A DNA stretch of 56,018 nt from a virus (Duplodnaviria > Caudoviricetes). Made by a program: the position numbers and the translations under genes. The notes under the pieces are model-generated. The model did not search any database, was not told the DNA's origin, and saw nothing but the letters and a program-made list of their open reading frames with translations. This document shows, in pieces, positions 1 through 56,018 of the stretch. The stretch is from the IMG/VR virus record IMGVR_UViG_3300043409_000151, positions 1 to 56,018 of that record. One strand, given 5' to 3'. Position 1 is the stretch's first letter; every line of letters starts with the position of its first letter.

Positions 1-22
1 TGGGGCGGGCCCCGCCCCCCCC

Positions 23-135
23 ACATGGACTGGCGGAATCCGACCCCCCGCCATTTGTACCCAACCTCTTAAAGCAAGACCCAAAAAATAGAACGTGTAA
101 AGTTACACCACCCCTTGACATCCCCGTCACCTCCC
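23..135. repeat. Terminal direct repeat, left copy (113 bp)
   Basis: Identical to 55906-56018; indicates a circular or circularly permuted complete genome (assembly overlap or true terminal repeat). Confidence 0.95.
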
Positions 136-145
136 GTGCTATATT
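115..145 (+). promoter_or_regulatory. Putative sigma70-type promoter for packaging genes, possibly giving a leaderless mRNA
   Basis: TTGACA 115-120 and TG-C-TATATT extended -10 at 137-145 (19-bp spacer); predicted start site falls on ATG 152, which has no SD. Confidence 0.5.
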
Positions 146-151
146 GCACGC

Positions 152-631
152 ATGGACAACCTCCCCCTCAATCACACCAAGTGGAATGACCGGCTGGCCT
201 TCGACGTGGCGCTCACCCTCGAAGGCAGTGGTGAGACGTTGCAGGAAGTCATCACACGCCACAACATCTCGGCCAACGACATCCTCACGTTCAACACCGA
301 CCCGGTGTTCTTGAAGAAGGTGGAGGGATACCGCACCGAGGTGCGCGAGAAAGGGTTGACGTTCAAGCTCAAGGCCCGCGCCCAAGCCGAAGAACTGCTC
401 ACCACCTCGTGGCTCTTGATCCATGACCCCGCAGTCTCCCCCGCCGTGAAGGCCGACCTGATCAAGTCCACCGTGAAGTGGGCCGGGTTGGAGCCGAAGA
501 ACGATGTGTCTGTGGAAAATGGCGGCGGTGGCGTGAAGATCACCATCAACCTCGGCCCAGACCCCCGCGACGCACGCACCATCGAAGCGACCACCACCGA
601 GATTGAAGATGCAACTCCCATCGAACATTGA
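152..631 (+). CDS. terS: Probable terminase small subunit
   Basis: Two genes upstream of terL; helical 159-aa protein with a GGGGVKITINLG C-terminal strand typical of TerS. Confidence 0.6.
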   Translation: MDNLPLNHTKWNDRLAFDVALTLEGSGETLQEVITRHNISANDILTFNTDPVFLKKVEGYRTEVREKGLTFKLKARAQAEELLTTSWLLIHDPAVSPAVKADLIKSTVKWAGLEPKNDVSVENGGGGVKITINLGPDPRDARTIEATTTEIEDATPIEH

Positions 632-818
632 AGACTTGTTTACCCAAAACTTCAACGGCTTTCGCTCAGTGAAGGTGCGCACCGCCACCGAGGCCGTGGC
701 CGTGGAGAACGAACTCAACCGCCAGAGCAAGTCGTTCCAGACCAAGATCACACGCAGCAAGAAGCACGGGCGCGAGTTCGTGATCCTGTTGGTCAGCGGA
801 GCCGCACATGCCGCTTGA
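609..818 (+). CDS. Hypothetical protein
   Basis: Overlaps terS and terL ends; genome-typical codon usage. Confidence 0.6.
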   Translation: MQLPSNIEDLFTQNFNGFRSVKVRTATEAVAVENELNRQSKSFQTKITRSKKHGREFVILLVSGAAHAA

Positions 819-2196
819 TATTTCATACACCCCGCCGCCCACGGGCAAGAAGTTCATGGCGTCCAACGCCAAGATGCGCACCCTGATGGGGCCGGTCGGC
901 TCGGGCAAGTCCGTCACCTGCTCGTTCGAGGTGGTGCGCCGTGCGTCCATGCAAGCGCCCAACGCGCAGGGCATACGCAAGTCCCGTGCGGCCATCGTCC
1001 GTGAAACCGTGCGCCAGTTGCAGGACACCACCATCAAGACCTTCCTCGACTGGTTCCCACCGGGCCAGTGCGGGGACTACATGCGCACCACCAAGACCTA
1101 CTTCTTCAAGGTGGGCGACGTGGAGTGCGAGATCATGTTCCGGGCGCTGGACGACGCCGACGACGTGGCGAACTTGAACTCGCTGGAATTGACCTTCGCA
1201 TGGTTCAACGAGTGCCGGGACATCCACCCCGACATCGTGGACGCCATGTCCAAACGTATTGGGCGGTTTCCTTCGGCCAAAGACGGTGGGCCGACGTGGC
1301 ATGGCATGTGGGCAGACACCAACCCGCCGACGATGGACACATGGTGGTACTACCAGATGGAGGGGCTTGACCCCAAGGATGGCGTGTCGCCCAACAACAA
1401 CGGCTGGGATGTGTTCAAGCAACCCTCCGGGCGCAGCGTCTACGCCGAGAACATCGAGAACTTGCCAGAGGGGTATTACGACACCCAAGGCCGCAGCGAA
1501 GAATACATCCGTGTCTACATCGACGGTGACTACGGGTTGTCCAGCGCCGGTATGCCGGTGTACAAATACTTCCGGCCTGACTACCACATGGCGAAGGAGC
1601 GCCTGCGGCCCATCGTCAACGGCGTGCGGCCCATCGTCATTGGTATGGACTTAGGGTTAACCCCAGCAGCCGTGATCGGGCAGCAAGACCCACGGGGCCG
1701 TGCCCTCGTCCTCGACGAGTGTGTGAGCTTCGACATGGGGGTGCAGCGGTTTGTGCGCACCATGCTCAAGCCCTTGCTGTACGAACGCTTCCCCGGCGCT
1801 CCGGTGCTCATCGTCGTTGACCCAGCGGGCACGCAGCGGGCGCAGACCGACGAACGCTCGGCGGTGGACATCATCAAAGCCGAGGGGATGAAAGTCATCC
1901 CGGCCAAGACCAACGCCGTCGCGGCCCGCATCAACGCCGTGGACGAGTACCTCATGCGACAGGTGGACGGCGACCCGGCGTTCCTTGTCGATCCGCGCTG
2001 CACGCAACTCAAAGCGGCCATGATGGGCGGCTACCGCTTCAAGCCCAAGGGCGATGGGGACATCGACAAGAACAAGCACTCGCACGTGGCCGAAGCCTTG
2101 CAGTACCTGATGTTGCACATTGGCAACGCCAGCGAGGGGCACACGCTCCAGCAGCGCAGGGAGATCAAACGGGTCGCGTCGGCGGGCTGGACGTGA
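808..2196 (+). CDS. terL: Terminase large subunit
   Basis: Walker A GPVGSGKS, Walker B-like FAWFNE, DTNPP coupling motif, RNase H-like nuclease GMDLG...DPAG...SHVAEALQY. Confidence 0.95.
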   Translation: MPLDISYTPPPTGKKFMASNAKMRTLMGPVGSGKSVTCSFEVVRRASMQAPNAQGIRKSRAAIVRETVRQLQDTTIKTFLDWFPPGQCGDYMRTTKTYFFKVGDVECEIMFRALDDADDVANLNSLELTFAWFNECRDIHPDIVDAMSKRIGRFPSAKDGGPTWHGMWADTNPPTMDTWWYYQMEGLDPKDGVSPNNNGWDVFKQPSGRSVYAENIENLPEGYYDTQGRSEEYIRVYIDGDYGLSSAGMPVYKYFRPDYHMAKERLRPIVNGVRPIVIGMDLGLTPAAVIGQQDPRGRALVLDECVSFDMGVQRFVRTMLKPLLYERFPGAPVLIVVDPAGTQRAQTDERSAVDIIKAEGMKVIPAKTNAVAARINAVDEYLMRQVDGDPAFLVDPRCTQLKAAMMGGYRFKPKGDGDIDKNKHSHVAEALQYLMLHIGNASEGHTLQQRREIKRVASAGWT

Positions 2197-2206
2197 TATG
2201 CTCACA

Positions 2207-2283
2207 CCACTGCGCTCGCAGTTGTCACCTCCCCCTTCTCCGAGGGTTTCCCCCGGCTGCGAAAGCACCGGGGGTTTCTTTTT
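2207..2283 (+). ncRNA. Candidate ~75-nt structured small RNA with an anti-SD sequence
   Basis: TG-A-TATGCT extended -10 at 2194-2202; hairpin 2209-2222; TCACCTCC at 2225-2232; second hairpin; ends in an intrinsic terminator. Confidence 0.35.
2250..2283 (+). terminator. Rho-independent terminator
   Basis: CCCCCGG-CTGC-GAAA-GCA-CCGGGGG followed by TTTCTTTTT. Confidence 0.85.
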
Positions 2284-2285
2284 GG

Positions 2286-2314
2286 TTGACAGCATGTATA
2301 CTTGTTGGTAGAAC
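2286..2314 (+). promoter_or_regulatory. Putative sigma70 promoter of the head operon
   Basis: TTGACA-N17-TAGAAC immediately after the terminator; AAGGAG SD downstream. Confidence 0.6.
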
Positions 2315-2339
2315 CCTGTCAAACAGGTAAGGAGCGACC

Positions 2340-2555
2340 ATGCAATGCAGCCAAGCGAAACCGTTCACGATGACATCCAACAACTCCAAGATGGGTGGCG
2401 CAGCCATCAAGTCCTACGAGAAGGGTGGCATGGTAACGAAGCCCAAAGAGAAGGGCATCTACACCGCTGAGATGGGTCAGCCCCCACAAGACATCGACGG
2501 TGGCTCGGCCCCCCGCAAGCCCGCAAAACCCGCACCAGCACCCAAAAAGAAGTAA
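2340..2555 (+). CDS. Small basic protein carrying the SYEKGGMV motif
   Basis: AAGGAG SD; Lys/Pro-rich tail. Confidence 0.75.
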   Translation: MQCSQAKPFTMTSNNSKMGGAAIKSYEKGGMVTKPKEKGIYTAEMGQPPQDIDGGSAPRKPAKPAPAPKKK

Positions 2556-2556
2556 C

Positions 2557-2958
2557 ATGAAACGCGCCGCGAACCCCACCAAGACATCGCAGCCGTACAT
2601 CCGCTCTTACGAAAAGGGCGGCATGGTTGTCGATCCAGAGCGTTTGCAGATTGCTGGTGGGGGTAGCACCATCAACGAGGCAAATGTTAAAGGTGCCGCT
2701 GGTGGAGGCCGTGTGGGATATAGGTTTGCCGCTGGCCCAAACGCAGATGTTACCGCAGGTGTGTCCGGGTCTATGTCGCGGGTAAAGGTCAATACACCTG
2801 AAGGGGTGCGGCACTACGCCGATAAGCGGCTCACTGGGGTTGATTTGACATATCGTAAAGGCAATACCAGCGTTGGTGTTGGTGTTAGCAAAGGCCCGAC
2901 TCCTGATACGCCGCAGGGCGAAAAACGCTTGTCGTTGACATATCGGAAGGAATTTTGA
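2557..2958 (+). CDS. SYEKGGMV-tagged protein with a beta-strand-rich, outer-membrane-barrel-like body
   Basis: ATG 2557 follows TAA-C; alternating amphipathic strands; C-terminus LSLTYRKEF; stop overlaps portal ATG. Confidence 0.7.
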   Translation: MKRAANPTKTSQPYIRSYEKGGMVVDPERLQIAGGGSTINEANVKGAAGGGRVGYRFAAGPNADVTAGVSGSMSRVKVNTPEGVRHYADKRLTGVDLTYRKGNTSVGVGVSKGPTPDTPQGEKRLSLTYRKEF

Positions 2959-5015
2959 TGGCCGGACTGCAATTCCTGCGAGTCGTCAGCAACTCCGAGC
3001 TTGCCAAGCAGGAGCAGGAGGCGACGAACCGTGCGCTCTCTGAGCGCCAGAACCAGCCCGTGATCCTTGGCCTTGCCGGGTATCTGCGGCAGTGCTGGGA
3101 TGTGGCCCGCCTTGCCAAGCGCCCCATCGAGTACAAGATGCTGTCCGCGATGCGCCAGCGCAACGGCGAGTACGAAGCAGACAAGCTGCAACAAATTCGT
3201 GGACAGGGCGGCTCCGAGATTTACATGATGATCACCGAAGTCAAGTGCCGCGCTGCGGAGTCTTGGCTCAGGGACATCTTGCTCGACAACGGCTCACCCC
3301 CTTGGGACTTGAGCGCCTCGCCCATCCCCGACCTCGCGCCCGCGCAGACGAAAGAAGTGCAGGCCATGTTTGCAGAGCGTGTGCTCAAGATGGTCGAGGA
3401 GTACGGTAAAGCGCCCAGCGCCGAGGAGATGCGCGAGATCAAGGAGATGGTGTCGCAGGACTACCGCTTCGCCATTTTGCAAGAAGCCCAGATTCGCGCC
3501 GACCGGATGAAGGTCAAGATTCAAGACCAGTTCGCGCAAGGCGGCTGGGAAGCGTCGTTCAACGACTTCATTACCGATCTCGTCACCTTCCCCGCAGCCT
3601 TCATCAAAGGGCCGGTGGTGCGCCGCCAGCGCACGCTGGGCTGGAAGACAGACGCCTCGGGCCGCACCATCGTGGAACCCATCGAGCGCCTTGGGCCGGA
3701 GTACGAGCGGGTCGATCCGTTTCGCATCTACCCCGAGCCGGGGATCAGCAATATCAGCGAGGGGTACATCTTCGAGTTGCACCGCATGACCCGCATGGAA
3801 CTGTCCGACCTGATCGGCGTTCCGGGGTATGACGAAGACGCAGTTCGCAAGGTGCTCGACGAGGGCAATGGCACCTCGTGGATCAACGAAGACGTGGAAC
3901 TCCAGAAGGACGAGGAGGAGCGCAAGTACTACGCCTACATGCGCCCAACCACCGAGTACGACGCGCTGGAGTTCTGGGGCAAGGTCAGCGGCAAGATGCT
4001 CGTCGAGTGGGGTCTGACCGCAGATGAAGTGCCTGACGAAGCCCGCGAGTACGACGCCAACGTCTGGATGGTGGGCAACTACGTCATCAAGGCGGTGCTC
4101 AACTATGACCCGCTGGGCGAGAAGCCCTACGCCAAGACCTCGTTCATCAAGTGCCCCGGCGCGTTCTGGGGTAAGGGTATACCCGAGATCATCGAAGACT
4201 TGCAGGGTGTGTGCAACGCCGCTGCCCGTGCGCTGGTCAACAACATGGGCATCTCGTCTGGCCCACAGGTCGAGGTCAACGTCGAGCGCCTGCCGCCCAA
4301 CGAGGACATCACCACACTGACGCCTTGGAAAATCTGGCAGACCATCAACGACCCGGTGGGTTCGAGCGCACCGGCCATCCGGTTCACGCAGCCCGACTCA
4401 CGGGCCACCGAGTTGGTGGGTGTGTACGAGAAGTTCAGCCGTCTGGCCGACGACCACTCGGGCATCCCGGCCTACGTCTACGGCGACTTGAACGTGCAGG
4501 GTGCTGGCCGCACGTCGTCTGGCCTGTCCATGCTCATGGGCGCGGCAGGCAAGGGCATTCGCCAAGTCGTGATGCACATCGACAGCGATGTGGTCAAACC
4601 CATTGTGCTTCGTCAGTTCGTGTACAACATGCGCTACGACGAAGACGAGGCCATCAAGGGCGATGTTGTGGTGATCGCCAAAGGCGCGATCAACCTCGCA
4701 GTCAAGGAGACTGTCAACATTCGCCGAATCGAGTTCCTCAATGCAACCGCCAACCCCGTGGATATGGAAATCATGGGCAAGGAAGGACGCGCCACCATCT
4801 TGCGAGAAGTGGCGAAAGGGTTGCAGATGTCTGCGGAGGATGTCATTCCCTCTCGGGAGAAGTCAGGTTATCAGGGTCGGATTCAGTCTAGGGCGATGGC
4901 TGCTCAAGCACAGCAGCAAGCCCCAGTACCCGGCGCGGAAAACCCTGATGGTTCGCCCAAAGGCGGGATGGAAGCCAACACAGTACAAAGCCGAGCAAGT
5001 GGGAGAGCAGCGTGA
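2958..5015 (+). CDS. Portal protein
   Basis: ~685 aa between terminase and scaffold; RVDPFRIYPEP and FWGKGIPEIIEDLQ...NAAARALVNN motifs of P22-like/podovirus portals; Gln-rich tail. Confidence 0.9.
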   Translation: MAGLQFLRVVSNSELAKQEQEATNRALSERQNQPVILGLAGYLRQCWDVARLAKRPIEYKMLSAMRQRNGEYEADKLQQIRGQGGSEIYMMITEVKCRAAESWLRDILLDNGSPPWDLSASPIPDLAPAQTKEVQAMFAERVLKMVEEYGKAPSAEEMREIKEMVSQDYRFAILQEAQIRADRMKVKIQDQFAQGGWEASFNDFITDLVTFPAAFIKGPVVRRQRTLGWKTDASGRTIVEPIERLGPEYERVDPFRIYPEPGISNISEGYIFELHRMTRMELSDLIGVPGYDEDAVRKVLDEGNGTSWINEDVELQKDEEERKYYAYMRPTTEYDALEFWGKVSGKMLVEWGLTADEVPDEAREYDANVWMVGNYVIKAVLNYDPLGEKPYAKTSFIKCPGAFWGKGIPEIIEDLQGVCNAAARALVNNMGISSGPQVEVNVERLPPNEDITTLTPWKIWQTINDPVGSSAPAIRFTQPDSRATELVGVYEKFSRLADDHSGIPAYVYGDLNVQGAGRTSSGLSMLMGAAGKGIRQVVMHIDSDVVKPIVLRQFVYNMRYDEDEAIKGDVVVIAKGAINLAVKETVNIRRIEFLNATANPVDMEIMGKEGRATILREVAKGLQMSAEDVIPSREKSGYQGRIQSRAMAAQAQQQAPVPGAENPDGSPKGGMEANTVQSRASGRAA

Positions 5016-5227
5016 TCAAGCCCGCACCGCAAGTCATCAAAGGATTGGCGATGGCCGTCCGGCAACACCCAGAACTTCTGGCGTGGATGGAAGGCGTGTA
5101 CGCGCATGAGATGAAGCGACTCCCGTTTGCGATTGACAATCCAGCAGTGTTTCAGGGGCGCTGCCAGATGATGGGTGAACTCATTGAGTTCGCCAAAGAA
5201 TCCCCTGCGATAGCGGCAAAGTTATGA
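5012..5227 (+). CDS. Small portal-adjacent hypothetical protein
   Basis: GTGA overlap with portal; FQGRCQ motif of the kind seen in small genes after podovirus portals. Confidence 0.75.
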   Translation: MIKPAPQVIKGLAMAVRQHPELLAWMEGVYAHEMKRLPFAIDNPAVFQGRCQMMGELIEFAKESPAIAAKL

Positions 5228-5273
5228 TGCAACTCGCCGTCTTTATTCACGCACACCGATAGGAGCGTTCAAC

Positions 5274-6311
5274 ATGGCAATTCCAGAGCAAATTCGCAAA
5301 CAGACCGAGGCCGTACAGCAGTTGTATGCGCAACTCAACCCGGACGACAACACAGGCGGAGCATCCTCCGCCAATGGCACCGTCACGCCCGTTGAGAACA
5401 CCAACAACATGCAGACCGCCGACGAGAACGCTGCGTCGAATAATGCTTCTCCGTCACCCGTAGATGAGCAGAAAACGGGTGCTGACAACGCACCGGAAGA
5501 AACCGTCGTCCAGAAGTACAAAACACTTCAGGGCATGTACAACGCTGAAGTCCCGCGCCTGCACCAGCAGAACCGCGAGATGACCCAGCGCGTGCAGCAG
5601 ATGGAACAGTTGCTTGCCTCGCTGTCTGCACAGCAAGCGAGCGCCCAGCCCCAACAACAAGTCGCCGAGAAGATCGTCACCGACAAAGATGTTGAGGAAT
5701 ACGGCGAGTCGCTTGATGTGATGCGCAAGGTGTCCCGCGAGGAGTTATCTCCCGTGGCACAGCGCCTTGCCAAGATCGAGGGGATGCTTCAGCAGATGCA
5801 GATGAACGTGGTGCCACAGGTGCAAGCCGTGGCGCATCGTCAGCAGATGTCCGCCGAGCAACAGTTCTGGGCTGAATTGACGACCACTGTCCCCAACTTC
5901 CGTCAGGTGAACGACAACGCCGACTTCCAGTCGTGGTTGTTGCAAGCTGACCCGTTGACGGGCATCACACGTCAAACATACCTTGACGACGCACAACGCA
6001 ACCTCGATGCAAATCGAGTTGGCAATTTCTTCCGTGCTTGGCTAGAGTCCACTGGACAAGTTGCAGTTGCTCAATCCACTGGTCGCGCTGCCAGTTCTGA
6101 GTTGGAAAAGCAGGTCGCCCCCGGTCGCTCAAGAGGTGCCGGTTCCCCTGCAAACCCCAGCCAAGGCAAGACATACTCGCCCACGGACATCACGAAATTT
6201 TTCACCGATGTCCGCACCGGCAAGTACAAAGGCCGAGAGCAGGAGCGTGACCGAATCGAACGCGATATTTTCGCTGCCCAGCGAGAAAACCGCATTACCG
6301 CAAATGCCTGA
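5274..6311 (+). CDS. Capsid scaffolding protein
   Basis: Directly upstream of capsid gene; acidic disordered N-terminus, coiled coil (YKTLQGMYNAEVPRL), C-terminal ENRI-type coat-binding end. Confidence 0.8.
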   Translation: MAIPEQIRKQTEAVQQLYAQLNPDDNTGGASSANGTVTPVENTNNMQTADENAASNNASPSPVDEQKTGADNAPEETVVQKYKTLQGMYNAEVPRLHQQNREMTQRVQQMEQLLASLSAQQASAQPQQQVAEKIVTDKDVEEYGESLDVMRKVSREELSPVAQRLAKIEGMLQQMQMNVVPQVQAVAHRQQMSAEQQFWAELTTTVPNFRQVNDNADFQSWLLQADPLTGITRQTYLDDAQRNLDANRVGNFFRAWLESTGQVAVAQSTGRAASSELEKQVAPGRSRGAGSPANPSQGKTYSPTDITKFFTDVRTGKYKGREQERDRIERDIFAAQRENRITANA

Positions 6312-6327
6312 TTAAAGGAGTTACATC

Positions 6328-7251
6328 ATGTCTTATCCCGTTTCCCCCGGTCGTCCCAATTACAGCGGCAACTTCATTCCCGAAATCTGGTCGGGCAAAC
6401 TGATCGAGAACTTCTACGACGCCACCGTGCTCGCAGCGATCTCGAACACCGACTACGAAGGTGAAATCCGCCAGTACGGCGACGCCGTGAACATCCGCAC
6501 CACGCCGGAAATCACCATCCGCGACTACGTGAAGGGCCAAACCCTGACCGTGGAAAATCCTGACAAGCCAAAAATCCAACTGTTGATCGACAAGGGCGAG
6601 TACTTTGCCTGCGTTGAGGACGATGTGGACAAGGTTCAGTCGGACATCAACCTGATGGACACTTGGACGAAAGACGCTTCCGAGCGTATGAAGATCAAGA
6701 TCGACCAGCGCGTGTTGACCGACATCCTGCCCGGTATCGCCTCTACCAACAAGGGTGCTACCGCTGGTGAGCAGTCTGCCTCGTTCAACCTCGGCACGAC
6801 CGGCGCTCCGCTGACCGTGACCAAGGACGGCGCATCGAGCACCACTTCCGTTGTTGACCTGTTGGTTGACCTCGGCACCGTGCTGGACGAAGCCAACGCC
6901 CCCGAAGGCGACCGCTTTGTGGTCATCCCCGCCAAGATGGCTGGTCTGATCAAGAAGTCCGAACTGAAGGACGCTTCGCTCACCGGCGACAGCATGTCCA
7001 TCGTTCGCAACGGTCGTCTCGGTATGATTGACCGCTTCACCGTCTACGTCAGTCACAACCTTGCTGTGTCTTCTGGCAAGTACAACATCATCGCCGGTCA
7101 CAAGATGGGCTTCACGTTTGCGTCGCAGATGACGAACATGGAAACCATCCGTTCCGAGTCCACCTTCGGCAACATCGTCCGTGGCCTTCAGGTCTACGGT
7201 TACAAGGTTGTCAAAGGCGAAGCTCTGTCCACCGCCGTCGTGCAATTCTGA
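6328..7251 (+). CDS. Major capsid protein (HK97 fold, P22 coat-like)
   Basis: NFIPEIWSGKL, NTDYEGEI..GD.V.I, RFVVIP, NG.LG.IDRFTVYVSHNL, RGLQVYG.KVV; strong SD; highly biased codons. Confidence 0.92.
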   Translation: MSYPVSPGRPNYSGNFIPEIWSGKLIENFYDATVLAAISNTDYEGEIRQYGDAVNIRTTPEITIRDYVKGQTLTVENPDKPKIQLLIDKGEYFACVEDDVDKVQSDINLMDTWTKDASERMKIKIDQRVLTDILPGIASTNKGATAGEQSASFNLGTTGAPLTVTKDGASSTTSVVDLLVDLGTVLDEANAPEGDRFVVIPAKMAGLIKKSELKDASLTGDSMSIVRNGRLGMIDRFTVYVSHNLAVSSGKYNIIAGHKMGFTFASQMTNMETIRSESTFGNIVRGLQVYGYKVVKGEALSTAVVQF

Positions 7252-7252
7252 T

Positions 7253-7275
7253 GACTGGGGGCTTCGGCCCCCGTC
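7253..7275 (+). terminator. GC-rich C(UUCG)G hairpin after capsid gene (weak terminator or stabiliser)
   Basis: GGGGGC-TTCG-GCCCCC with a poor U-tract. Confidence 0.6.
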
Positions 7276-7303
7276 TTCGTCCAAACACTGAAAGGAAATT
7301 AAA

Positions 7304-7771
7304 ATGACTGCATTTACCGACTCTTTGGGGTTCAACAAAGGCACCGCTGCCTTCCCCGCCAATGTGACCGAAGTCTCTAAGTTTGAGGTTAAGCTCGACT
7401 TTGCTGCAATCGTCGCTGCCCGTTCCGCTGCTGGTGCTACCGCACTGGCTGCTACCGACACACTGCAAGTAATCAGCCTCCCGGCTGGTTCCGTGGTGCT
7501 GTCTGCGGGTGTGCAAGTGACTAAGGTCGAGTCTACGAATACCACGGCGACTTTTGATCTTGGCTTCACTGGGGGTTCTCCGGCTGCTGCGAATGCTTAT
7601 GCAAACGACGCAGCCTCAAACGCTTTGGGTTACACCATCGCGTCTTTGGCGAACCCGACCGCAGTGACCGCTGCGGATACCATTGATGTCCTGATCAATA
7701 CGGCTGCGCCGACTGATTGCGTGGTCAGTGTGTTTGCCATCGTGGCTAACGTAGCTGCAAGCTACGCCTAA
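7304..7771 (+). CDS. Probable capsid decoration/cement protein
   Basis: Follows capsid gene; Ala/Thr-rich beta protein with DTLQVISLPAGSVVL motif. Confidence 0.6.
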   Translation: MTAFTDSLGFNKGTAAFPANVTEVSKFEVKLDFAAIVAARSAAGATALAATDTLQVISLPAGSVVLSAGVQVTKVESTNTTATFDLGFTGGSPAAANAYANDAASNALGYTIASLANPTAVTAADTIDVLINTAAPTDCVVSVFAIVANVAASYA

Positions 7772-7776
7772 ACCCT

Positions 7777-7796
7777 GTGGGGGCTTCGGCCCCTAC
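7777..7796 (+). terminator. Second UUCG hairpin
   Basis: GTGGGGGC-TTCG-GCCCCTAC. Confidence 0.55.
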
Positions 7797-7814
7797 TCTT
7801 AAAAGGAGAACATC

Positions 7815-8150
7815 ATGGGTGTTTATACGGGTATTGCACAAGACAATGTAACCATCAACAGCGGCAAAGCAGTTTTGCAGACGCTGACTGTGACTGGTGC
7901 ATTGACTGCTTCCGGTGGCGTTGCTGGTACTCTCACCGGCGACGTAGACGCGACGGCTGGGTACATTCAGCTTCGCACCGCAACTGCTACACAGATCGGC
8001 GCTATCGGCGATGCTGTCAATACGGCGGGTAAAGCTGCTGGGACTATCGTGTTTGACACGACCAACAGCCGACTGATGGTTGCGACAGGTGCCAACGCTA
8101 ACTCGACTTGGGTTCGAGCCGATGGTACCAACGCAGTCACTCCGGCGTGA
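7815..8150 (+). CDS. Virion structural protein (head fibre-like)
   Basis: AAGGAG SD; GTIVFDTTNSRLMVA..W motif of phage fibre domains. Confidence 0.6.
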   Translation: MGVYTGIAQDNVTINSGKAVLQTLTVTGALTASGGVAGTLTGDVDATAGYIQLRTATATQIGAIGDAVNTAGKAAGTIVFDTTNSRLMVATGANANSTWVRADGTNAVTPA

Positions 8151-8160
8151 TGTAAACTGG

Positions 8161-8181
8161 CAGGGGGCTTCATGCCCCCTG
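8161..8181 (+). terminator. Intergenic hairpin
   Basis: CAGGGGGC-TTCAT-GCCCCCTG. Confidence 0.55.
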
Positions 8182-8199
8182 TTCGTATAGGAGATTAGG

Positions 8200-8547
8200 A
8201 TGACAGCCAAGCGTATTCCGGCACTGACCGTATTGACCGGCGCACAGTCTGCGACGGACGATAAGCTCGTCATCTTCGACGCGACCGCCAACGAGACGAA
8301 GGCGATTACCCTTCAGCAACTGACCATTGCACAGGCAGCGTACCAACGAGTCCAGAATTTTACCGGCAACGGAAGCACAGTTGCTTTCACGCTGACCTAC
8401 GATCCCGGCAATGAGAACAACACGCAGGTGTTCGTCAACGGGGTCTACCAGCAAAAGAATACCTACGGTGTGAGCGGCACGACACTGACGTTCTCGCAAG
8501 CTCCGCCGTTGACTTCGACCATCGAAGTAATGATCCAGAGGGCTTGA
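8200..8547 (+). CDS. Fibre-associated structural protein
   Basis: N-terminal KRIPALT motif; FTGNGSTVAFTL...VFVNGVYQ...TLTFSQAP fibre repeat. Confidence 0.7.
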   Translation: MTAKRIPALTVLTGAQSATDDKLVIFDATANETKAITLQQLTIAQAAYQRVQNFTGNGSTVAFTLTYDPGNENNTQVFVNGVYQQKNTYGVSGTTLTFSQAPPLTSTIEVMIQRA

Positions 8548-8548
8548 C

Positions 8549-9496
8549 ATGCCAACCAACCTTACCGGCTCCACCATTGCCTCCACCTTCGATCAACTGC
8601 TGCATGTTGACGATGGCCCGACCGCGACTGAGAAGACGGTCTACAGCGGCACAGGTGTCGCTACAGCCATGAAGGTTGGCACCACGTCGGCCTCGGTCGG
8701 CAACGTGCAGTTGACCGGCAACACGGTGCAGGCCACCACCGGCAATCTCACGCTGGGTTCCAACATCGCGTTTGGCAGTGCCAGTAACGCCCGCACGGCG
8801 CTGGGCCTCGGCACGATGGCGACCCAGAACTCTGGGGCCGTAGCTATCACAGGCGGCACCTTGTCGGGCGTAACAATCACTGGCTCGTTCTCGGGCCTCA
8901 CCCTCGTGGAGTCTACGACGCTGGCAACCAGCGCGGCTGCGGCGGGTGTGAACCTGAACGGCAACACGTTGGCAGCAGACGGTACTGACACCAACATCGA
9001 CATCAACATCACGCCCAAGGGTACAGGTGAGGTGAACATCCCCAAGGTGGACATCGACGGCGGCGCGGTTGACGGGACTACGGTCGGCGCGACAACTCCG
9101 GCGTCTGTCAAGGGTACGACCGTTGAGGCCACCACTTCAATCGGGTACCCGGTCGGTACGGGTGGAACAGTCACGCAGGGCACAAGCCGCACTACAGGGG
9201 TCACGCTCGACAAGATCACCGGGGAGATTGTTCTGTTCGCAGGCTCACTTGGCGGACATGACGCAGACGAGTTTACGTTGACCAACAGCACTATCGCAGC
9301 AAACGATGTCTTCGTGTTGAGTATTAAATCTGGTGCGGCTGCTGCCACGCGCAAGTATTATCAGGTTCACGTTGTCTCCGTCTCCGCAGGATCGTGTGTC
9401 ATTTCGGTGGGCAACATCGACAACGCAACAATTCCGTCAGCGGGCACCGAGAGTCCTGTGGTTCAGTTTCTTGTACTGAAAGGAGCGGTGGCGTAA
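8549..9496 (+). CDS. Fibre/whisker-like structural protein
   Basis: Thr/Gly-rich; ARTALGLGTMATQN, INITPKGTG and GGTVTQGTSRTTGVTL motifs typical of phage fibres. Confidence 0.7.
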   Translation: MPTNLTGSTIASTFDQLLHVDDGPTATEKTVYSGTGVATAMKVGTTSASVGNVQLTGNTVQATTGNLTLGSNIAFGSASNARTALGLGTMATQNSGAVAITGGTLSGVTITGSFSGLTLVESTTLATSAAAAGVNLNGNTLAADGTDTNIDINITPKGTGEVNIPKVDIDGGAVDGTTVGATTPASVKGTTVEATTSIGYPVGTGGTVTQGTSRTTGVTLDKITGEIVLFAGSLGGHDADEFTLTNSTIAANDVFVLSIKSGAAAATRKYYQVHVVSVSAGSCVISVGNIDNATIPSAGTESPVVQFLVLKGAVA

Positions 9497-9756
9497 TGGC
9501 AAAGACACCAGCATGGACTCGCAAGGAAGGCAAAGACCCCAAAGGCGGCTTGAACGCCAAGGGGCGTGCGTCCTACAACAAGGCCAATCCGGGTAAACCC
9601 GGACTGAAGCCGCCAGCGCCGAACCCCAAGACCAAAGAGGACGCAGGCCGCAAGGCCAGTTTCTGCGCCCGGATGTCTGGGATGCCGGGGCCAATGAAGG
9701 ATGATAAGGGTAAACCCACCCGCAAGGCTCTCTCCCTCAAAGCATGGAACTGCTGA
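9496..9756 (+). CDS. Small basic protein (DUF6321-like)
   Basis: AWTRKEGKDPKGGLNAKGRASY...RKASFCARM...SLKAWNC, recalled from aquatic phages; TAATG coupling. Confidence 0.75.
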   Translation: MAKTPAWTRKEGKDPKGGLNAKGRASYNKANPGKPGLKPPAPNPKTKEDAGRKASFCARMSGMPGPMKDDKGKPTRKALSLKAWNC

Positions 9757-9757
9757 C

Positions 9758-9952
9758 ATGGCAACCAAACCCAAAGCCAAATCCACGGTCAACGCCGCTG
9801 GCAACTACACCAAGCCCGAACTGCGCAAGCGGATCGTGTCGCAGGTGAAGTCTGCTGCGGTGCAGGGCACTGCTGCTGGGCAATGGAGCGCACGCAAAGC
9901 ACAACTTGTTGCCAAGAAGTACAAGGCCGCTGGCGGCGGGTACAGGGACTGA
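9758..9952 (+). CDS. Small basic protein, N-half of DUF5872-like family
   Basis: YTKPELRKRI...GQWSARKAQLVAKKYKAAGGGY. Confidence 0.75.
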   Translation: MATKPKAKSTVNAAGNYTKPELRKRIVSQVKSAAVQGTAAGQWSARKAQLVAKKYKAAGGGYRD

Positions 9953-9953
9953 C

Positions 9954-10187
9954 ATGAAAGCCCCACAGAAAAGCCTCAAGGACTGGGGCGATCAAAAATG
10001 GAGAACCAAAAGTGGTAAAAAATCTTCTGACACGGGTGAACGATACCTTCCTGAAGCTGCAATTAAGAGTCTTAGCCCTGCTGAGTACGCTGCAACAACA
10101 CGTGCAAAACGCATGGGCAAAGCTGCGGGGAAACAATTCGTAGCCCAGCCGAAATCTGTCGCAAAGAAAACTGCGCAGTACCGATAG
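9954..10187 (+). CDS. Small basic protein, C-half of DUF5872-like family
   Basis: QKSLKDWGDQKWRTK...ERYLPEAAIKSLSPAEYAATTRAKR...GKQFV. Confidence 0.75.
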   Translation: MKAPQKSLKDWGDQKWRTKSGKKSSDTGERYLPEAAIKSLSPAEYAATTRAKRMGKAAGKQFVAQPKSVAKKTAQYR

Positions 10188-10210
10188 TCAACCACCAAAA
10201 GGAAATCCGA

Positions 10211-10489
10211 ATGAGCAAAATGTACATCCGAGTCAAGAGCGATGGCTTCATCTATGACTTCAACCCCATTCTGGCGAAGAACCCCGAGTGCGAAGTCGTG
10301 CCCGAGGAGATCGCCTACCCTGAGCGGTTCATCCCTCCGGCTGCTGCACAACGTGTTGCAGAGGCTGTGAAGGCAACTGGACGCAAGAAGAAGGGTGCGC
10401 TTGACTTGTCAACTGATGACATTCCAGAGGCTCCGCCGTATACTCCTGCTGAACTGGCCGAGGAAGCCTCACGAGGATTGCCTGCATGA
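10211..10489 (+). CDS. Hypothetical protein
   Basis: AAGGA SD; ATGA overlap with next gene. Confidence 0.7.
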   Translation: MSKMYIRVKSDGFIYDFNPILAKNPECEVVPEEIAYPERFIPPAAAQRVAEAVKATGRKKKGALDLSTDDIPEAPPYTPAELAEEASRGLPA

Positions 10490-11130
10490 CACCCAACGAA
10501 GTCATCACCGAAGTGCGTCGTTTGATACAAGACACCAAGGCACCGTTTCGCTACAGCGATACGGTGATGCTCGGCTTCGTCAATCAGACGCTCAAGCGCA
10601 TGGTGATGCTTCGCCCCGACCTGTTCGCAGTGATCGGGGATATTCCAACGACTCCGGCCACCGTGTTGCAAAGCTGCCCTGCGGACTCGACACGGCTGAT
10701 CGAAATCTTCCAAGTCAAGAACGGCGATGCCGTCACGGAAGTCAACCGCGAGACGCTGGATCGCACAGCCCCCGGATGGCTGCGCGAGGCTCCCGGCCAG
10801 CCCGTGAACTTCATGCGTCACGTGCGCAACCCCAACAGGTTCTTCGTGGCACCCGCTCCTGCGGTGGGTGTCGTGCTTGTCGGGGAGTACGCTCAGACGC
10901 CGCCCGACTACACGCTCAACCAAGAGATCACGTTTCCCACGGATGCGTACTTCCCCACCGTCGTGGACGGTACTGTGTTCTTGGCCGAGTCAATCGACAA
11001 CGAGCACGTGAACTCGGGCCGAGCCAAACTGTTCCAAGATTCGTTTGTTCAGGGACTCGGTGTGTCGTTGCAGTCGCGCACGATCACGGATACCGAAGCA
11101 GGCGGGCAAGACCCGAGACAGGTGATCTGA
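10486..11130 (+). CDS. Head-tail adaptor protein (DUF6682-like)
   Basis: EVRRLIQD....RYSD..MLGFVN......RPD N-terminal adaptor motif. Confidence 0.7.
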   Translation: MTPNEVITEVRRLIQDTKAPFRYSDTVMLGFVNQTLKRMVMLRPDLFAVIGDIPTTPATVLQSCPADSTRLIEIFQVKNGDAVTEVNRETLDRTAPGWLREAPGQPVNFMRHVRNPNRFFVAPAPAVGVVLVGEYAQTPPDYTLNQEITFPTDAYFPTVVDGTVFLAESIDNEHVNSGRAKLFQDSFVQGLGVSLQSRTITDTEAGGQDPRQVI

Positions 11131-11131
11131 C

Positions 11132-11905
11132 ATGGCCGACCGCACCTTTGCATCCCTCGTCCCCCGTGTGCAGGCTTCTGTGCCGGGGTGCCCCAACGCC
11201 ACCATCGTGCAGTACATCCGCGACTCGGCCATCCGCACGTGCGAGCGCACGCTGTACTATCGGTACCAAGTGCCGCTGTTCAACTTGTTGCCCGGTGTCA
11301 GCGAGTACGCCTACAACAAGCCGGTGACTACCGATGTGCATGTGATGTTCGAGGCGGTGGTCAATGACCGCCCCTTGGAGCGCCTGACGATGGAGAAAGC
11401 CATCGAGTTGTATCCCAAGTGGGCCGACCTCTACAGCGGGCAAGACCCGGCTGTGGCGTGGAGCCTGACGCCTCCAAATGTCTTCAACAGTTTTGAGTAC
11501 AACGAGGCTTTGTTCAACGAGAACTCGCCCTACGTGCTGCCTCCTGAAATCGTAGCGGACGGCTCAACCCCGCAGTCAATCTGCCAAGTCAACCCGGACA
11601 AGTACATCATTCTGCCGCTGCCTGATGGGCAGGCGACGTATCGGTGCCGCATGTTCTTGGCGCTCAAACCCAAGCGCAACGCCACGGCGATGGACGAGTT
11701 CATCATGGATGAACTGGAAGAAGTTATCATGCACGGGGCGCTGCAACATCTTCTGGTGTTGCCGAACCAAGCATGGTCTGATCGTGAGCTTGCTGCGTAT
11801 CACGCCAAGCAGTACGTGTACCAGACTTCTGAGCGTCGTGCTCGGGCCAACCTCGGCAATGTGCGCGGCACCATGCGCGTGCGGATGCAACCTTTTGGAG
11901 CCTGA
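11132..11905 (+). CDS. Second adaptor/tail tubular A-like protein
   Basis: VPGCP......IRDSAIRTCERT...IMHGALQHLLVLPNQAWSD motif of podovirus adaptors. Confidence 0.65.
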   Translation: MADRTFASLVPRVQASVPGCPNATIVQYIRDSAIRTCERTLYYRYQVPLFNLLPGVSEYAYNKPVTTDVHVMFEAVVNDRPLERLTMEKAIELYPKWADLYSGQDPAVAWSLTPPNVFNSFEYNEALFNENSPYVLPPEIVADGSTPQSICQVNPDKYIILPLPDGQATYRCRMFLALKPKRNATAMDEFIMDELEEVIMHGALQHLLVLPNQAWSDRELAAYHAKQYVYQTSERRARANLGNVRGTMRVRMQPFGA

Positions 11906-11906
11906 C

Positions 11907-12236
11907 ATGGGAATTCAACTTTCCAACAATGCTGTTGCCTTCGTACCTAGTGCGGTGTCCAGCACGCAGACATCGCTCACCGTCACGGCAGGCAAGGGGG
12001 CGCTGTTCCCGATCCTCGGCGCGACCGATTACTTCTATGCCACCTTGAGCGACGTGAACAACAACTTCGAGATCGTGAAGGTCACGGCTCGCACAGACGA
12101 CGTGATGACGATGGTTCGGGCACAGGAGAGCACACTGGCGATCCCGTTCCCGGCCAACAGCCGCTTCGAGCACCGGATCACGGCGGCAACCATCCGGGCA
12201 ATCATCGACGATGCTGACGACTATCTGCTTCTCTGA
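11907..12236 (+). CDS. Stand-alone tailspike anchor domain (paralog of the 12734 N-terminus)
   Basis: MGIQL.NNA...FP.LGATDYFYATL...FE..KVTAR..D.MT.VRAQE shared with 12734. Confidence 0.75.
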   Translation: MGIQLSNNAVAFVPSAVSSTQTSLTVTAGKGALFPILGATDYFYATLSDVNNNFEIVKVTARTDDVMTMVRAQESTLAIPFPANSRFEHRITAATIRAIIDDADDYLLL

Positions 12237-12247
12237 AAGGACACAAC

Positions 12248-12601
12248 ATGGCTATCGTAACTCCCGCATTTGATTTCGTCGCTACCCAGTCGGGTAAAAC
12301 GCCCCGTGTGACGTGGGCAGACATCGTGACTGGTGACACCCTCACGGCCTTCCCCGTCGCCGCTCAGGCTGCTGTAGCGGGCGCTGTGCAGTTCGGCGGC
12401 ACCTTCGGTGGTGCGACCATCGGGCTGCAAGTTTCCAACGACGGCACGACCTACTTCGACATGAAGGACTTGGGTGGCACCGTGATCAGCGCCACAGCGG
12501 CTGCGCTGTTCGAGTTCACAACGGCTGCGATGTATATCCGCCCGGTGATTGCGAGCGGCTCGGCCAACGCCGTTGACGTGACCGTGGTGCTGCGAGGCTG
12601 A
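12248..12601 (+). CDS. Virion structural protein
   Basis: AAGGA SD; VQFGGTFGGATIGLQVSNDGTTY...YIRP beta-sandwich motif. Confidence 0.7.
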   Translation: MAIVTPAFDFVATQSGKTPRVTWADIVTGDTLTAFPVAAQAAVAGAVQFGGTFGGATIGLQVSNDGTTYFDMKDLGGTVISATAAALFEFTTAAMYIRPVIASGSANAVDVTVVLRG

Positions 12602-12602
12602 C

Positions 12603-12731
12603 ATGGCACTGAACATCGTCCTGATCATGCGGCGCATTCGGAGGCAGACCTCTGCGCTCCTCAACAACCTGCTGCTCGAAGACGGCGATGATATGCTGCA
12701 AGAAGACGGCTCGTACATCCTGCTGGAGTAG
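12603..12731 (+). CDS. 42-aa acidic-motif peptide (fibre adaptor?), absent from the ORF track
   Basis: MALNIVLIMRRIRRQTSALLNNLLLEDGDDMLQEDGSYILLE; exactly fills the gap between neighbours. Confidence 0.65.
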   Translation: MALNIVLIMRRIRRQTSALLNNLLLEDGDDMLQEDGSYILLE

Positions 12732-12733
12732 AT

Positions 12734-15004
12734 ATGGGAATCCAACTGAAGAACAACGCCTCCGGCACACTGGCAACTGCGATTAACGCCTCGGACACGG
12801 GCATCGTCCTGACGACGGGCAACGGAGCCAGCTTCCCTGCGCTCGGCGCGACCGACTACTTCTACGCCACGCTGGAGAGCACAGGCGGCACGTTTGAGGT
12901 GATCAAGGTCACAGCGCGGTCGGGCGACTCCATGACCGTGGTGCGGGCACAGGAAGGCTCTACGGCCAACTCTTTTGCTGCGGGTTCCCGCATTGAGTTG
13001 CGCGTCACTGCGCAGTCTGTGTTGGATGCAGTTGATCAGGCGACAGCAGCGCAGGTCGGAGTGACGCCATATGGTTGGATCGCGGCTACCGATGTGCAAG
13101 ACGCATTTGAGGAAGTCGTAGATGATCTCGGCGCTTCATCCGGCTCTTCGCTCGTCGGGTTCCTTCAGTCCGGTACTGGCGCTGTAACTAGAACAGCGCA
13201 AGCAAAAATGCGTGAGCGCATCAGCGTCCAAGATTACGGCGCTGTTGGTGACGGTGTGACTGATGACGCAGCCGCAATTCTTAAAACGTTTAATTATTCA
13301 CGAACTATCGGTGGGTGTGATGTTGATTTCCCAAAGGCTAATTATTTGATTAGCCACGGCTTCAACGTCCCAACAAACACAACTGTTCACTTAAATGGTT
13401 CAACCATTAAAGCAACAACTACTTTCTCGCAAGGCACAATTCCAACTTACGGTGCGATCTCTATGTTTGAGGTCAGCAACCGTGTTCCTTTTGCTGGCGC
13501 ACCCGCAATCGAAAACATTTCCTTTATTGGTGACGGCGCAATTTTGGACGGTCGCCGTGATGAACAAACTGGGTCGCCTGCTGGTTATGACGGCATCCTG
13601 TTTGAGACAAGCGACACGCCTCAACAAGCTGACTTTGGCAAGATCAGAAACATCTTGGTGAGCGACATCACAATTGACCGTGCCGGTTATGACGGCTTTT
13701 ATGTTGCTGGCGTTGACGACATGGAAGTTCGCAACGTCAAAACTTTCTTCTCACCTCGCATCGGCATCGTGGTCGTGGCTGGTTTAAATATTCGATTCAT
13801 TGACTGCGAATCCAGCTACACCATTGGTGACAACCCCGGATCGCCTACACCCGGCCCCGGCAACAGTGGTGATGGTTATTGGAACGAACCAAACTTTGCT
13901 TGGCAGACTATTGATGTCAAGTATTTGAATTGCTACGCATCCAAAAACTACCAGTCCGGCTTCAAGCCATTCAACGCTGGTGCAGATGCGTCCTTCTTCA
14001 TTGAGTTGGTTGCCTGTAAAGGTTTTGACAATTGCTGGGACGAAGTGACAGGTACTCGATTGTCGTCACCAGCCGAAGCCAACTTTCGTGTCAGCCTGAA
14101 TGACACCGCAAGCGCGTCGGCGTACCTGCTGTTCAAGGACTGCGTATCGCAAACATCCGAGCGTAGTGGTTTTAGCCTTCAGCGTGGTGCAGCAAGTGGC
14201 GCAGGCTACGTGCAACGCATCATTGTTGACAACCTTACAGTAATGGATTGCAATCGCAGCAACACTGACGGGTTAAATCGTAGCCCCATTCAAGTTGCAT
14301 CAACCGCTGCATCAACATATCCACTTATTGTGTTTAACGCGCCCGTTGTTGTGTCCACATACAACAACACCTTGGGTTATGGCATTGCTGTTGACGATCC
14401 AACTGGTGTGTTCATCAACAATCCAATTTTTGCGGGGGTGTTTAGCGAGCAATTGTTCATCACTGGCACTCTGCCCGGATCGCGCACAACATCAAACATC
14501 CCAAACTTTTTTCTTGATCCTAACGCTGATCAGTCTCCTACTGGCATTGCTGGTGATGTGACCAAGTTTTACAAGCCAGTGCGTTTGGCTTCTTTTGATC
14601 AAACAGCACAGCCTTCCACTGGCGATATGTTTGCCAATGAGTTAACCGTTTGGCAGAAAGACGACAATCAGTTTGTCGGAATGTTTAAGCGTGACGACTC
14701 GGCATCCTTGCAGTATTTGGATTTCAGAAATGAACGCAGAATCCGTGCTGTTTTGAATCTTTCGGCATCTTCTGCGAACATATCTGCACAAAGTGTCGAA
14801 ACTCACACTTTGACGGTTACTGGTGCTGTTGTTGGCGCTTACGTTGAGGTGTCTATGAACGTGGCGCTTAACAACGCTTTGATTCTTCAAGCGCAAGTGT
14901 CAGCCGCCAACACTGTGACCATCAACATCCACAACCCATCCAGCGGGACTATCAGCCGTGCTGCTGGTTTCGTCACTGTTAATGTATTGTCGTCTGACGT
15001 TTGA
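12734..15004 (+). CDS. Tailspike 1, right-handed beta-helix (pectate lyase-like depolymerase)
   Basis: Anchor domain, GSSLVGFLQSGTGAVTRTAQAKMRE neck, SVQDYGAVGDGVTDDAAAI motif, beta-helix repeats. Confidence 0.85.
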   Translation: MGIQLKNNASGTLATAINASDTGIVLTTGNGASFPALGATDYFYATLESTGGTFEVIKVTARSGDSMTVVRAQEGSTANSFAAGSRIELRVTAQSVLDAVDQATAAQVGVTPYGWIAATDVQDAFEEVVDDLGASSGSSLVGFLQSGTGAVTRTAQAKMRERISVQDYGAVGDGVTDDAAAILKTFNYSRTIGGCDVDFPKANYLISHGFNVPTNTTVHLNGSTIKATTTFSQGTIPTYGAISMFEVSNRVPFAGAPAIENISFIGDGAILDGRRDEQTGSPAGYDGILFETSDTPQQADFGKIRNILVSDITIDRAGYDGFYVAGVDDMEVRNVKTFFSPRIGIVVVAGLNIRFIDCESSYTIGDNPGSPTPGPGNSGDGYWNEPNFAWQTIDVKYLNCYASKNYQSGFKPFNAGADASFFIELVACKGFDNCWDEVTGTRLSSPAEANFRVSLNDTASASAYLLFKDCVSQTSERSGFSLQRGAASGAGYVQRIIVDNLTVMDCNRSNTDGLNRSPIQVASTAASTYPLIVFNAPVVVSTYNNTLGYGIAVDDPTGVFINNPIFAGVFSEQLFITGTLPGSRTTSNIPNFFLDPNADQSPTGIAGDVTKFYKPVRLASFDQTAQPSTGDMFANELTVWQKDDNQFVGMFKRDDSASLQYLDFRNERRIRAVLNLSASSANISAQSVETHTLTVTGAVVGAYVEVSMNVALNNALILQAQVSAANTVTINIHNPSSGTISRAAGFVTVNVLSSDV

Positions 15005-15019
15005 ACAAGGAGCATTGAA

Positions 15020-15280
15020 ATGGCACTCACCAAAGACATAAAGTTCAAAGGAATCACCATTCCTCTTGCCTACATCAGGGTCAACAATTTTTCTGGAAGC
15101 AAAGACAATATTGCGTTCAATGTTGGCTTTTATGGAAATGCAGACGAGAACGGCGAACGCGAGATGTTTGACCAAAAAGCATATCAGTGCGCGTACAACC
15201 TCAACGGTCTAAACGCAGTAGCACAGGCTTACGAGCATCTTAAAACCTTGCCTGAGTTCGCAGGCGCACTGGAGTCCTAA
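15020..15280 (+). CDS. Putative tailspike chaperone/accessory protein
   Basis: AAGGAG SD; follows tailspike; QAYEHLKTLPEFAGA C-terminus. Confidence 0.6.
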   Translation: MALTKDIKFKGITIPLAYIRVNNFSGSKDNIAFNVGFYGNADENGEREMFDQKAYQCAYNLNGLNAVAQAYEHLKTLPEFAGALES

Positions 15281-15282
15281 TC

Positions 15283-16095
15283 ATGGCAGATACAAAAATC
15301 TCTGCGCTGACCAGCGCAACAGTGCCACTGGCAGGTACGGAAGTATTGCCAATTGTTCAAGGTGGGCAAACACGCAAAGTACCTGTTTCTGACTTAACCG
15401 CAGGCCGTGCAATTGCTGCTTCAGCCGCAACAATTACTGGCGCAACTACCGCAGTTTCGTTGACGTTGGCAAACAGTGGTGGTGGAACAAACGCCACTTT
15501 TGCGGTTACTGAAAACACGGGTGTTACGCTTAACTTGAACGAAGGTGCAACTGCCCGTCAGTTGATTATTCAACAAGGCGGCGTTGAAACTTGGCGTTTT
15601 AATGCTTCTGGTAATTTTGCGGCAGCAGATGGCAAAGGCATCGACTTTTCTGCCACATCGGGCACAGGCACAAGCGAGTTGCTGGATGACTATGAAGAAG
15701 GTACTTGGACAGTTTCGTTTTTTGATGCTGCTAGTGGTGGCAATGCATCGGCAACCACCACAACTGGTTATTACACCAAAGTTGGCAACTGTGTGACCGC
15801 AGTATTTAGCGTATCAAATATTAGCACCGCTGGAATGACTGGTGGAAATGCGTTTTATTTTACGCTTCCATTTACGTCTGCTACCACAATAGGTATTGGA
15901 ACGGGTGCTTCCGTTTTAGAGCAGTTTACATTTCCAGCATTAAGAACTATGGTTGCTCCTTATATATCTGATAATAGTGCAAGAGGATTTTTTAGAGCAT
16001 CTGGAAGTGCTGTTGATACTTCAAGCATTTTGGTAAGCGAACTGTCAACTGGAGTGTCAGACATTGAAAGATGCGCTGTCACATATTTTGCATAA
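15283..16095 (+). CDS. Tail fibre protein
   Basis: MADTKISALT...LPIVQGGQTRKV N-terminus; GIDFSAT...ELLDDYEEGTWT...GYYTKVGN..LPFT domain. Confidence 0.8.
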   Translation: MADTKISALTSATVPLAGTEVLPIVQGGQTRKVPVSDLTAGRAIAASAATITGATTAVSLTLANSGGGTNATFAVTENTGVTLNLNEGATARQLIIQQGGVETWRFNASGNFAAADGKGIDFSATSGTGTSELLDDYEEGTWTVSFFDAASGGNASATTTTGYYTKVGNCVTAVFSVSNISTAGMTGGNAFYFTLPFTSATTIGIGTGASVLEQFTFPALRTMVAPYISDNSARGFFRASGSAVDTSSILVSELSTGVSDIERCAVTYFA

Positions 16096-16106
16096 AGAGG
16101 TTTAAT

Positions 16107-17393
16107 ATGGCTTTAACAAAAGCAACGTATTCAATGATTAATGGCGCTGTTGCTAACGTATTTGATTACGGGGCAACAGGCAACGGCACTACAGATGACA
16201 CAGCAGCAATTCAAGCTGCTTTTAATTCTGGCGCATCGTGCATTTTTATTCCTGAAGGTGTTTACATTATTAGCGACACGCTTCAAGTGCCGACCAGAAC
16301 AACTGTTCGTGGTGCATCCGCAGCAGTCAATCAATACGGTACAGTACAACAAACTGGTGCGATACTAAAAGCCGCTGCTGGCGCATTGTCGGGGTCTAAG
16401 GCCGTTATTCAAGCGGGTCAAGCATCCGAACTCGGAAACATTGAATTGCACGATTTAGTGGTTGACATTAAAGACGCGCATTCAACGGCAATTGGTGTCA
16501 AAAAAGAAACGTGCAACCACTTTGTAATGATAAACATTTACGTGGCGGCAAGTCTTGGCACAAGTACTCAAATTGCGTATTTCAACGGAAACGGCACACA
16601 TGGATATTTCCAAAACTTAAATTTGACTGGTGGTAAATATTCAATTTACATGGATAACACGCCGGGTCGTGAATGCCATGACAGCGTTTACAACAAAGTT
16701 TGGATGTATCCCGCAGAAATTACTGGCGCAGCTTGTATGTTTTTTCCTGTCAATGGTGGAAATGCCATTAGCACTTGGATTATGCCCTACATGGAAACCG
16801 GCTCAAGCGGGCTGGTGACTGGAATTTACACATCAAACCTTGCTGAAGTTGAAATGACAATGCTTTACCCAATGTGGGATGGAACATTTTTGTGGCTTTG
16901 GAACGCTCAATATCCATCAAGAACTAGATTTATTGGAAGTAATATATCAACTTTTGACCCATCAAATTTCAATGGGTCGTTTGGTCGCTGTTCAATTATT
17001 GGACGAGAGGGCAACCAGCTTGTCGAAAAGTTATATCTTTATGACGTTGGCAGTGAACTTCAATTTGGTGTTGATTCGTCAGGATTTAATTTTGGCCGTA
17101 TAAGTGCTGGCGCGGCAAAAATTAGTCGTATCCAAGGCGGCAAAAAGACAGAGGTTATCGGCACAGTCAACTCTGGAAGTGTTTTTACAGATACGATATC
17201 AGTCCCGAATGCGGACGTTGGAGACCCAGTTGTCATCGGCATGGACTGGAACGGTGCTGGTGCTTATACGCTAACTGCTCAAGTTGTGTCTAGTGCAACA
17301 GTTCGATACTGGCTTCAGAACAATTCTGGAGCACCAGTTGACTTTGGAACCAGAGTGTTGAAAGCTGTTGTGATCAATGGCACCATAACTTGA
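16107..17393 (+). CDS. Tailspike 2 (beta-helix, no anchor domain)
   Basis: MALTKATYSMINGA, NVFDYGATGNGTTDDTAAIQAA, IFIPEGVY. Confidence 0.8.
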   Translation: MALTKATYSMINGAVANVFDYGATGNGTTDDTAAIQAAFNSGASCIFIPEGVYIISDTLQVPTRTTVRGASAAVNQYGTVQQTGAILKAAAGALSGSKAVIQAGQASELGNIELHDLVVDIKDAHSTAIGVKKETCNHFVMINIYVAASLGTSTQIAYFNGNGTHGYFQNLNLTGGKYSIYMDNTPGRECHDSVYNKVWMYPAEITGAACMFFPVNGGNAISTWIMPYMETGSSGLVTGIYTSNLAEVEMTMLYPMWDGTFLWLWNAQYPSRTRFIGSNISTFDPSNFNGSFGRCSIIGREGNQLVEKLYLYDVGSELQFGVDSSGFNFGRISAGAAKISRIQGGKKTEVIGTVNSGSVFTDTISVPNADVGDPVVIGMDWNGAGAYTLTAQVVSSATVRYWLQNNSGAPVDFGTRVLKAVVINGTIT

Positions 17394-17403
17394 AAGGTCA
17401 GCC

Positions 17404-17685
17404 ATGAATAATTACAAAATAGTCAGTGTAGATTCTGACGCCGCCACCGGAGCAATTCATGCAGTGTGGTTGGAAATAACCAGACAGGTTGAAAGCCAGC
17501 AGCAAACTGCTGTTTTGGGGGTGTCGTTGGACTACAACACCAGCGGCCCAGAGTTTTTGCCGTATTCGTCAGTAACTGAAAGTGTTGCCCTCAAGTGGGC
17601 AAAAGACAAGATCAAAGAAAGTGAGATTGAGGCTCAGTTCAAACGGCTGTACCCTGCAAAACCAACCTCAGTTGTTCCTTGGTAA
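17404..17685 (+). CDS. Putative fibre assembly protein
   Basis: FLPYSSVTESVALKWAK...VVPW motif of small proteins that follow phage fibres. Confidence 0.6.
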   Translation: MNNYKIVSVDSDAATGAIHAVWLEITRQVESQQQTAVLGVSLDYNTSGPEFLPYSSVTESVALKWAKDKIKESEIEAQFKRLYPAKPTSVVPW

Positions 17686-17732
17686 ACCGTACTGGCCCGA
17701 TGACCAGAAATTGATTTTGATTGGAGATCAAA

Positions 17733-17990
17733 ATGGCGCTTGAGAAAGTTCAGATTGTTGACCGCATCGAAGTGGTCGAATCGGGTGTTGTGCAAGTTCG
17801 CACCAAGACCGCCATCAAAGAAGATGGCGTTGAAATCAGCAGCAAGTTCCACCGCCATGTCGTTGCCCCCGGCGATGATTACAGCGCCGAGGACACCCGT
17901 GTGCAGGCCATCTGTGCGGCGACGCACACTGCTGAAGTTGTTGCTGCGTATCAAGCTGCCCAAGAAGCTGCACGTCTCCCGCAGGAGTAA
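17733..17990 (+). CDS. Putative fibre chaperone
   Basis: MALEKVQIVDRIEV...VQVRTKT.IKEDGVEIS..FHRHVV.PGDD..AED..VQAIC; GGAG SD. Confidence 0.7.
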   Translation: MALEKVQIVDRIEVVESGVVQVRTKTAIKEDGVEISSKFHRHVVAPGDDYSAEDTRVQAICAATHTAEVVAAYQAAQEAARLPQE

Positions 17991-17996
17991 AGCCCG

Positions 17997-18284
17997 ATGG
18001 ATCAGACGATTGTCAACTGGCTGTTTGCAGGACTAGGTGCCACCCTTGGGTGGGTGCTGAAGGTCGTCTGGGATGCCATCAAAGAATTGAAGGCCGATAT
18101 GAAGCAGATCGAACGTGACCTCCCTGAAGTCTACGTCCGCAGGGACGACTTCAAAGTTGCAATGACTGACATCAAGGACGACTTCAAGGAGTTGAAGCAC
18201 GACATGAAAGACGGCTTCAACAAGATCGACAGCACCCTCGGGCTGCTGTTCAAAAAGCTCGAAACCAAACTTACCAAGGAGTAA
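17997..18284 (+). CDS. Membrane-anchored coiled-coil protein (lysis region)
   Basis: N-terminal hydrophobic segment, LPEVYVRRDDF motif, coiled coil. Confidence 0.65.
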   Translation: MDQTIVNWLFAGLGATLGWVLKVVWDAIKELKADMKQIERDLPEVYVRRDDFKVAMTDIKDDFKELKHDMKDGFNKIDSTLGLLFKKLETKLTKE

Positions 18285-18287
18285 ATC

Positions 18288-18473
18288 ATGCCCGGAATGA
18301 TGATGAAAAAAGACAAGCCCGCCGCCATGCCTATGGCCTACAAAAAAGGCGGTATGGTTAAGAAGCCCATGTCCTATGAAAAGGGCGGCATGGTACCTAA
18401 AGCAATGCACAAAATGCCTGACGGCAAGATGATGCCCGGTACCAAGCACGGCTCCAAAACTAAGGCCAAGTAA
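18288..18473 (+). CDS. Met/Lys-rich peptide with two YxKGGMV motifs
   Basis: AAGGAG SD; AYKKGGMV and SYEKGGMV; HKMPDGKMM tail. Confidence 0.75.
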   Translation: MPGMMMKKDKPAAMPMAYKKGGMVKKPMSYEKGGMVPKAMHKMPDGKMMPGTKHGSKTKAK

Positions 18474-18521
18474 CCCACGCGCTGCGGCGTTTGGGTCAAC
18501 CCGTTGGTTAAGTAGTACCAC

Positions 18522-18968
18522 ATGATTGCCGAAATTGCCGCAGCGAACGCTGCATTTAATGTCATCAAAGCAGCCCTTGCCAATGGCAAGGAGTTGTCTG
18601 CGCTCGGGTCAAGGGTCTTTGACTACTTTGACAACAAGGCGGTCATCCAAGAAAGAGCCACCAAGAAGGGCGGCGGCAGCGACATAGAAGAATTCATGGC
18701 GCTGGAGCAACTGAACGCTCAGGAGGTGGAGCTTCGTGAGCGCATGGTCTACGCTGGCCGTCCGGGGATGTGGAGTGATTGGCAGAAGTTCCAAGCCGCA
18801 GCGGCACGTAGACGCAGGGAAGCCAAAGAAGCAGCCGCCAGAGAAGCAAAGAGACGTCAGCGGCAGCTTGAGGACATGGCTGAGTACATAGCCATCGGAT
18901 TGGGAGTAATCGTCCTTGCTGGCCTTCTGGTCGGCGGCATCGTCCTTTACACGAAGCACTTGCGATGA
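18522..18968 (+). CDS. Hypothetical protein with a C-terminal TM helix
   Basis: Helical body; IAIGLGVIVLAGLLVGGIVLY TM; ATGA overlap with next gene. Confidence 0.7.
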   Translation: MIAEIAAANAAFNVIKAALANGKELSALGSRVFDYFDNKAVIQERATKKGGGSDIEEFMALEQLNAQEVELRERMVYAGRPGMWSDWQKFQAAAARRRREAKEAAAREAKRRQRQLEDMAEYIAIGLGVIVLAGLLVGGIVLYTKHLR

Positions 18969-19582
18969 GCGACGAAAAGCTGAACGCCAACACAACACTC
19001 GACAAGGTGCTCGGGTATGTGGACTCGCCGTTCAAGCTGTTCGCCATCCTCATCATGGGCGTGGTGGCCTTTGCTGGGTACTTCCTTTGGCAGAACCAAA
19101 CCTTCATGCTGGACGCATACAAGGAGTCCAAGAAACTGCCGGAGATCAACACCAGCCGCGCTGACGATGCAAGCTCTATGCTGTTCAAGCAAACCGGGGC
19201 GGCGGTAGTAGCGATCTTCAGGGTCAACCCGCTGTTCAACAGCCGGGTGCTGTACCGGGCCTACACCAAGGACGGGCGCGACAAGACGATTGAAGACATC
19301 GACGTGGGTCTGTTCAGCCAGAACTCATCCAACAACTCGGATGTCGTCAAGCTGATGACAAACGAGATTCCTTGCGGCGAGTACCGATACGCTCAATCCG
19401 AGGTAGGCTTGTGGTATATCGAGAAGGGCGTAAAATTTACCTGCCGGGTAAGTGTGCCGCCTGACTCGCATCGGTTTGTTGGACAGATCACGGTAGGTTG
19501 GGCCGAACCTCCTGTGGATATAGAGCAGGTCAAATTCATGCTGGAGATTGCCAGCACGATACTAACTAAAAGGGGTAACTGA
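18965..19582 (+). CDS. Single-TM protein with a periplasmic GAF-like domain (holin T-like?)
   Basis: TM near residues 25-42; C-terminal CRVSVPP...FVGQITVGW pattern; in lysis cassette. Confidence 0.5.
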   Translation: MSDEKLNANTTLDKVLGYVDSPFKLFAILIMGVVAFAGYFLWQNQTFMLDAYKESKKLPEINTSRADDASSMLFKQTGAAVVAIFRVNPLFNSRVLYRAYTKDGRDKTIEDIDVGLFSQNSSNNSDVVKLMTNEIPCGEYRYAQSEVGLWYIEKGVKFTCRVSVPPDSHRFVGQITVGWAEPPVDIEQVKFMLEIASTILTKRGN

Positions 19583-19583
19583 T

Positions 19584-20081
19584 ATGGATTGGCTCAAACA
19601 GATTGCACCGACTATCGCCACCGCAATGGGTGGCCCGCTTGCTGGTATGGCTGTGTCGGCCATCTCCAAAGCTATCGGGGTTGACCCGGACAAAGTTGGC
19701 GACATGATCTCCAACAACAAATTGTCAGCAGAGCAGATTGCACAGGTCAAGATTGCTGAGATCGAACTGCAAAAGCAGGCGCAAGAACTTGGCCTCAATT
19801 TTGAAAAGCTGGAGGTTGAAGACAGGAAGTCAGCACGGGAGATGCAGGCTACCACCCGCTCAATGATGCCGCCCATTCTGGCTGGCGCGGTCACGATAGG
19901 CTTCTTCGGCATCGTGACACTGATGTTTTTCAGCAAGATAGACGAAAACAATCCAGCCATCCTGATGATGCTTGGCTCACTCGGCACCGCATGGACGGGC
20001 ATCATCGCCTATTATTTTGGTAGCAGTGCTGGCTCACAAGCCAAGACCGACCTGCTCTCTAAATCGGGGCCAGCAAAATGA
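19584..20081 (+). CDS. Holin-like membrane protein
   Basis: APTIATAMGGPLAG, EVEDRKSAREMQ, two TMs, IIAYYFGSSAGS; directly upstream of the endolysin. Confidence 0.7.
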   Translation: MDWLKQIAPTIATAMGGPLAGMAVSAISKAIGVDPDKVGDMISNNKLSAEQIAQVKIAEIELQKQAQELGLNFEKLEVEDRKSAREMQATTRSMMPPILAGAVTIGFFGIVTLMFFSKIDENNPAILMMLGSLGTAWTGIIAYYFGSSAGSQAKTDLLSKSGPAK

Positions 20082-20542
20082 ACCTGACTGAAAACTTCAC
20101 GCTGTCCGAGATGACCAAAAGCGAAACCGCTTTGCGCCACGACATGGACAACTCGCCCGACCAGACGGCGATCAGCAACTTGCAGGCGCTGGCTGTACAT
20201 GTACTCCAACCTGTGCGTGACCACTACGGCAAGGGCGTGAAAGTCAACTCGGGCTTCCGCCATCCTGATGTCAACGCCAAGGTGGGTGGCTCCAAAACGT
20301 CTGACCACTGCAAAGGCATGGCAGCGGACATCGAAATCCCCGGTGTACCCAACGCAGAACTGGCCGAGTGGGTTCGCGGCAATCTCCCATTTACTCAGGT
20401 GATCCTTGAGTTCTATACTCAGGGTGTGCCGGACAGCGGCTGGGTGCATGTGTCGTATGACCCCGCAAACCTGAAGAAGCAGGCGCTGACTGCCGTCAAG
20501 CAAGACGGCAAAACGGTTTACCTACAAGGATTGGTTGCGTAA
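20078..20542 (+). CDS. Endolysin, peptidase M15A (Zn D,D-peptidase fold)
   Basis: LTENFTLSE, VNSGFR...NAKVGGSKTSDH..G.AAD, WVHVSY. Confidence 0.9.
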   Translation: MNLTENFTLSEMTKSETALRHDMDNSPDQTAISNLQALAVHVLQPVRDHYGKGVKVNSGFRHPDVNAKVGGSKTSDHCKGMAADIEIPGVPNAELAEWVRGNLPFTQVILEFYTQGVPDSGWVHVSYDPANLKKQALTAVKQDGKTVYLQGLVA

Positions 20543-22977
20543 TGGCTGGGATCAAGATCACAAACTTCCTCGGCAAGGCTCCCAAGGTTAGCCCGGAGTT
20601 GCTGCCGAACACGGCTGCGCAGATCGCACAGAACTGCAAGCTGTACTCAGGTGATCTGATTCCCTACCCACAACCTGTTGTGGTTGACAACACTGAGCGC
20701 ACTGGCGTGATCAAGACGCTGTACGCGCTGCGCAACCCGGCCAACCCGAACGATCTGAAGTGGCTCTCGTGGAACACTGAGGTCAGCATCGCGGTGGCCT
20801 CGGCCAACTTGCAAGACGAGCAGCGGTTCTACTACTCCGGCGACGGCTCGCCCAAGATCAGCAACTACGATCTGGCGACATCGGGCGCTGCCCCGTATCC
20901 GGTCGGGTACTACGATCTCGGTCTGCCCATACCGCTCACTTCGCAGGTGTTGACCACGGTCGCTGCGACGTTCACAACCAAGACCACCGCCAGCTTTGCA
21001 CGAGATGCGGGCAATACCGCCACCATCATCACCGGCACAGCGCACGGCCTGCGCACGGGCAACAGCATTACCATCTCAGGCTTCACGTTCCGCACGGGAA
21101 CCTACAATCAACCCGGCACCACGACCATCACGGTCACGCTCAACGGCCACGGGCTGGCGAACGGCGCGTCTGTCACGCTGGACTACACCTCCGGTACGGC
21201 AGTCGATGGCACGTTCGACATCGCCAACGTCACGGTCAACACGTTCGACATCACAGTCGCCACTGCGGCCACGACCAGCGGTAACGTCAACCTCAACATC
21301 CGCAGCTTCAACGCGACCAACGTGGAATGCACCGTGGTCAACACTACCACGCTCACCTACTTCAGTCCCGGTGTACAGATCACAACAACCGCTTACACGG
21401 ATGGCAACGTCGATCTCGGCGGGCTGACGCAGGCCCGCTCTTACGTCTTCACATGGTTCACACCGTGGGACGAGGAGTCCATCGCCTCCAAGCCATCGGA
21501 CAACCTGTACATCAAAGAGGGCATTCAGGTCACGGTCAGCGCCATCCCCACGGTCAAGCCTTCGGGCGACAACTTTGTGCGTGGTGTACGCCTGTACCGC
21601 ACGCTGGCGGCAGCTTCCGGCACTGAGTACTTCCGCCTCGCCACGCTCTGGTTCCCCACCGGGCTGACGACTGTGCAGCGCACGGCCAACGTCTCGCGGG
21701 TCACGCTGTTGTTTCCTCACAACTTGTCGGAGGAAGACCGCTTCAAAATCAGCGGTTGCACCGTGGCATCGTTCGACATCACAGGCGGCATCGTCACTGA
21801 TGTGATCGACGACTACACCTTCGAGTACGCGCAGGCGGCGGGGGACGTGGCTTCTACCGCTGTGGGTGCAGGCACCATGTTCCATGATGTCTCCGAGAAC
21901 CCACCCACGACTGCGGCCCGGTACTGGGGCGACGGCGGCAACTTCGATTTCCTCGACGACTTCGATTCGCGCAACTTGCTCGACGTGCTTGCCAGCGATG
22001 AGTACGACTCGCCGCCCGAAGACTTGCAGGGGTTGGTCACTGTCCAGAACAGCATCCTCGTGGGCTTCGTGGGTAACACGTTGTACTTCTCCGAACCCGG
22101 CCAGCCCAGCGCGTGGCCCAGTCGGTACGCCACCCCGGTGGGGGAGCAGATCGTTGCACTCGGGGCGATAGCCGGTTCCCTGCTGGTGTTGACCAAGGGT
22201 TATCCCTACATCGTTGCTGTGCGCGACCCGGCAGCGGGTGTGTCCGTTGACCGCATCGACGTGCTGTATCCCTGCCTGAGCGCCCAGAGTGTGGTCACGA
22301 TGGGCTACGGCATCGTCTGGTCTACCAACGACGGGCTGGCCGTGTACTCGCCCACCAGCGGCGCGGCGCTTGTCACCAAGGCGTTGTACAACAACGACAC
22401 GTGGACGGTGGATGTCAACCCCAACACGGTCGTGGCTGAATACTACGGTGAGAACTACCTTGCCTCGCACTCCACCGGCTCGTTCGTGTTTGAGCAGGAC
22501 GCCAAGGTGGGCGGCTTCTTTGTGGACACTGACCCGGTGTTCACTGCCTCGTGGTACGACACACAGACTGGCAAGCTGTACTACGTCTCCGGCACGCTGG
22601 GCGATGTCTACGAGTGGGACGATCTGAGTCAGCCCGCCCTGACAATGGAGTGGAAGTCCAAGGTCATCATCACCAAGGACATGCTCAACCTCGGCGCAGC
22701 CCGAGTGATTGCCGACTACAGCACCGTGACCAACACATGGGACACTGAGACGGTGCTGTGGAACTCTGCGCTGACCAACTGGAACAACGCCGATGAGATC
22801 ACGTTCTACCTCTGGGTGAACAAGCAGTTGATTTTCACCACCACGGTCAACGACGTGGATGGGTTCCGCCTGCCCACTGGGTATCGCACCGATACCTTCG
22901 AGGTGGGTGTCGAGGGTAACGTCCGGGTGCGAGCGATTCACTTGGCCGAAACCATGTTCGGCCTGCGGGAGGTGTAA
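20542..22977 (+). CDS. Tail nozzle/tail tubular B-like (DNA stabilisation) protein
   Basis: GKAPKVSPELLP..AAQIAQN N-terminus; LYFSEPGQPSAWP beta-propeller; LPTGY...FEV C-terminus. Confidence 0.75.
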   Translation: MAGIKITNFLGKAPKVSPELLPNTAAQIAQNCKLYSGDLIPYPQPVVVDNTERTGVIKTLYALRNPANPNDLKWLSWNTEVSIAVASANLQDEQRFYYSGDGSPKISNYDLATSGAAPYPVGYYDLGLPIPLTSQVLTTVAATFTTKTTASFARDAGNTATIITGTAHGLRTGNSITISGFTFRTGTYNQPGTTTITVTLNGHGLANGASVTLDYTSGTAVDGTFDIANVTVNTFDITVATAATTSGNVNLNIRSFNATNVECTVVNTTTLTYFSPGVQITTTAYTDGNVDLGGLTQARSYVFTWFTPWDEESIASKPSDNLYIKEGIQVTVSAIPTVKPSGDNFVRGVRLYRTLAAASGTEYFRLATLWFPTGLTTVQRTANVSRVTLLFPHNLSEEDRFKISGCTVASFDITGGIVTDVIDDYTFEYAQAAGDVASTAVGAGTMFHDVSENPPTTAARYWGDGGNFDFLDDFDSRNLLDVLASDEYDSPPEDLQGLVTVQNSILVGFVGNTLYFSEPGQPSAWPSRYATPVGEQIVALGAIAGSLLVLTKGYPYIVAVRDPAAGVSVDRIDVLYPCLSAQSVVTMGYGIVWSTNDGLAVYSPTSGAALVTKALYNNDTWTVDVNPNTVVAEYYGENYLASHSTGSFVFEQDAKVGGFFVDTDPVFTASWYDTQTGKLYYVSGTLGDVYEWDDLSQPALTMEWKSKVIITKDMLNLGAARVIADYSTVTNTWDTETVLWNSALTNWNNADEITFYLWVNKQLIFTTTVNDVDGFRLPTGYRTDTFEVGVEGNVRVRAIHLAETMFGLREV

Positions 22978-23336
22978 TGGCTATCCGACCACCACGATTT
23001 ACGGCGATCCCCAGCATCCCCCAACAGGGGCTGACGGACTGGCAGTTCAGCACGCTCAACGCCATGAAGGAGAACATCGAACTCCTGACCGGGGCCAGAG
23101 GTGCAAACGCTGCCTCTGCAACGGCGCTGACCCGAGGCTCTGTGACGGTGGCAAACCCACCGGCTCAGACAATGACACAAGTGACGGCTGTAGGAGCGGG
23201 GTTTACAATCAGTGGAACGAATGTACCCAGCCTCGACGATTATGTAAAACTTGTCGGCAACGTACAACAACTTGCCAACGATGTAGCCACTTTGCGCAGC
23301 GTAGTCAACGCGCTGATCAACCAACTGAAAGGGTAA
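22977..23336 (+). CDS. Hypothetical tail protein
   Basis: TAATG coupling; AMKENIELLTG; coiled-coil end. Confidence 0.7.
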   Translation: MAIRPPRFTAIPSIPQQGLTDWQFSTLNAMKENIELLTGARGANAASATALTRGSVTVANPPAQTMTQVTAVGAGFTISGTNVPSLDDYVKLVGNVQQLANDVATLRSVVNALINQLKG

Positions 23337-23340
23337 CTCC

Positions 23341-24171
23341 ATGAACAACCCCGGCATGACAAACCTCGATCTGCCCCCGGCGCTCGCCAGCATCTTGAGC
23401 ATGGGCAGCAGCGCCGCGCCCAGCGCACCTATGGGCGGCAACGCCCGTGCAGGACTGGCTTCCGGCATGATGGGGCAGCAGTCGTTCATCCCATCGTACC
23501 AAGCAGGCGGCATGATCGGCGAGGGCGGTATGCCTGACCAAGCAGGTATGGGCATGGGTATGGGCGCAGCCCCGTCGGGCAATGTCGGCCTGACCCCGCA
23601 GGGCCAGCCACAAGGCGGCGCGATGTCGCCGCAAATGATGGAGATGCAGATCAACCAGTTTGCAACCCAGCGCCCGCAGGAGTTGGCTCAGATCAAACAG
23701 GCCATCATGCAGGTGATGCAGACCGGCGAGTTGACCCAGCAAGAACTCAACATGATTGTCCAGTTGGCGACCGTGGCCGCGCAGAACCCGGAGATGTACT
23801 CCTACGTGCGCAACTTTGCCATTCAGCAGGGTATCGCCACCGAGCAAGACTTGCCCCCGGAGTACGACCAAGGGCTGGTTTTTGTGCTGCTCCTCGCCGC
23901 TCGTGCGATCCAAGCGGATGTGGGTGGGCAGAACATGATGCAAGGCGGTAGTCCTGCAATGGCCGGTGGCCCGGAGATCGCCGCATCCCAAGTGACCAGT
24001 GGTGCGATCCCCTCAATGGCCCGTGGTGGTATGACCCCTGACTCCAAAAAGGCTGACGGGTCTGTACTGATCAACGCACATGAAGGAGAATACGTCATCC
24101 CTAAGCGCGTGGTCGAAATGAAGGGCAAGGAGTTCTTCGACAGCTTGGTTGAGAAGTACAAGGACGCATGA
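23341..24171 (+). CDS. Putative internal virion protein with two xxGGM motifs and a GEYV domain
   Basis: SYQAGGMI, SMARGGMT, AHEGEYVIPKRVV; Gln/Met/Gly-rich; in ejection-gene block. Confidence 0.7.
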   Translation: MNNPGMTNLDLPPALASILSMGSSAAPSAPMGGNARAGLASGMMGQQSFIPSYQAGGMIGEGGMPDQAGMGMGMGAAPSGNVGLTPQGQPQGGAMSPQMMEMQINQFATQRPQELAQIKQAIMQVMQTGELTQQELNMIVQLATVAAQNPEMYSYVRNFAIQQGIATEQDLPPEYDQGLVFVLLLAARAIQADVGGQNMMQGGSPAMAGGPEIAASQVTSGAIPSMARGGMTPDSKKADGSVLINAHEGEYVIPKRVVEMKGKEFFDSLVEKYKDA

Positions 24172-24602
24172 TGCCAGCAATGACCATCGAGATGCTAACC
24201 CCGGAGCGTGTCACTGAATTGTGGCCCGTGCTGGAGCCGTATTTCGATGATGCCTGCAAGGGCAACGAGATCGCCAAGGATGAACTGGATGCCAAGGATA
24301 TTTATGTCCTCGCTGTCACCGGACTGGTGGCAGTCTTCGTCGGGTTCGAGGATGGTGAACCAGCATGTGTCATGGGTATCCAGTTCAACACCACCAACGG
24401 TAGGAAGGGCGCGGATGTGATGGCGCTTGCTGGTCGTGGTCTGATGCGGTTCAAAGCGGCGTACTGGCGCACAATTTTGGAATGGCTCAGGGCCAACGGG
24501 GTGCAGTTCCTCGATGCGTATGCACCCGAGCGTCTTGCAAAAATCTACATGAACCGCTTCGGGTTCAACAAATCATGTTCATACGTCCGTATGACGCTAT
24601 AG
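24168..24602 (+). CDS. GNAT-fold-like virion assembly protein
   Basis: Position before ejection genes as in podoviruses; WLRANG...YMNRFGF. Confidence 0.5.
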   Translation: MMPAMTIEMLTPERVTELWPVLEPYFDDACKGNEIAKDELDAKDIYVLAVTGLVAVFVGFEDGEPACVMGIQFNTTNGRKGADVMALAGRGLMRFKAAYWRTILEWLRANGVQFLDAYAPERLAKIYMNRFGFNKSCSYVRMTL

Positions 24603-24612
24603 GAGATCGAAA

Positions 24613-25776
24613 ATGAGTAAAGGTTTGAAGACAATTGTCAGTGTCGCTGCAATGATTGCCATCCCGTATTTCGCGCCGATGATTGCCGGTTCGGCTGCAC
24701 TCGCGGGTGTCAGTGCGACCATCGGTACGACGGCTACCTCTGCGCTTGTGGGCGCTGGACTGGGTGCAGCCAAGGGTGCCGTGCTCGGGGAGGACATCGG
24801 GCAGAGTGCGCTTATGGGCGGCATCGGCGGTGGCATCGGTGGATACACGGCGGCTCCTACCGCCGCAGGCACACCAGCACCAGTGTACGACGTTAACGCC
24901 GCAGGGCAAGTAGTCCCTGCCCCCGGATATGGTAGTCCTAGCCTTGGTACCACGGGTGCGGCTGGGGCTGGGGAACTGAGTATGACGGGTACTCCGGTGC
25001 GACCGTTTACAGAGTATTTTGGTGACGCCGCTGCTCCCGGCGCGGCTCCTGCTGCGGGACTGGATACCTCTGGTCTGTCTGGCGCGATGCCGGTGCCCGC
25101 AGCACAACTCCCCGCCGCTGGTACAACCGCAGCCGCAGGTACAACCGCAGCCGCTGGCACCGCTGGCGCTCCCCAGACTTACAGCGAAGCGCTCAGGGCC
25201 AAACTCACAAGCCCCGCCGGACGTGCCGATTTTACGCTCCGTGCTGCTGGTATGTTGGCTGGCTCCGCGCTGGCTGGCTCCGGTCTGTCGTCCGAGGAAG
25301 AAGCCCTGCTGTCGCAGCAGACCGAGGAGTTGCGTCAGTTGCAACAGACCAACCAAGCCCTGTTCAACCAACGGTTGGAGCAAGCGCAAAATCTCGCAGG
25401 TGAATCCAAGTATTTCGACCCCGAGTACTTCGGCCTGCAAAGCGCCCGCCGCGCCCAGACCCAAGGGGCCGTCGCAAAACGCGCTGGTCTGCGTGGTCTG
25501 ACAGGTGAGCGCCGCGAGTCCGAAGCCCGTCGGTTCGACATTGAGTCCGGTCGCCGCACAGGCACCGCATACGATACAGGCTTCCAGTCGGCGATCAGCC
25601 CGCGCCTCCAGACACAGCAGGCTGGACTCTCGCTAATGCCAACATCTGGCCCGTCGGTGAACTACAGTGGTTTGCAGAATGCGTACACCAGCGCCGCAAG
25701 ACGACAGCGCGAAACGCAGCAGGACATCGGCGACTTGTTCGGCACACTGACTTCTAACCCTCGCTCGCGTAACTGA
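24613..25776 (+). CDS. DNA ejection/pilot protein
   Basis: N-terminal Gly/Ala hydrophobic helices, Gln-rich coiled coil. Confidence 0.65.
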   Translation: MSKGLKTIVSVAAMIAIPYFAPMIAGSAALAGVSATIGTTATSALVGAGLGAAKGAVLGEDIGQSALMGGIGGGIGGYTAAPTAAGTPAPVYDVNAAGQVVPAPGYGSPSLGTTGAAGAGELSMTGTPVRPFTEYFGDAAAPGAAPAAGLDTSGLSGAMPVPAAQLPAAGTTAAAGTTAAAGTAGAPQTYSEALRAKLTSPAGRADFTLRAAGMLAGSALAGSGLSSEEEALLSQQTEELRQLQQTNQALFNQRLEQAQNLAGESKYFDPEYFGLQSARRAQTQGAVAKRAGLRGLTGERRESEARRFDIESGRRTGTAYDTGFQSAISPRLQTQQAGLSLMPTSGPSVNYSGLQNAYTSAARRQRETQQDIGDLFGTLTSNPRSRN

Positions 25777-25788
25777 TCGGAGATCGAC

Positions 25789-27657
25789 ATGAACATTGGA
25801 CAACTTCTTGGCGGCGCAGGGGTGGTCGGGCGCAGTATGCGGACGGCTGAAGAAGCTGAACGTGTCGCCCAACAAAACCAGCTAAAGATTGAGGAGCAGA
25901 ACCGGCTTGACCAACTGCGCCAAGAGATGCTGCGTGCGCCTGCTCCCACCACGCAGGTGCCCCAGTTCACACCCGGTGGTCAGCTTCCGGTGATCGCTGG
26001 CCCAGCGCCCGTTGCACCTGCTGCACCTGCTGCACCTGCCGCGCCGGTTGCGCCTGCGGCTCCTGCACCTACTTCAGGTGGGGTTCGGCGTATGACTCCG
26101 GCAGAGGTTGCTCGGCTAAAACAAGACCCCTACGCAACGGGTCAGGTAGCACTCACCCCGGATCAAATCCGCCAAGGGTATAACCGTACCGCGCTGGCGA
26201 AAGCGCCTGCCGCCCTTGCTGACATTGCGCAACTCCCAGCCGCCGTGGGCTTAAACGTACTTGGTGCGGGTGCTCGCGGTATCAACTACCTGTTCGGTAC
26301 CGAGCTTCCGGAAAAATCGTTTTCGTTGACGCCGTTCTATGACCGGTACGTGCGCCAACCTGAACAGGAACTGGCGACTGGTGTTCGCAAGTTGCCACCC
26401 AAACCCACTGAGCCAACTGCACCATCCAAGCCGACCAAAGCTGCGCAATCCTACGACAACAAGGTCACGCCCTACGACGCCATCATCCAGCAGAGCGCGG
26501 TTCAGTACGGCATTGACCCCGTGGTCTTCAAGCGGCTCATCGGCACCGAGTCGTCGTTCAGCCCCACCGCTGTCTCGCCTCGCGGGGAAAAGTTTGGTCT
26601 GGGCATTGCGCAGATCGCCGCCGTCCACGGGCTGACCCGTGAGCAGATGCTCGACCCCAACACGGCCATCCCGTTTGCTGCGCAACTGTTCTCGCAGATG
26701 GTTCAGCAGTCTGGTGGTAACGTCGAAGAAGCCTTGATGCGCTACAAGGGCGCAACCTCGGCAGGGGGCCGGGCAGCTATGTCCAAACCCATCGGGGACA
26801 TCCTATCCGGGTTAACCCTTACTGCGACTCCGGCTGCTGCTGCTGCCCCCGGCGCTGCCCCTGCCCCTGCCGCCGCTGCTGCTCCTGCCGCTGCGGCACC
26901 TGTGCCTGTGCGCTCCGAGGCAGACTTCTACCTCGCCAATCCGCAGTCCATCCCGATGGACATGCAGCGGGCCATGCAGCAGCGTGGGGAAGTGGAACGT
27001 CTGGCTGGTATGTTCCAACGTGCTGGTATGGGTGCGCAGTTCATGGAGGCGCGTGCCAAGGTGCTGGAACTCGACAATGGTATGACCTACCTCCAAGGGA
27101 TGCAGGGTCTGCAAGAGTTCACGCTTGCCAACGATCCGCGCCGTCTCGCCGCTGTGTGGTCGCAGTACGCCGGGGTGCCCATTGGCATCCAGCCGCGCAC
27201 GGATGGCAAGTTCGACATCATCGTCAACGGTCGCAAGACCAAGGAAGGCCAGTCGGCATCGGAGATCGCTGACGCAGCCCGCTTGGGGTTTGATCAGACT
27301 TATCGCCAGCAAAAGTCCGCAGCTTCGGCTAAGGTCAACGAGGAAACCTTCAAGACCCAGTTGGAAATCCAGAAGGAAAACGGCAAGCAGTTGGCACAGA
27401 TGATCCGAGAGGTGGCCGTTCAGCGTGTGCAAGGCAACACACAACTTGCTGTGGAACAACTCAAGCAGTTCCGCTACGACGTGAAGCCCACCGGGGCAGG
27501 CGACGGTACTGTCGTCATCACGCCTCCGGGGTCTGGTACGCCGTACCTTTTTAACCCGTCCGGTCGCACAATCGAGGTTGATGGCGTTAAGATTACATCG
27601 AACTCCGCATATCCCATTGCAGGACTGCCGACTTATGGCGGCGTACAGACGAGGTAA
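25789..27657 (+). CDS. Ejection protein with a lytic transglycosylase (SLT) domain
   Basis: YGIDP....LIGTESSFSPTAVS...GLGIAQI...LDPNTAI...ALMRY; Ala/Pro linkers. Confidence 0.8.
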   Translation: MNIGQLLGGAGVVGRSMRTAEEAERVAQQNQLKIEEQNRLDQLRQEMLRAPAPTTQVPQFTPGGQLPVIAGPAPVAPAAPAAPAAPVAPAAPAPTSGGVRRMTPAEVARLKQDPYATGQVALTPDQIRQGYNRTALAKAPAALADIAQLPAAVGLNVLGAGARGINYLFGTELPEKSFSLTPFYDRYVRQPEQELATGVRKLPPKPTEPTAPSKPTKAAQSYDNKVTPYDAIIQQSAVQYGIDPVVFKRLIGTESSFSPTAVSPRGEKFGLGIAQIAAVHGLTREQMLDPNTAIPFAAQLFSQMVQQSGGNVEEALMRYKGATSAGGRAAMSKPIGDILSGLTLTATPAAAAAPGAAPAPAAAAAPAAAAPVPVRSEADFYLANPQSIPMDMQRAMQQRGEVERLAGMFQRAGMGAQFMEARAKVLELDNGMTYLQGMQGLQEFTLANDPRRLAAVWSQYAGVPIGIQPRTDGKFDIIVNGRKTKEGQSASEIADAARLGFDQTYRQQKSAASAKVNEETFKTQLEIQKENGKQLAQMIREVAVQRVQGNTQLAVEQLKQFRYDVKPTGAGDGTVVITPPGSGTPYLFNPSGRTIEVDGVKITSNSAYPIAGLPTYGGVQTR

Positions 27658-27660
27658 TTT

Positions 27661-30600
27661 ATGGCAACAGCAGGACTCTCCTTCGCAAACCCGCTCCTGA
27701 GCAAAGTGAACGTGGGGGAGGAGCCAAACCCATACGCGCCGTTCAGCCCCACCTCCAGCATTGGCGGTGGCGGGCTTGGCCCGTCGGCTGCTGACATGGC
27801 TGTCATGGGGGAAACGCTCACCAAGCAAGGCCAGTTCACCATGCCGCAGATGCAAAAGCCTGCGGCCATTGCGTTCAGCCCCTCGCGCAAAGAGTTGTTC
27901 GTCAACGGCTTGACGTTCGCCGCCGACGACGCAGCCACAGCGTTGCAGTCTGAGTCCTACCTGCGCGGCCCCGGCACGGGTCTGCCCACCAGTGGCGACT
28001 GGATGCCGCTCGACGAGCAAGCCTACGGCCAGTACCTCCAGTCCATCCGGGAACCTAGCCTTGGCCGACTGGCGTCCAAATCCTTCGGGCGTGGCGTTGA
28101 CCAGTTGCAGATGCTGGCTGGGCGTGGCCTCCAACTGGCTGGCGCTGAGGAACTGGGTGGCCGCATTGTTGAGCAGCAAGGTGCAGACCTTGCCAAGACC
28201 TCGCCCTATGAGCGCCAGTTCACCGACATCGAGTCGGGCCGGGGTGCCGTCGAGTGGTTCGTAGCCAACTTCGCCCAGCAGGGGCCGAACATGATCGAGT
28301 CCATCGCCACGGCGGGACTGGGTTTCCTCGCGGGTACCGCTGCTGGTGGCCCGTTGGCTGGCGCTGGTGGTGCGATAGCTGGCCTCATGGGCAAAGCCGC
28401 ATTCAAGGAAGCCGTCATCGCTGCGGCCAAGAAGAAAGCCGCAGGCGAAGTAATCAACGCTGCTGAGAACAAGTTGCTGCGTGAAGCTGCCGGTCTGGCC
28501 GGTGCAGTTGCTGCGACCTACGGCCAGAATCTTGCCACGGGTGCGGCTGACATCTACGGCGAACTGCGCGAGCAGGGAGCCAATGCAGAAGACGTGGATG
28601 CCCGCATGAAGGCGCTGGCCGGGTCGATCCCCTACGCCGCGCTGGACACACTGCCTGAGTTCTTGCTGGCCTCCCGCCTGTTCGGCGGTGGCTTAGGCCG
28701 CGCTGCGTTGCCTGCCGGGGCTACTCGCACCCAGCAAGCTGGTGAACTGCTCAAGCGTGGCGCGATAGGTTTCGGTGTGGGCGGTACGCTCGAAGGCTCC
28801 ACAGAGTCTGGACAGGAAGCTCTGCTGCTGGGTATCTCCGGCCAAGACCTCTCCTCGCCCGAGGGTGTCAACCGCCTGATCAACTCGTTCGCCGCTGGCT
28901 TTGGTATCGGTGGCCCACTGGGTGGTGTTGCCAACCTGCGCAGCCGCCAACCTGAGAACCTGCTGAACCCGGCCCAACCCGCCGCAATCACTCCGGGGCG
29001 CGATCTTGTGCCCGTGGAAGGCACCGGTTTCACTGGATTCCCCCGTGGCGGCTACACGCCTGCCCCTCCCGGCACAGCGGTGGCTCCATACTTCACGCCT
29101 GTTACCCCAACGGGTGCAACCCCCGGCGCTCCGCTCCAACTGGGTGGCCCTGCCGCGCCCACTGCGCTGGGACTCCCCGCGCCTACCCAGCCGCTCACTC
29201 CAGTGGGTGGCCCAGTCATCATGGCTGGCATGGGGCCGGGTGCTGCGGATGTCACCCGCCAAGATGTTCTGCTGCGTCAGCAGGGCAACGTGCCGCCCGG
29301 TGTGGCCCCCGGCTCCCAAGGTGTGCTCGACATCTTTGGTGGCACGATCCCCGCTCAAGAACTGGCTGCACGGATGCAGCCGCAACCGCCCCTGCCCGGA
29401 CTGCCTGCGCCAGCGCCAGTCGTGACACCCGATCCCCGCCAAGGTGCGCTCCAGTTCGCTGGCCCAGCGCCCGTCGCACCTGTCAACACGCAGATGGGCA
29501 ACCAGTTGCAGGTCATCCAAGACCGCCTGCGTCGCCAGCAAGAGTTCGAGGCCGCGCAGGCCCAGCAAGCTGCGCTCATCCAGCAACAGACTGAGGCACT
29601 TGCGCAGCAGAGCGCGAACGCCCGTGACCTATATGACATGCAGCAGGCACAGCAAGCTGCTGCCGGACAGCAACCCATGCCCATGCGCCAAGCTGGCCCG
29701 ACCCAGCCTGTGCAGTTACCCCTGTTCGGTGGTGGCCTGCCGCGCCCAACTCGCGGTGAGCGCCTGCGTGCCGCTCAACCGCTGCCAACTACCACTGCGC
29801 TGCCTGAAGGCACGCTGTTGACACAGCCCGCGCAGCAAGAAGTGGCCGGGGAGACTCGCGCCGATCTGGAGCAAGAGCGCGATCAGCTTCAACGGATTGT
29901 GGCGGCGTACCAATCCAAGGGTACCAATCGCATCACTGCGCCCATCCGGGACAACGCGATCAAACGCTTGCGTGAGATCGAGAAAACGCTGGCAGCAATG
30001 CCCGCCGAAGACCGTGGTCTGCGCCAAGCCTCGACCCAGTTGCCCATGTTCACCCAAGAAGGTGAGCCGACACTGCCTGCGCTCCGTGCTGCTGGTGTCA
30101 AAACCAAGGTAGCCCCCACTCCGCCCAAGCCCCGCGCTACACAAACGCCCGGTGCCCGTGGCCTGCGCAGGGGTGCCAAGGTTGCAGAAGTCACTGTCAA
30201 GGAGACACCAAGTGCCGTTCCAAAGCCAAGCGCAAAGAAAGTACCTGCACGCCAACAACCCGAAGCTGGCAAAGGAGTGGGAGCAGAAGTACCCGCCAAA
30301 GGGAAAGCTGCCCCCAAAGGTGAAGCCCTCAAAGCCAAAACCGAAAAGCCAGCCGCCAAGAAGTCGCTGAAGAAGGAGGCACCCCAGCCCCCAAAAGCCG
30401 TGGCGGCACCAGCCGCCGCCCCCGCCGTAACAGAGACTCCGGCTGAAACATGGGACGCGATGGACACTGGCGTCGAGTGGACTGCACTCTCGCCCGAACA
30501 ACAGACTCGTTGGACTGACAGCGACCGTACCCAGAACACTGCGGACACCATCGCTGAGGATGTGCGCAATCCGCAAACACCTGAAGCGTTGTGGGAGGAC

Positions 30601-33600
30601 ATGAAGCCCGAGGGTGCGCCTGAGTATGGCGAACTGGACGCATCTGAGCGCACTCAGTGGCGCAAAGATGTTGCCGATGGCAAAGCCACAATCGAACGCG
30701 CTGCGGAACTGGCAGGTGCGAAAGAAACCCCACTGCAACTGGTCAACAGCGAGTTCGCTGCCGCCGAGGGGGCCACTGACATCCGTGACTTTGCTGATGC
30801 GATCAGCACCGTGGTGGAGTTTGCTTACACTGCCGGTGAGGATACCAATATTCTCGCTGCGGTTCTGCGTGCCCGTGAACTGATGGCAACCACCAGCTTT
30901 ACCGACGCCCAGCAAAATGCCATCGACACCGTGTTGATCGAACTGGTCAACACCAAGAAAGAAATCGAGGCGGTCTACAAGAGCGATGCGGCCAAGAGCG
31001 GTGCAGTCAAGGGCGACTCCAAGCCGTGGTTTGATTACGCTGTCCAGCGTGGGTTGCTGCCCCAAATCACCACCGTGGTCAAAGGTCTGTCGGTCGATGC
31101 CGCCACCAAGATGCTGGACTCCGGCCAACTGCGCGTCGCCAACCTGCCTGCCGATACGGTCAAGAAGTACAAGGCCAGTGTTGGCCCGGTCAGCGGCGTT
31201 ATCGGCAAGGCTGGTGCCAACCTGAAGAACGACACCCGCTCCAACGCCGCCACGGCGCTGTCGGACGAGATCAAGAAGATCAACACGTATACGGGTGTCC
31301 CCTACAACCCAACTACGCGCAAGAACGCCACCAAGAAGTTGCGTGATCTGTGGGCTGCTGCCCGCGCCGCAGGTATGGAGTTGTTTGTCGATCAGAACGG
31401 CAACATGCTGGCTGACTACTTCGATGAGGACGGCACTCCTTTCACTGGCACCATCAAGGGGCAGTTCCGTGTCGCCACTGAGGAGGTGACTGAGGACGTT
31501 CGCTCTAAGCGTGAACAGATCATTGACGAGGACAATATCGCGGCAGACGACGACTATGAAGCGCCGTTCTCGATGGACGACTGGAATGCCGGTGGCCCCG
31601 CCGACGATTGGAATGGCCGATACTTCCGCGACGACGGCACGCCAATCAACAACCCAATCCCGCTGGGACGTGTGAAGATGTTGGTCAGTGCGTTCCTGTC
31701 CAAGCTAGGCATCAAGCCGAAGGTGCAGGTCTACCGCAACCAAGCGGACTTCAAAGCCAAGAACCCCAAGCTGTACGCGCAGGCTGCGGCCTCGCGCCCG
31801 CAGGGTGACTTCGACACGGCCAGTGCCGTGGGCTTCTCGTTCGGTGACGGCAACGTCATCATCTTCGCTGACCGGGTTGCCACTGAGCAGCAACTGAAGT
31901 TTGTGCTGGCCCACGAAACGCTGGGCCACTTTGGTTTCCGTGGTCTGTTGACCGAGAAGGAACTGAACGCCGCCCTCGACGGGGTGTACAACTCCAGCCC
32001 CAAGGTCAAGGCGGCAGTGGACACTGCCATGAAGGCCCGCAAGATGTCGCGCCAAGAAGCCACTGAGGAATACCTCGCTGACTTCGCCGGGATGTTGGAC
32101 ACCAACATCATCGCCCGGTTCTGGAACGCCGTGAAGAACGCGCTGAACAAACTAGGTATGACGTTCGAGGACGACATGGCCCGCTATCTGGTCAGCCAGT
32201 CCCGCCGCTACGTGCGCAACGGCACCACCAGCGGCACCTTCATGGACTTCAAGGCGATGGCCCAGCGCATGAGCGCGATTGAGGGCATGGACGATCCCGA
32301 TGGCTCCGGTCGCTTCGCACTGGCCGGTGAGTACTACGACGAGATCAACCGGGTGGCGGCGTCCAACGCCTCCGGCCAGCGCAGCTTCAAGCTGTTCGAC
32401 ATCACCAGCCTGTTCCAAGACATGAAGGATCGTGGCATCAACATCGGCGACTACACCAACCGCTTGATCGGCGAACTGAAGTCGATGAACTATGCCTCGC
32501 GTGAGAACCAAGGCTACCGCCGCTTGTACGACATCTTCCGCGACACCAGCAAGACCGCAGCGCAACTGCGTGCGCAGTACAACAAGATGATGGATACCGT
32601 GCTGTCCCCCGCCGTAGAGGTGCTGGGTCGCGGGTTCACACAGGGCGCATCCGAGGCGCAGATCGCCAGCACATCGGCCATGCTCAACGTCACCAGCCGT
32701 GTAAAGCTGGGCGACCTGACTGAAGCTGAACTGCGCAAGATGGGTAGCCTGATCACCATCGAAGGTGGTGAAGTCCGCCTGAACCAAGAGGTCTACGACA
32801 TCCTCGCAGCCCGTGGCAAGTTTACGCTGGAGGATTTCAAGAAGGGCATCAAGTACACCATCGGTGTGCCCCGCCCCATGACCGAGGAACAACGTGCCGT
32901 CCTGCGGGCCGAGCGTGACGCTGAGTTGCGCAACGCCGCCTCCGACAAGGAGCGCAAGGCCATCGAGCGCGAGTACCAAAAGCGCATCGACGCTCCCAGC
33001 ACACTCGTCGAAGTGGAGCAGTCGTACCCGGCCATGCCTGATCTGACCGACCAGAGTCCGGAGTGGATCATGTACAACGAGGTGCGTGACACGATGAACA
33101 AGTCGGCCATCGACATGCTGCTGGCGAACTTCGCTGCGGCCAAGGGTGAGCGTGACAACGTGGAGCGTGTTGTGCAGCGGTTCCTCGACCGCGCCCTGAC
33201 CGAGAACGACAAGTCGTTCATCAAGAGGATCGAGGACAAGTACCTGTCCCTGCGGGCCGAAGGCTCCACCATCGACGCCAGTGGTGTCATGCTGACCAAG
33301 CGTGAGTCCGTGGCCGCTGCCAACGACTTCATCAAAAAGTTCAACGCCGCTGTGCTGGGCCGGGACACCGACCGCAATGCAGACGTGCAAGCGTTCTTCG
33401 ACAGCAAGCAGATGGATGACGTGGCCGCTGGCATCGAGGCGCTGAAGAAGGACTCGAACATCCCCCGCTCCGGCCCCGACCGCTTCGTCATGCAGCAGGC
33501 CATCCAGAATCTGGCCCTGTTCGAGTTGAGCAAGACCGACGCTGAACTGCTTGCCAAGCGATCCATCGCTGGTGGCTACGTGCCGTTTGGTCGTGAGGGT

Positions 33601-35985
33601 TCGTGGCAGGTTCGCATCCAAGCCGTTGACCCCAGCACTGGGCGCATCTTCAAGGTGTCGGATACCTACCGCCAGCAACTGCTGTTTGCACAAGTGGAGA
33701 ACCGCGCCGAGGCCGAGGCGATGGCCGAGCGTGTCCAAGGCATGTTCGACGACGTAAAGGATGGCTTCGAGATGGAGGTGCTGGACGGCACCGAGTTCGT
33801 GATCAAGAAAGTCAAACTTGTTGCACAGTCTGAGACGGCCCGTGAAACAGTCTCGACCACGGCGGAGGCCAACCTCAACGAGATCATCTCCGCGATCACC
33901 CGCTTCTCCATCAGCATCACACCAGAGGAGCGTGAGCGCCTGATCGTTGGTCTGACCCAGCAAAACGCCAAGGCCCGTACCCGCCTGAAGCGAGCAGGCA
34001 CACCGGGTGAAGACCCCAACACGATCAAGTACGTGTCGCAACATCTTGAGTCAACCGCATCGACTGTGGCTCGCAAGCAGAACCGTCACCGCCTTGACCG
34101 CCTGTTCGACGACAGCGACCCAGACTCCATCCGCCAGTGGTTCGGGGACAAGACCGAGTACGACAAGCGAAAGGCTGCATGGGAAGCCGCCGAGAAAGAC
34201 CCGGCCATGTCCGAGGCCAAGAAGCTCGCGGCCAAGCGGGAGTTCGACGACTACCACTACACGTTCGTGACCAAGGAATCGCCCGTCATGGGCAACCGCT
34301 TCAAGGATCGTGGCCGTCGGGCCGTGGCCTTCATGGAATCGCAAAGCAACGTGGACTACACGGACTTCGCATCCGGGGAAGCAGCATCTGCAATCCGCAC
34401 GGCAACAACTTTTGCGTTCATGGGCGCATCGTTTGCCACGGCCATCCTGAACTACCTCGCGCTGGCAACCAACGTGTTGCCGTCGTTCTCTGGGTACAAC
34501 CAGAAGAACGCCTTCGGTGGCGGCTTTGGCTGGGGTATGTCAGCGGTGGAGATCAGTCGCGCTACCAACGCCACGAAGGGCTTCGGCCAAAGCGAGATCA
34601 AGTTCTGGGACGACCTGCTGGCTGATCCGGCCAAGCTCAAAGCATCGGGATTCACCGAGGCAGAGGCCCGCTTCATGCTGAAGGAAGTCGGTGGCGGCAC
34701 CATGCAGGCCGCACTGACCAACTCGTTGCTGGGTTCTGCGCGGGGCAAGTTCCGCTCTGGTGCCACGAAGGCTGCGGCAGAAACATGGATGTCGCTGTTC
34801 AACTACACCGAGCAGCACAGCCGCCGTGCAACAGGTTTGGCTGCGTTCCGCATGGCCTACGCACGCGCACTGGTCGAAGGCAAGGACGCTGCAACAGCTT
34901 TTGAGTTGGCTGACAAGTTCGCCGTGGACATGATCGACAACACGCTGGGCGAGTACGCCATGTACAACCGGCCCGCCATGTTCCGTGGCGACGTGCGCCA
35001 GTTCCTGTTCATGTTCAAGATGTTCCCAGTCAACAGTGTCCAGATGCTGGCCGCGCTGCCGCGCAGAGAACAACTACTGGCGCTGGGCATCCTCGCCATG
35101 TTCGCTGGTCTGAAGGGACTGCCCTTCGCAGAAGACTTGATGGACTTGATCGACACCATCGCGCAGGCACTTGGGCTTGGCCCGAACAAGGTCTGGAAGG
35201 GCAGCGCCGAGAAGACGCTGGCCGAAGCACTAGACGCCATCGCACCCGGTATGTCGCCGCTCCTCATGCGCGGCGTAATCAACACATTCACACCTGCCAA
35301 CGTGGCCGACCGTGTGTCGCTGTCCAACATCATCCCCGGTACTGGCATCGCGCTGGCAGGGGCCGACGTGGGGCGTGAACTGATCGAGATCGCAGGGCCA
35401 GTGGCATCCTTCCTGCAAGGTGCTGTGGCAATGTCGGCAGACGTGGCCCGCTACGGACTGGAGACTGTCGGGGTTCTGGACGACAAGACTTCGCTCACCA
35501 AGATCGCCCGCGAGTCGCCAGTTGCCATGCTCCGCGCACTGGGTGATATGGCGGCATACAACAACGCAGGGGCCATCGTCAGCCAGAAGGGCTTCGTGGT
35601 CAGCAACGATCTGCATCTGGGCACCATGCTCACCCGCGCACTGGGCTTCTACCCTGCATCGGCAGTGGCCGAGAACGATGTGGTGCGTTTAGCCAAGCGG
35701 GTCGGCGATTACCAGAAGGATGTTGCTGCAACGTATCGTGGGTTGTACGTCAGCGCCAAGATTGCCAAGGACGAGGGACGTGCCCGCGAAGTGGTGGAGA
35801 TGGTCAAGGACTGGAACGAAGCGGCTGAAGGCACTGGCCTTGAGATTCGCAACTTCAATCAGTCGGCCAACCGCGCACTGCGCGAAGCACAGCGCACTGC
35901 CACGGAACGATTCCTTCGGACTCAGCCGAAGGCGATGCGTCCCGAGACTGAGCGTATCCTCGAACTGTACGGCGTTACGGAGTGA
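27661..35985 (+). CDS. Giant (2774 aa) polyvalent internal virion/ejection protein
   Basis: Hydrophobic N-terminal helices, Pro/Gln linker, zincin AHETLGH...ATEEYLA, PLxRFG-like YVPFGREG, helical C-terminal region. Confidence 0.8.
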   Translation: MATAGLSFANPLLSKVNVGEEPNPYAPFSPTSSIGGGGLGPSAADMAVMGETLTKQGQFTMPQMQKPAAIAFSPSRKELFVNGLTFAADDAATALQSESYLRGPGTGLPTSGDWMPLDEQAYGQYLQSIREPSLGRLASKSFGRGVDQLQMLAGRGLQLAGAEELGGRIVEQQGADLAKTSPYERQFTDIESGRGAVEWFVANFAQQGPNMIESIATAGLGFLAGTAAGGPLAGAGGAIAGLMGKAAFKEAVIAAAKKKAAGEVINAAENKLLREAAGLAGAVAATYGQNLATGAADIYGELREQGANAEDVDARMKALAGSIPYAALDTLPEFLLASRLFGGGLGRAALPAGATRTQQAGELLKRGAIGFGVGGTLEGSTESGQEALLLGISGQDLSSPEGVNRLINSFAAGFGIGGPLGGVANLRSRQPENLLNPAQPAAITPGRDLVPVEGTGFTGFPRGGYTPAPPGTAVAPYFTPVTPTGATPGAPLQLGGPAAPTALGLPAPTQPLTPVGGPVIMAGMGPGAADVTRQDVLLRQQGNVPPGVAPGSQGVLDIFGGTIPAQELAARMQPQPPLPGLPAPAPVVTPDPRQGALQFAGPAPVAPVNTQMGNQLQVIQDRLRRQQEFEAAQAQQAALIQQQTEALAQQSANARDLYDMQQAQQAAAGQQPMPMRQAGPTQPVQLPLFGGGLPRPTRGERLRAAQPLPTTTALPEGTLLTQPAQQEVAGETRADLEQERDQLQRIVAAYQSKGTNRITAPIRDNAIKRLREIEKTLAAMPAEDRGLRQASTQLPMFTQEGEPTLPALRAAGVKTKVAPTPPKPRATQTPGARGLRRGAKVAEVTVKETPSAVPKPSAKKVPARQQPEAGKGVGAEVPAKGKAAPKGEALKAKTEKPAAKKSLKKEAPQPPKAVAAPAAAPAVTETPAETWDAMDTGVEWTALSPEQQTRWTDSDRTQNTADTIAEDVRNPQTPEALWEDMKPEGAPEYGELDASERTQWRKDVADGKATIERAAELAGAKETPLQLVNSEFAAAEGATDIRDFADAISTVVEFAYTAGEDTNILAAVLRARELMATTSFTDAQQNAIDTVLIELVNTKKEIEAVYKSDAAKSGAVKGDSKPWFDYAVQRGLLPQITTVVKGLSVDAATKMLDSGQLRVANLPADTVKKYKASVGPVSGVIGKAGANLKNDTRSNAATALSDEIKKINTYTGVPYNPTTRKNATKKLRDLWAAARAAGMELFVDQNGNMLADYFDEDGTPFTGTIKGQFRVATEEVTEDVRSKREQIIDEDNIAADDDYEAPFSMDDWNAGGPADDWNGRYFRDDGTPINNPIPLGRVKMLVSAFLSKLGIKPKVQVYRNQADFKAKNPKLYAQAAASRPQGDFDTASAVGFSFGDGNVIIFADRVATEQQLKFVLAHETLGHFGFRGLLTEKELNAALDGVYNSSPKVKAAVDTAMKARKMSRQEATEEYLADFAGMLDTNIIARFWNAVKNALNKLGMTFEDDMARYLVSQSRRYVRNGTTSGTFMDFKAMAQRMSAIEGMDDPDGSGRFALAGEYYDEINRVAASNASGQRSFKLFDITSLFQDMKDRGINIGDYTNRLIGELKSMNYASRENQGYRRLYDIFRDTSKTAAQLRAQYNKMMDTVLSPAVEVLGRGFTQGASEAQIASTSAMLNVTSRVKLGDLTEAELRKMGSLITIEGGEVRLNQEVYDILAARGKFTLEDFKKGIKYTIGVPRPMTEEQRAVLRAERDAELRNAASDKERKAIEREYQKRIDAPSTLVEVEQSYPAMPDLTDQSPEWIMYNEVRDTMNKSAIDMLLANFAAAKGERDNVERVVQRFLDRALTENDKSFIKRIEDKYLSLRAEGSTIDASGVMLTKRESVAAANDFIKKFNAAVLGRDTDRNADVQAFFDSKQMDDVAAGIEALKKDSNIPRSGPDRFVMQQAIQNLALFELSKTDAELLAKRSIAGGYVPFGREGSWQVRIQAVDPSTGRIFKVSDTYRQQLLFAQVENRAEAEAMAERVQGMFDDVKDGFEMEVLDGTEFVIKKVKLVAQSETARETVSTTAEANLNEIISAITRFSISITPEERERLIVGLTQQNAKARTRLKRAGTPGEDPNTIKYVSQHLESTASTVARKQNRHRLDRLFDDSDPDSIRQWFGDKTEYDKRKAAWEAAEKDPAMSEAKKLAAKREFDDYHYTFVTKESPVMGNRFKDRGRRAVAFMESQSNVDYTDFASGEAASAIRTATTFAFMGASFATAILNYLALATNVLPSFSGYNQKNAFGGGFGWGMSAVEISRATNATKGFGQSEIKFWDDLLADPAKLKASGFTEAEARFMLKEVGGGTMQAALTNSLLGSARGKFRSGATKAAAETWMSLFNYTEQHSRRATGLAAFRMAYARALVEGKDAATAFELADKFAVDMIDNTLGEYAMYNRPAMFRGDVRQFLFMFKMFPVNSVQMLAALPRREQLLALGILAMFAGLKGLPFAEDLMDLIDTIAQALGLGPNKVWKGSAEKTLAEALDAIAPGMSPLLMRGVINTFTPANVADRVSLSNIIPGTGIALAGADVGRELIEIAGPVASFLQGAVAMSADVARYGLETVGVLDDKTSLTKIARESPVAMLRALGDMAAYNNAGAIVSQKGFVVSNDLHLGTMLTRALGFYPASAVAENDVVRLAKRVGDYQKDVAATYRGLYVSAKIAKDEGRAREVVEMVKDWNEAAEGTGLEIRNFNQSANRALREAQRTATERFLRTQPKAMRPETERILELYGVTE

Positions 35986-38824
35986 TCATCTTGAGTTGAC
36001 CGTAGGCCATGTTTTCGATGGCTTGGTCTGCGTCACTCAGGATACCCTGCAACCGTGGGTGCGTGAGGTTCACGCCAATCACATAGGACTGGCCCAGCTT
36101 GATCGGTGAGTCTTTGCCGAGGTACGCCTTGTTGGACTTCGGTGTGGCGATCACGCTCTCGTCCTGCATCTCACCCATGAACGTCTTGTAGTCTGCGCCG
36201 CGCTGCGCCAGCCAACGACGGAAGTGGGTGCGGTCAAGCATCACAGTGCCATGTGAGAACACGTCGCCGTTTGTCTTGCGGTACATCTCGAAGCGCACCC
36301 GCAGTTCACCACGAGGCACACGACTGAAGTCCACCATCGGCTTGTTGGTTCCCGTCTGGGTAACGGTCAGCGTGGCGTCAGAGTTCTCGTTGAGGTACTC
36401 GGTCAGCAGGTCGAACGCATCAATCTTGAAATCGGATACAGCGCGGCGAATGGCACCCACCTGCGCCAGCACCCACTCGATCCCATCCTTGTGGTCATAG
36501 GCAATCAAGCCCCACTCTTTCGCCAGCCGTGCAGCCAGATCAGCGAGGATGATGGACTGCTCCCAGAAGCGTTCCTCACCAGAGAACTGTGCCTTGTATT
36601 TGCCCCGGAAGTCCTCGGTGGCCTGCGCAATGGCAGCGCGGATGCCTGTCTCGCCCAACTCCAACAGCCGCTTGATGAACTCACGACCGACGTGGCCGTA
36701 GTTGGCGTTGATGAACTCGTAGATTTTCCGGCCAGCCGTGCTGTCCTTGGTGAACAGCTTGCTTGGTGGTACGCTGACTTCAAGGATACGGGCCAACTGC
36801 GCGTCGGTATCCAGCCCGCTGGCGATCAGCTTGGAGTTCATAGACTTGTTGGTGGATACGATGACTGGCAACGCCCACGTCTTGGCGTCACGTTCCTCAG
36901 CGTTGCGGTTCATGCGGGCCTTGTCCCGACCCTGACTCACCCAGTACGCAAAGTCGCCCACCTCCTTGTTGTCCATCATGGTCACTTCGTCGATGGTCAT
37001 GGGCATGTGGGAGTACAGACCCATGCGACCGAACAGTGAGTTCTGCGTGAACTTGGCTGCGAAGTGCAGCTTGTCGGGGTTGCCGTAGATGGACTGAATC
37101 CACATCTGGGCCAGTGACTTGCCGCCACCTGTCGGGCCGTAGAGCGAGACAGTCAAACCCTTGAGGCCAGTGAACGCATACAGCGGGCCAGAGAAACCTA
37201 CGGCCAGCGCAAACATGTGCGCTCGGAGGTCGGCCTTGTCGAGCAGCGCGGTGAAGTTCACCCATGCGTCCTTCGACCCAGCGGTGTGCCAGAGTTCATG
37301 GCCTAGCCGAGCAGAGCCGGAGGCCAGAGCGATTGATTCTTCACTGACGGAGCCATCAGTGTTGCGACGCAGAACCGTGTCCCCGATGACAAACTGGGAG
37401 AAGTTTTCCTTCCAACCCATCGTGGCGTACAGGTTTGTCATCGCACGTTTCTGCCGCAACTCGTCCATATATGAGCGCAGCATGATCTGGAAATATCCTG
37501 TTTGATTACGGTTGAGAAGAACGATGCCTTGGTCGGCAAGCACCGTGGCGAAATCGCGGTGGCCCTCGGTCAGCAGGGCTTGGCGCATCACAAGTTCTTG
37601 CCACCCAAGGTGCGGACGGTTCCAGTGGAAGCGCACCGTCTCGTAGCCGAGTGACTCGTCCTTGCCGTAGCCCACGGGGTAGATGTCAAACTTGCACACG
37701 TCGATGTCTGTCTCGTCCACGGTCATCTTGATGCCGTCAGCAGTGCGCTTGAACGGGCGGGGCAGTGGGACATCATGCGCTGTGGTGTCAGGGGCGGTGG
37801 TCGATGGCGCGACTTCGAGGTACTGGATACCGAGTCGGGCCGGGGTGCCCACCTTGTCTTTGAACTTGCAACCCTTGCAGCCAGCAGGCCGAAGCTCCTC
37901 AAACTTCTTGCAGGTTGACGGGCCTGTCGTTGCCGTTTTCCAATGTGATAGCTTGCGCAGCGTCTCGCTGGCGTTGTATCCGGGGTGCTGATCTGACCAC
38001 GATATGGCCGTGGCCTCTGGGTCTTGGCAGTGTGCAGCCACACCGATCATGGCGTACCAGAAGGGTTCCTCTACATCACCTTGGTTCTTCGCCGCCCAGC
38101 CGATCTGCTGGCACTTGGTGGCGATCACGGTTGCGTTGGCTGGAGGAAAGTCCTGCTGTACCTGCAACGCTTGTGCCAACGGACTGCTGGATGTTGAACG
38201 TGACTGGCTCATAGGATGAGCCACCATGTACGCCGACAGGCAAGCAGCCAACTGCTCGACTACCACAGGCTGGGCGTCAATGAGCATCCGCACCTGAGTG
38301 CCGCTCTTGGGGTTGGTGGTTCCTACGGGGCGCAGCACCCGCGCCGAGTCGGCGGGTACAGCCGGGTCAATCTCGAAGCCCTTGTCCTTGGCAGCAGCCT
38401 TCATGGCCTCAGCCAGCGGCTTCCACCGCAACGGTTCAAGCTCCTCGGTCAGCACCCAGTAAACGTGCAGTCCGTTGCCCGAGTGGATGATCAGCGGTTT
38501 GGGTAGCCCCATCTGCTGGATGAACCGACCTGTTGCAGCCAGTCCTTCCCTCCACGTGGGGTACGGTTTGCCGTCTCCGCAATCGACATCCAGTGCGATC
38601 ACCTTGGTCGCCCGGACGTTCTCCTGTTTTCTATTCCCCTTCTCGACGAATGCCGAGATGGCGAAGTATGTGTTGTTGCCGCGCTGGTCAAGACCAGTCA
38701 CTGCTTTTGCGAGTTCTTCTACTGTAGCAAAGAATCCTTGGCGTCTGCCATCTGGGTTGATGACTGTGGTGACATAGAAACCTGCCGACGGTAGAACCCG
38801 CTGAAGAAAATTCAACGTGTCCAT
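35975..38824 (-). CDS. Primase-helicase (AEP/RepB-like primase + DUF927 + P-loop helicase)
   Basis: LDVDC and HSGNGLHVYW primase motifs, CKGC Zn site, Walker A GPTGGGKS, Walker B TIDE. Confidence 0.85.
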   Translation of the reverse strand: MDTLNFLQRVLPSAGFYVTTVINPDGRRQGFFATVEELAKAVTGLDQRGNNTYFAISAFVEKGNRKQENVRATKVIALDVDCGDGKPYPTWREGLAATGRFIQQMGLPKPLIIHSGNGLHVYWVLTEELEPLRWKPLAEAMKAAAKDKGFEIDPAVPADSARVLRPVGTTNPKSGTQVRMLIDAQPVVVEQLAACLSAYMVAHPMSQSRSTSSSPLAQALQVQQDFPPANATVIATKCQQIGWAAKNQGDVEEPFWYAMIGVAAHCQDPEATAISWSDQHPGYNASETLRKLSHWKTATTGPSTCKKFEELRPAGCKGCKFKDKVGTPARLGIQYLEVAPSTTAPDTTAHDVPLPRPFKRTADGIKMTVDETDIDVCKFDIYPVGYGKDESLGYETVRFHWNRPHLGWQELVMRQALLTEGHRDFATVLADQGIVLLNRNQTGYFQIMLRSYMDELRQKRAMTNLYATMGWKENFSQFVIGDTVLRRNTDGSVSEESIALASGSARLGHELWHTAGSKDAWVNFTALLDKADLRAHMFALAVGFSGPLYAFTGLKGLTVSLYGPTGGGKSLAQMWIQSIYGNPDKLHFAAKFTQNSLFGRMGLYSHMPMTIDEVTMMDNKEVGDFAYWVSQGRDKARMNRNAEERDAKTWALPVIVSTNKSMNSKLIASGLDTDAQLARILEVSVPPSKLFTKDSTAGRKIYEFINANYGHVGREFIKRLLELGETGIRAAIAQATEDFRGKYKAQFSGEERFWEQSIILADLAARLAKEWGLIAYDHKDGIEWVLAQVGAIRRAVSDFKIDAFDLLTEYLNENSDATLTVTQTGTNKPMVDFSRVPRGELRVRFEMYRKTNGDVFSHGTVMLDRTHFRRWLAQRGADYKTFMGEMQDESVIATPKSNKAYLGKDSPIKLGQSYVIGVNLTHPRLQGILSDADQAIENMAYGQLKMITP

Positions 38825-38842
38825 ATTGCCCCTGCCTAAACA

Positions 38843-38860
38843 GGGAGGGTTGCCCCTCCC
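38843..38860 (-). terminator. Intergenic hairpin before primase-helicase
   Basis: GGGAGGG-TTGC-CCCTCCC. Confidence 0.5.
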
Positions 38861-38867
38861 CGCCACC

Positions 38868-39155
38868 TTATTGATCTGAGTTCAGAATAACCATGAGGCG
38901 CTCTTTGCGCTGCTTCTGATCTGACGCAATCACTTCTGGGGTGGGCCAGTTGTGTTGCGTCATCACATCCAACAGCTTGCGCAGCATTGCTCGGACGGAC
39001 TCATCATTGGATTTGCGAAGTGGTTTGCCCTTCACCCATCCATAATAAGTCATCCGGGACACTCCCAACAACTCGGACATGTCCAAGGTTGTCAGGAGCA
39101 TATGCTTGCGCAACGCCTCGACTTTGGAAAAGTCAAGAGGCGGCTTAGGCGTCAT
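38868..39155 (-). CDS. Helix-turn-helix (Cro/XRE-like) DNA-binding protein
   Basis: LRKHMLLTTLDMSELLGVSRMTYYGWVKG. Confidence 0.8.
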   Translation of the reverse strand: MTPKPPLDFSKVEALRKHMLLTTLDMSELLGVSRMTYYGWVKGKPLRKSNDESVRAMLRKLLDVMTQHNWPTPEVIASDQKQRKERLMVILNSDQ

Positions 39156-40143
39156 CTGCGTTCACCTCCCCAACGAGAGCAGCGATCTCGTCGGCCAGTG
39201 AGGAGGCAGCATCCGCAGCAGGGGCAGCGGCAGCAGCTTTGGCAGCAGGCTTGGCAGCAGGGGCGGCAGCGGCAGGTGCAGCGACCGGTTTGGATGCGCC
39301 GAAACCACGCTTAGGTGCAGCAGCCTGTGTTGGTGCAGGGGCAGGTGCAGGTTCCTCAACGGGTGGTGCTGCTTTGACAGCGGGCTTCGGCGCAACTGGT
39401 GCAGCGGCACGTGCAATCTGGGGCACAGCCACTGGCGTTCTAAGGGTTTCCCCGGTGATCTCTTTGACCTGCTCGGAACCGAACAGACCGTCAACAACTT
39501 CTTGCATGTCGGCGTCAAGGAACCCACCGAAGGTGAACTTCAGCTTGGGGAACGACGCATCAGTGTCGAAGGATACACGAGTCTTGACGATCTCAGGCGG
39601 GATGCCACGCACGGACAGTTCCTTCTGGTACTGGTTCAAACCCTTGAGTGCAGCGGGTGTGACCGACAGCAGGTAGACCGGGCCAGATGGATCATCAGCC
39701 GAGACGACGGCCAGACGCTTGTTGTCCGAACACGCCTTAACTTGTTGTCCGGTGGGTGTCACCTTGGAACCCCACGCATTGTGCGGGCAGCTTGCGCACA
39801 GATCGTTCTGCGCATCCTCAGCTTCTGGGTCAGGCGAGACACCATCGAGCGAGTAGCAGTCAGGTGCAGCAGGCTCTGCGTCCTTGTCCCATGCCTTGGC
39901 ATACCAAGTCTTGGACAGTCGGGGGTTGGCACCGACGATCACCACGTCGAGGGCCGTGGACTCCAGCACAGTTTCAGTGTCGCCTTCCTTGATGCGGAAG
40001 CGGCTGGCCTTGATGGAAATCTTGGGGAACGACTGACCAGAGGACAGGCCACCAGTCAAGGCAGCGCCGAGGATAGAGGGAACACCCACACGACTTGCGA
40101 GGTGGGCGGGGACTTGGATATTCACGGGTACGATGTTGCTCAC
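39145..40143 (-). CDS. Putative single-stranded DNA-binding protein
   Basis: GTG start after AAGGAG; LDVVIV, CASCPHNAWGS...KAC Zn motif, Ala/Pro linker, acidic tail. Confidence 0.6.
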   Translation of the reverse strand: MSNIVPVNIQVPAHLASRVGVPSILGAALTGGLSSGQSFPKISIKASRFRIKEGDTETVLESTALDVVIVGANPRLSKTWYAKAWDKDAEPAAPDCYSLDGVSPDPEAEDAQNDLCASCPHNAWGSKVTPTGQQVKACSDNKRLAVVSADDPSGPVYLLSVTPAALKGLNQYQKELSVRGIPPEIVKTRVSFDTDASFPKLKFTFGGFLDADMQEVVDGLFGSEQVKEITGETLRTPVAVPQIARAAAPVAPKPAVKAAPPVEEPAPAPAPTQAAAPKRGFGASKPVAAPAAAAPAAKPAAKAAAAAPAADAASSLADEIAALVGEVNADDA

Positions 40144-40159
40144 TTTGAGACTCCTTGGG

Positions 40160-40546
40160 TTAGTGAGATGGGTTGGCTTGTTGGGTACCGACAAGACCAG
40201 CGGTTTTTGATTTAGGGACGATGTTCACTTGCTTGCGCTGTTCAGCAAACATGTCTTGCTGCACACCAAGGCGATCCTTCATCGCCGACGAAACGATGTG
40301 ATCAGCAATGGCTTGATGGTCGGCGCAGTACACGAAGCCGGGATAGCGGCCACCAATTCTGTCTTCGTTGTGGCGCAGGGTGCGCACCAAGAATCCGTTC
40401 TCAATCTGGAACGCCACGATAGAGGCACCAGATTCAGACAACATATCCTGCAATCTGTTGGTGGAGCGAATTGATTCCATCGGGCCATTTGCTTGTGCCC
40501 CCTCATAGGCTGCTTTCGCTAGCCACTTCTTAAATGCTTTGATCAT
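40160..40546 (-). CDS. Hypothetical protein
   Basis: GAGGA SD; continuous with the operon. Confidence 0.65.
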   Translation of the reverse strand: MIKAFKKWLAKAAYEGAQANGPMESIRSTNRLQDMLSESGASIVAFQIENGFLVRTLRHNEDRIGGRYPGFVYCADHQAIADHIVSSAMKDRLGVQQDMFAEQRKQVNIVPKSKTAGLVGTQQANPSH

Positions 40547-40548
40547 TG

Positions 40549-40995
40549 TCAGTCCTCTGCCTTGGCACCGGGTTTGCGAATGTTCACCTCCAGCTTGGTG
40601 CCGTATGTAATGCCGGGGGGAACTGCTTTGTTTGCTTCGATGTATCCACGCACAGCGATCTTGCTCACACGCTTCTCCAGCATGTCGTAGGCATCGTTGT
40701 CGCGGATGAATGTCAGCACTGCATCCCAGTCGCCCACGTTTGCATAGTCCGTGGTGGTCAGGAAAGCGGTGCCGTAGTCCGACTTGAAACTGGTCAAGCC
40801 CTGCGCGTCCATCTGCGTCTTGAGGAACGCTTCGAGCTTCTCCAGCTTGGCCTTGATCGTGGACACTTCGTCCTTGACCCGAGCCTCGACGGCAGCTTTC
40901 TGATCGCGCAGCTTCATGTAGGTGCGGATCACATCACCTACGTTGGGCACGTTTATACGGAGTCGTGCGTCCGATGCTACTTCGTTGTCGCTCAT
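40549..40995 (-). CDS. Conserved coiled-coil replication-region protein
   Basis: YMKLRDQK...GLTSFKSDYGT...DWDA...LEKRVSK...VPPGI. Confidence 0.75.
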   Translation of the reverse strand: MSDNEVASDARLRINVPNVGDVIRTYMKLRDQKAAVEARVKDEVSTIKAKLEKLEAFLKTQMDAQGLTSFKSDYGTAFLTTTDYANVGDWDAVLTFIRDNDAYDMLEKRVSKIAVRGYIEANKAVPPGITYGTKLEVNIRKPGAKAED

Positions 40996-40999
40996 GTCA

Positions 41000-42565
41000 T
41001 CACCTTTGTGTTTGTTGTTGGATCAAGTCCAGCAGTAAGCCTTGCAACTTCTGCTTGTTTCTCAGTCGCTCGTACATCTTGTGCTCAAGATCAGTGGCCG
41101 CGATATGGATCACGTTGGACACGTTGCGCTTGCCGATACGCTCGATGCGACCGTTTGCCTGCACGTATATCTCGTTGCTGTTGATCGGCCCGTACCAGAT
41201 GATGGTCGATGCAGAGGTCAGTGTCAGACCATGCGCCATCGTGCCGGGGTGGGCAATCAATACCCGAGGGTCGCTCTGCTTTTGGAAGTCGTCAAATATC
41301 TTGTTGCGCTTCCCAGCGGAAACCTCACCGTTGACCACGCCCACCGTCCAGTGCTTGCTCAGTTCTTTCTCCAGCATGTGCAGGGTTCCTGTCAGTGGCA
41401 CGAACAGGATCACCTTCTCGCCAGCTTCTTCAATCACCTCCTTGACTAAGTTGATACGTGGTGAGCAGTCGATCTCAATGTTCTGACCGTCATCGCCATA
41501 CGCCACGCCGCAAGCGATCTGCACAAGTTTCTGAATCTTCACTGCCTCGTTGACTGCCGTGATGGTTCCACCTATCACGCGCTCCGCTGCCATCTCAGTC
41601 ACGAAGTGGCGCAGCATCTGCGTGTAGTGCTTCTTCTGGTCGGCAGTCAGTTCCACCTGCCGGGTCTGGATGATTGTGTCGGGCAAGTCAAAGCACTCGT
41701 CCCGTGTGTAACGCACAGCAGGTTGCAGGATGTGCTTCACGATGTCCACTGACTCAGGGCGCGGCACGAACTTCCACTGGCCGATCTTCATCATCACCTG
41801 CTCACGGAACGCCGTGAACGTCTTGGTGCAGTAGGGTGAACCCACCAGCTTGGCAAGTGCCCACGCATCAGTCGGGTCGTTGGGCGTCGGTGTCCCGGTC
41901 ATCATCCACAAACGTGCTTGTGGGTTGTTGTCCATCCAGCGGCGGAAAATTTTGAACCGCTGTGTCGATGGGTTGCGCAGCACTGCCGCCTCGTCCACGA
42001 TCACCAGATCGAACATGCCGTGGCACTCCTCCTTGATGATGGCAAAGCCCTCGTGGTTGACGATGTAGAAGTCAGCCTCAGTCTTGAGCAGCTTCATGCG
42101 TTTCTCAGCGGTGCCATGCAGCACCACGAACTTTCTATGAACCAATCCGGTAAAGATTCCGTCGCCCCACACGCGCTCCAACGTACTGAGCGGTGACATG
42201 ATCAGCACCTTCGTGACCTTCTTGGTCTTGATCAAGTAGTCCGCTGCCCACAATGCGCTCTGGGTTTTGCCAGTGCCGATCTCGTTGAGCACCAAGCAGC
42301 GGTGGTTGAGCGTCAGGAACGCAGCAGTCTCGCGCTGGTGGTCGAATGGGGTGTACTGCCCCGGCCAGTTGTAGTAATGCAGGATGGGGCTGGGTGCCTT
42401 GATCCCGAGGTTGCGCAGAACCTTGACCTCATCCAGACGGTGCGGCGTGATCACGATCTGGGTGCCACGCACATCCATAGCCTTGGCCGTGGCGATTGCG
42501 TCCAGCACCCGGTTCGGGTTGTTCAGTTTGAGGGCCAGAGCCTTGGCCTTCTCGACTACGAGCAT
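41000..42565 (-). CDS. SNF2-family helicase
   Basis: PFDHQ, EIGTGKT, IVDEA, MTGTP.PN, HGLTLT, QANGRIERIG. Confidence 0.9.
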   Translation of the reverse strand: MLVVEKAKALALKLNNPNRVLDAIATAKAMDVRGTQIVITPHRLDEVKVLRNLGIKAPSPILHYYNWPGQYTPFDHQRETAAFLTLNHRCLVLNEIGTGKTQSALWAADYLIKTKKVTKVLIMSPLSTLERVWGDGIFTGLVHRKFVVLHGTAEKRMKLLKTEADFYIVNHEGFAIIKEECHGMFDLVIVDEAAVLRNPSTQRFKIFRRWMDNNPQARLWMMTGTPTPNDPTDAWALAKLVGSPYCTKTFTAFREQVMMKIGQWKFVPRPESVDIVKHILQPAVRYTRDECFDLPDTIIQTRQVELTADQKKHYTQMLRHFVTEMAAERVIGGTITAVNEAVKIQKLVQIACGVAYGDDGQNIEIDCSPRINLVKEVIEEAGEKVILFVPLTGTLHMLEKELSKHWTVGVVNGEVSAGKRNKIFDDFQKQSDPRVLIAHPGTMAHGLTLTSASTIIWYGPINSNEIYVQANGRIERIGKRNVSNVIHIAATDLEHKMYERLRNKQKLQGLLLDLIQQQTQR

Positions 42566-42569
42566 GTCA

Positions 42570-42875
42570 TCACCTGTCTTTTCTGTTTTCGATTACTGCG
42601 TCCAACACTTCAAGAGTCACGTCGTTCGATACCACCAACCACGTGCCCCCTGCTTCTTCTATCTGCCTACCGCAAATCTTCTGCAACTCAGTGGGCTTCC
42701 CCGTTGCAGACTTCACTTCGATCCCAACAAAATGCCCATCAACGATGGCAATGATGTCTGGTATGCCTGACTTACCGAACCCGTTGTTGGCGGGGAAGAA
42801 GTACCACACCTCATGCTTCTTCAGTACCTCAACGACCTTACGTTTGACCTTGCCTTCTGGTGTCAATGCACTCAT
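42570..42875 (-). CDS. VRR-NUC nuclease (resolvase-like)
   Basis: TPEGKVK, GIPDII, IEVKS..GKPTELQ. Confidence 0.88.
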   Translation of the reverse strand: MSALTPEGKVKRKVVEVLKKHEVWYFFPANNGFGKSGIPDIIAIVDGHFVGIEVKSATGKPTELQKICGRQIEEAGGTWLVVSNDVTLEVLDAVIENRKDR

Positions 42876-42901
42876 TCTATACCCCTTTACACGAGTGTCA
42901 A
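42874..42901 (-). promoter_or_regulatory. Putative sigma70 promoter inside the replication arm
   Basis: Minus-strand TTGACA-N16-TAGAAT in the only AT-rich gap of the region. Confidence 0.5.
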
Positions 42902-42917
42902 GTTTTATTTTGTAAGG

Positions 42918-43574
42918 TTAAACCCTAGCATAGTCACAGTCGTGACGGCAGGGGCAGAACCGGCACAGCCCAGAGGGGCGGGCAGGCCAGTTGGCGTGGT
43001 CATAGGCGTCGTGGATGCGCTGGATGCGCTTCATAATCTCAGCCCAGATCGCGTTCATATTCACACGGGTGTACTGCTCGGTGTCCATCTCCATTGTCTT
43101 GAGCCACACGAGTGAAGTCTTCACCCGCTGCACATCCGGGAAGTGCTTGAACACCTGCGCTGCAAACATCTGCATCTGGAACTGGTCAGCGTTGCGCTTG
43201 CCTGTCTTCCAGTCCATGACCACAGCATCGTTGCCGATGATCACGAGTACGTCAAGTTTGCTGCGCAGCCATGCGTCAGCATCCCACCAACCTGTTGGTG
43301 TAAGGTTCTCGGTGAGCACCAGTTCGTACTCGATGTGCAGGGTGCCCTGCCTTGCCAGCTTCTCCACCGAAGCACACAGGGGTTCGTACTGCGCCACCTC
43401 TGAGTTCAATCCCGACCCTTTTAGTCGGTTTTCAAGGAACGCATGAATACGTTCTCCGTGCTTGGACGCTTCGCCGCCCTCGTCAACGACTTCCTTCTTG
43501 ATCCGTTGGCGGTAGTACCGCAACGGGCAATTCTCGAACAGCTTGATCGACGAGTATGAGTGGCTTAGGCGCAT
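42918..43574 (-). CDS. PD-(D/E)XK Cas4/RecB-like exonuclease
   Basis: SYSSIKLFENCP, HGERIH, KLDV, DWKTGK, CRFCPC; alternative GTG start at 43640. Confidence 0.88.
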   Translation of the reverse strand: MRLSHSYSSIKLFENCPLRYYRQRIKKEVVDEGGEASKHGERIHAFLENRLKGSGLNSEVAQYEPLCASVEKLARQGTLHIEYELVLTENLTPTGWWDADAWLRSKLDVLVIIGNDAVVMDWKTGKRNADQFQMQMFAAQVFKHFPDVQRVKTSLVWLKTMEMDTEQYTRVNMNAIWAEIMKRIQRIHDAYDHANWPARPSGLCRFCPCRHDCDYARV

Positions 43575-43652
43575 GGCAGTGTGCCCCACAGGGACTACCT
43601 GCGAGGGAGATGTAATGTTGGAACCACCAGTGTACACCACGGAGAACTCCTG

Positions 43653-43883
43653 TCAATCGGTCGTCATGCGGGTGATGCAGTCGTGCTTTGCCACCTCCAG
43701 CACAGCGATCAGCTTCATCATGTCGGCGATCCCCGTCGAGAATCGGTGGTAGTCCTTGCCGATCTTCACAAAGGCCAGCACCTCAGTGGCATCTTCACTC
43801 GCCTCAACCTGTTGCACGATGTGCTTCAGCAGGTCGATGGTGTCTTTGTTGCGCGGTTCGCGCTTGATTTCAGCGATGGTCAT
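43653..43883 (-). CDS. Hypothetical protein
   Basis: ATGA overlap, GAGGA SD. Confidence 0.65.
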   Translation of the reverse strand: MTIAEIKREPRNKDTIDLLKHIVQQVEASEDATEVLAFVKIGKDYHRFSTGIADMMKLIAVLEVAKHDCITRMTTD

Positions 43884-44065
43884 TTCTTTTCCTCGGGTGG
43901 ATCGAATCGGCAGGCGGTATGGACAACCTCACCCTGCCCGTAGTTGTAGAACTGCTGGCCTACCTCAAAGCGGCCATTGCAAATTGCGCAGCGGTGCGGG
44001 GCGAACGGCCCACCGGGTGGGAACAACTTGCTGTGCTCCCGTGGGTCTGGATGTATGGGCGTCAT
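43880..44065 (-). CDS. Small Zn-finger protein
   Basis: CAIC...HTAC; TGATG coupling to the polymerase gene. Confidence 0.6.
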   Translation of the reverse strand: MTPIHPDPREHSKLFPPGGPFAPHRCAICNGRFEVGQQFYNYGQGEVVHTACRFDPPEEKK

Positions 44066-45948
44066 CACGTGTCTCCATAGTTCGCAGCCATGCCAGATTC
44101 GCAGGCCACAGGTAAATCGGGTGCCCACTTGGGGGCGGTGGACATCAGGGCTTCGAGCTTGGCTTGGTCGGCCAGCGCGTTGTCCTCGGGCACAGCGACG
44201 ATGATCTCGTCGTGGACTTGGAAGGCCACCTTGAAGTGCAGTCCGGCAGCGGCCATCTGCTCACGGATCACCAATGCAGCAAGAGCTTGCACGATGTTCT
44301 CCGTCACCTTGCCACCATAGATGCGTGTCCATGCGATGTCGTCAGGGGGTGAGCCAGTGAGCACACGATCCTTGAGCGCCTTCTGATAGGTGCGGGCATC
44401 CGAGATGTACATGAAGCCGTTGGCCGTCTCGCGCAGCGCCGGGTACTGCACCCTGAACCCGTTGGGCAGGATGATGCCGCCCTTGTCGTAGCGCACCTTG
44501 GGGTGCAACTCGTTGCCACCACCGTACAACATGTCCTTGAGTGCTGCGCCGCACTTCTGCCAGAACTGCACGATCTTCCAGTTCTTCTGTCGGTACAGCC
44601 GGACGATCCGCTCTGCCTCATTGATGTCGATCACCACGTTGATGCCGCCTTGGCCGATCTCCAGTGTGCGTCTGAACTTCTCAGCGCCCATGCCGTAGCC
44701 CAGCCCAAGCACACAGGTCTTGCCGACGAACCGTTCGATCTTGTCAGCCTTGGTGATGGCACGACCGTAGACCTCAGTGGCGAACTCGGAGTACACATCC
44801 CGCTTGTCACGGAACGCCACCAGCAAGTCCTCTTGCCCAGCCAGCCATGCCACAGTACGTGCCTCGATCTGCGATGAGTCACATGAGATCAGCATCTGCC
44901 CCGGTGGTGCCTTCAGTGCCCTGCGGATGGTCGTGTTGCCACGACTTGGCAGGTTCTGGAGGTTGAGCTTGTCACCGCCACTGAAGCGCCCAGTGTGGGC
45001 ACCGTAGTAGTTGAGCATGATGGGCAGCTTGCCCCGTCCGGCCACACCGATCAGGTTCTCGGTGCGGGTTTCTTCGAGGGTGGACTTGACCCCGAGGCGA
45101 GCAGACACCGCTGCCTGCACACGTTCGTCAACATGTTCCAGCATGTCGGTCATGCCCTTGTCCGTCTTGGCGAAGGCCCATGACTCCTTGCCTGTCTTCA
45201 GACTGGTCTTGGTGGGCGGCTCCACACCCAACCGCTTGAGGTATTCAGCGAACTTGTCGTTGGACATGAGCATGTCCTGCACCGCCTGCGCCCCACCCAT
45301 GCCTTGGCCGAGGTCTTGGATCAAGGTGCGCTTGCGGGTGCGCACTTCCTCAAGATGCTTCTCCAGCAGTGGCACGTCAAGTTCAATCACTGGGTCGGTG
45401 TACATCCTCAGCGTCTGATCAATCACCAACAACTCGCTGGATGGGAAACCCACCTTGAGCTTGTCGAACAGTTGCTTGGTCATGTTCACATCGTTCTTGC
45501 AGTACTCGCCGTACTGCGCGAGGTCAGCCTCAGTGAAGTCAGCTTTGCGCTTGCCCAGTGCAGCCACCACCTCGTCGCCCTTCTTGCCCAGCCCGTAGTA
45601 CGCCGCCAGCTTGGCGAGTGAGCCACCCACCGTGACGTTGTGCAAGGGCCGCGCCATGCCCAGAGTGTCCAGCCACAGCCTTGGGTTGATGCCGAAATGC
45701 CACGACAGGATGGCCCCATCGAACGCTGTGTTGTGGCACAGGATGGCCCGCTTGCTGTAGTCCAGTGACTTGAGGAACTTGCCGGGGTTGTCGCCGCTGT
45801 ACCAGTCAGTGGGGTAGTCGTTGACCTTGACGCCCACTCCGATGACCTCGAACAAAGAACTGCGAACGTATTGCTCGGTGGTCATCTTCGACAGCGAGAA
45901 GTCCTTGTCGTAGTAGGTTTCAAAGTCGATGGTTACGATGTCCATCAT
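44065..45948 (-). CDS. polA: DNA polymerase, family A, with 3'-5' exonuclease
   Basis: IDFET, HNTAFD, TGRFSG, motif A DSSQIEAR, motif B RFVGKTCVLGLGYG, motif C QVHDEI. Confidence 0.93.
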   Translation of the reverse strand: MMDIVTIDFETYYDKDFSLSKMTTEQYVRSSLFEVIGVGVKVNDYPTDWYSGDNPGKFLKSLDYSKRAILCHNTAFDGAILSWHFGINPRLWLDTLGMARPLHNVTVGGSLAKLAAYYGLGKKGDEVVAALGKRKADFTEADLAQYGEYCKNDVNMTKQLFDKLKVGFPSSELLVIDQTLRMYTDPVIELDVPLLEKHLEEVRTRKRTLIQDLGQGMGGAQAVQDMLMSNDKFAEYLKRLGVEPPTKTSLKTGKESWAFAKTDKGMTDMLEHVDERVQAAVSARLGVKSTLEETRTENLIGVAGRGKLPIMLNYYGAHTGRFSGGDKLNLQNLPSRGNTTIRRALKAPPGQMLISCDSSQIEARTVAWLAGQEDLLVAFRDKRDVYSEFATEVYGRAITKADKIERFVGKTCVLGLGYGMGAEKFRRTLEIGQGGINVVIDINEAERIVRLYRQKNWKIVQFWQKCGAALKDMLYGGGNELHPKVRYDKGGIILPNGFRVQYPALRETANGFMYISDARTYQKALKDRVLTGSPPDDIAWTRIYGGKVTENIVQALAALVIREQMAAAGLHFKVAFQVHDEIIVAVPEDNALADQAKLEALMSTAPKWAPDLPVACESGMAANYGDT

Positions 45949-46184
45949 ATCTTCTTCGCTCCAATCTTTTTCTTGGTGGCTTGCACCAGTTCATACTGCT
46001 CGATGATCTCGGGGTAGTTCACCTGAACAAAGGCCAGCACGTTGGGTTGTGCGTGTACATGCTTTTCCAACTGGCCGATGCGTTGGTGCAGTTCGTCGAA
46101 GCGGTGCATCACTTCTCGTGGGTCGATGCCACTGCGCATCATCCTATCCCGGTAGTGCGGGTCTTCGAATGGTGAGAAGCTCAT
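45945..46184 (-). CDS. Hypothetical protein
   Basis: ATGA overlaps at both ends. Confidence 0.65.
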   Translation of the reverse strand: MSFSPFEDPHYRDRMMRSGIDPREVMHRFDELHQRIGQLEKHVHAQPNVLAFVQVNYPEIIEQYELVQATKKKIGAKKI

Positions 46185-46447
46185 GTCAGTATCCTTTTCT
46201 TTGCCTTGATGGCGATCCAGATTGCTTTGGCTCGCTCGTCTTCCTGCACGAATCGCTCAACAAATTCCAGCATGGCGTCCATCTTGGCGAACTTATCCTC
46301 GGTCAGCGTGATGCTGCCCATCTGGATGGATGCGTTGGCGTTCAGCGTCATGGTGTTGCTGGCAATAGTGATAGCCTGAGCATTGGGGTCTGCGGGGCCA
46401 GTGATATGCACCCCAGTCAGCACAGCGGGAGGGTTACTCTTGCTCAT
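46181..46447 (-). CDS. Hypothetical protein
   Basis: GGAGG SD; overlaps neighbours. Confidence 0.6.
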   Translation of the reverse strand: MSKSNPPAVLTGVHITGPADPNAQAITIASNTMTLNANASIQMGSITLTEDKFAKMDAMLEFVERFVQEDERAKAIWIAIKAKKRILT

Positions 46448-46889
46448 TGAGAACCTCCAACAACTTCTGGATGTAGTGCTGGCCCTTCGACACCTCCAGT
46501 GGTGACTCGTCCTTGCTGCCCATGCGCATCAGATACTTCAGCGCACCGCCACGGTAGTAACCAATGCGTTGGTCACGGGGCCATGTGTCCACGACATCCC
46601 ACGGCTGCACCCCCATCTCCTTGTAGTGATCGCCCCCTACCTGCCTGTCCTTGGCACGGTGAGAATCAACCCAGCCTTTCTCTACAACAACTTGTGGCTC
46701 GTCGATCTGCGGGCCGAGTATCTCTGTAGCGTTGCGCTCTTGGTACTCGTGCATCGCTTGCTTGCGCAGTGTGTATACCGCAGGCAGTGCCATGCTGAAT
46801 TTCTCAGACACGACCTTGGGTGTAGCCAGTGGGTGCTTGAGAAACCAGTTGATGACTTGCTGCTTCTTGGTGGTCTTAGTCTTGCTCAT
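46434..46889 (-). CDS. DUF3310 (SaV-like) protein with an N-terminal HTH-like region
   Basis: QVGGDHYK...QPWD...GGALKYLMR.GSK......KGQHY. Confidence 0.8.
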   Translation of the reverse strand: MSKTKTTKKQQVINWFLKHPLATPKVVSEKFSMALPAVYTLRKQAMHEYQERNATEILGPQIDEPQVVVEKGWVDSHRAKDRQVGGDHYKEMGVQPWDVVDTWPRDQRIGYYRGGALKYLMRMGSKDESPLEVSKGQHYIQKLLEVLNEQE

Positions 46890-46905
46890 TTCTATCTCCA
46901 AAAGG

Positions 46906-46995
46906 TTATGTAAAAATGTTGAACACGAGCACAATCAGCGATGCCACAGCCACAAGGACTAGCAAAGCGTTTTGTACTCGTGCTCTCAGGTTCAT
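46906..46995 (-). CDS. 29-aa single-TM peptide, absent from the ORF track
   Basis: MNLRARVQNALLVLVAVASLIVLVFNIFT; ATGA overlap with upstream gene. Confidence 0.5.
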   Translation of the reverse strand: MNLRARVQNALLVLVAVASLIVLVFNIFT

Positions 46996-47150
46996 GGGTT
47001 CTTCTTCTTTGGTTCGATTACACGTGCAACTTGTTCCAGTGTGACAAAGCGATGCTCGTTGGCGCACTCATACCTGCGGTACGTTATGTTGTGCGGGCGG
47101 CTGCGGGTTTCCTTAACCTGCACCCATGTGTTGCATACTGGGCACTTCAT
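46992..47150 (-). CDS. Zinc-ribbon protein (NrdR N-terminal/Ogr-like), absent from the ORF track
   Basis: MKCPVCNTWVQVKETRSRPHNITYRRYECANEHRFVTLE; ATGA overlap. Confidence 0.7.
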   Translation of the reverse strand: MKCPVCNTWVQVKETRSRPHNITYRRYECANEHRFVTLEQVARVIEPKKKNP

Positions 47151-47518
47151 AGGAACACACCGAACTTCTGTCGGAGTGCCTTACTCTGCTCACGACATAC
47201 CTCGTTCACGGCATACACTGTGCCGATCACCGTAGGTTGCTTGCGTGAATTGAGAAACGTAACCTCAGCGGTCTTCACAAATCCTTCGAGTAGTTCCGGT
47301 GGGAACTGGTTGTCTTTGATACAAGTGTACAGCAGTGTTACCCATCTGTCGTGATCCCATTGGGGTGCATCCCATCGTTGTTTACCCTTACGTTGTGCTG
47401 CAACTTGTTCGCAGATAGTCTGTAGTACTCCGAGCTTGGCCCGCACCCTGATACCGTACTTGAAACGGCGCAAGGCACGGAGCCACTCTCGACGTTTGTC
47501 ATCGTCGATACGGGGCAT
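47147..47518 (-). CDS. Hypothetical protein
   Basis: AAGGAG SD before ATG 47518. Confidence 0.6.
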   Translation of the reverse strand: MPRIDDDKRREWLRALRRFKYGIRVRAKLGVLQTICEQVAAQRKGKQRWDAPQWDHDRWVTLLYTCIKDNQFPPELLEGFVKTAEVTFLNSRKQPTVIGTVYAVNEVCREQSKALRQKFGVFL

Positions 47519-47532
47519 GTGTGTCGCTCCTT

Positions 47533-47658
47533 TCATATACGAATTTGCCCGGTCTGAAGGCAATATCTCAGCCACGCCCAGTAGTGCTCGTCGTGACGGT
47601 ACCCGTTACAAGCATGTAGCGGAACACCGTGTTCGTTGAGTTGATTCAGATCGAGCAT
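47533..47658 (-). CDS. 41-aa hypothetical peptide, absent from the ORF track
   Basis: MLDLNQLNEHGVPLHACNGYRHDEHYWAWLRYCLQTGQIRI fills the gap between neighbours. Confidence 0.45.
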   Translation of the reverse strand: MLDLNQLNEHGVPLHACNGYRHDEHYWAWLRYCLQTGQIRI

Positions 47659-47660
47659 AG

Positions 47661-48290
47661 TCAGATACCAAACTTGGCAGCAGTACTCATGGCAGTAAGT
47701 TTGCCGATGTCAACATCGAGTACCACCTCGTTCTTGGTACGTTCCTTGATCTCACGGTGCTTGTCCTTGACATCATCAGGGATCAAGTCCCACAGGGGAG
47801 GCCATGCCTTGAGTGCCGGGGCCAGAGTAGAGTAGGCATCGCATATCTTCTTGACCATAGCCACGAACTCATCGCGGCGCTTGGCTGCTTCCTGAACACG
47901 TTGGTGGTAGGCAGTCACCTCTGCATGGAACTCGCCCCAGACAATGTTATCCCTGAGGTTGATGGAATCTCCATAGGTTGAATTCTTGCAGGCCAACCCA
48001 GTATCAGGGAACACATACGGCCACGGCTGCGGCGTAGCGAAATCGAAGGTCATATTGCAAACGGCATTGCCGACCCTGCCGATCTCAATATGCTTCATTG
48101 TCTTCAACCATCCAGCAGGAACTTGCGAGATGGTTGGCTTGGCTTCGAGGAACATGGTGTCGTAGATGCGCTGACCCCAGTTGGCGTCGAGCTTCTGCTC
48201 CTTGACCCGGTTCACTGCGGGTTCCATCTTGGCACGGGCCTGCTTCTCGATGCGGTCGATGAGTTCTTTGCTGAAACGTACTGTAGCCAT
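47661..48290 (-). CDS. Hypothetical early protein
   Basis: AAGGAG SD; STLAPALKAWPPLWDLIP motif. Confidence 0.7.
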   Translation of the reverse strand: MATVRFSKELIDRIEKQARAKMEPAVNRVKEQKLDANWGQRIYDTMFLEAKPTISQVPAGWLKTMKHIEIGRVGNAVCNMTFDFATPQPWPYVFPDTGLACKNSTYGDSINLRDNIVWGEFHAEVTAYHQRVQEAAKRRDEFVAMVKKICDAYSTLAPALKAWPPLWDLIPDDVKDKHREIKERTKNEVVLDVDIGKLTAMSTAAKFGI

Positions 48291-48300
48291 GTGATTCTCC

Positions 48301-48543
48301 TTATTGAATGGGGTGTGTTTGAACGGACATGCTTGACATGATGTGGTCAAGCTGCACTGCGACATGCAGGCAGTACTCCTGCTGGGTTAGCGTTGAGTCC
48401 TTGCCAGCCATTGCCAGCATGGTGATCAGAGCGTTGACTGTGACACTGAACTCGTCGTTACTGTCACGCATCATGTCGTTGATCTTCGTGACCACAGCCA
48501 TGACTCGGTTGTGGTACTGGTCTTCGTTGGTTACGGTGTCCAT
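48301..48543 (-). CDS. Hypothetical protein
   Basis: TGATG coupling. Confidence 0.6.
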   Translation of the reverse strand: MDTVTNEDQYHNRVMAVVTKINDMMRDSNDEFSVTVNALITMLAMAGKDSTLTQQEYCLHVAVQLDHIMSSMSVQTHPIQ

Positions 48544-49682
48544 CAGTTCATCTCCACAACTTCACCGAAGGGTGCGGTGCCGGGATCAGTCGTGACCCAC
48601 AGCACTGGTGCATCGGGCTGATCACCGAAGCTGTTGCAGCACAGGTCAGTGAGGAACACGATGGCAACGGGGTTGATCCCGAGTTTAACAATCTTGTCGA
48701 AGACCGGAGCAAAGTCAGTGCCTCCACCGCCGTGAGGCTTGATGTCGAGGTCGTCGTGCTGCTCATAGGATTCCACATGGCTGACCTCACTGTCGAAGTA
48801 CAGCACATGGATACGCTCAGGCATCAGGTCTTCCTTGACCCGCTTGATCTCGGAAGCGAACTGGTTGACAGTCTTCTGGTCGATGGAGCCAGAGCAATCC
48901 ACAGCGAAGCACACCTCACCCATCTGCTCACCGCTGACACTGGGCAAGTACAGTCCTTGTGCAATGAAGCGACGATTAAACCGGGCAAAGGATCGCTGGT
49001 CTGTCCGTGCTTTCACGAGGAACTTCTGCATCACCTCACGCCAGTCCACCTTGGGTTGCAGCACCTCATCCACAAGACGTTGCATGTTGGCAGACATCTT
49101 GCCCATCATCTTCGCTGCTTGCGCAGCTTGGGCCACCTTCACCTTCCACTCAGCTTGCTGTTGCTGCTGCTCGGCAGGGCTACCGTCACCGTCCTCACAG
49201 TCATCCAGTGGGCCACCGGGTTCACCAGCACCGGAGCCACCGCTCTCATCCTGTTCAGGCAGGATGTTGTAGATGCCCTCACTGGTGCCGTGCCCAGCGT
49301 TGTAGATCGCATCGTTGTGCAGTCCGACCTTGGGCATCCGACCGATACTCTCATCGGTCAACAGCTTGTTAATCACGTAGTCAGCGGCCATGTTCCAGCG
49401 TCTGGATTGCCGCCCACCACGCCGGAAGTTGTGCTCCAACATGGGGTGGAAGCACTCGTGGGCAACGAGGAACTTGACCTCCTCATCGGTCAGTGAGTCC
49501 ACAAACTCGGGGTTGAACTTGATCCGCTTGCCGTTGGTGGCAGCGGTCTTGATGCTCTCATCGAACTCGAAGGGCATACTCAGGGCGATGGTGCCCACAA
49601 AGGGATGCTCCAAGATCAGAGCGGTCTTGGCCTTCGCCAGCTTGGTGGTCAGCTTCTTCATGTCAAGCGTTGCAGTTGTCAT
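48543..49682 (-). CDS. Metallopeptidase + vWA protein (DUF2201-like)
   Basis: TAATNG, AHECFH (HExxH), WNMAADYVIN, MIDAS VDCSGSI, GGGGTDF, FLTD. Confidence 0.88.
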   Translation of the reverse strand: MTTATLDMKKLTTKLAKAKTALILEHPFVGTIALSMPFEFDESIKTAATNGKRIKFNPEFVDSLTDEEVKFLVAHECFHPMLEHNFRRGGRQSRRWNMAADYVINKLLTDESIGRMPKVGLHNDAIYNAGHGTSEGIYNILPEQDESGGSGAGEPGGPLDDCEDGDGSPAEQQQQQAEWKVKVAQAAQAAKMMGKMSANMQRLVDEVLQPKVDWREVMQKFLVKARTDQRSFARFNRRFIAQGLYLPSVSGEQMGEVCFAVDCSGSIDQKTVNQFASEIKRVKEDLMPERIHVLYFDSEVSHVESYEQHDDLDIKPHGGGGTDFAPVFDKIVKLGINPVAIVFLTDLCCNSFGDQPDAPVLWVTTDPGTAPFGEVVEMN

Positions 49683-49873
49683 CAGTCTCTCCTTGGTTTG
49701 CGTTTCTTGGGTACGTTGCGCCATGAACTACCTAGTCGCTGCCGTAGCAGCAACAGGACAGGCCCAGCGATGTCATCGTATACACCGGGATCGGTCTTCA
49801 GGATCACTTGGATCAGGTCATACGCTGCTTGTATGGCAGTGCCGTCAGCGTCAAAGATGTCCTCCTTGTTCAT
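49682..49873 (-). CDS. Hypothetical protein
   Basis: Start and stop coupled to neighbours. Confidence 0.5.
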   Translation of the reverse strand: MNKEDIFDADGTAIQAAYDLIQVILKTDPGVYDDIAGPVLLLLRQRLGSSWRNVPKKRKPRRD

Positions 49874-50160
49874 GTGTTTTTCTCCCTCAGTGCCATCATC
49901 GTGGCAATCACCACTTCATACACACCGTCTCGCAGTCTTGGGTCAGTGATGGCGATGTTGTTGTCGATGATTGCATCCATCTCGGCCATCTCTAGCTCAA
50001 TGAACTCCTTGGATGCAACAATCCCAAACACGTGCCCACACCCCACACACCGCAGTGTGGTGCGGTTGTTTAGCTTGCCGTGGCGATACCGCAGTACCTC
50101 AAACACAGTTCGCTCAGTGCATTGCGGACAGTGCATCTTCTCGATAGTGATCCGCATCAC
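49870..50160 (-). CDS. Zinc-ribbon protein
   Basis: CPQC...CVGCGH. Confidence 0.6.
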   Translation of the reverse strand: MMRITIEKMHCPQCTERTVFEVLRYRHGKLNNRTTLRCVGCGHVFGIVASKEFIELEMAEMDAIIDNNIAITDPRLRDGVYEVVIATMMALREKNT

Positions 50161-51005
50161 AGTGCTCCCATGAATGCACCCATTGCATCCATGATTTTCT
50201 TGGCTTCCGCAGCAGTGTCTTGCCGCAGGTCAGGGTCGTTACGTAATGCCTCGGGGTGCTTGATCAGGGATGCCTCAACCTGTTGCCGCATGGCTTCCAA
50301 GTTGGGATCATCGGTGAAGTTCAAGCGGGGCAGCAAGGCACAGATTTCACGGGTGTTCTCCAGCATGGAGTCACGGAAGATCGCCTTGGGGTCAGCCAGC
50401 TTCTCAGCCATGTGCTTCACCCTGTCGTACAGCCGCTGCCACACGTCCTTCAGAGCCGCTTGCTCTGCCTCCTTCACACGTCTCTCAACGTCTTGCTGGA
50501 TGCGAGACAACTCCTCAGAGCCGATGGCAACCCGAAAGTCCGAGCTTGGTACTGGGAACACAACCATGTCCATGTGGAACTTGACACGCAGGTCAGCCTT
50601 ACTGGGGTAGTCAGCAGCGCTGTACAAGGAGCCAAGGATGCGCTGTGCATCCAGCATGTCCTGCTCGTAGTCGTCGTAGAACTCCTGCACCAGACCGTTC
50701 CACTCGCCTCGTTCCTTGCGGAACTCAGACATGAAGGACAGGTAGTTGGCAGTGGGCAGCATCATGGTGCCGTCCATGCCCCAAGGCAGGGTGTTGTCGT
50801 AGTACTTGGTGCGGATGTGGGTCGTCTTCTTGTGGATATTCTCCAGCTTGTCGTTCATGGGCAGCAAGGACTTGTTGAAGCGGCCAGCAGCAGAGCTTGC
50901 GCCATGTGCTGTCGTCACCTCCTTGGATGCTCGCTTGTCATACTTGCGGGCTGTCCACTGGGACACGTTCAGTTGCACCAATAGTGCGCGGTCATTGAGA
51001 TTCAT
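50157..51005 (-). CDS. Conserved helical protein of the phage MoxR/vWA module (DUF3150-like)
   Basis: WTARKYDK, TLPW, DYPS, IFRDS, LNFTDDP.LE. Confidence 0.65.
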   Translation of the reverse strand: MNLNDRALLVQLNVSQWTARKYDKRASKEVTTAHGASSAAGRFNKSLLPMNDKLENIHKKTTHIRTKYYDNTLPWGMDGTMMLPTANYLSFMSEFRKERGEWNGLVQEFYDDYEQDMLDAQRILGSLYSAADYPSKADLRVKFHMDMVVFPVPSSDFRVAIGSEELSRIQQDVERRVKEAEQAALKDVWQRLYDRVKHMAEKLADPKAIFRDSMLENTREICALLPRLNFTDDPNLEAMRQQVEASLIKHPEALRNDPDLRQDTAAEAKKIMDAMGAFMGAL

Positions 51006-51028
51006 AGTGTTAACTCCTCTTTGGTTGA

Positions 51029-52015
51029 TTAAAACAATACGTCTTGGTGGTTGATAGACCACTTGGTGAAGGCTTGGGTGTTAGCCAAGTCAGGGTTGCG
51101 CCGTGCTGCATAGCTGATGGTCAGCACAGAGAACTCGGGAGGCATACGTTCAGAGTACTGGCAGACCCTCTCGAAGTTGGACTCGGTAGCACGTTGGGCC
51201 AAGGCACCAGACAGGGCATACAGGGTCGCTGGGTCTTTGGGAACGTCAGCAGTTTGAGGGTTGAGCAGGATAGCGTCAGGGTTGGGCAGCTTGCGGAAGA
51301 TACGTACAAACCCTACGAACTCGGCAGCAGCACCCTCACCGACAGCACCTTTGAAGCACTCGAACTCAGCCTCGGCAGGCACGGTGCCCAGCACATCGGA
51401 CACACCATCCACCCATGCTCTGGGAGTTGCGTTCTGGTCACGCTGTGGATCGAAGTCATGCAACAGACCGGGACGGAAGCGGATGAAGCTGATCACCTCG
51501 GGCTTGACACCGTGGTTGATGGCCCATGAAGTCCAGTCGTCGAGGTGGGTTTCCAACTCGATCACAGTCTCACGGTTACGGAGGTGACTCAGCACCCGGT
51601 TGGCACCAGCACGGTCAGACTGCCTGTTGCCAGTGGACACCACCATCCAGCCATCCGGCATCGGTACACCGTGCAGTGTCCGGGCTTGGCAGATGTTGGC
51701 AAGCACCTTCTGGAGATCAGGGCCAGCTTGGTTGCGGTCATCGAACAGCAGGATGCCAGCCTCGGGAGCTTTGCCCTTGACAGGGAACCAGTCAGGGAGG
51801 CGGTAGTTCAGCTTGTCGCTGCCGTCTGGGAACAGGATGCCGAAGTCCTCGACCAACATGGTTGGCATGTGACGCTCGATACAGGGGATGTCAAGTTCCT
51901 GTGCAACCTCGTGGACGATGGTCGTCTTGCCACCGCCGGGGCTACCCTCAATGGACAGGGTACGGGTGATGGGGAACAGAGACTTGATGGTTTCTTTCAG
52001 CAGAGTGGCTCGCAT
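51029..52015 (-). CDS. MoxR-type AAA+ ATPase
   Basis: Walker A GSPGGGKT, Walker B LLFDD, STGNR..DRAG, LRNR, TPRAW. Confidence 0.88.
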   Translation of the reverse strand: MRATLLKETIKSLFPITRTLSIEGSPGGGKTTIVHEVAQELDIPCIERHMPTMLVEDFGILFPDGSDKLNYRLPDWFPVKGKAPEAGILLFDDRNQAGPDLQKVLANICQARTLHGVPMPDGWMVVSTGNRQSDRAGANRVLSHLRNRETVIELETHLDDWTSWAINHGVKPEVISFIRFRPGLLHDFDPQRDQNATPRAWVDGVSDVLGTVPAEAEFECFKGAVGEGAAAEFVGFVRIFRKLPNPDAILLNPQTADVPKDPATLYALSGALAQRATESNFERVCQYSERMPPEFSVLTISYAARRNPDLANTQAFTKWSINHQDVLF

Positions 52016-52194
52016 TTGATTTTCCTCTCGGATTTGGGTTGATGGTCAGGGCCGGTAGATACAACAAAAATGGGTGGGGTTGCCCCCGTGTTGAGTTCGT
52101 TTCTCTGTCGCTTTGCACTCTCCTTGTCGTTGAAATAGATGATCCGGCCAGTGGAGTCACGCACTGGTGCTCCACGTTTGCCGTACCGCAGCAT
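51997..52194 (-). CDS. Hypothetical protein
   Basis: Fills the gap; start uncertain. Confidence 0.4.
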   Translation of the reverse strand: MLRYGKRGAPVRDSTGRIIYFNDKESAKRQRNELNTGATPPIFVVSTGPDHQPKSERKIKCEPLC

Positions 52195-52207
52195 GTAAAG
52201 CCGCAGG

Positions 52208-52435
52208 TTATCGGTTGATGAACAGGCATTCGTTGGCATGTTGCACTCCTTTGGAATCGGTGTAGGTTTCCCCGCAACCAGCCATCCATTCGAGCAGAAA
52301 CACAGCCATCAGTACACCGATGACAGTCACCGAGATGACATAGGATAGCCACCGGGCAACACGTTTCCACAAAGGTTCGTTGATGGACACCCCCATTGGG
52401 GGGATGGGCTTGAGTTTGAACTTGTCTCTAAACAT
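52208..52435 (-). CDS. Small membrane protein
   Basis: One TM followed by EWMAGCGE...EC. Confidence 0.6.
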   Translation of the reverse strand: MFRDKFKLKPIPPMGVSINEPLWKRVARWLSYVISVTVIGVLMAVFLLEWMAGCGETYTDSKGVQHANECLFINR

Positions 52436-52629
52436 TACATTGTCCTCTTTGGGTTGAGTTGCTTGAGCAGTTCAGGGTCAGTGAACAGCATGTAGTTGCT
52501 TTTGTTCATCGGTGCCACGGTGTGGCGTACTTGACGTGCTGCCTTGTCACCACAGACAAGGCATGTCCTGTAGCCCAGTTCAGCACGTTTGGTAGGGACA
52601 TCATCCCCACAGCGGCAGATCACTCTCAT
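52435..52629 (-). CDS. DksA/TraR-like C4 zinc-finger protein
   Basis: CRCGDDVPTKRAELGYRTCLVC; GGAGG SD. Confidence 0.55.
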   Translation of the reverse strand: MRVICRCGDDVPTKRAELGYRTCLVCGDKAARQVRHTVAPMNKSNYMLFTDPELLKQLNPKRTM

Positions 52630-52832
52630 GTTCCCTCCACTCGTTGATAGGCAGTCAGCCAGTGCTGACCGACGACATAGCCGATGTGTACAGAGCGGCC
52701 ATCCTTCTTGTCCACGTACATCTTGGACACACGGCTTCCCCCCATGCCAATCTGCTCTCGCAGTTCCTTGACAGTCTTGGCCCACCAGCGGCTCCCCCAC
52801 TGGTCGATGTAAAGCGTTGGCTTGCCTTTCAT
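52626..52832 (-). CDS. Hypothetical protein
   Basis: ATGA overlaps. Confidence 0.6.
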   Translation of the reverse strand: MKGKPTLYIDQWGSRWWAKTVKELREQIGMGGSRVSKMYVDKKDGRSVHIGYVVGQHWLTAYQRVEGT

Positions 52833-53194
52833 ACCAGTTCCTCGGGTATCTCTACCTCATCGCCGAGCTTTGATGCAACGTAGCACCGCATGGCGGCGAT
52901 GAGTGGTGTGGGGCCGTACTGCACAATGTCTTGTGCATTCTTGGTGTATGCCGTGGCTTCCCACAACGCATCGGAGAAACGTTCGATCTTCGCTATCTCC
53001 CGCTCAATGATCGGCCCACCTTGTGACCAGTCGGTTGAATATGATGGCGTGAGTCCATCATCGCCTCGCAACACATATATTGCCGGGTGCCGATCTCGAT
53101 GGTTGATGCGGTAAAGGTGGCAAGGTTTGCCCGTGGCTTGTGCCACCGCCCAGTTGAGAGCAGCACCTGTCAGTTCACTTGTTTTGATTTTCAT
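52829..53194 (-). CDS. NinX/DUF2591-family protein
   Basis: TSELTGAALNWAVA, YSTDWSQGGPIIERE, GPTPLIAAMRCYVASKLG. Confidence 0.8.
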   Translation of the reverse strand: MKIKTSELTGAALNWAVAQATGKPCHLYRINHRDRHPAIYVLRGDDGLTPSYSTDWSQGGPIIEREIAKIERFSDALWEATAYTKNAQDIVQYGPTPLIAAMRCYVASKLGDEVEIPEELV

Positions 53195-53541
53195 GCTGTC
53201 TGTCCTTGCAGGATGCGTTCTTTGGCAATGGCGGCATAACCCCCTTTGGCAAGGCGCAGCATCCACTTGGTGGACAACAGCACAGTGGGGCGGTGAGGAT
53301 GGGTCTGTGTCCTGTGCTTGCTGGTGGTCACAGAGTGCTTGTCCTCGTTCTCGAACCATGTGTCTCCAGCATGGATGAACAGCGGCCAGTGATCCCCGTA
53401 GCTGTAAACCACGTACCACATGTCGGGGCCATTGGTTTCATCGTCGTTGTTCTGGGTGTGAAACTGGGCATAGATGTTGTTCCCCTCGAAGGGGTGTTGT
53501 TTCTGCACGAACTGTCGTGCATCTCTGTTGGCAATCTTCAT
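53191..53541 (-). CDS. Hypothetical early protein
   Basis: YVVYSYGDHWPL...WFENEDKHSVTTSKH motif. Confidence 0.7.
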   Translation of the reverse strand: MKIANRDARQFVQKQHPFEGNNIYAQFHTQNNDDETNGPDMWYVVYSYGDHWPLFIHAGDTWFENEDKHSVTTSKHRTQTHPHRPTVLLSTKWMLRLAKGGYAAIAKERILQGQTA

Positions 53542-53610
53542 AGCGTTTGCTCCGATACAGTGCGACATTGCACCCCACAGCCCCCTGTCACAGGGCTGTA
53601 AGTTGACGTG

Positions 53611-53781
53611 TCAAACAATGCTGAATGCCGAGTCATCGGCATCGTAGAACCACTCTGTGTAAGAGTAGATGCTTCCCTCACTGCTGAGGTACTGCCCATG
53701 CACTGGCTCTGAGGAGTTATCCTCCTCGAAACCAGCGTCTTCCAGCGTAACGAAACGCTGTTCTGTCATTGCAACTTTCAT
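53611..53781 (-). CDS. Small acidic protein
   Basis: GGAG SD; Asp/Glu-rich. Confidence 0.5.
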   Translation of the reverse strand: MKVAMTEQRFVTLEDAGFEEDNSSEPVHGQYLSSEGSIYSYTEWFYDADDSAFSIV

Positions 53782-53836
53782 AGCCGAAGCTCCAGTAAAA
53801 ACGCAGTGTGAGACGGCACACTGCAAACCGCAATCT

Positions 53837-54037
53837 TCACTTCGATGCAGGGTGCATCAGTAAACGAGTCTCGTAACCAGCATCAACCATGCGCTGTTGA
53901 AAGGCACAGGCTGCACTGTCACGTTTAAACCATTGAAAGTACATCGTGTCTTCAACGATCCACTTGACAACGTAACGAACTGATTCCTTGCGTTGTTTGC
54001 GAGGGGCAATGTAAGGGAGGGTTTGAACAGTAGCCAT
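53837..54037 (-). CDS. Hypothetical early protein
   Basis: AAGGAG SD. Confidence 0.65.
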   Translation of the reverse strand: MATVQTLPYIAPRKQRKESVRYVVKWIVEDTMYFQWFKRDSAACAFQQRMVDAGYETRLLMHPASK

Positions 54038-54049
54038 GATGTCTCCTTG

Positions 54050-54346
54050 TTAAGCGAGCTTTTGAACAGTGACCTTGACAGCACCCGGTGCCTTGCGTTC
54101 TGGCAACAGAGCAATGTAAGGCTTGCCCCAACGATCTGCCATCAGCAGTGGGGTGTCACAGTTTGTTTCATTCTCAGGCTTGAAAATACGAACATCCATC
54201 TTGTGTTTCTTGCCGAGTGTCAACATGGTGCTGTAAAGTTCAGCGACATTCTCATGGCTGAACTTGCCCTCAACATCGGGCTTGACCACCAACTGTTTGT
54301 TGGCGTTGCTGAACACTGATACTTTACCTTGGTAAATCTTAGCCAT
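54050..54346 (-). CDS. Early protein, paralog B
   Basis: AAGGAG SD; full-length similarity to 55349-55648. Confidence 0.8.
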   Translation of the reverse strand: MAKIYQGKVSVFSNANKQLVVKPDVEGKFSHENVAELYSTMLTLGKKHKMDVRIFKPENETNCDTPLLMADRWGKPYIALLPERKAPGAVKVTVQKLA

Positions 54347-54403
54347 GATGGCTCCTTAAAGGTTGGTTTGAAAGAATGTTAAAGCGGCATCGCTGCCAAA
54401 ACC

Positions 54404-54432
54404 AGACTCGCCGCCGCCGCCGAAAATGTCAA
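54404..54432 (-). promoter_or_regulatory. Early promoter 2
   Basis: TTGACA-N17-GAGTCT; shares CGGCGAGTCTG with promoter 1. Confidence 0.65.
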
Positions 54433-54566
54433 GTCGTCCGCTGTTTTCCAAGAACATGTGTTGGGTAAAGTAACTTAAAGTGGGGTGTCGTGCGTGAACA
54501 ATCTACAAATTGATGTAAACAATCTACGAATAAGTGTCAAGTTAGATTGCTCGTAGATCGCAGAAT

Positions 54567-54587
54567 TCCAATGAAATCAACGACTTA
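54567..54587 (+). promoter_or_regulatory. IHF-consensus site
   Basis: AATCAA-CGAC-TTA matches WATCAANNNNTTR. Confidence 0.65.
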
Positions 54588-54770
54588 GGAGCAACGATCT
54601 AAACAATCTACGTTTTTGGAAGTAATGTCGCACTAAAAAGTTGGAAGATTTATGTCCCACATTATGAAACGAGGGAATTCTTTTTCTTGTGAAAGGGTAT
54701 ACGTTAAAAACCTATCTTTTCTATATCATCTATATCGTTCATAGACTCATGGCTCATGGTAAAAACCACG

Positions 54771-54791
54771 TAAGTGGTTGATTTCATTGGA
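54771..54791 (-). promoter_or_regulatory. IHF-consensus site, inverted copy
   Basis: Minus-strand AATCAA-CCAC-TTA; 20/21 identical to 54567-54587. Confidence 0.65.
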
Positions 54792-55112
54792 CTTTCCCAC
54801 TAACTTGACACTTAAAGTATGTAAAGTTTCTTGATGTAAAGTACTGATTTCGTGCTGAGTTAAAAATAGATTGTTGGATGTACAGTTAGATTGTGTCAGG
54901 TTAACCCCTTACTTGACACTTTACACGTAGTGTTACAGCGCAATGTAAACTAGCCTAGTCCCCCCGCTGTAAAAGTCGTTCAGTACCGCAGCGTTGGTGC
55001 TATAAACCCCCGACGTATGGTGTGTAACACACAAAAGAAAAGCGAGTTTCCCCGCAGTTCGTCAGCCTGTAAACCTGTGGCGGTCGCGTGCGCGATGCGC
55101 TGTGCGTAGGCC

Positions 55113-55137
55113 AAAGAAAAGCCCGCCGAAGCGGGCT
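55113..55137 (-). terminator. Rho-independent terminator
   Basis: AGCCCGC-TTCG-GCGGGCT then TTTCTTT on the minus strand. Confidence 0.85.
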
Positions 55138-55141
55138 GTGG

Positions 55142-55294
55142 TTAGAAGGACATCACTACAACCAGTAGGAAGTAGAAGATGGGTGCGAAGATGATCGCGC
55201 CAAGGATTGCTTTTGTGTCGTCGCTCATGTGGTTCTCTTTGTAGTGGTGTTCTGCGTGCTCACGTTGTGCGCGGCTTGCATAATCGTCGCTCAT
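55142..55294 (-). CDS. Small membrane peptide with two in-frame starts (55294, 55228)
   Basis: Duplicated GAGAACCAC-ATG-AGC-GAC-GA; C-terminal TM. Confidence 0.55.
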   Translation of the reverse strand: MSDDYASRAQREHAEHHYKENHMSDDTKAILGAIIFAPIFYFLLVVVMSF

Positions 55295-55310
55295 GTGGTT
55301 CTCCAATTTG

Positions 55311-55342
55311 AAAAAAGACCCGGAGCCTGTCACGCTCCGGGT
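55311..55342 (-). terminator. Rho-independent terminator
   Basis: ACCCGGAGC-loop-GCTCCGGGT then CTTTTTT on the minus strand. Confidence 0.8.
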
Positions 55343-55348
55343 TACTAC

Positions 55349-55648
55349 TTACGCCAGCTTGGTTACTGCGTTGCGCTTCACAGCGCCGTCACCACGCTTG
55401 GGGAGCAGTGCGATGTAGGGGTTGCCGAACCGGTTTGCCAACATCACTGCTTCGGTGCCACCGTCAGCGATAAACAAGGAATACTTGTTGATCGGAGCCT
55501 TGAGCTTCTTGGAAAGCTCGGTCATCTTTGCGTGGCATTCGCCAGCATTCTCAACCGTAAACTTACCGTCAGCGTCTTTCTTCAGAGCGATTTCGCCCTT
55601 GGTGTTCTTGACGATGGACACCGAACCCTCAAAAGTCTTTGCAGACAT
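55349..55648 (-). CDS. First early protein, paralog A
   Basis: AGGAGA SD; GKF..EN, MLANRFGNPYIALLP, KLA end shared with 54050-54346. Confidence 0.8.
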   Translation of the reverse strand: MSAKTFEGSVSIVKNTKGEIALKKDADGKFTVENAGECHAKMTELSKKLKAPINKYSLFIADGGTEAVMLANRFGNPYIALLPKRGDGAVKRNAVTKLA

Positions 55649-55731
55649 AGCTATCTCCTAAGTGATGACCCTCATCCGGTGGCGGAATGCAACCTTCTAA
55701 CGAAGGTCATCACGCAAGGAGACTGCTATGT
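55645..55731 (-). promoter_or_regulatory. Long structured 5' leader occluding SD and AUG
   Basis: Nested pairings ACATAGC/GCTATGT, TCTCCT/AGGAGA, GTGATGACC/GGTCATCAC. Confidence 0.65.
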
Positions 55732-55732
55732 G

Positions 55733-55744
55733 TTGTTAAAGAGC
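55733..55744 (-). promoter_or_regulatory. boxA antitermination element
   Basis: Minus-strand GCTCTTTAACAA matches the rrn/nut boxA consensus, ~40 nt downstream of promoter 1. Confidence 0.65.
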
Positions 55745-55783
55745 TTTGAATCTTTGCAGCGAGATCACTGCATCGACAAATTC

Positions 55784-55812
55784 AGACTCGCCGATCTTGC
55801 CAAAAGTGTCAA
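55784..55812 (-). promoter_or_regulatory. Early promoter 1
   Basis: TTGACA-N17-GAGTCT. Confidence 0.65.
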
Positions 55813-55819
55813 GTTGCCT

Positions 55820-55904
55820 CGCGCATAATGCGCGCATATGCGCATGATGCGCATGATGCGTGCGCGTGTGCATGATGCGCGTGCGCGTGCATGGGGGGGG
55901 GGGG
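55820..55904. repeat. Alternating purine-pyrimidine GCGCAT/ATGCGC repeats plus a G12 run
   Basis: Seen directly, between the divergent early and late promoters. Confidence 0.8.
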
Positions 55905-55905
55905 T

Positions 55906-56018
55906 ACATGGACTGGCGGAATCCGACCCCCCGCCATTTGTACCCAACCTCTTAAAGCAAGACCCAAAAAATAGAACGTGTAAAGTTACACCACCCCTTG
56001 ACATCCCCGTCACCTCCC
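55906..56018. repeat. Terminal direct repeat, right copy (113 bp)
   Basis: Identical to 23-135. Confidence 0.95.

What the first reader, a model, noticed from the sequence alone, without database searches (positions are those of the whole stretch)
2340..24171. Shared S-Y-x-x-G-G-M-V peptide tag on four unrelated late proteins: candidate virion cargo-loading or processing system
Seen: six copies in four dispersed genes. They are IKSYEKGGMV (2412-2435), IRSYEKGGMV (2605-2628), PMAYKKGGMV (18336-18359), PMSYEKGGMV (18372-18395), IPSYQAGGMI (23494-23517) and IPSMARGGMT (24013-24036). The three SYEKGGMV copies differ at synonymous positions (tcc/tct, tac/tat, gag/gaa, ggt/ggc, gta/gtt), so the peptide is conserved rather than the DNA. 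Outside the tag the proteins are unrelated: two basic disordered peptides, a beta-barrel-like protein and an ejection-block protein. The portal tail has a weaker GSPKGGME. Known: T4 internal proteins use a short capsid-targeting sequence, and double-glycine sites are protease signals in other systems. Inference: the tag docks cargo onto the procapsid, portal or ejectosome, or marks it for cleavage, giving a modular way to load and inject proteins.
Basis: partly seen in the sequence, partly recalled or inferred. Interest (0 to 1): 0.85.

Follow-up and report, generated by a model that had tools for sequence, protein, structure and literature searches.

The report
Shared Gly-Gly tag on phage ejection proteins
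A short peptide (Tyr-x-x-Gly-Gly-Met-Val) really is shared by several small proteins of this uncultured short-tailed phage, and next to the portal gene it forms part of an address-like tag fused to many unrelated protein tails, probably to load them into the virus particle for injection.

Summary
All six copies lie at the stated coordinates. The degenerate DNA pattern gives 5 hits against 0.00 in 100 shuffles. In 141 loci, 110 of 110 hits lie on the coding strand. Y and G codons vary synonymously.

New here:
- The two genes between terminase and portal sit in a hypervariable slot. Its proteins all begin with an 'N-box' (S-x-N-x-K-M); in 19 of 32 a 'Y-box' (Y-x-x-G-G-x-V) follows.
- A profile of this bipartite tag finds 55 short proteins with the match at their start. 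Their tails fall into 24 unlinked groups.
- The 133-aa gene is an extra insert with an outer-membrane-barrel-like sheet.
- In the 276-aa ejection-block protein both copies lie in disordered linkers.
- Its C-terminal copy belongs to a Gly-Gly…GE(Y/F)V module also seen in lambda gpH, T5 pb2 (cut two residues before GG) and Roseobacter phage CRP-9.

Best reading (0.45): a docking motif for small ejected core proteins, working like T7 gp6.7. The partner is unknown and cleavage is not excluded. Family membership tests failed or were weak.

The parts
2340..2555 (+). p71: 71-aa slot protein between terminase and portal. N-terminal bipartite tag plus a basic, Pro/Lys-rich tail.
   Evidence: ORF and translation. 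Relatives in 20 of 140 loci. In alignment A3 M1 C3 Q5 K7 P8 F9 S13 N15 K17 G19 S25 Y26 G29 G30 V32 are invariant.
2376..2393 (+). N-box of p71 (S-N-N-S-K-M; general form S-x-N-x-K-M/L)
   Evidence: N15 and K17 are invariant in 32 slot proteins. Resembles T7 gp6.7 residues 9-13 (hhalign E 0.062, probability 0.9%).
2412..2435 (+). Y-box copy 1 (SYEKGGMV) in p71
2557..2958 (+). p133: inserted extra slot gene. Degenerate N-box plus Y-box, then a sheet of six long beta strands ending in Phe.
   Evidence: 0 of 140 related loci and no viral contigs locus encode it. 5 homologues in the large protein collection. AF2 mean pLDDT 75, residues 1-22 disordered, strands 30-131. Best fold matches are outer-membrane barrels.
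2605..2628 (+). Y-box copy 2 (SYEKGGMV) in p133
   Evidence: Kept as F-K-D-G-G-M-V in a 52% identical homologue.
2958..5015 (+). Portal protein. Presumed, not shown, docking platform for the tag.
   Evidence: Pfam SU10_portal E 3.5e-11 and phrog_332 E 3.5e-52. The platform role is inferred from T7 gp6.7 (PMC11784390).
4944..4985 (+). Conserved portal C-tail peptide PDGSPKGGMEANTV. A separate motif, not a Y-box.
   Evidence: Conserved in nearly all relatives listed, within a variable Gln/Ala-rich linker.
18288..18473 (+). p61: 61-aa Lys/Met-rich protein with two Y-boxes (18336-18359, 18372-18395)
   Evidence: Relatives in 25 of 140 loci. 28 proteins in the large collection. Most relatives carry one Y-box followed by a four-Cys tail.
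23341..24171 (+). p276: protein of the ejection-gene block. Disordered N-terminal part with a Y-box, helical domain (residues 93-200, nt 23617-23940), disordered linker with an M-box, C-terminal module.
   Evidence: 889 homologues. Alignment A1. AF2: residues 1-92 and 202-231 have pLDDT below 50; 93-200 and 240-276 are about 80.
23494..23517 (+). Y-box copy 5 (SYQAGGMI). Y53 G56 G57 M58 G60 G63 are invariant in 28 orthologues.
24013..24036 (+). M-box (SMARGGMT). Variant with Met at the aromatic position; start of the C-terminal module.
   Evidence: M226 G229 G230 invariant. Met in all 26 distinct box pairs of 46 orthologues.
24079..24114 (+). H-E-G-E-Y-V-I-P-K-R-V-V core of the C-terminal module (GG ... 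GE[YF]V[IV]P)
   Evidence: G249 E250 V252 P254 V258 invariant. Like stretches in lambda gpH (hhalign E 0.023), T5 pb2, Rhizobium phage RHph_TM3_14A, Roseobacter phage CRP-9 gp54 and tape measure protein P0199. phrog_3547 E 2.4e-4.
20542..22977 (+). 811-aa internal virion protein. It marks the ejection-gene block that holds p276.
   Evidence: phrog_511 E 2.7e-107. About 30% identical to proteins annotated 'internal virion protein' in Vibrio and Serratia phages.

Best explanation
The Y-box (aromatic-x-x-Gly-Gly-x-Val/Ile; here S-Y-x-x-G-G-M-V) is a short linear docking motif in the disordered parts of small proteins that belong to the internal core and ejection apparatus of this podovirus.

In the genes between terminase and portal it is the second half of a bipartite N-terminal tag. 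The first half is the N-box, S-x-N-x-K-M. The Y-box follows 8-10 residues later.

By analogy with T7 gp6.7, the N-box would hold the protein on the outside of the portal barrel. In T7, gp6.7 N-terminal loop I wraps the portal barrel, a second loop binds the gp15 core, and the protein is ejected to line the trans-envelope channel. The Y-box would contact a second, shared core partner. That same partner would also take the Y-boxes of the 276-aa core protein and of the small Lys-rich protein.

Whatever is fused behind the tag is thereby packed at the portal and leaves with the first ejected proteins. Examples are basic tails and an outer-membrane-barrel-like sheet.

Shown: the motif is real, selected at the peptide level, N-terminal and modular in the slot, and located in disordered linkers.

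Inferred: presence in the virion, the portal/core partner, and ejection.
For: Statistics and conservation:
- 5 hits against 0.00 expected.
- 110 of 110 hits on the coding strand in 141 loci.
- Synonymous codon variation at Y and G.
- Invariant Y53 G56 G57 M58 in 28 orthologues amid unalignable flanks.

Disorder: AF2 pLDDT is below 50 over both boxes of p276 and over the tag of p133.

Modularity:
- All 32 aligned slot proteins share N15 and K17; 19 of 32 also have the Y-box at fixed spacing.
- The tag profile finds 60 representatives at E<=1e-3 among 1.84 billion proteins. 55 of them are proteins of 44-240 aa with the match at their N-terminal end.
- 53 tails of at least 25 aa fall into 24 blastp-unlinked groups.
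- P0153 joins the p133-type tag to a p71-type tail.
- p133 is absent from 140 relatives, including one whose portal is 96% identical.
- One to three tandem Y-boxes occur behind a single N-box, as expected if several weak contacts add up on a many-fold partner.

Gene position: inside the structural and ejection gene blocks.

Precedent: T7 gp6.7 is encoded upstream of the portal gene. Its residues 2-15 bind the portal barrel in 12 copies and residues 34-50 bind gp15, and it is ejected (PMC11784390; Results and Discussion read). The N-box aligns with the T7 P-K-M-D stretch.
Against: - No partner was identified.
- There are no virion proteomics or structures for this uncultured clade.
- The likeness to T7 gp6.7 is weak: hhalign E 0.062, probability 0.9%. 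Pfam PF17570 matches 0 of 32 slot proteins and nothing in the genome at E<=10.
- Thirteen of 32 slot proteins lack the Y-box. One of five complete relatives has no Y-x-x-G-G-M at all. The motif is therefore dispensable or replaceable.
- The residue after Gly-Gly drifts (M, S, P, Q, A, K, V) in more distant relatives. The two boxes of p276 show no significant co-variation (permutation p 0.36). This gives no sign of a co-evolving shared pocket.
- A like motif is repeated 19 times in a tape measure protein. That fits a structural repeat better than a docking peptide.
- T5 pb2 is cut next to its copy.
Confidence: 0.45

Rival explanations
1. Processing joint. The Gly-Gly box marks flexible joints at which a protease, host or phage, cuts the protein during assembly or after ejection. 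The cut would free the cargo from its N-terminal anchor, as the T4 targeting sequence is removed and as tape measure proteins are cut.
For: - T5 pb2 is cut after R1127 (PMC10038345, passages). The local sequence reads ...F-V-P-R | A-E-G-G-M-M ... G-E-H-G-T-E-V-V-T-P, so the cut lies two residues before Gly-Gly of the same module.
- Lambda gpH is cut somewhere in its Gly-rich C-terminal region. The site and the protease are unknown (PMC12617516, passages). That region holds two copies of the motif.
- In p276 and in the slot proteins the boxes lie between modules.
- A putative metallopeptidase (DUF2201_N) is encoded at 48543-49724 on the - strand.
Against: - No head-maturation protease family was hit among the 31 + strand ORFs from 808 to 27657 that were scanned.
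- The residue before the presumed cut differs: Tyr, Phe or Met here, Arg in T5. One protease specificity is therefore unlikely.
- Tandem boxes nine residues apart and 19 copies in one tape measure protein would be shredded if every copy were a cut site.
- The conserved residues extend on both sides of the presumed cut.
Confidence: 0.2
2. Self-assembling hairpin unit. The box is a beta-turn (Gly-Gly) flanked by an aromatic and a hydrophobic residue. Copies on different ejected proteins would pair with each other to build a shared beta structure, either a collar at the portal or part of the trans-envelope conduit. No folded receptor would be involved.
For: - There are 19 copies at 18- or 36-residue spacing in tape measure protein P0199.
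- Tandem copies occur in slot proteins and in p61.
- The boxes are disordered in monomer predictions.
- The p133 cargo is itself a membrane-barrel-like sheet.
Against: - No prediction or structure shows such pairing.
- HK97, T1 and SPP1 tape measure proteins have 0 in-frame copies, so it is not a general building block of injection conduits.
- Single-copy carriers are the rule in the slot proteins.
Confidence: 0.15
3. Host-directed motif. After ejection the box binds a component of the host envelope, such as peptidoglycan, a periplasmic chaperone or a membrane protein. This would help channel formation and have nothing to do with loading.
For: The motif is shared with the C-terminal parts of lambda gpH and T5 pb2, which act at the cell envelope.
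Against: - Nothing in the window points to a host partner.
- The fixed N-terminal position next to an N-box in portal-adjacent genes is better explained by assembly.
Confidence: 0.07
4. Chance, low complexity or a DNA repeat without function.
For: The carrier proteins are Gly-, Met- and Lys-rich.
Against: 0.00 hits expected in shuffles. No hits in the four other frames. Conserved in orthologues with synonymous changes.
Confidence: 0.01

Closest known systems
T7 gp6.7 (Pfam PF17570, T7-like_gp67), the small fourth core protein
   Same: - A small protein (88 aa against 71 aa) encoded upstream of the portal gene.
- It works through short loops rather than a fold. N-terminal loop I (residues 2-15) binds the portal barrel, a second loop binds the core protein gp15, and the protein is ejected (PMC11784390).
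- Its N-terminal P-K-M-D stretch resembles the N-box, and it has a Cys next to the initiator Met.
   Different: - No detectable family membership: PF17570 hits 0 of 32 slot proteins and nothing in the genome; hhalign E 0.062.
- T7 gp6.7 has no Y-box.
- No comparable variety of tails was looked for in T7-like phages. Only 16 close relatives (at least 90% identical) were retrieved.
T4 capsid targeting sequence of the internal proteins IPI-III and Alt (recalled, not read here)
   Same: A short N-terminal peptide shared by otherwise unrelated proteins that are packed in the head and injected.
   Different: - The T4 tag is read by the scaffolding core and removed by the prohead protease. No such protease was found here.
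- Here the tag is bipartite.
- Its second half also occurs internally in p61 and p276.
C-terminal Gly-rich module of tape measure proteins (lambda gpH residues about 730-790; T5 pb2 around R1127)
   Same: - A bulky residue, x, x, Gly-Gly and a hydrophobic residue, followed 8-25 residues later by G-E-(F/Y/T)-V. This is the arrangement of the p276 C-terminus.
- phrog_3547 hit E 2.4e-4; hhalign E 0.023 over 73 columns.
- Both sets of proteins leave the virion ahead of the DNA.
   Different: - This is a podovirus without a tape measure protein.
- The similarity scores are weak.
- HK97, T1 and SPP1 tape measure proteins lack the motif.
- Cleavage is shown only for T5 and lambda.
Giant portal-adjacent protein gp54 of Roseobacter phage CRP-9 (HMO-2011-type podophage)
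   Same: It carries Gly-Gly boxes followed by D-D-I-P-A-Q-L-S-E-G-E-Y-V-V-P-A-D-V-V...F-F-E-D-L. This is the clearest match to the p276 C-terminal module in a cultured phage. Its portal is about 26% identical to the window's.
   Different: The module lies inside a 1395-aa protein, not in a 276-aa one. No N-box slot proteins were seen in the 14-kb stretch read.

Membership tests
T7-like_gp67 (PF17570) | Match to the family profile | tested here: not met
   0 of 32 slot proteins at E<=10. No match in the six-frame genome at E<=10. T7 gp6.7 itself scores E 3.4e-28.
T7-like_gp67 (PF17570) | Small protein encoded upstream of the portal gene, with an N-terminal portal-binding loop | tested here: inconclusive
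   Position and size fit. The N-box aligns with the T7 P-K-M-D stretch at only hhalign E 0.062, probability 0.9%.
T7-like_gp67 (PF17570) | Present in the virion core and ejected | not testable with these tools
   Uncultured phage; no proteomics or structure.
T4 capsid targeting sequence system | Tag at the extreme N-terminus of each cargo | tested here: inconclusive
   Met for the slot proteins: 55 of 55 short hits have the match at the N-terminal end. Not met for p61 and p276, where the boxes are internal.
T4 capsid targeting sequence system | Prohead protease that removes the tag | tested here: not met
   No head-maturation protease family among the 31 + strand ORFs from 808 to 27657 that were scanned (PHROGs), nor among the 16 of them also scanned against Pfam. 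Only an M15 cell-wall peptidase was found.
Tape measure protein C-terminal Gly-rich module (lambda gpH / T5 pb2 type) | Gly-Gly box followed by the G-E-(F/Y)-V core | tested here: met
   The p276 C-terminus shows it, with invariant G229 G230 G249 E250 V252 P254. Like stretches are read in lambda gpH, T5 pb2, P0199 and CRP-9. Profile scores are weak.
Tape measure protein C-terminal Gly-rich module (lambda gpH / T5 pb2 type) | Carried by a tape measure protein of a long-tailed phage | tested here: not met
   Gene content is that of a podovirus: SU10-type portal, internal virion proteins, and no tape measure or tail tube genes.
Tape measure protein C-terminal Gly-rich module (lambda gpH / T5 pb2 type) | Proteolytic cut beside the Gly-Gly | not testable with these tools
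   Known for T5. The lambda site is unknown.
Double-glycine leader peptides (C39 peptidase substrates; features recalled) | N-terminal leader ending in Gly-Gly, with a dedicated C39 peptidase transporter | tested here: not met
   Conserved residues continue after Gly-Gly (M, V). No C39 family appeared in any Pfam scan of window proteins. Not every ORF was scanned.

The most novel reading that the evidence does not exclude
Abundant freshwater podophages carry a natural plug-and-play protein-injection system. A roughly 30-residue bipartite address (N-box for the portal barrel, Gly-Gly Y-box for the core) can be put in front of almost any small protein, and it loads that protein at the portal for delivery into the host ahead of the DNA. 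The slot next to the portal gene is the place where new cargo is tried out, including a membrane-barrel-like protein. The Gly-Gly box is the same element that marks the unexplained cleavage region of the lambda and T5 tape measure proteins. One peptide code would then organise the ejected proteins of both short- and long-tailed phages.
Probability: 0.2. Interest if true: 0.8.

Novelty: new variant of a known kind. Interest (0 to 1): 0.62.

Why it matters
If the tag loads proteins at the portal, three things follow.
- It gives a simple sequence rule for finding injected phage proteins in metagenomes. These are candidate anti-defence or host-takeover factors.
- It explains a hypervariable gene slot in an abundant uncultured phage group.
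- It offers a natural handle for packing foreign proteins into phage particles. People already try this with T7-type gp6.7 fusions (bioRxiv 10.1101/2024.05.06.592667, passages read).

The link to the tape measure module gives a testable guess for an open point stated in print. The site and the catalyst of lambda gpH cleavage are unknown (PMC12617516). The guess is that the cut lies beside one of the two Gly-Gly boxes at gpH residues about 733-741 and 778-786.

Tried and rejected
- Complex prediction of the portal (alignment A4, 685 aa) with p71 (alignment A3): verdict 'no answer', score 0.00 in two runs, controls not run. It counts neither for nor against binding.
- Near and protein-level searches of the phage collection with the left half of the window (bases 1-24999) and with p276 found nothing. 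The closest cultured portal is 35% identical, in Rhizobium phage RHph_TM3_14A.
- Foldseek of the p276 model against PDB: no match at E<=0.001. PDB sequence search with p276: only a chance hit, E 1.3.
- I expected the motif to be general in tape measure proteins. HK97, T1 and SPP1 have 0 in-frame copies, so that idea was dropped. It does hold for lambda gpH, T5 pb2 and P0199.
- Bcep22-like DC1, Serratia phage Parlo, Ralstonia phage Dimitile and Vibrio phage D96a share the 811-aa internal virion protein. They have no Y-box in the proteins corresponding to p71 and p276.
- Co-variation of the residue after Gly-Gly between the two boxes of p276: not significant (8 of 26 distinct pairs alike, permutation p 0.36).
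- Pfam on 24 tagged proteins: no significant family, two weak hits below cut-off.
- Five of the 60 profile hits are not slot proteins. Four are unrelated repeat proteins (two ankyrin-repeat proteins, one DUF5801 adhesin, one repeat protein). The fifth is the tape measure protein P0199.
- T7 gp7.3 family PF11653: no match in the genome.
- ESM Atlas for p133: only unnamed viral clusters.
- Literature: searches for 'GEAGPEA' gave 0 papers. A search on tape-measure, conserved motif, repeats and glycine gave nothing relevant among the 15 papers listed. I found no description of the Y-box or of the slot tag. These few searches do not prove absence.
- Earlier notes of this scan: none for this genome.

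Full report
**What the window is.** The window is a whole IMG/VR virus record of 56,018 bases, rated 100% complete by CheckV. Bases 23-135 are repeated exactly at 55906-56018.

The left arm (+ strand) is a podovirus-type late region:
- large terminase, 808-2196
- portal, 2958-5015 (Pfam SU10_portal, phrog_332)
- probable scaffold, 5274-6311
- major head protein, 6328-7251
- tail fibres, 12734-17393
- a group of small membrane proteins and an M15 peptidase, 17997-20542
- an ejection-gene block: an 811-aa internal virion protein (phrog_511), the 276-aa protein, a protein with a lytic transglycosylase domain, and a 2774-aa giant

The right arm (- strand) holds a family A DNA polymerase, an SNF2 helicase and a primase-like DUF927 protein.

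No cultured phage is close. The best portal match is 35% identical (Rhizobium phage RHph_TM3_14A). HMO-2011-type marine phages are about 26% identical. Uncultured relatives are many: 414 stretches encoding a relative of the portal (the best 80 kept as loci), 60 loci with the 811-aa protein, and 889 protein homologues of the 276-aa protein.

**The observation.**
- The strict pattern [SA]Y..GGM[VI] occurs five times, only in two + frames, and never in the other four frames.
- Its degenerate DNA form occurs five times against 0.00 in 100 shuffles.
- In 141 loci (140 relatives plus the window's own L001) a slightly relaxed form occurs 110 times, always on the coding strand.
- tblastn finds relatives of p71 in 20, of p61 in 25 and of p276 in 54 of 140 loci.
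- Over 85 distinct DNA contexts the Tyr and Gly codons vary freely.
- In five complete relatives the Y-x-x-G-G-M pattern occurs 2, 2, 0, 1 and 2 times, with 0 in the reversed-pattern controls. The window, with five, is the richest.

**What the carriers are.**

*The slot next to the portal.* The stretch between terminase and portal is hypervariable. Across loci L062-L141 and the window it holds 52 distinct proteins of 58-247 aa. Two further pattern hits lie elsewhere in off-frame ORFs.

All 32 slot proteins that I aligned share an N-terminal box, S-x-N-x-K-M/L, with N15 and K17 invariant. I call it the N-box. In 19 of the 32 a Y-box follows 8-10 residues later. The other 13 go straight on with K-M-D-T-S-G-M-A-G-K-P, which looks like a Y-box shortened by ten residues.

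The window has two slot genes.
- p71 is the common type.
- p133 (ATG 2557) has no relative in any of the 140 loci or in the viral contig scan. A locus whose portal is 96% identical goes from p71 straight to the portal. So p133 is an inserted extra gene.

The few homologues of p133 elsewhere keep the tag while the rest diverges: 52% identity overall, with F-K-D-G-G-M-V and a full N-box. One 73-aa protein joins the p133-type tag to a p71-type tail.

*Census of the tag.* A profile of 16 N-terminal tags (42 positions) was searched against 1.84 billion representatives. It gave 60 hits at E<=1e-3, of which 21 at E<=1e-10. Fifty-five are proteins of 44-240 aa in which the match lies at the N-terminal end.

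By my patterns 52 of the 55 have a Y-box and 51 an N-box. Several have two or three Y-boxes in tandem, nine residues apart.

I cut off everything up to the last box. The 53 tails of at least 25 aa then fall into 24 groups without any blastp link at E<=1e-3; the largest group has 18 members. None of the 24 tagged proteins scanned has a significant Pfam family.

This is the signature of an address tag on variable cargo.

*The p133 cargo.* AF2 (7 sequences, mean pLDDT 75) gives a disordered tag (residues 1-22). It is followed by six long antiparallel strands ending in an invariant Phe.

The best structural matches are outer-membrane barrels:
- VIA-align: KdgM porin Z 8.4 (rmsd 3.9, 86 aligned), CdiB 7.6, Sam50 complex 7.5, LptD 7.3, OprF 7.0
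- Foldseek: Ail E 0.065, and weaker matches to NspA and the EspP barrel

Such Z values are in the range where only a common arrangement may be shared. 'Membrane-barrel-like sheet' is as far as this goes.

*p276.* In 28 orthologues down to 44% identity, Y53 G56 G57 M58 G60 G63 are invariant inside sequence that otherwise cannot be aligned. AF2 puts residues 1-92 and 202-231 below pLDDT 50. It folds only a helical domain (93-200) and the last 37 residues. Both boxes are thus conserved islands in disordered linkers between modules.

The second box always has Met in place of Tyr (46 orthologues, 26 distinct box pairs). It opens a C-terminal module with an invariant G-E-(Y/F)-V-(I/V)-P core.

*p61.* This is a 61-aa Lys- and Met-rich protein with two boxes. 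Most relatives have one box followed by F-K-P-C-x-x-C-P-x-x-x-K-C-x-x-x-G-x-C.

*Portal tail.* P-D-G-S-P-K-G-G-M-E-A-N-T-V is conserved in nearly all relatives listed. It has neither the aromatic nor the hydrophobic position. I treat it as a separate element.

**Links to known systems.**

*T7 gp6.7.* The record's own translation begins M-C-F-S-P-K-I-K-T-P-K-M-D-T-N. Slot proteins read ...S-T-N-P-K-M-D-T-S-G.

In T7, gene 6.7 lies upstream of the portal gene. Cryo-EM shows twelve copies of gp6.7 residues 2-15 around the outside of the portal barrel. Eight copies of residues 34-50 lie on the inner wall of the gp15 ring. After ejection gp6.7 forms a channel with gp14 (PMC11784390; Results and Discussion read).

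This is the best working model for the slot proteins. Membership is not shown:
- hhalign aligns just the K-M box, at E 0.062 and probability 0.9%.
- PF17570 hits none of the 32 slot proteins.
- PF17570 hits nothing in the genome.

*Tape measure proteins.* The p276 C-terminus gives a weak hit to phrog_3547 (E 2.4e-4).

Lambda gpH reads F-H-F-A-T-G-G-F-T-G ... V-H-R-G-E-F-V-F ... G-Y-A-T-G-G-Y-V-G. hhalign lines up 73 columns over exactly this stretch, at E 0.023 and probability 2%.

A 2082-aa tape measure protein from the profile search (PhageMin_Tail E 1.2e-25) has 19 copies of (F/Y)-(A/S)-x-G-G between residues 1131 and 1729. They are followed by F-A-K-G-G-M-S ... G-G-E-A-Y-I-P-L.

The paper places the cut after R1127 (PMC10038345, passages). 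The T5 record reads F-V-P-R | A-E-G-G-M-M-Y-P ... G-E-H-G-T-E-V-V-T-P. The cut is thus two residues before Gly-Gly of the same module.

For lambda, a recent paper says three things (PMC12617516, passages):
- gpH is cut in its Gly-rich C-terminal region.
- The site and the catalyst are unknown.
- gpH residues about 690-817 are unresolved.

The motif is not general in tape measure proteins. HK97, T1 and SPP1 have none in frame.

*Cultured podophages.* CRP-9 gp54, a 1395-aa protein next to the portal, has Gly-Gly boxes followed by D-D-I-P-A-Q-L-S-E-G-E-Y-V-V-P-A-D-V-V...F-F-E-D-L. Rhizobium phage RHph_TM3_14A has F-G-L-A-S-G-G-A-V ... N-V-G-E-F-V-I-P-E-D-V-V. The C-terminal module of p276 is therefore widespread and, as far as my few searches go, undescribed.

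**How it most likely works.** I commit to docking, at 0.45. The Y-box is a short linear motif by which small, largely disordered proteins attach to a shared partner in the portal-core complex. In the slot proteins it works together with the N-box, which by the T7 precedent would lie on the portal barrel.

Cargo behind the tag is then packed at the portal and leaves first.

- Shown: the motif is real, selected as a peptide, N-terminal and modular in the slot, and disordered.
- Inferred: virion location, the partner, ejection.

Against this reading:
- No partner was found.
- 13 of 32 slot proteins and one of five complete genomes lack the motif.
- The residue after Gly-Gly drifts in distant relatives.
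- The two boxes of p276 do not co-vary (p 0.36).
- The 19-fold repeat in a tape measure protein looks structural.

Rivals:
- a processing joint (0.20; the T5 and lambda evidence)
- a self-pairing hairpin unit (0.15)
- a host-envelope ligand (0.07)
- chance (0.01, refuted)

Docking and later cleavage are not exclusive. That is how the T4 tag works (recalled).

**Novelty and verdict.** Address tags on packaged phage proteins are known (T4), and small loop-binding core proteins are known (T7 gp6.7). New here are:
- the bipartite N-box/Y-box tag
- the hypervariable portal-adjacent slot with at least 24 unrelated tails
- the tie between a podophage tag and the Gly-Gly module at the cleavage region of tape measure proteins

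I found no description of these in four searches. That does not prove absence. This scan had already noted the same class of Gly-Gly tag in another phage.

I rate it a new variant of a known kind, with interest 0.62.

Noticed in passing
window 23-135 and 55906-56018: An exact 113-nt direct repeat at the two ends of the record (start-to-start spacing 55,883). The genome is therefore circularly closed or terminally redundant, although the record is classed 'linear'.
   Followed up: partly
L005-L055, e.g. L011:8770-8919, L015:7777-7932: In most relatives the small Lys-rich Y-box protein (about 50 aa) ends in a conserved four-cysteine tail (F-K-P-C-x-x-C-P-x-x-x-K-C-x-x-x-G-x-C). This may be a metal-binding or disulphide knot. 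The window's own copy has a second Y-box instead.
   Followed up: no
window 4944-4985: The last 25 or so residues of the portal carry a conserved peptide (P-D-G-S/T-P-K-G-G-M/Q-E-x-N-T-V) behind a variable Gln/Ala-rich linker. It is kept in nearly all relatives listed. Function unknown.
   Followed up: partly
window 27661-35985: A 2774-aa ORF at the end of the ejection block has no Pfam family at E<=0.001. Its position matches the giant virion proteins (DarB-like, or transglycosylase/helicase/methylase) of Bcep22-like phages and Serratia phage Parlo.
   Followed up: no
window 48543-49724 (-) and 51029-52015 (-): A DUF2201 putative metallopeptidase with a VWA-like domain (E 1.4e-47 and 4.3e-29), with a weak AAA ATPase hit nearby. 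It is the only candidate protease outside the cell-wall M15 peptidase.
   Followed up: no
window 14001-18000: G+C falls to 0.46-0.47 over the tail-fibre genes, against about 0.58 elsewhere. This suggests a recently exchanged host-recognition module.
   Followed up: no
window 11985-12043 and 12812-12870: A 59-nt direct repeat, 76% alike, sits near the starts of two neighbouring + strand ORFs in front of and at the tail-fibre gene. It may be a shared N-terminal adaptor segment or a recombination joint.
   Followed up: no
window 17997-20081: Four consecutive small proteins have hydrophobic stretches that look like membrane helices (read by eye). They surround the p61 gene and precede the M15 peptidase. 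This could be a lysis cassette or membrane-active ejection proteins; it is unresolved.
   Followed up: no
window 2340-2348 and relatives (alignment A3): Cys3 of the slot proteins (M-Q/K-C-S/G-Q) is invariant in 13 sequences. T7 gp6.7 also has Cys next to the initiator Met. A possible N-terminal modification was not examined.
   Followed up: no
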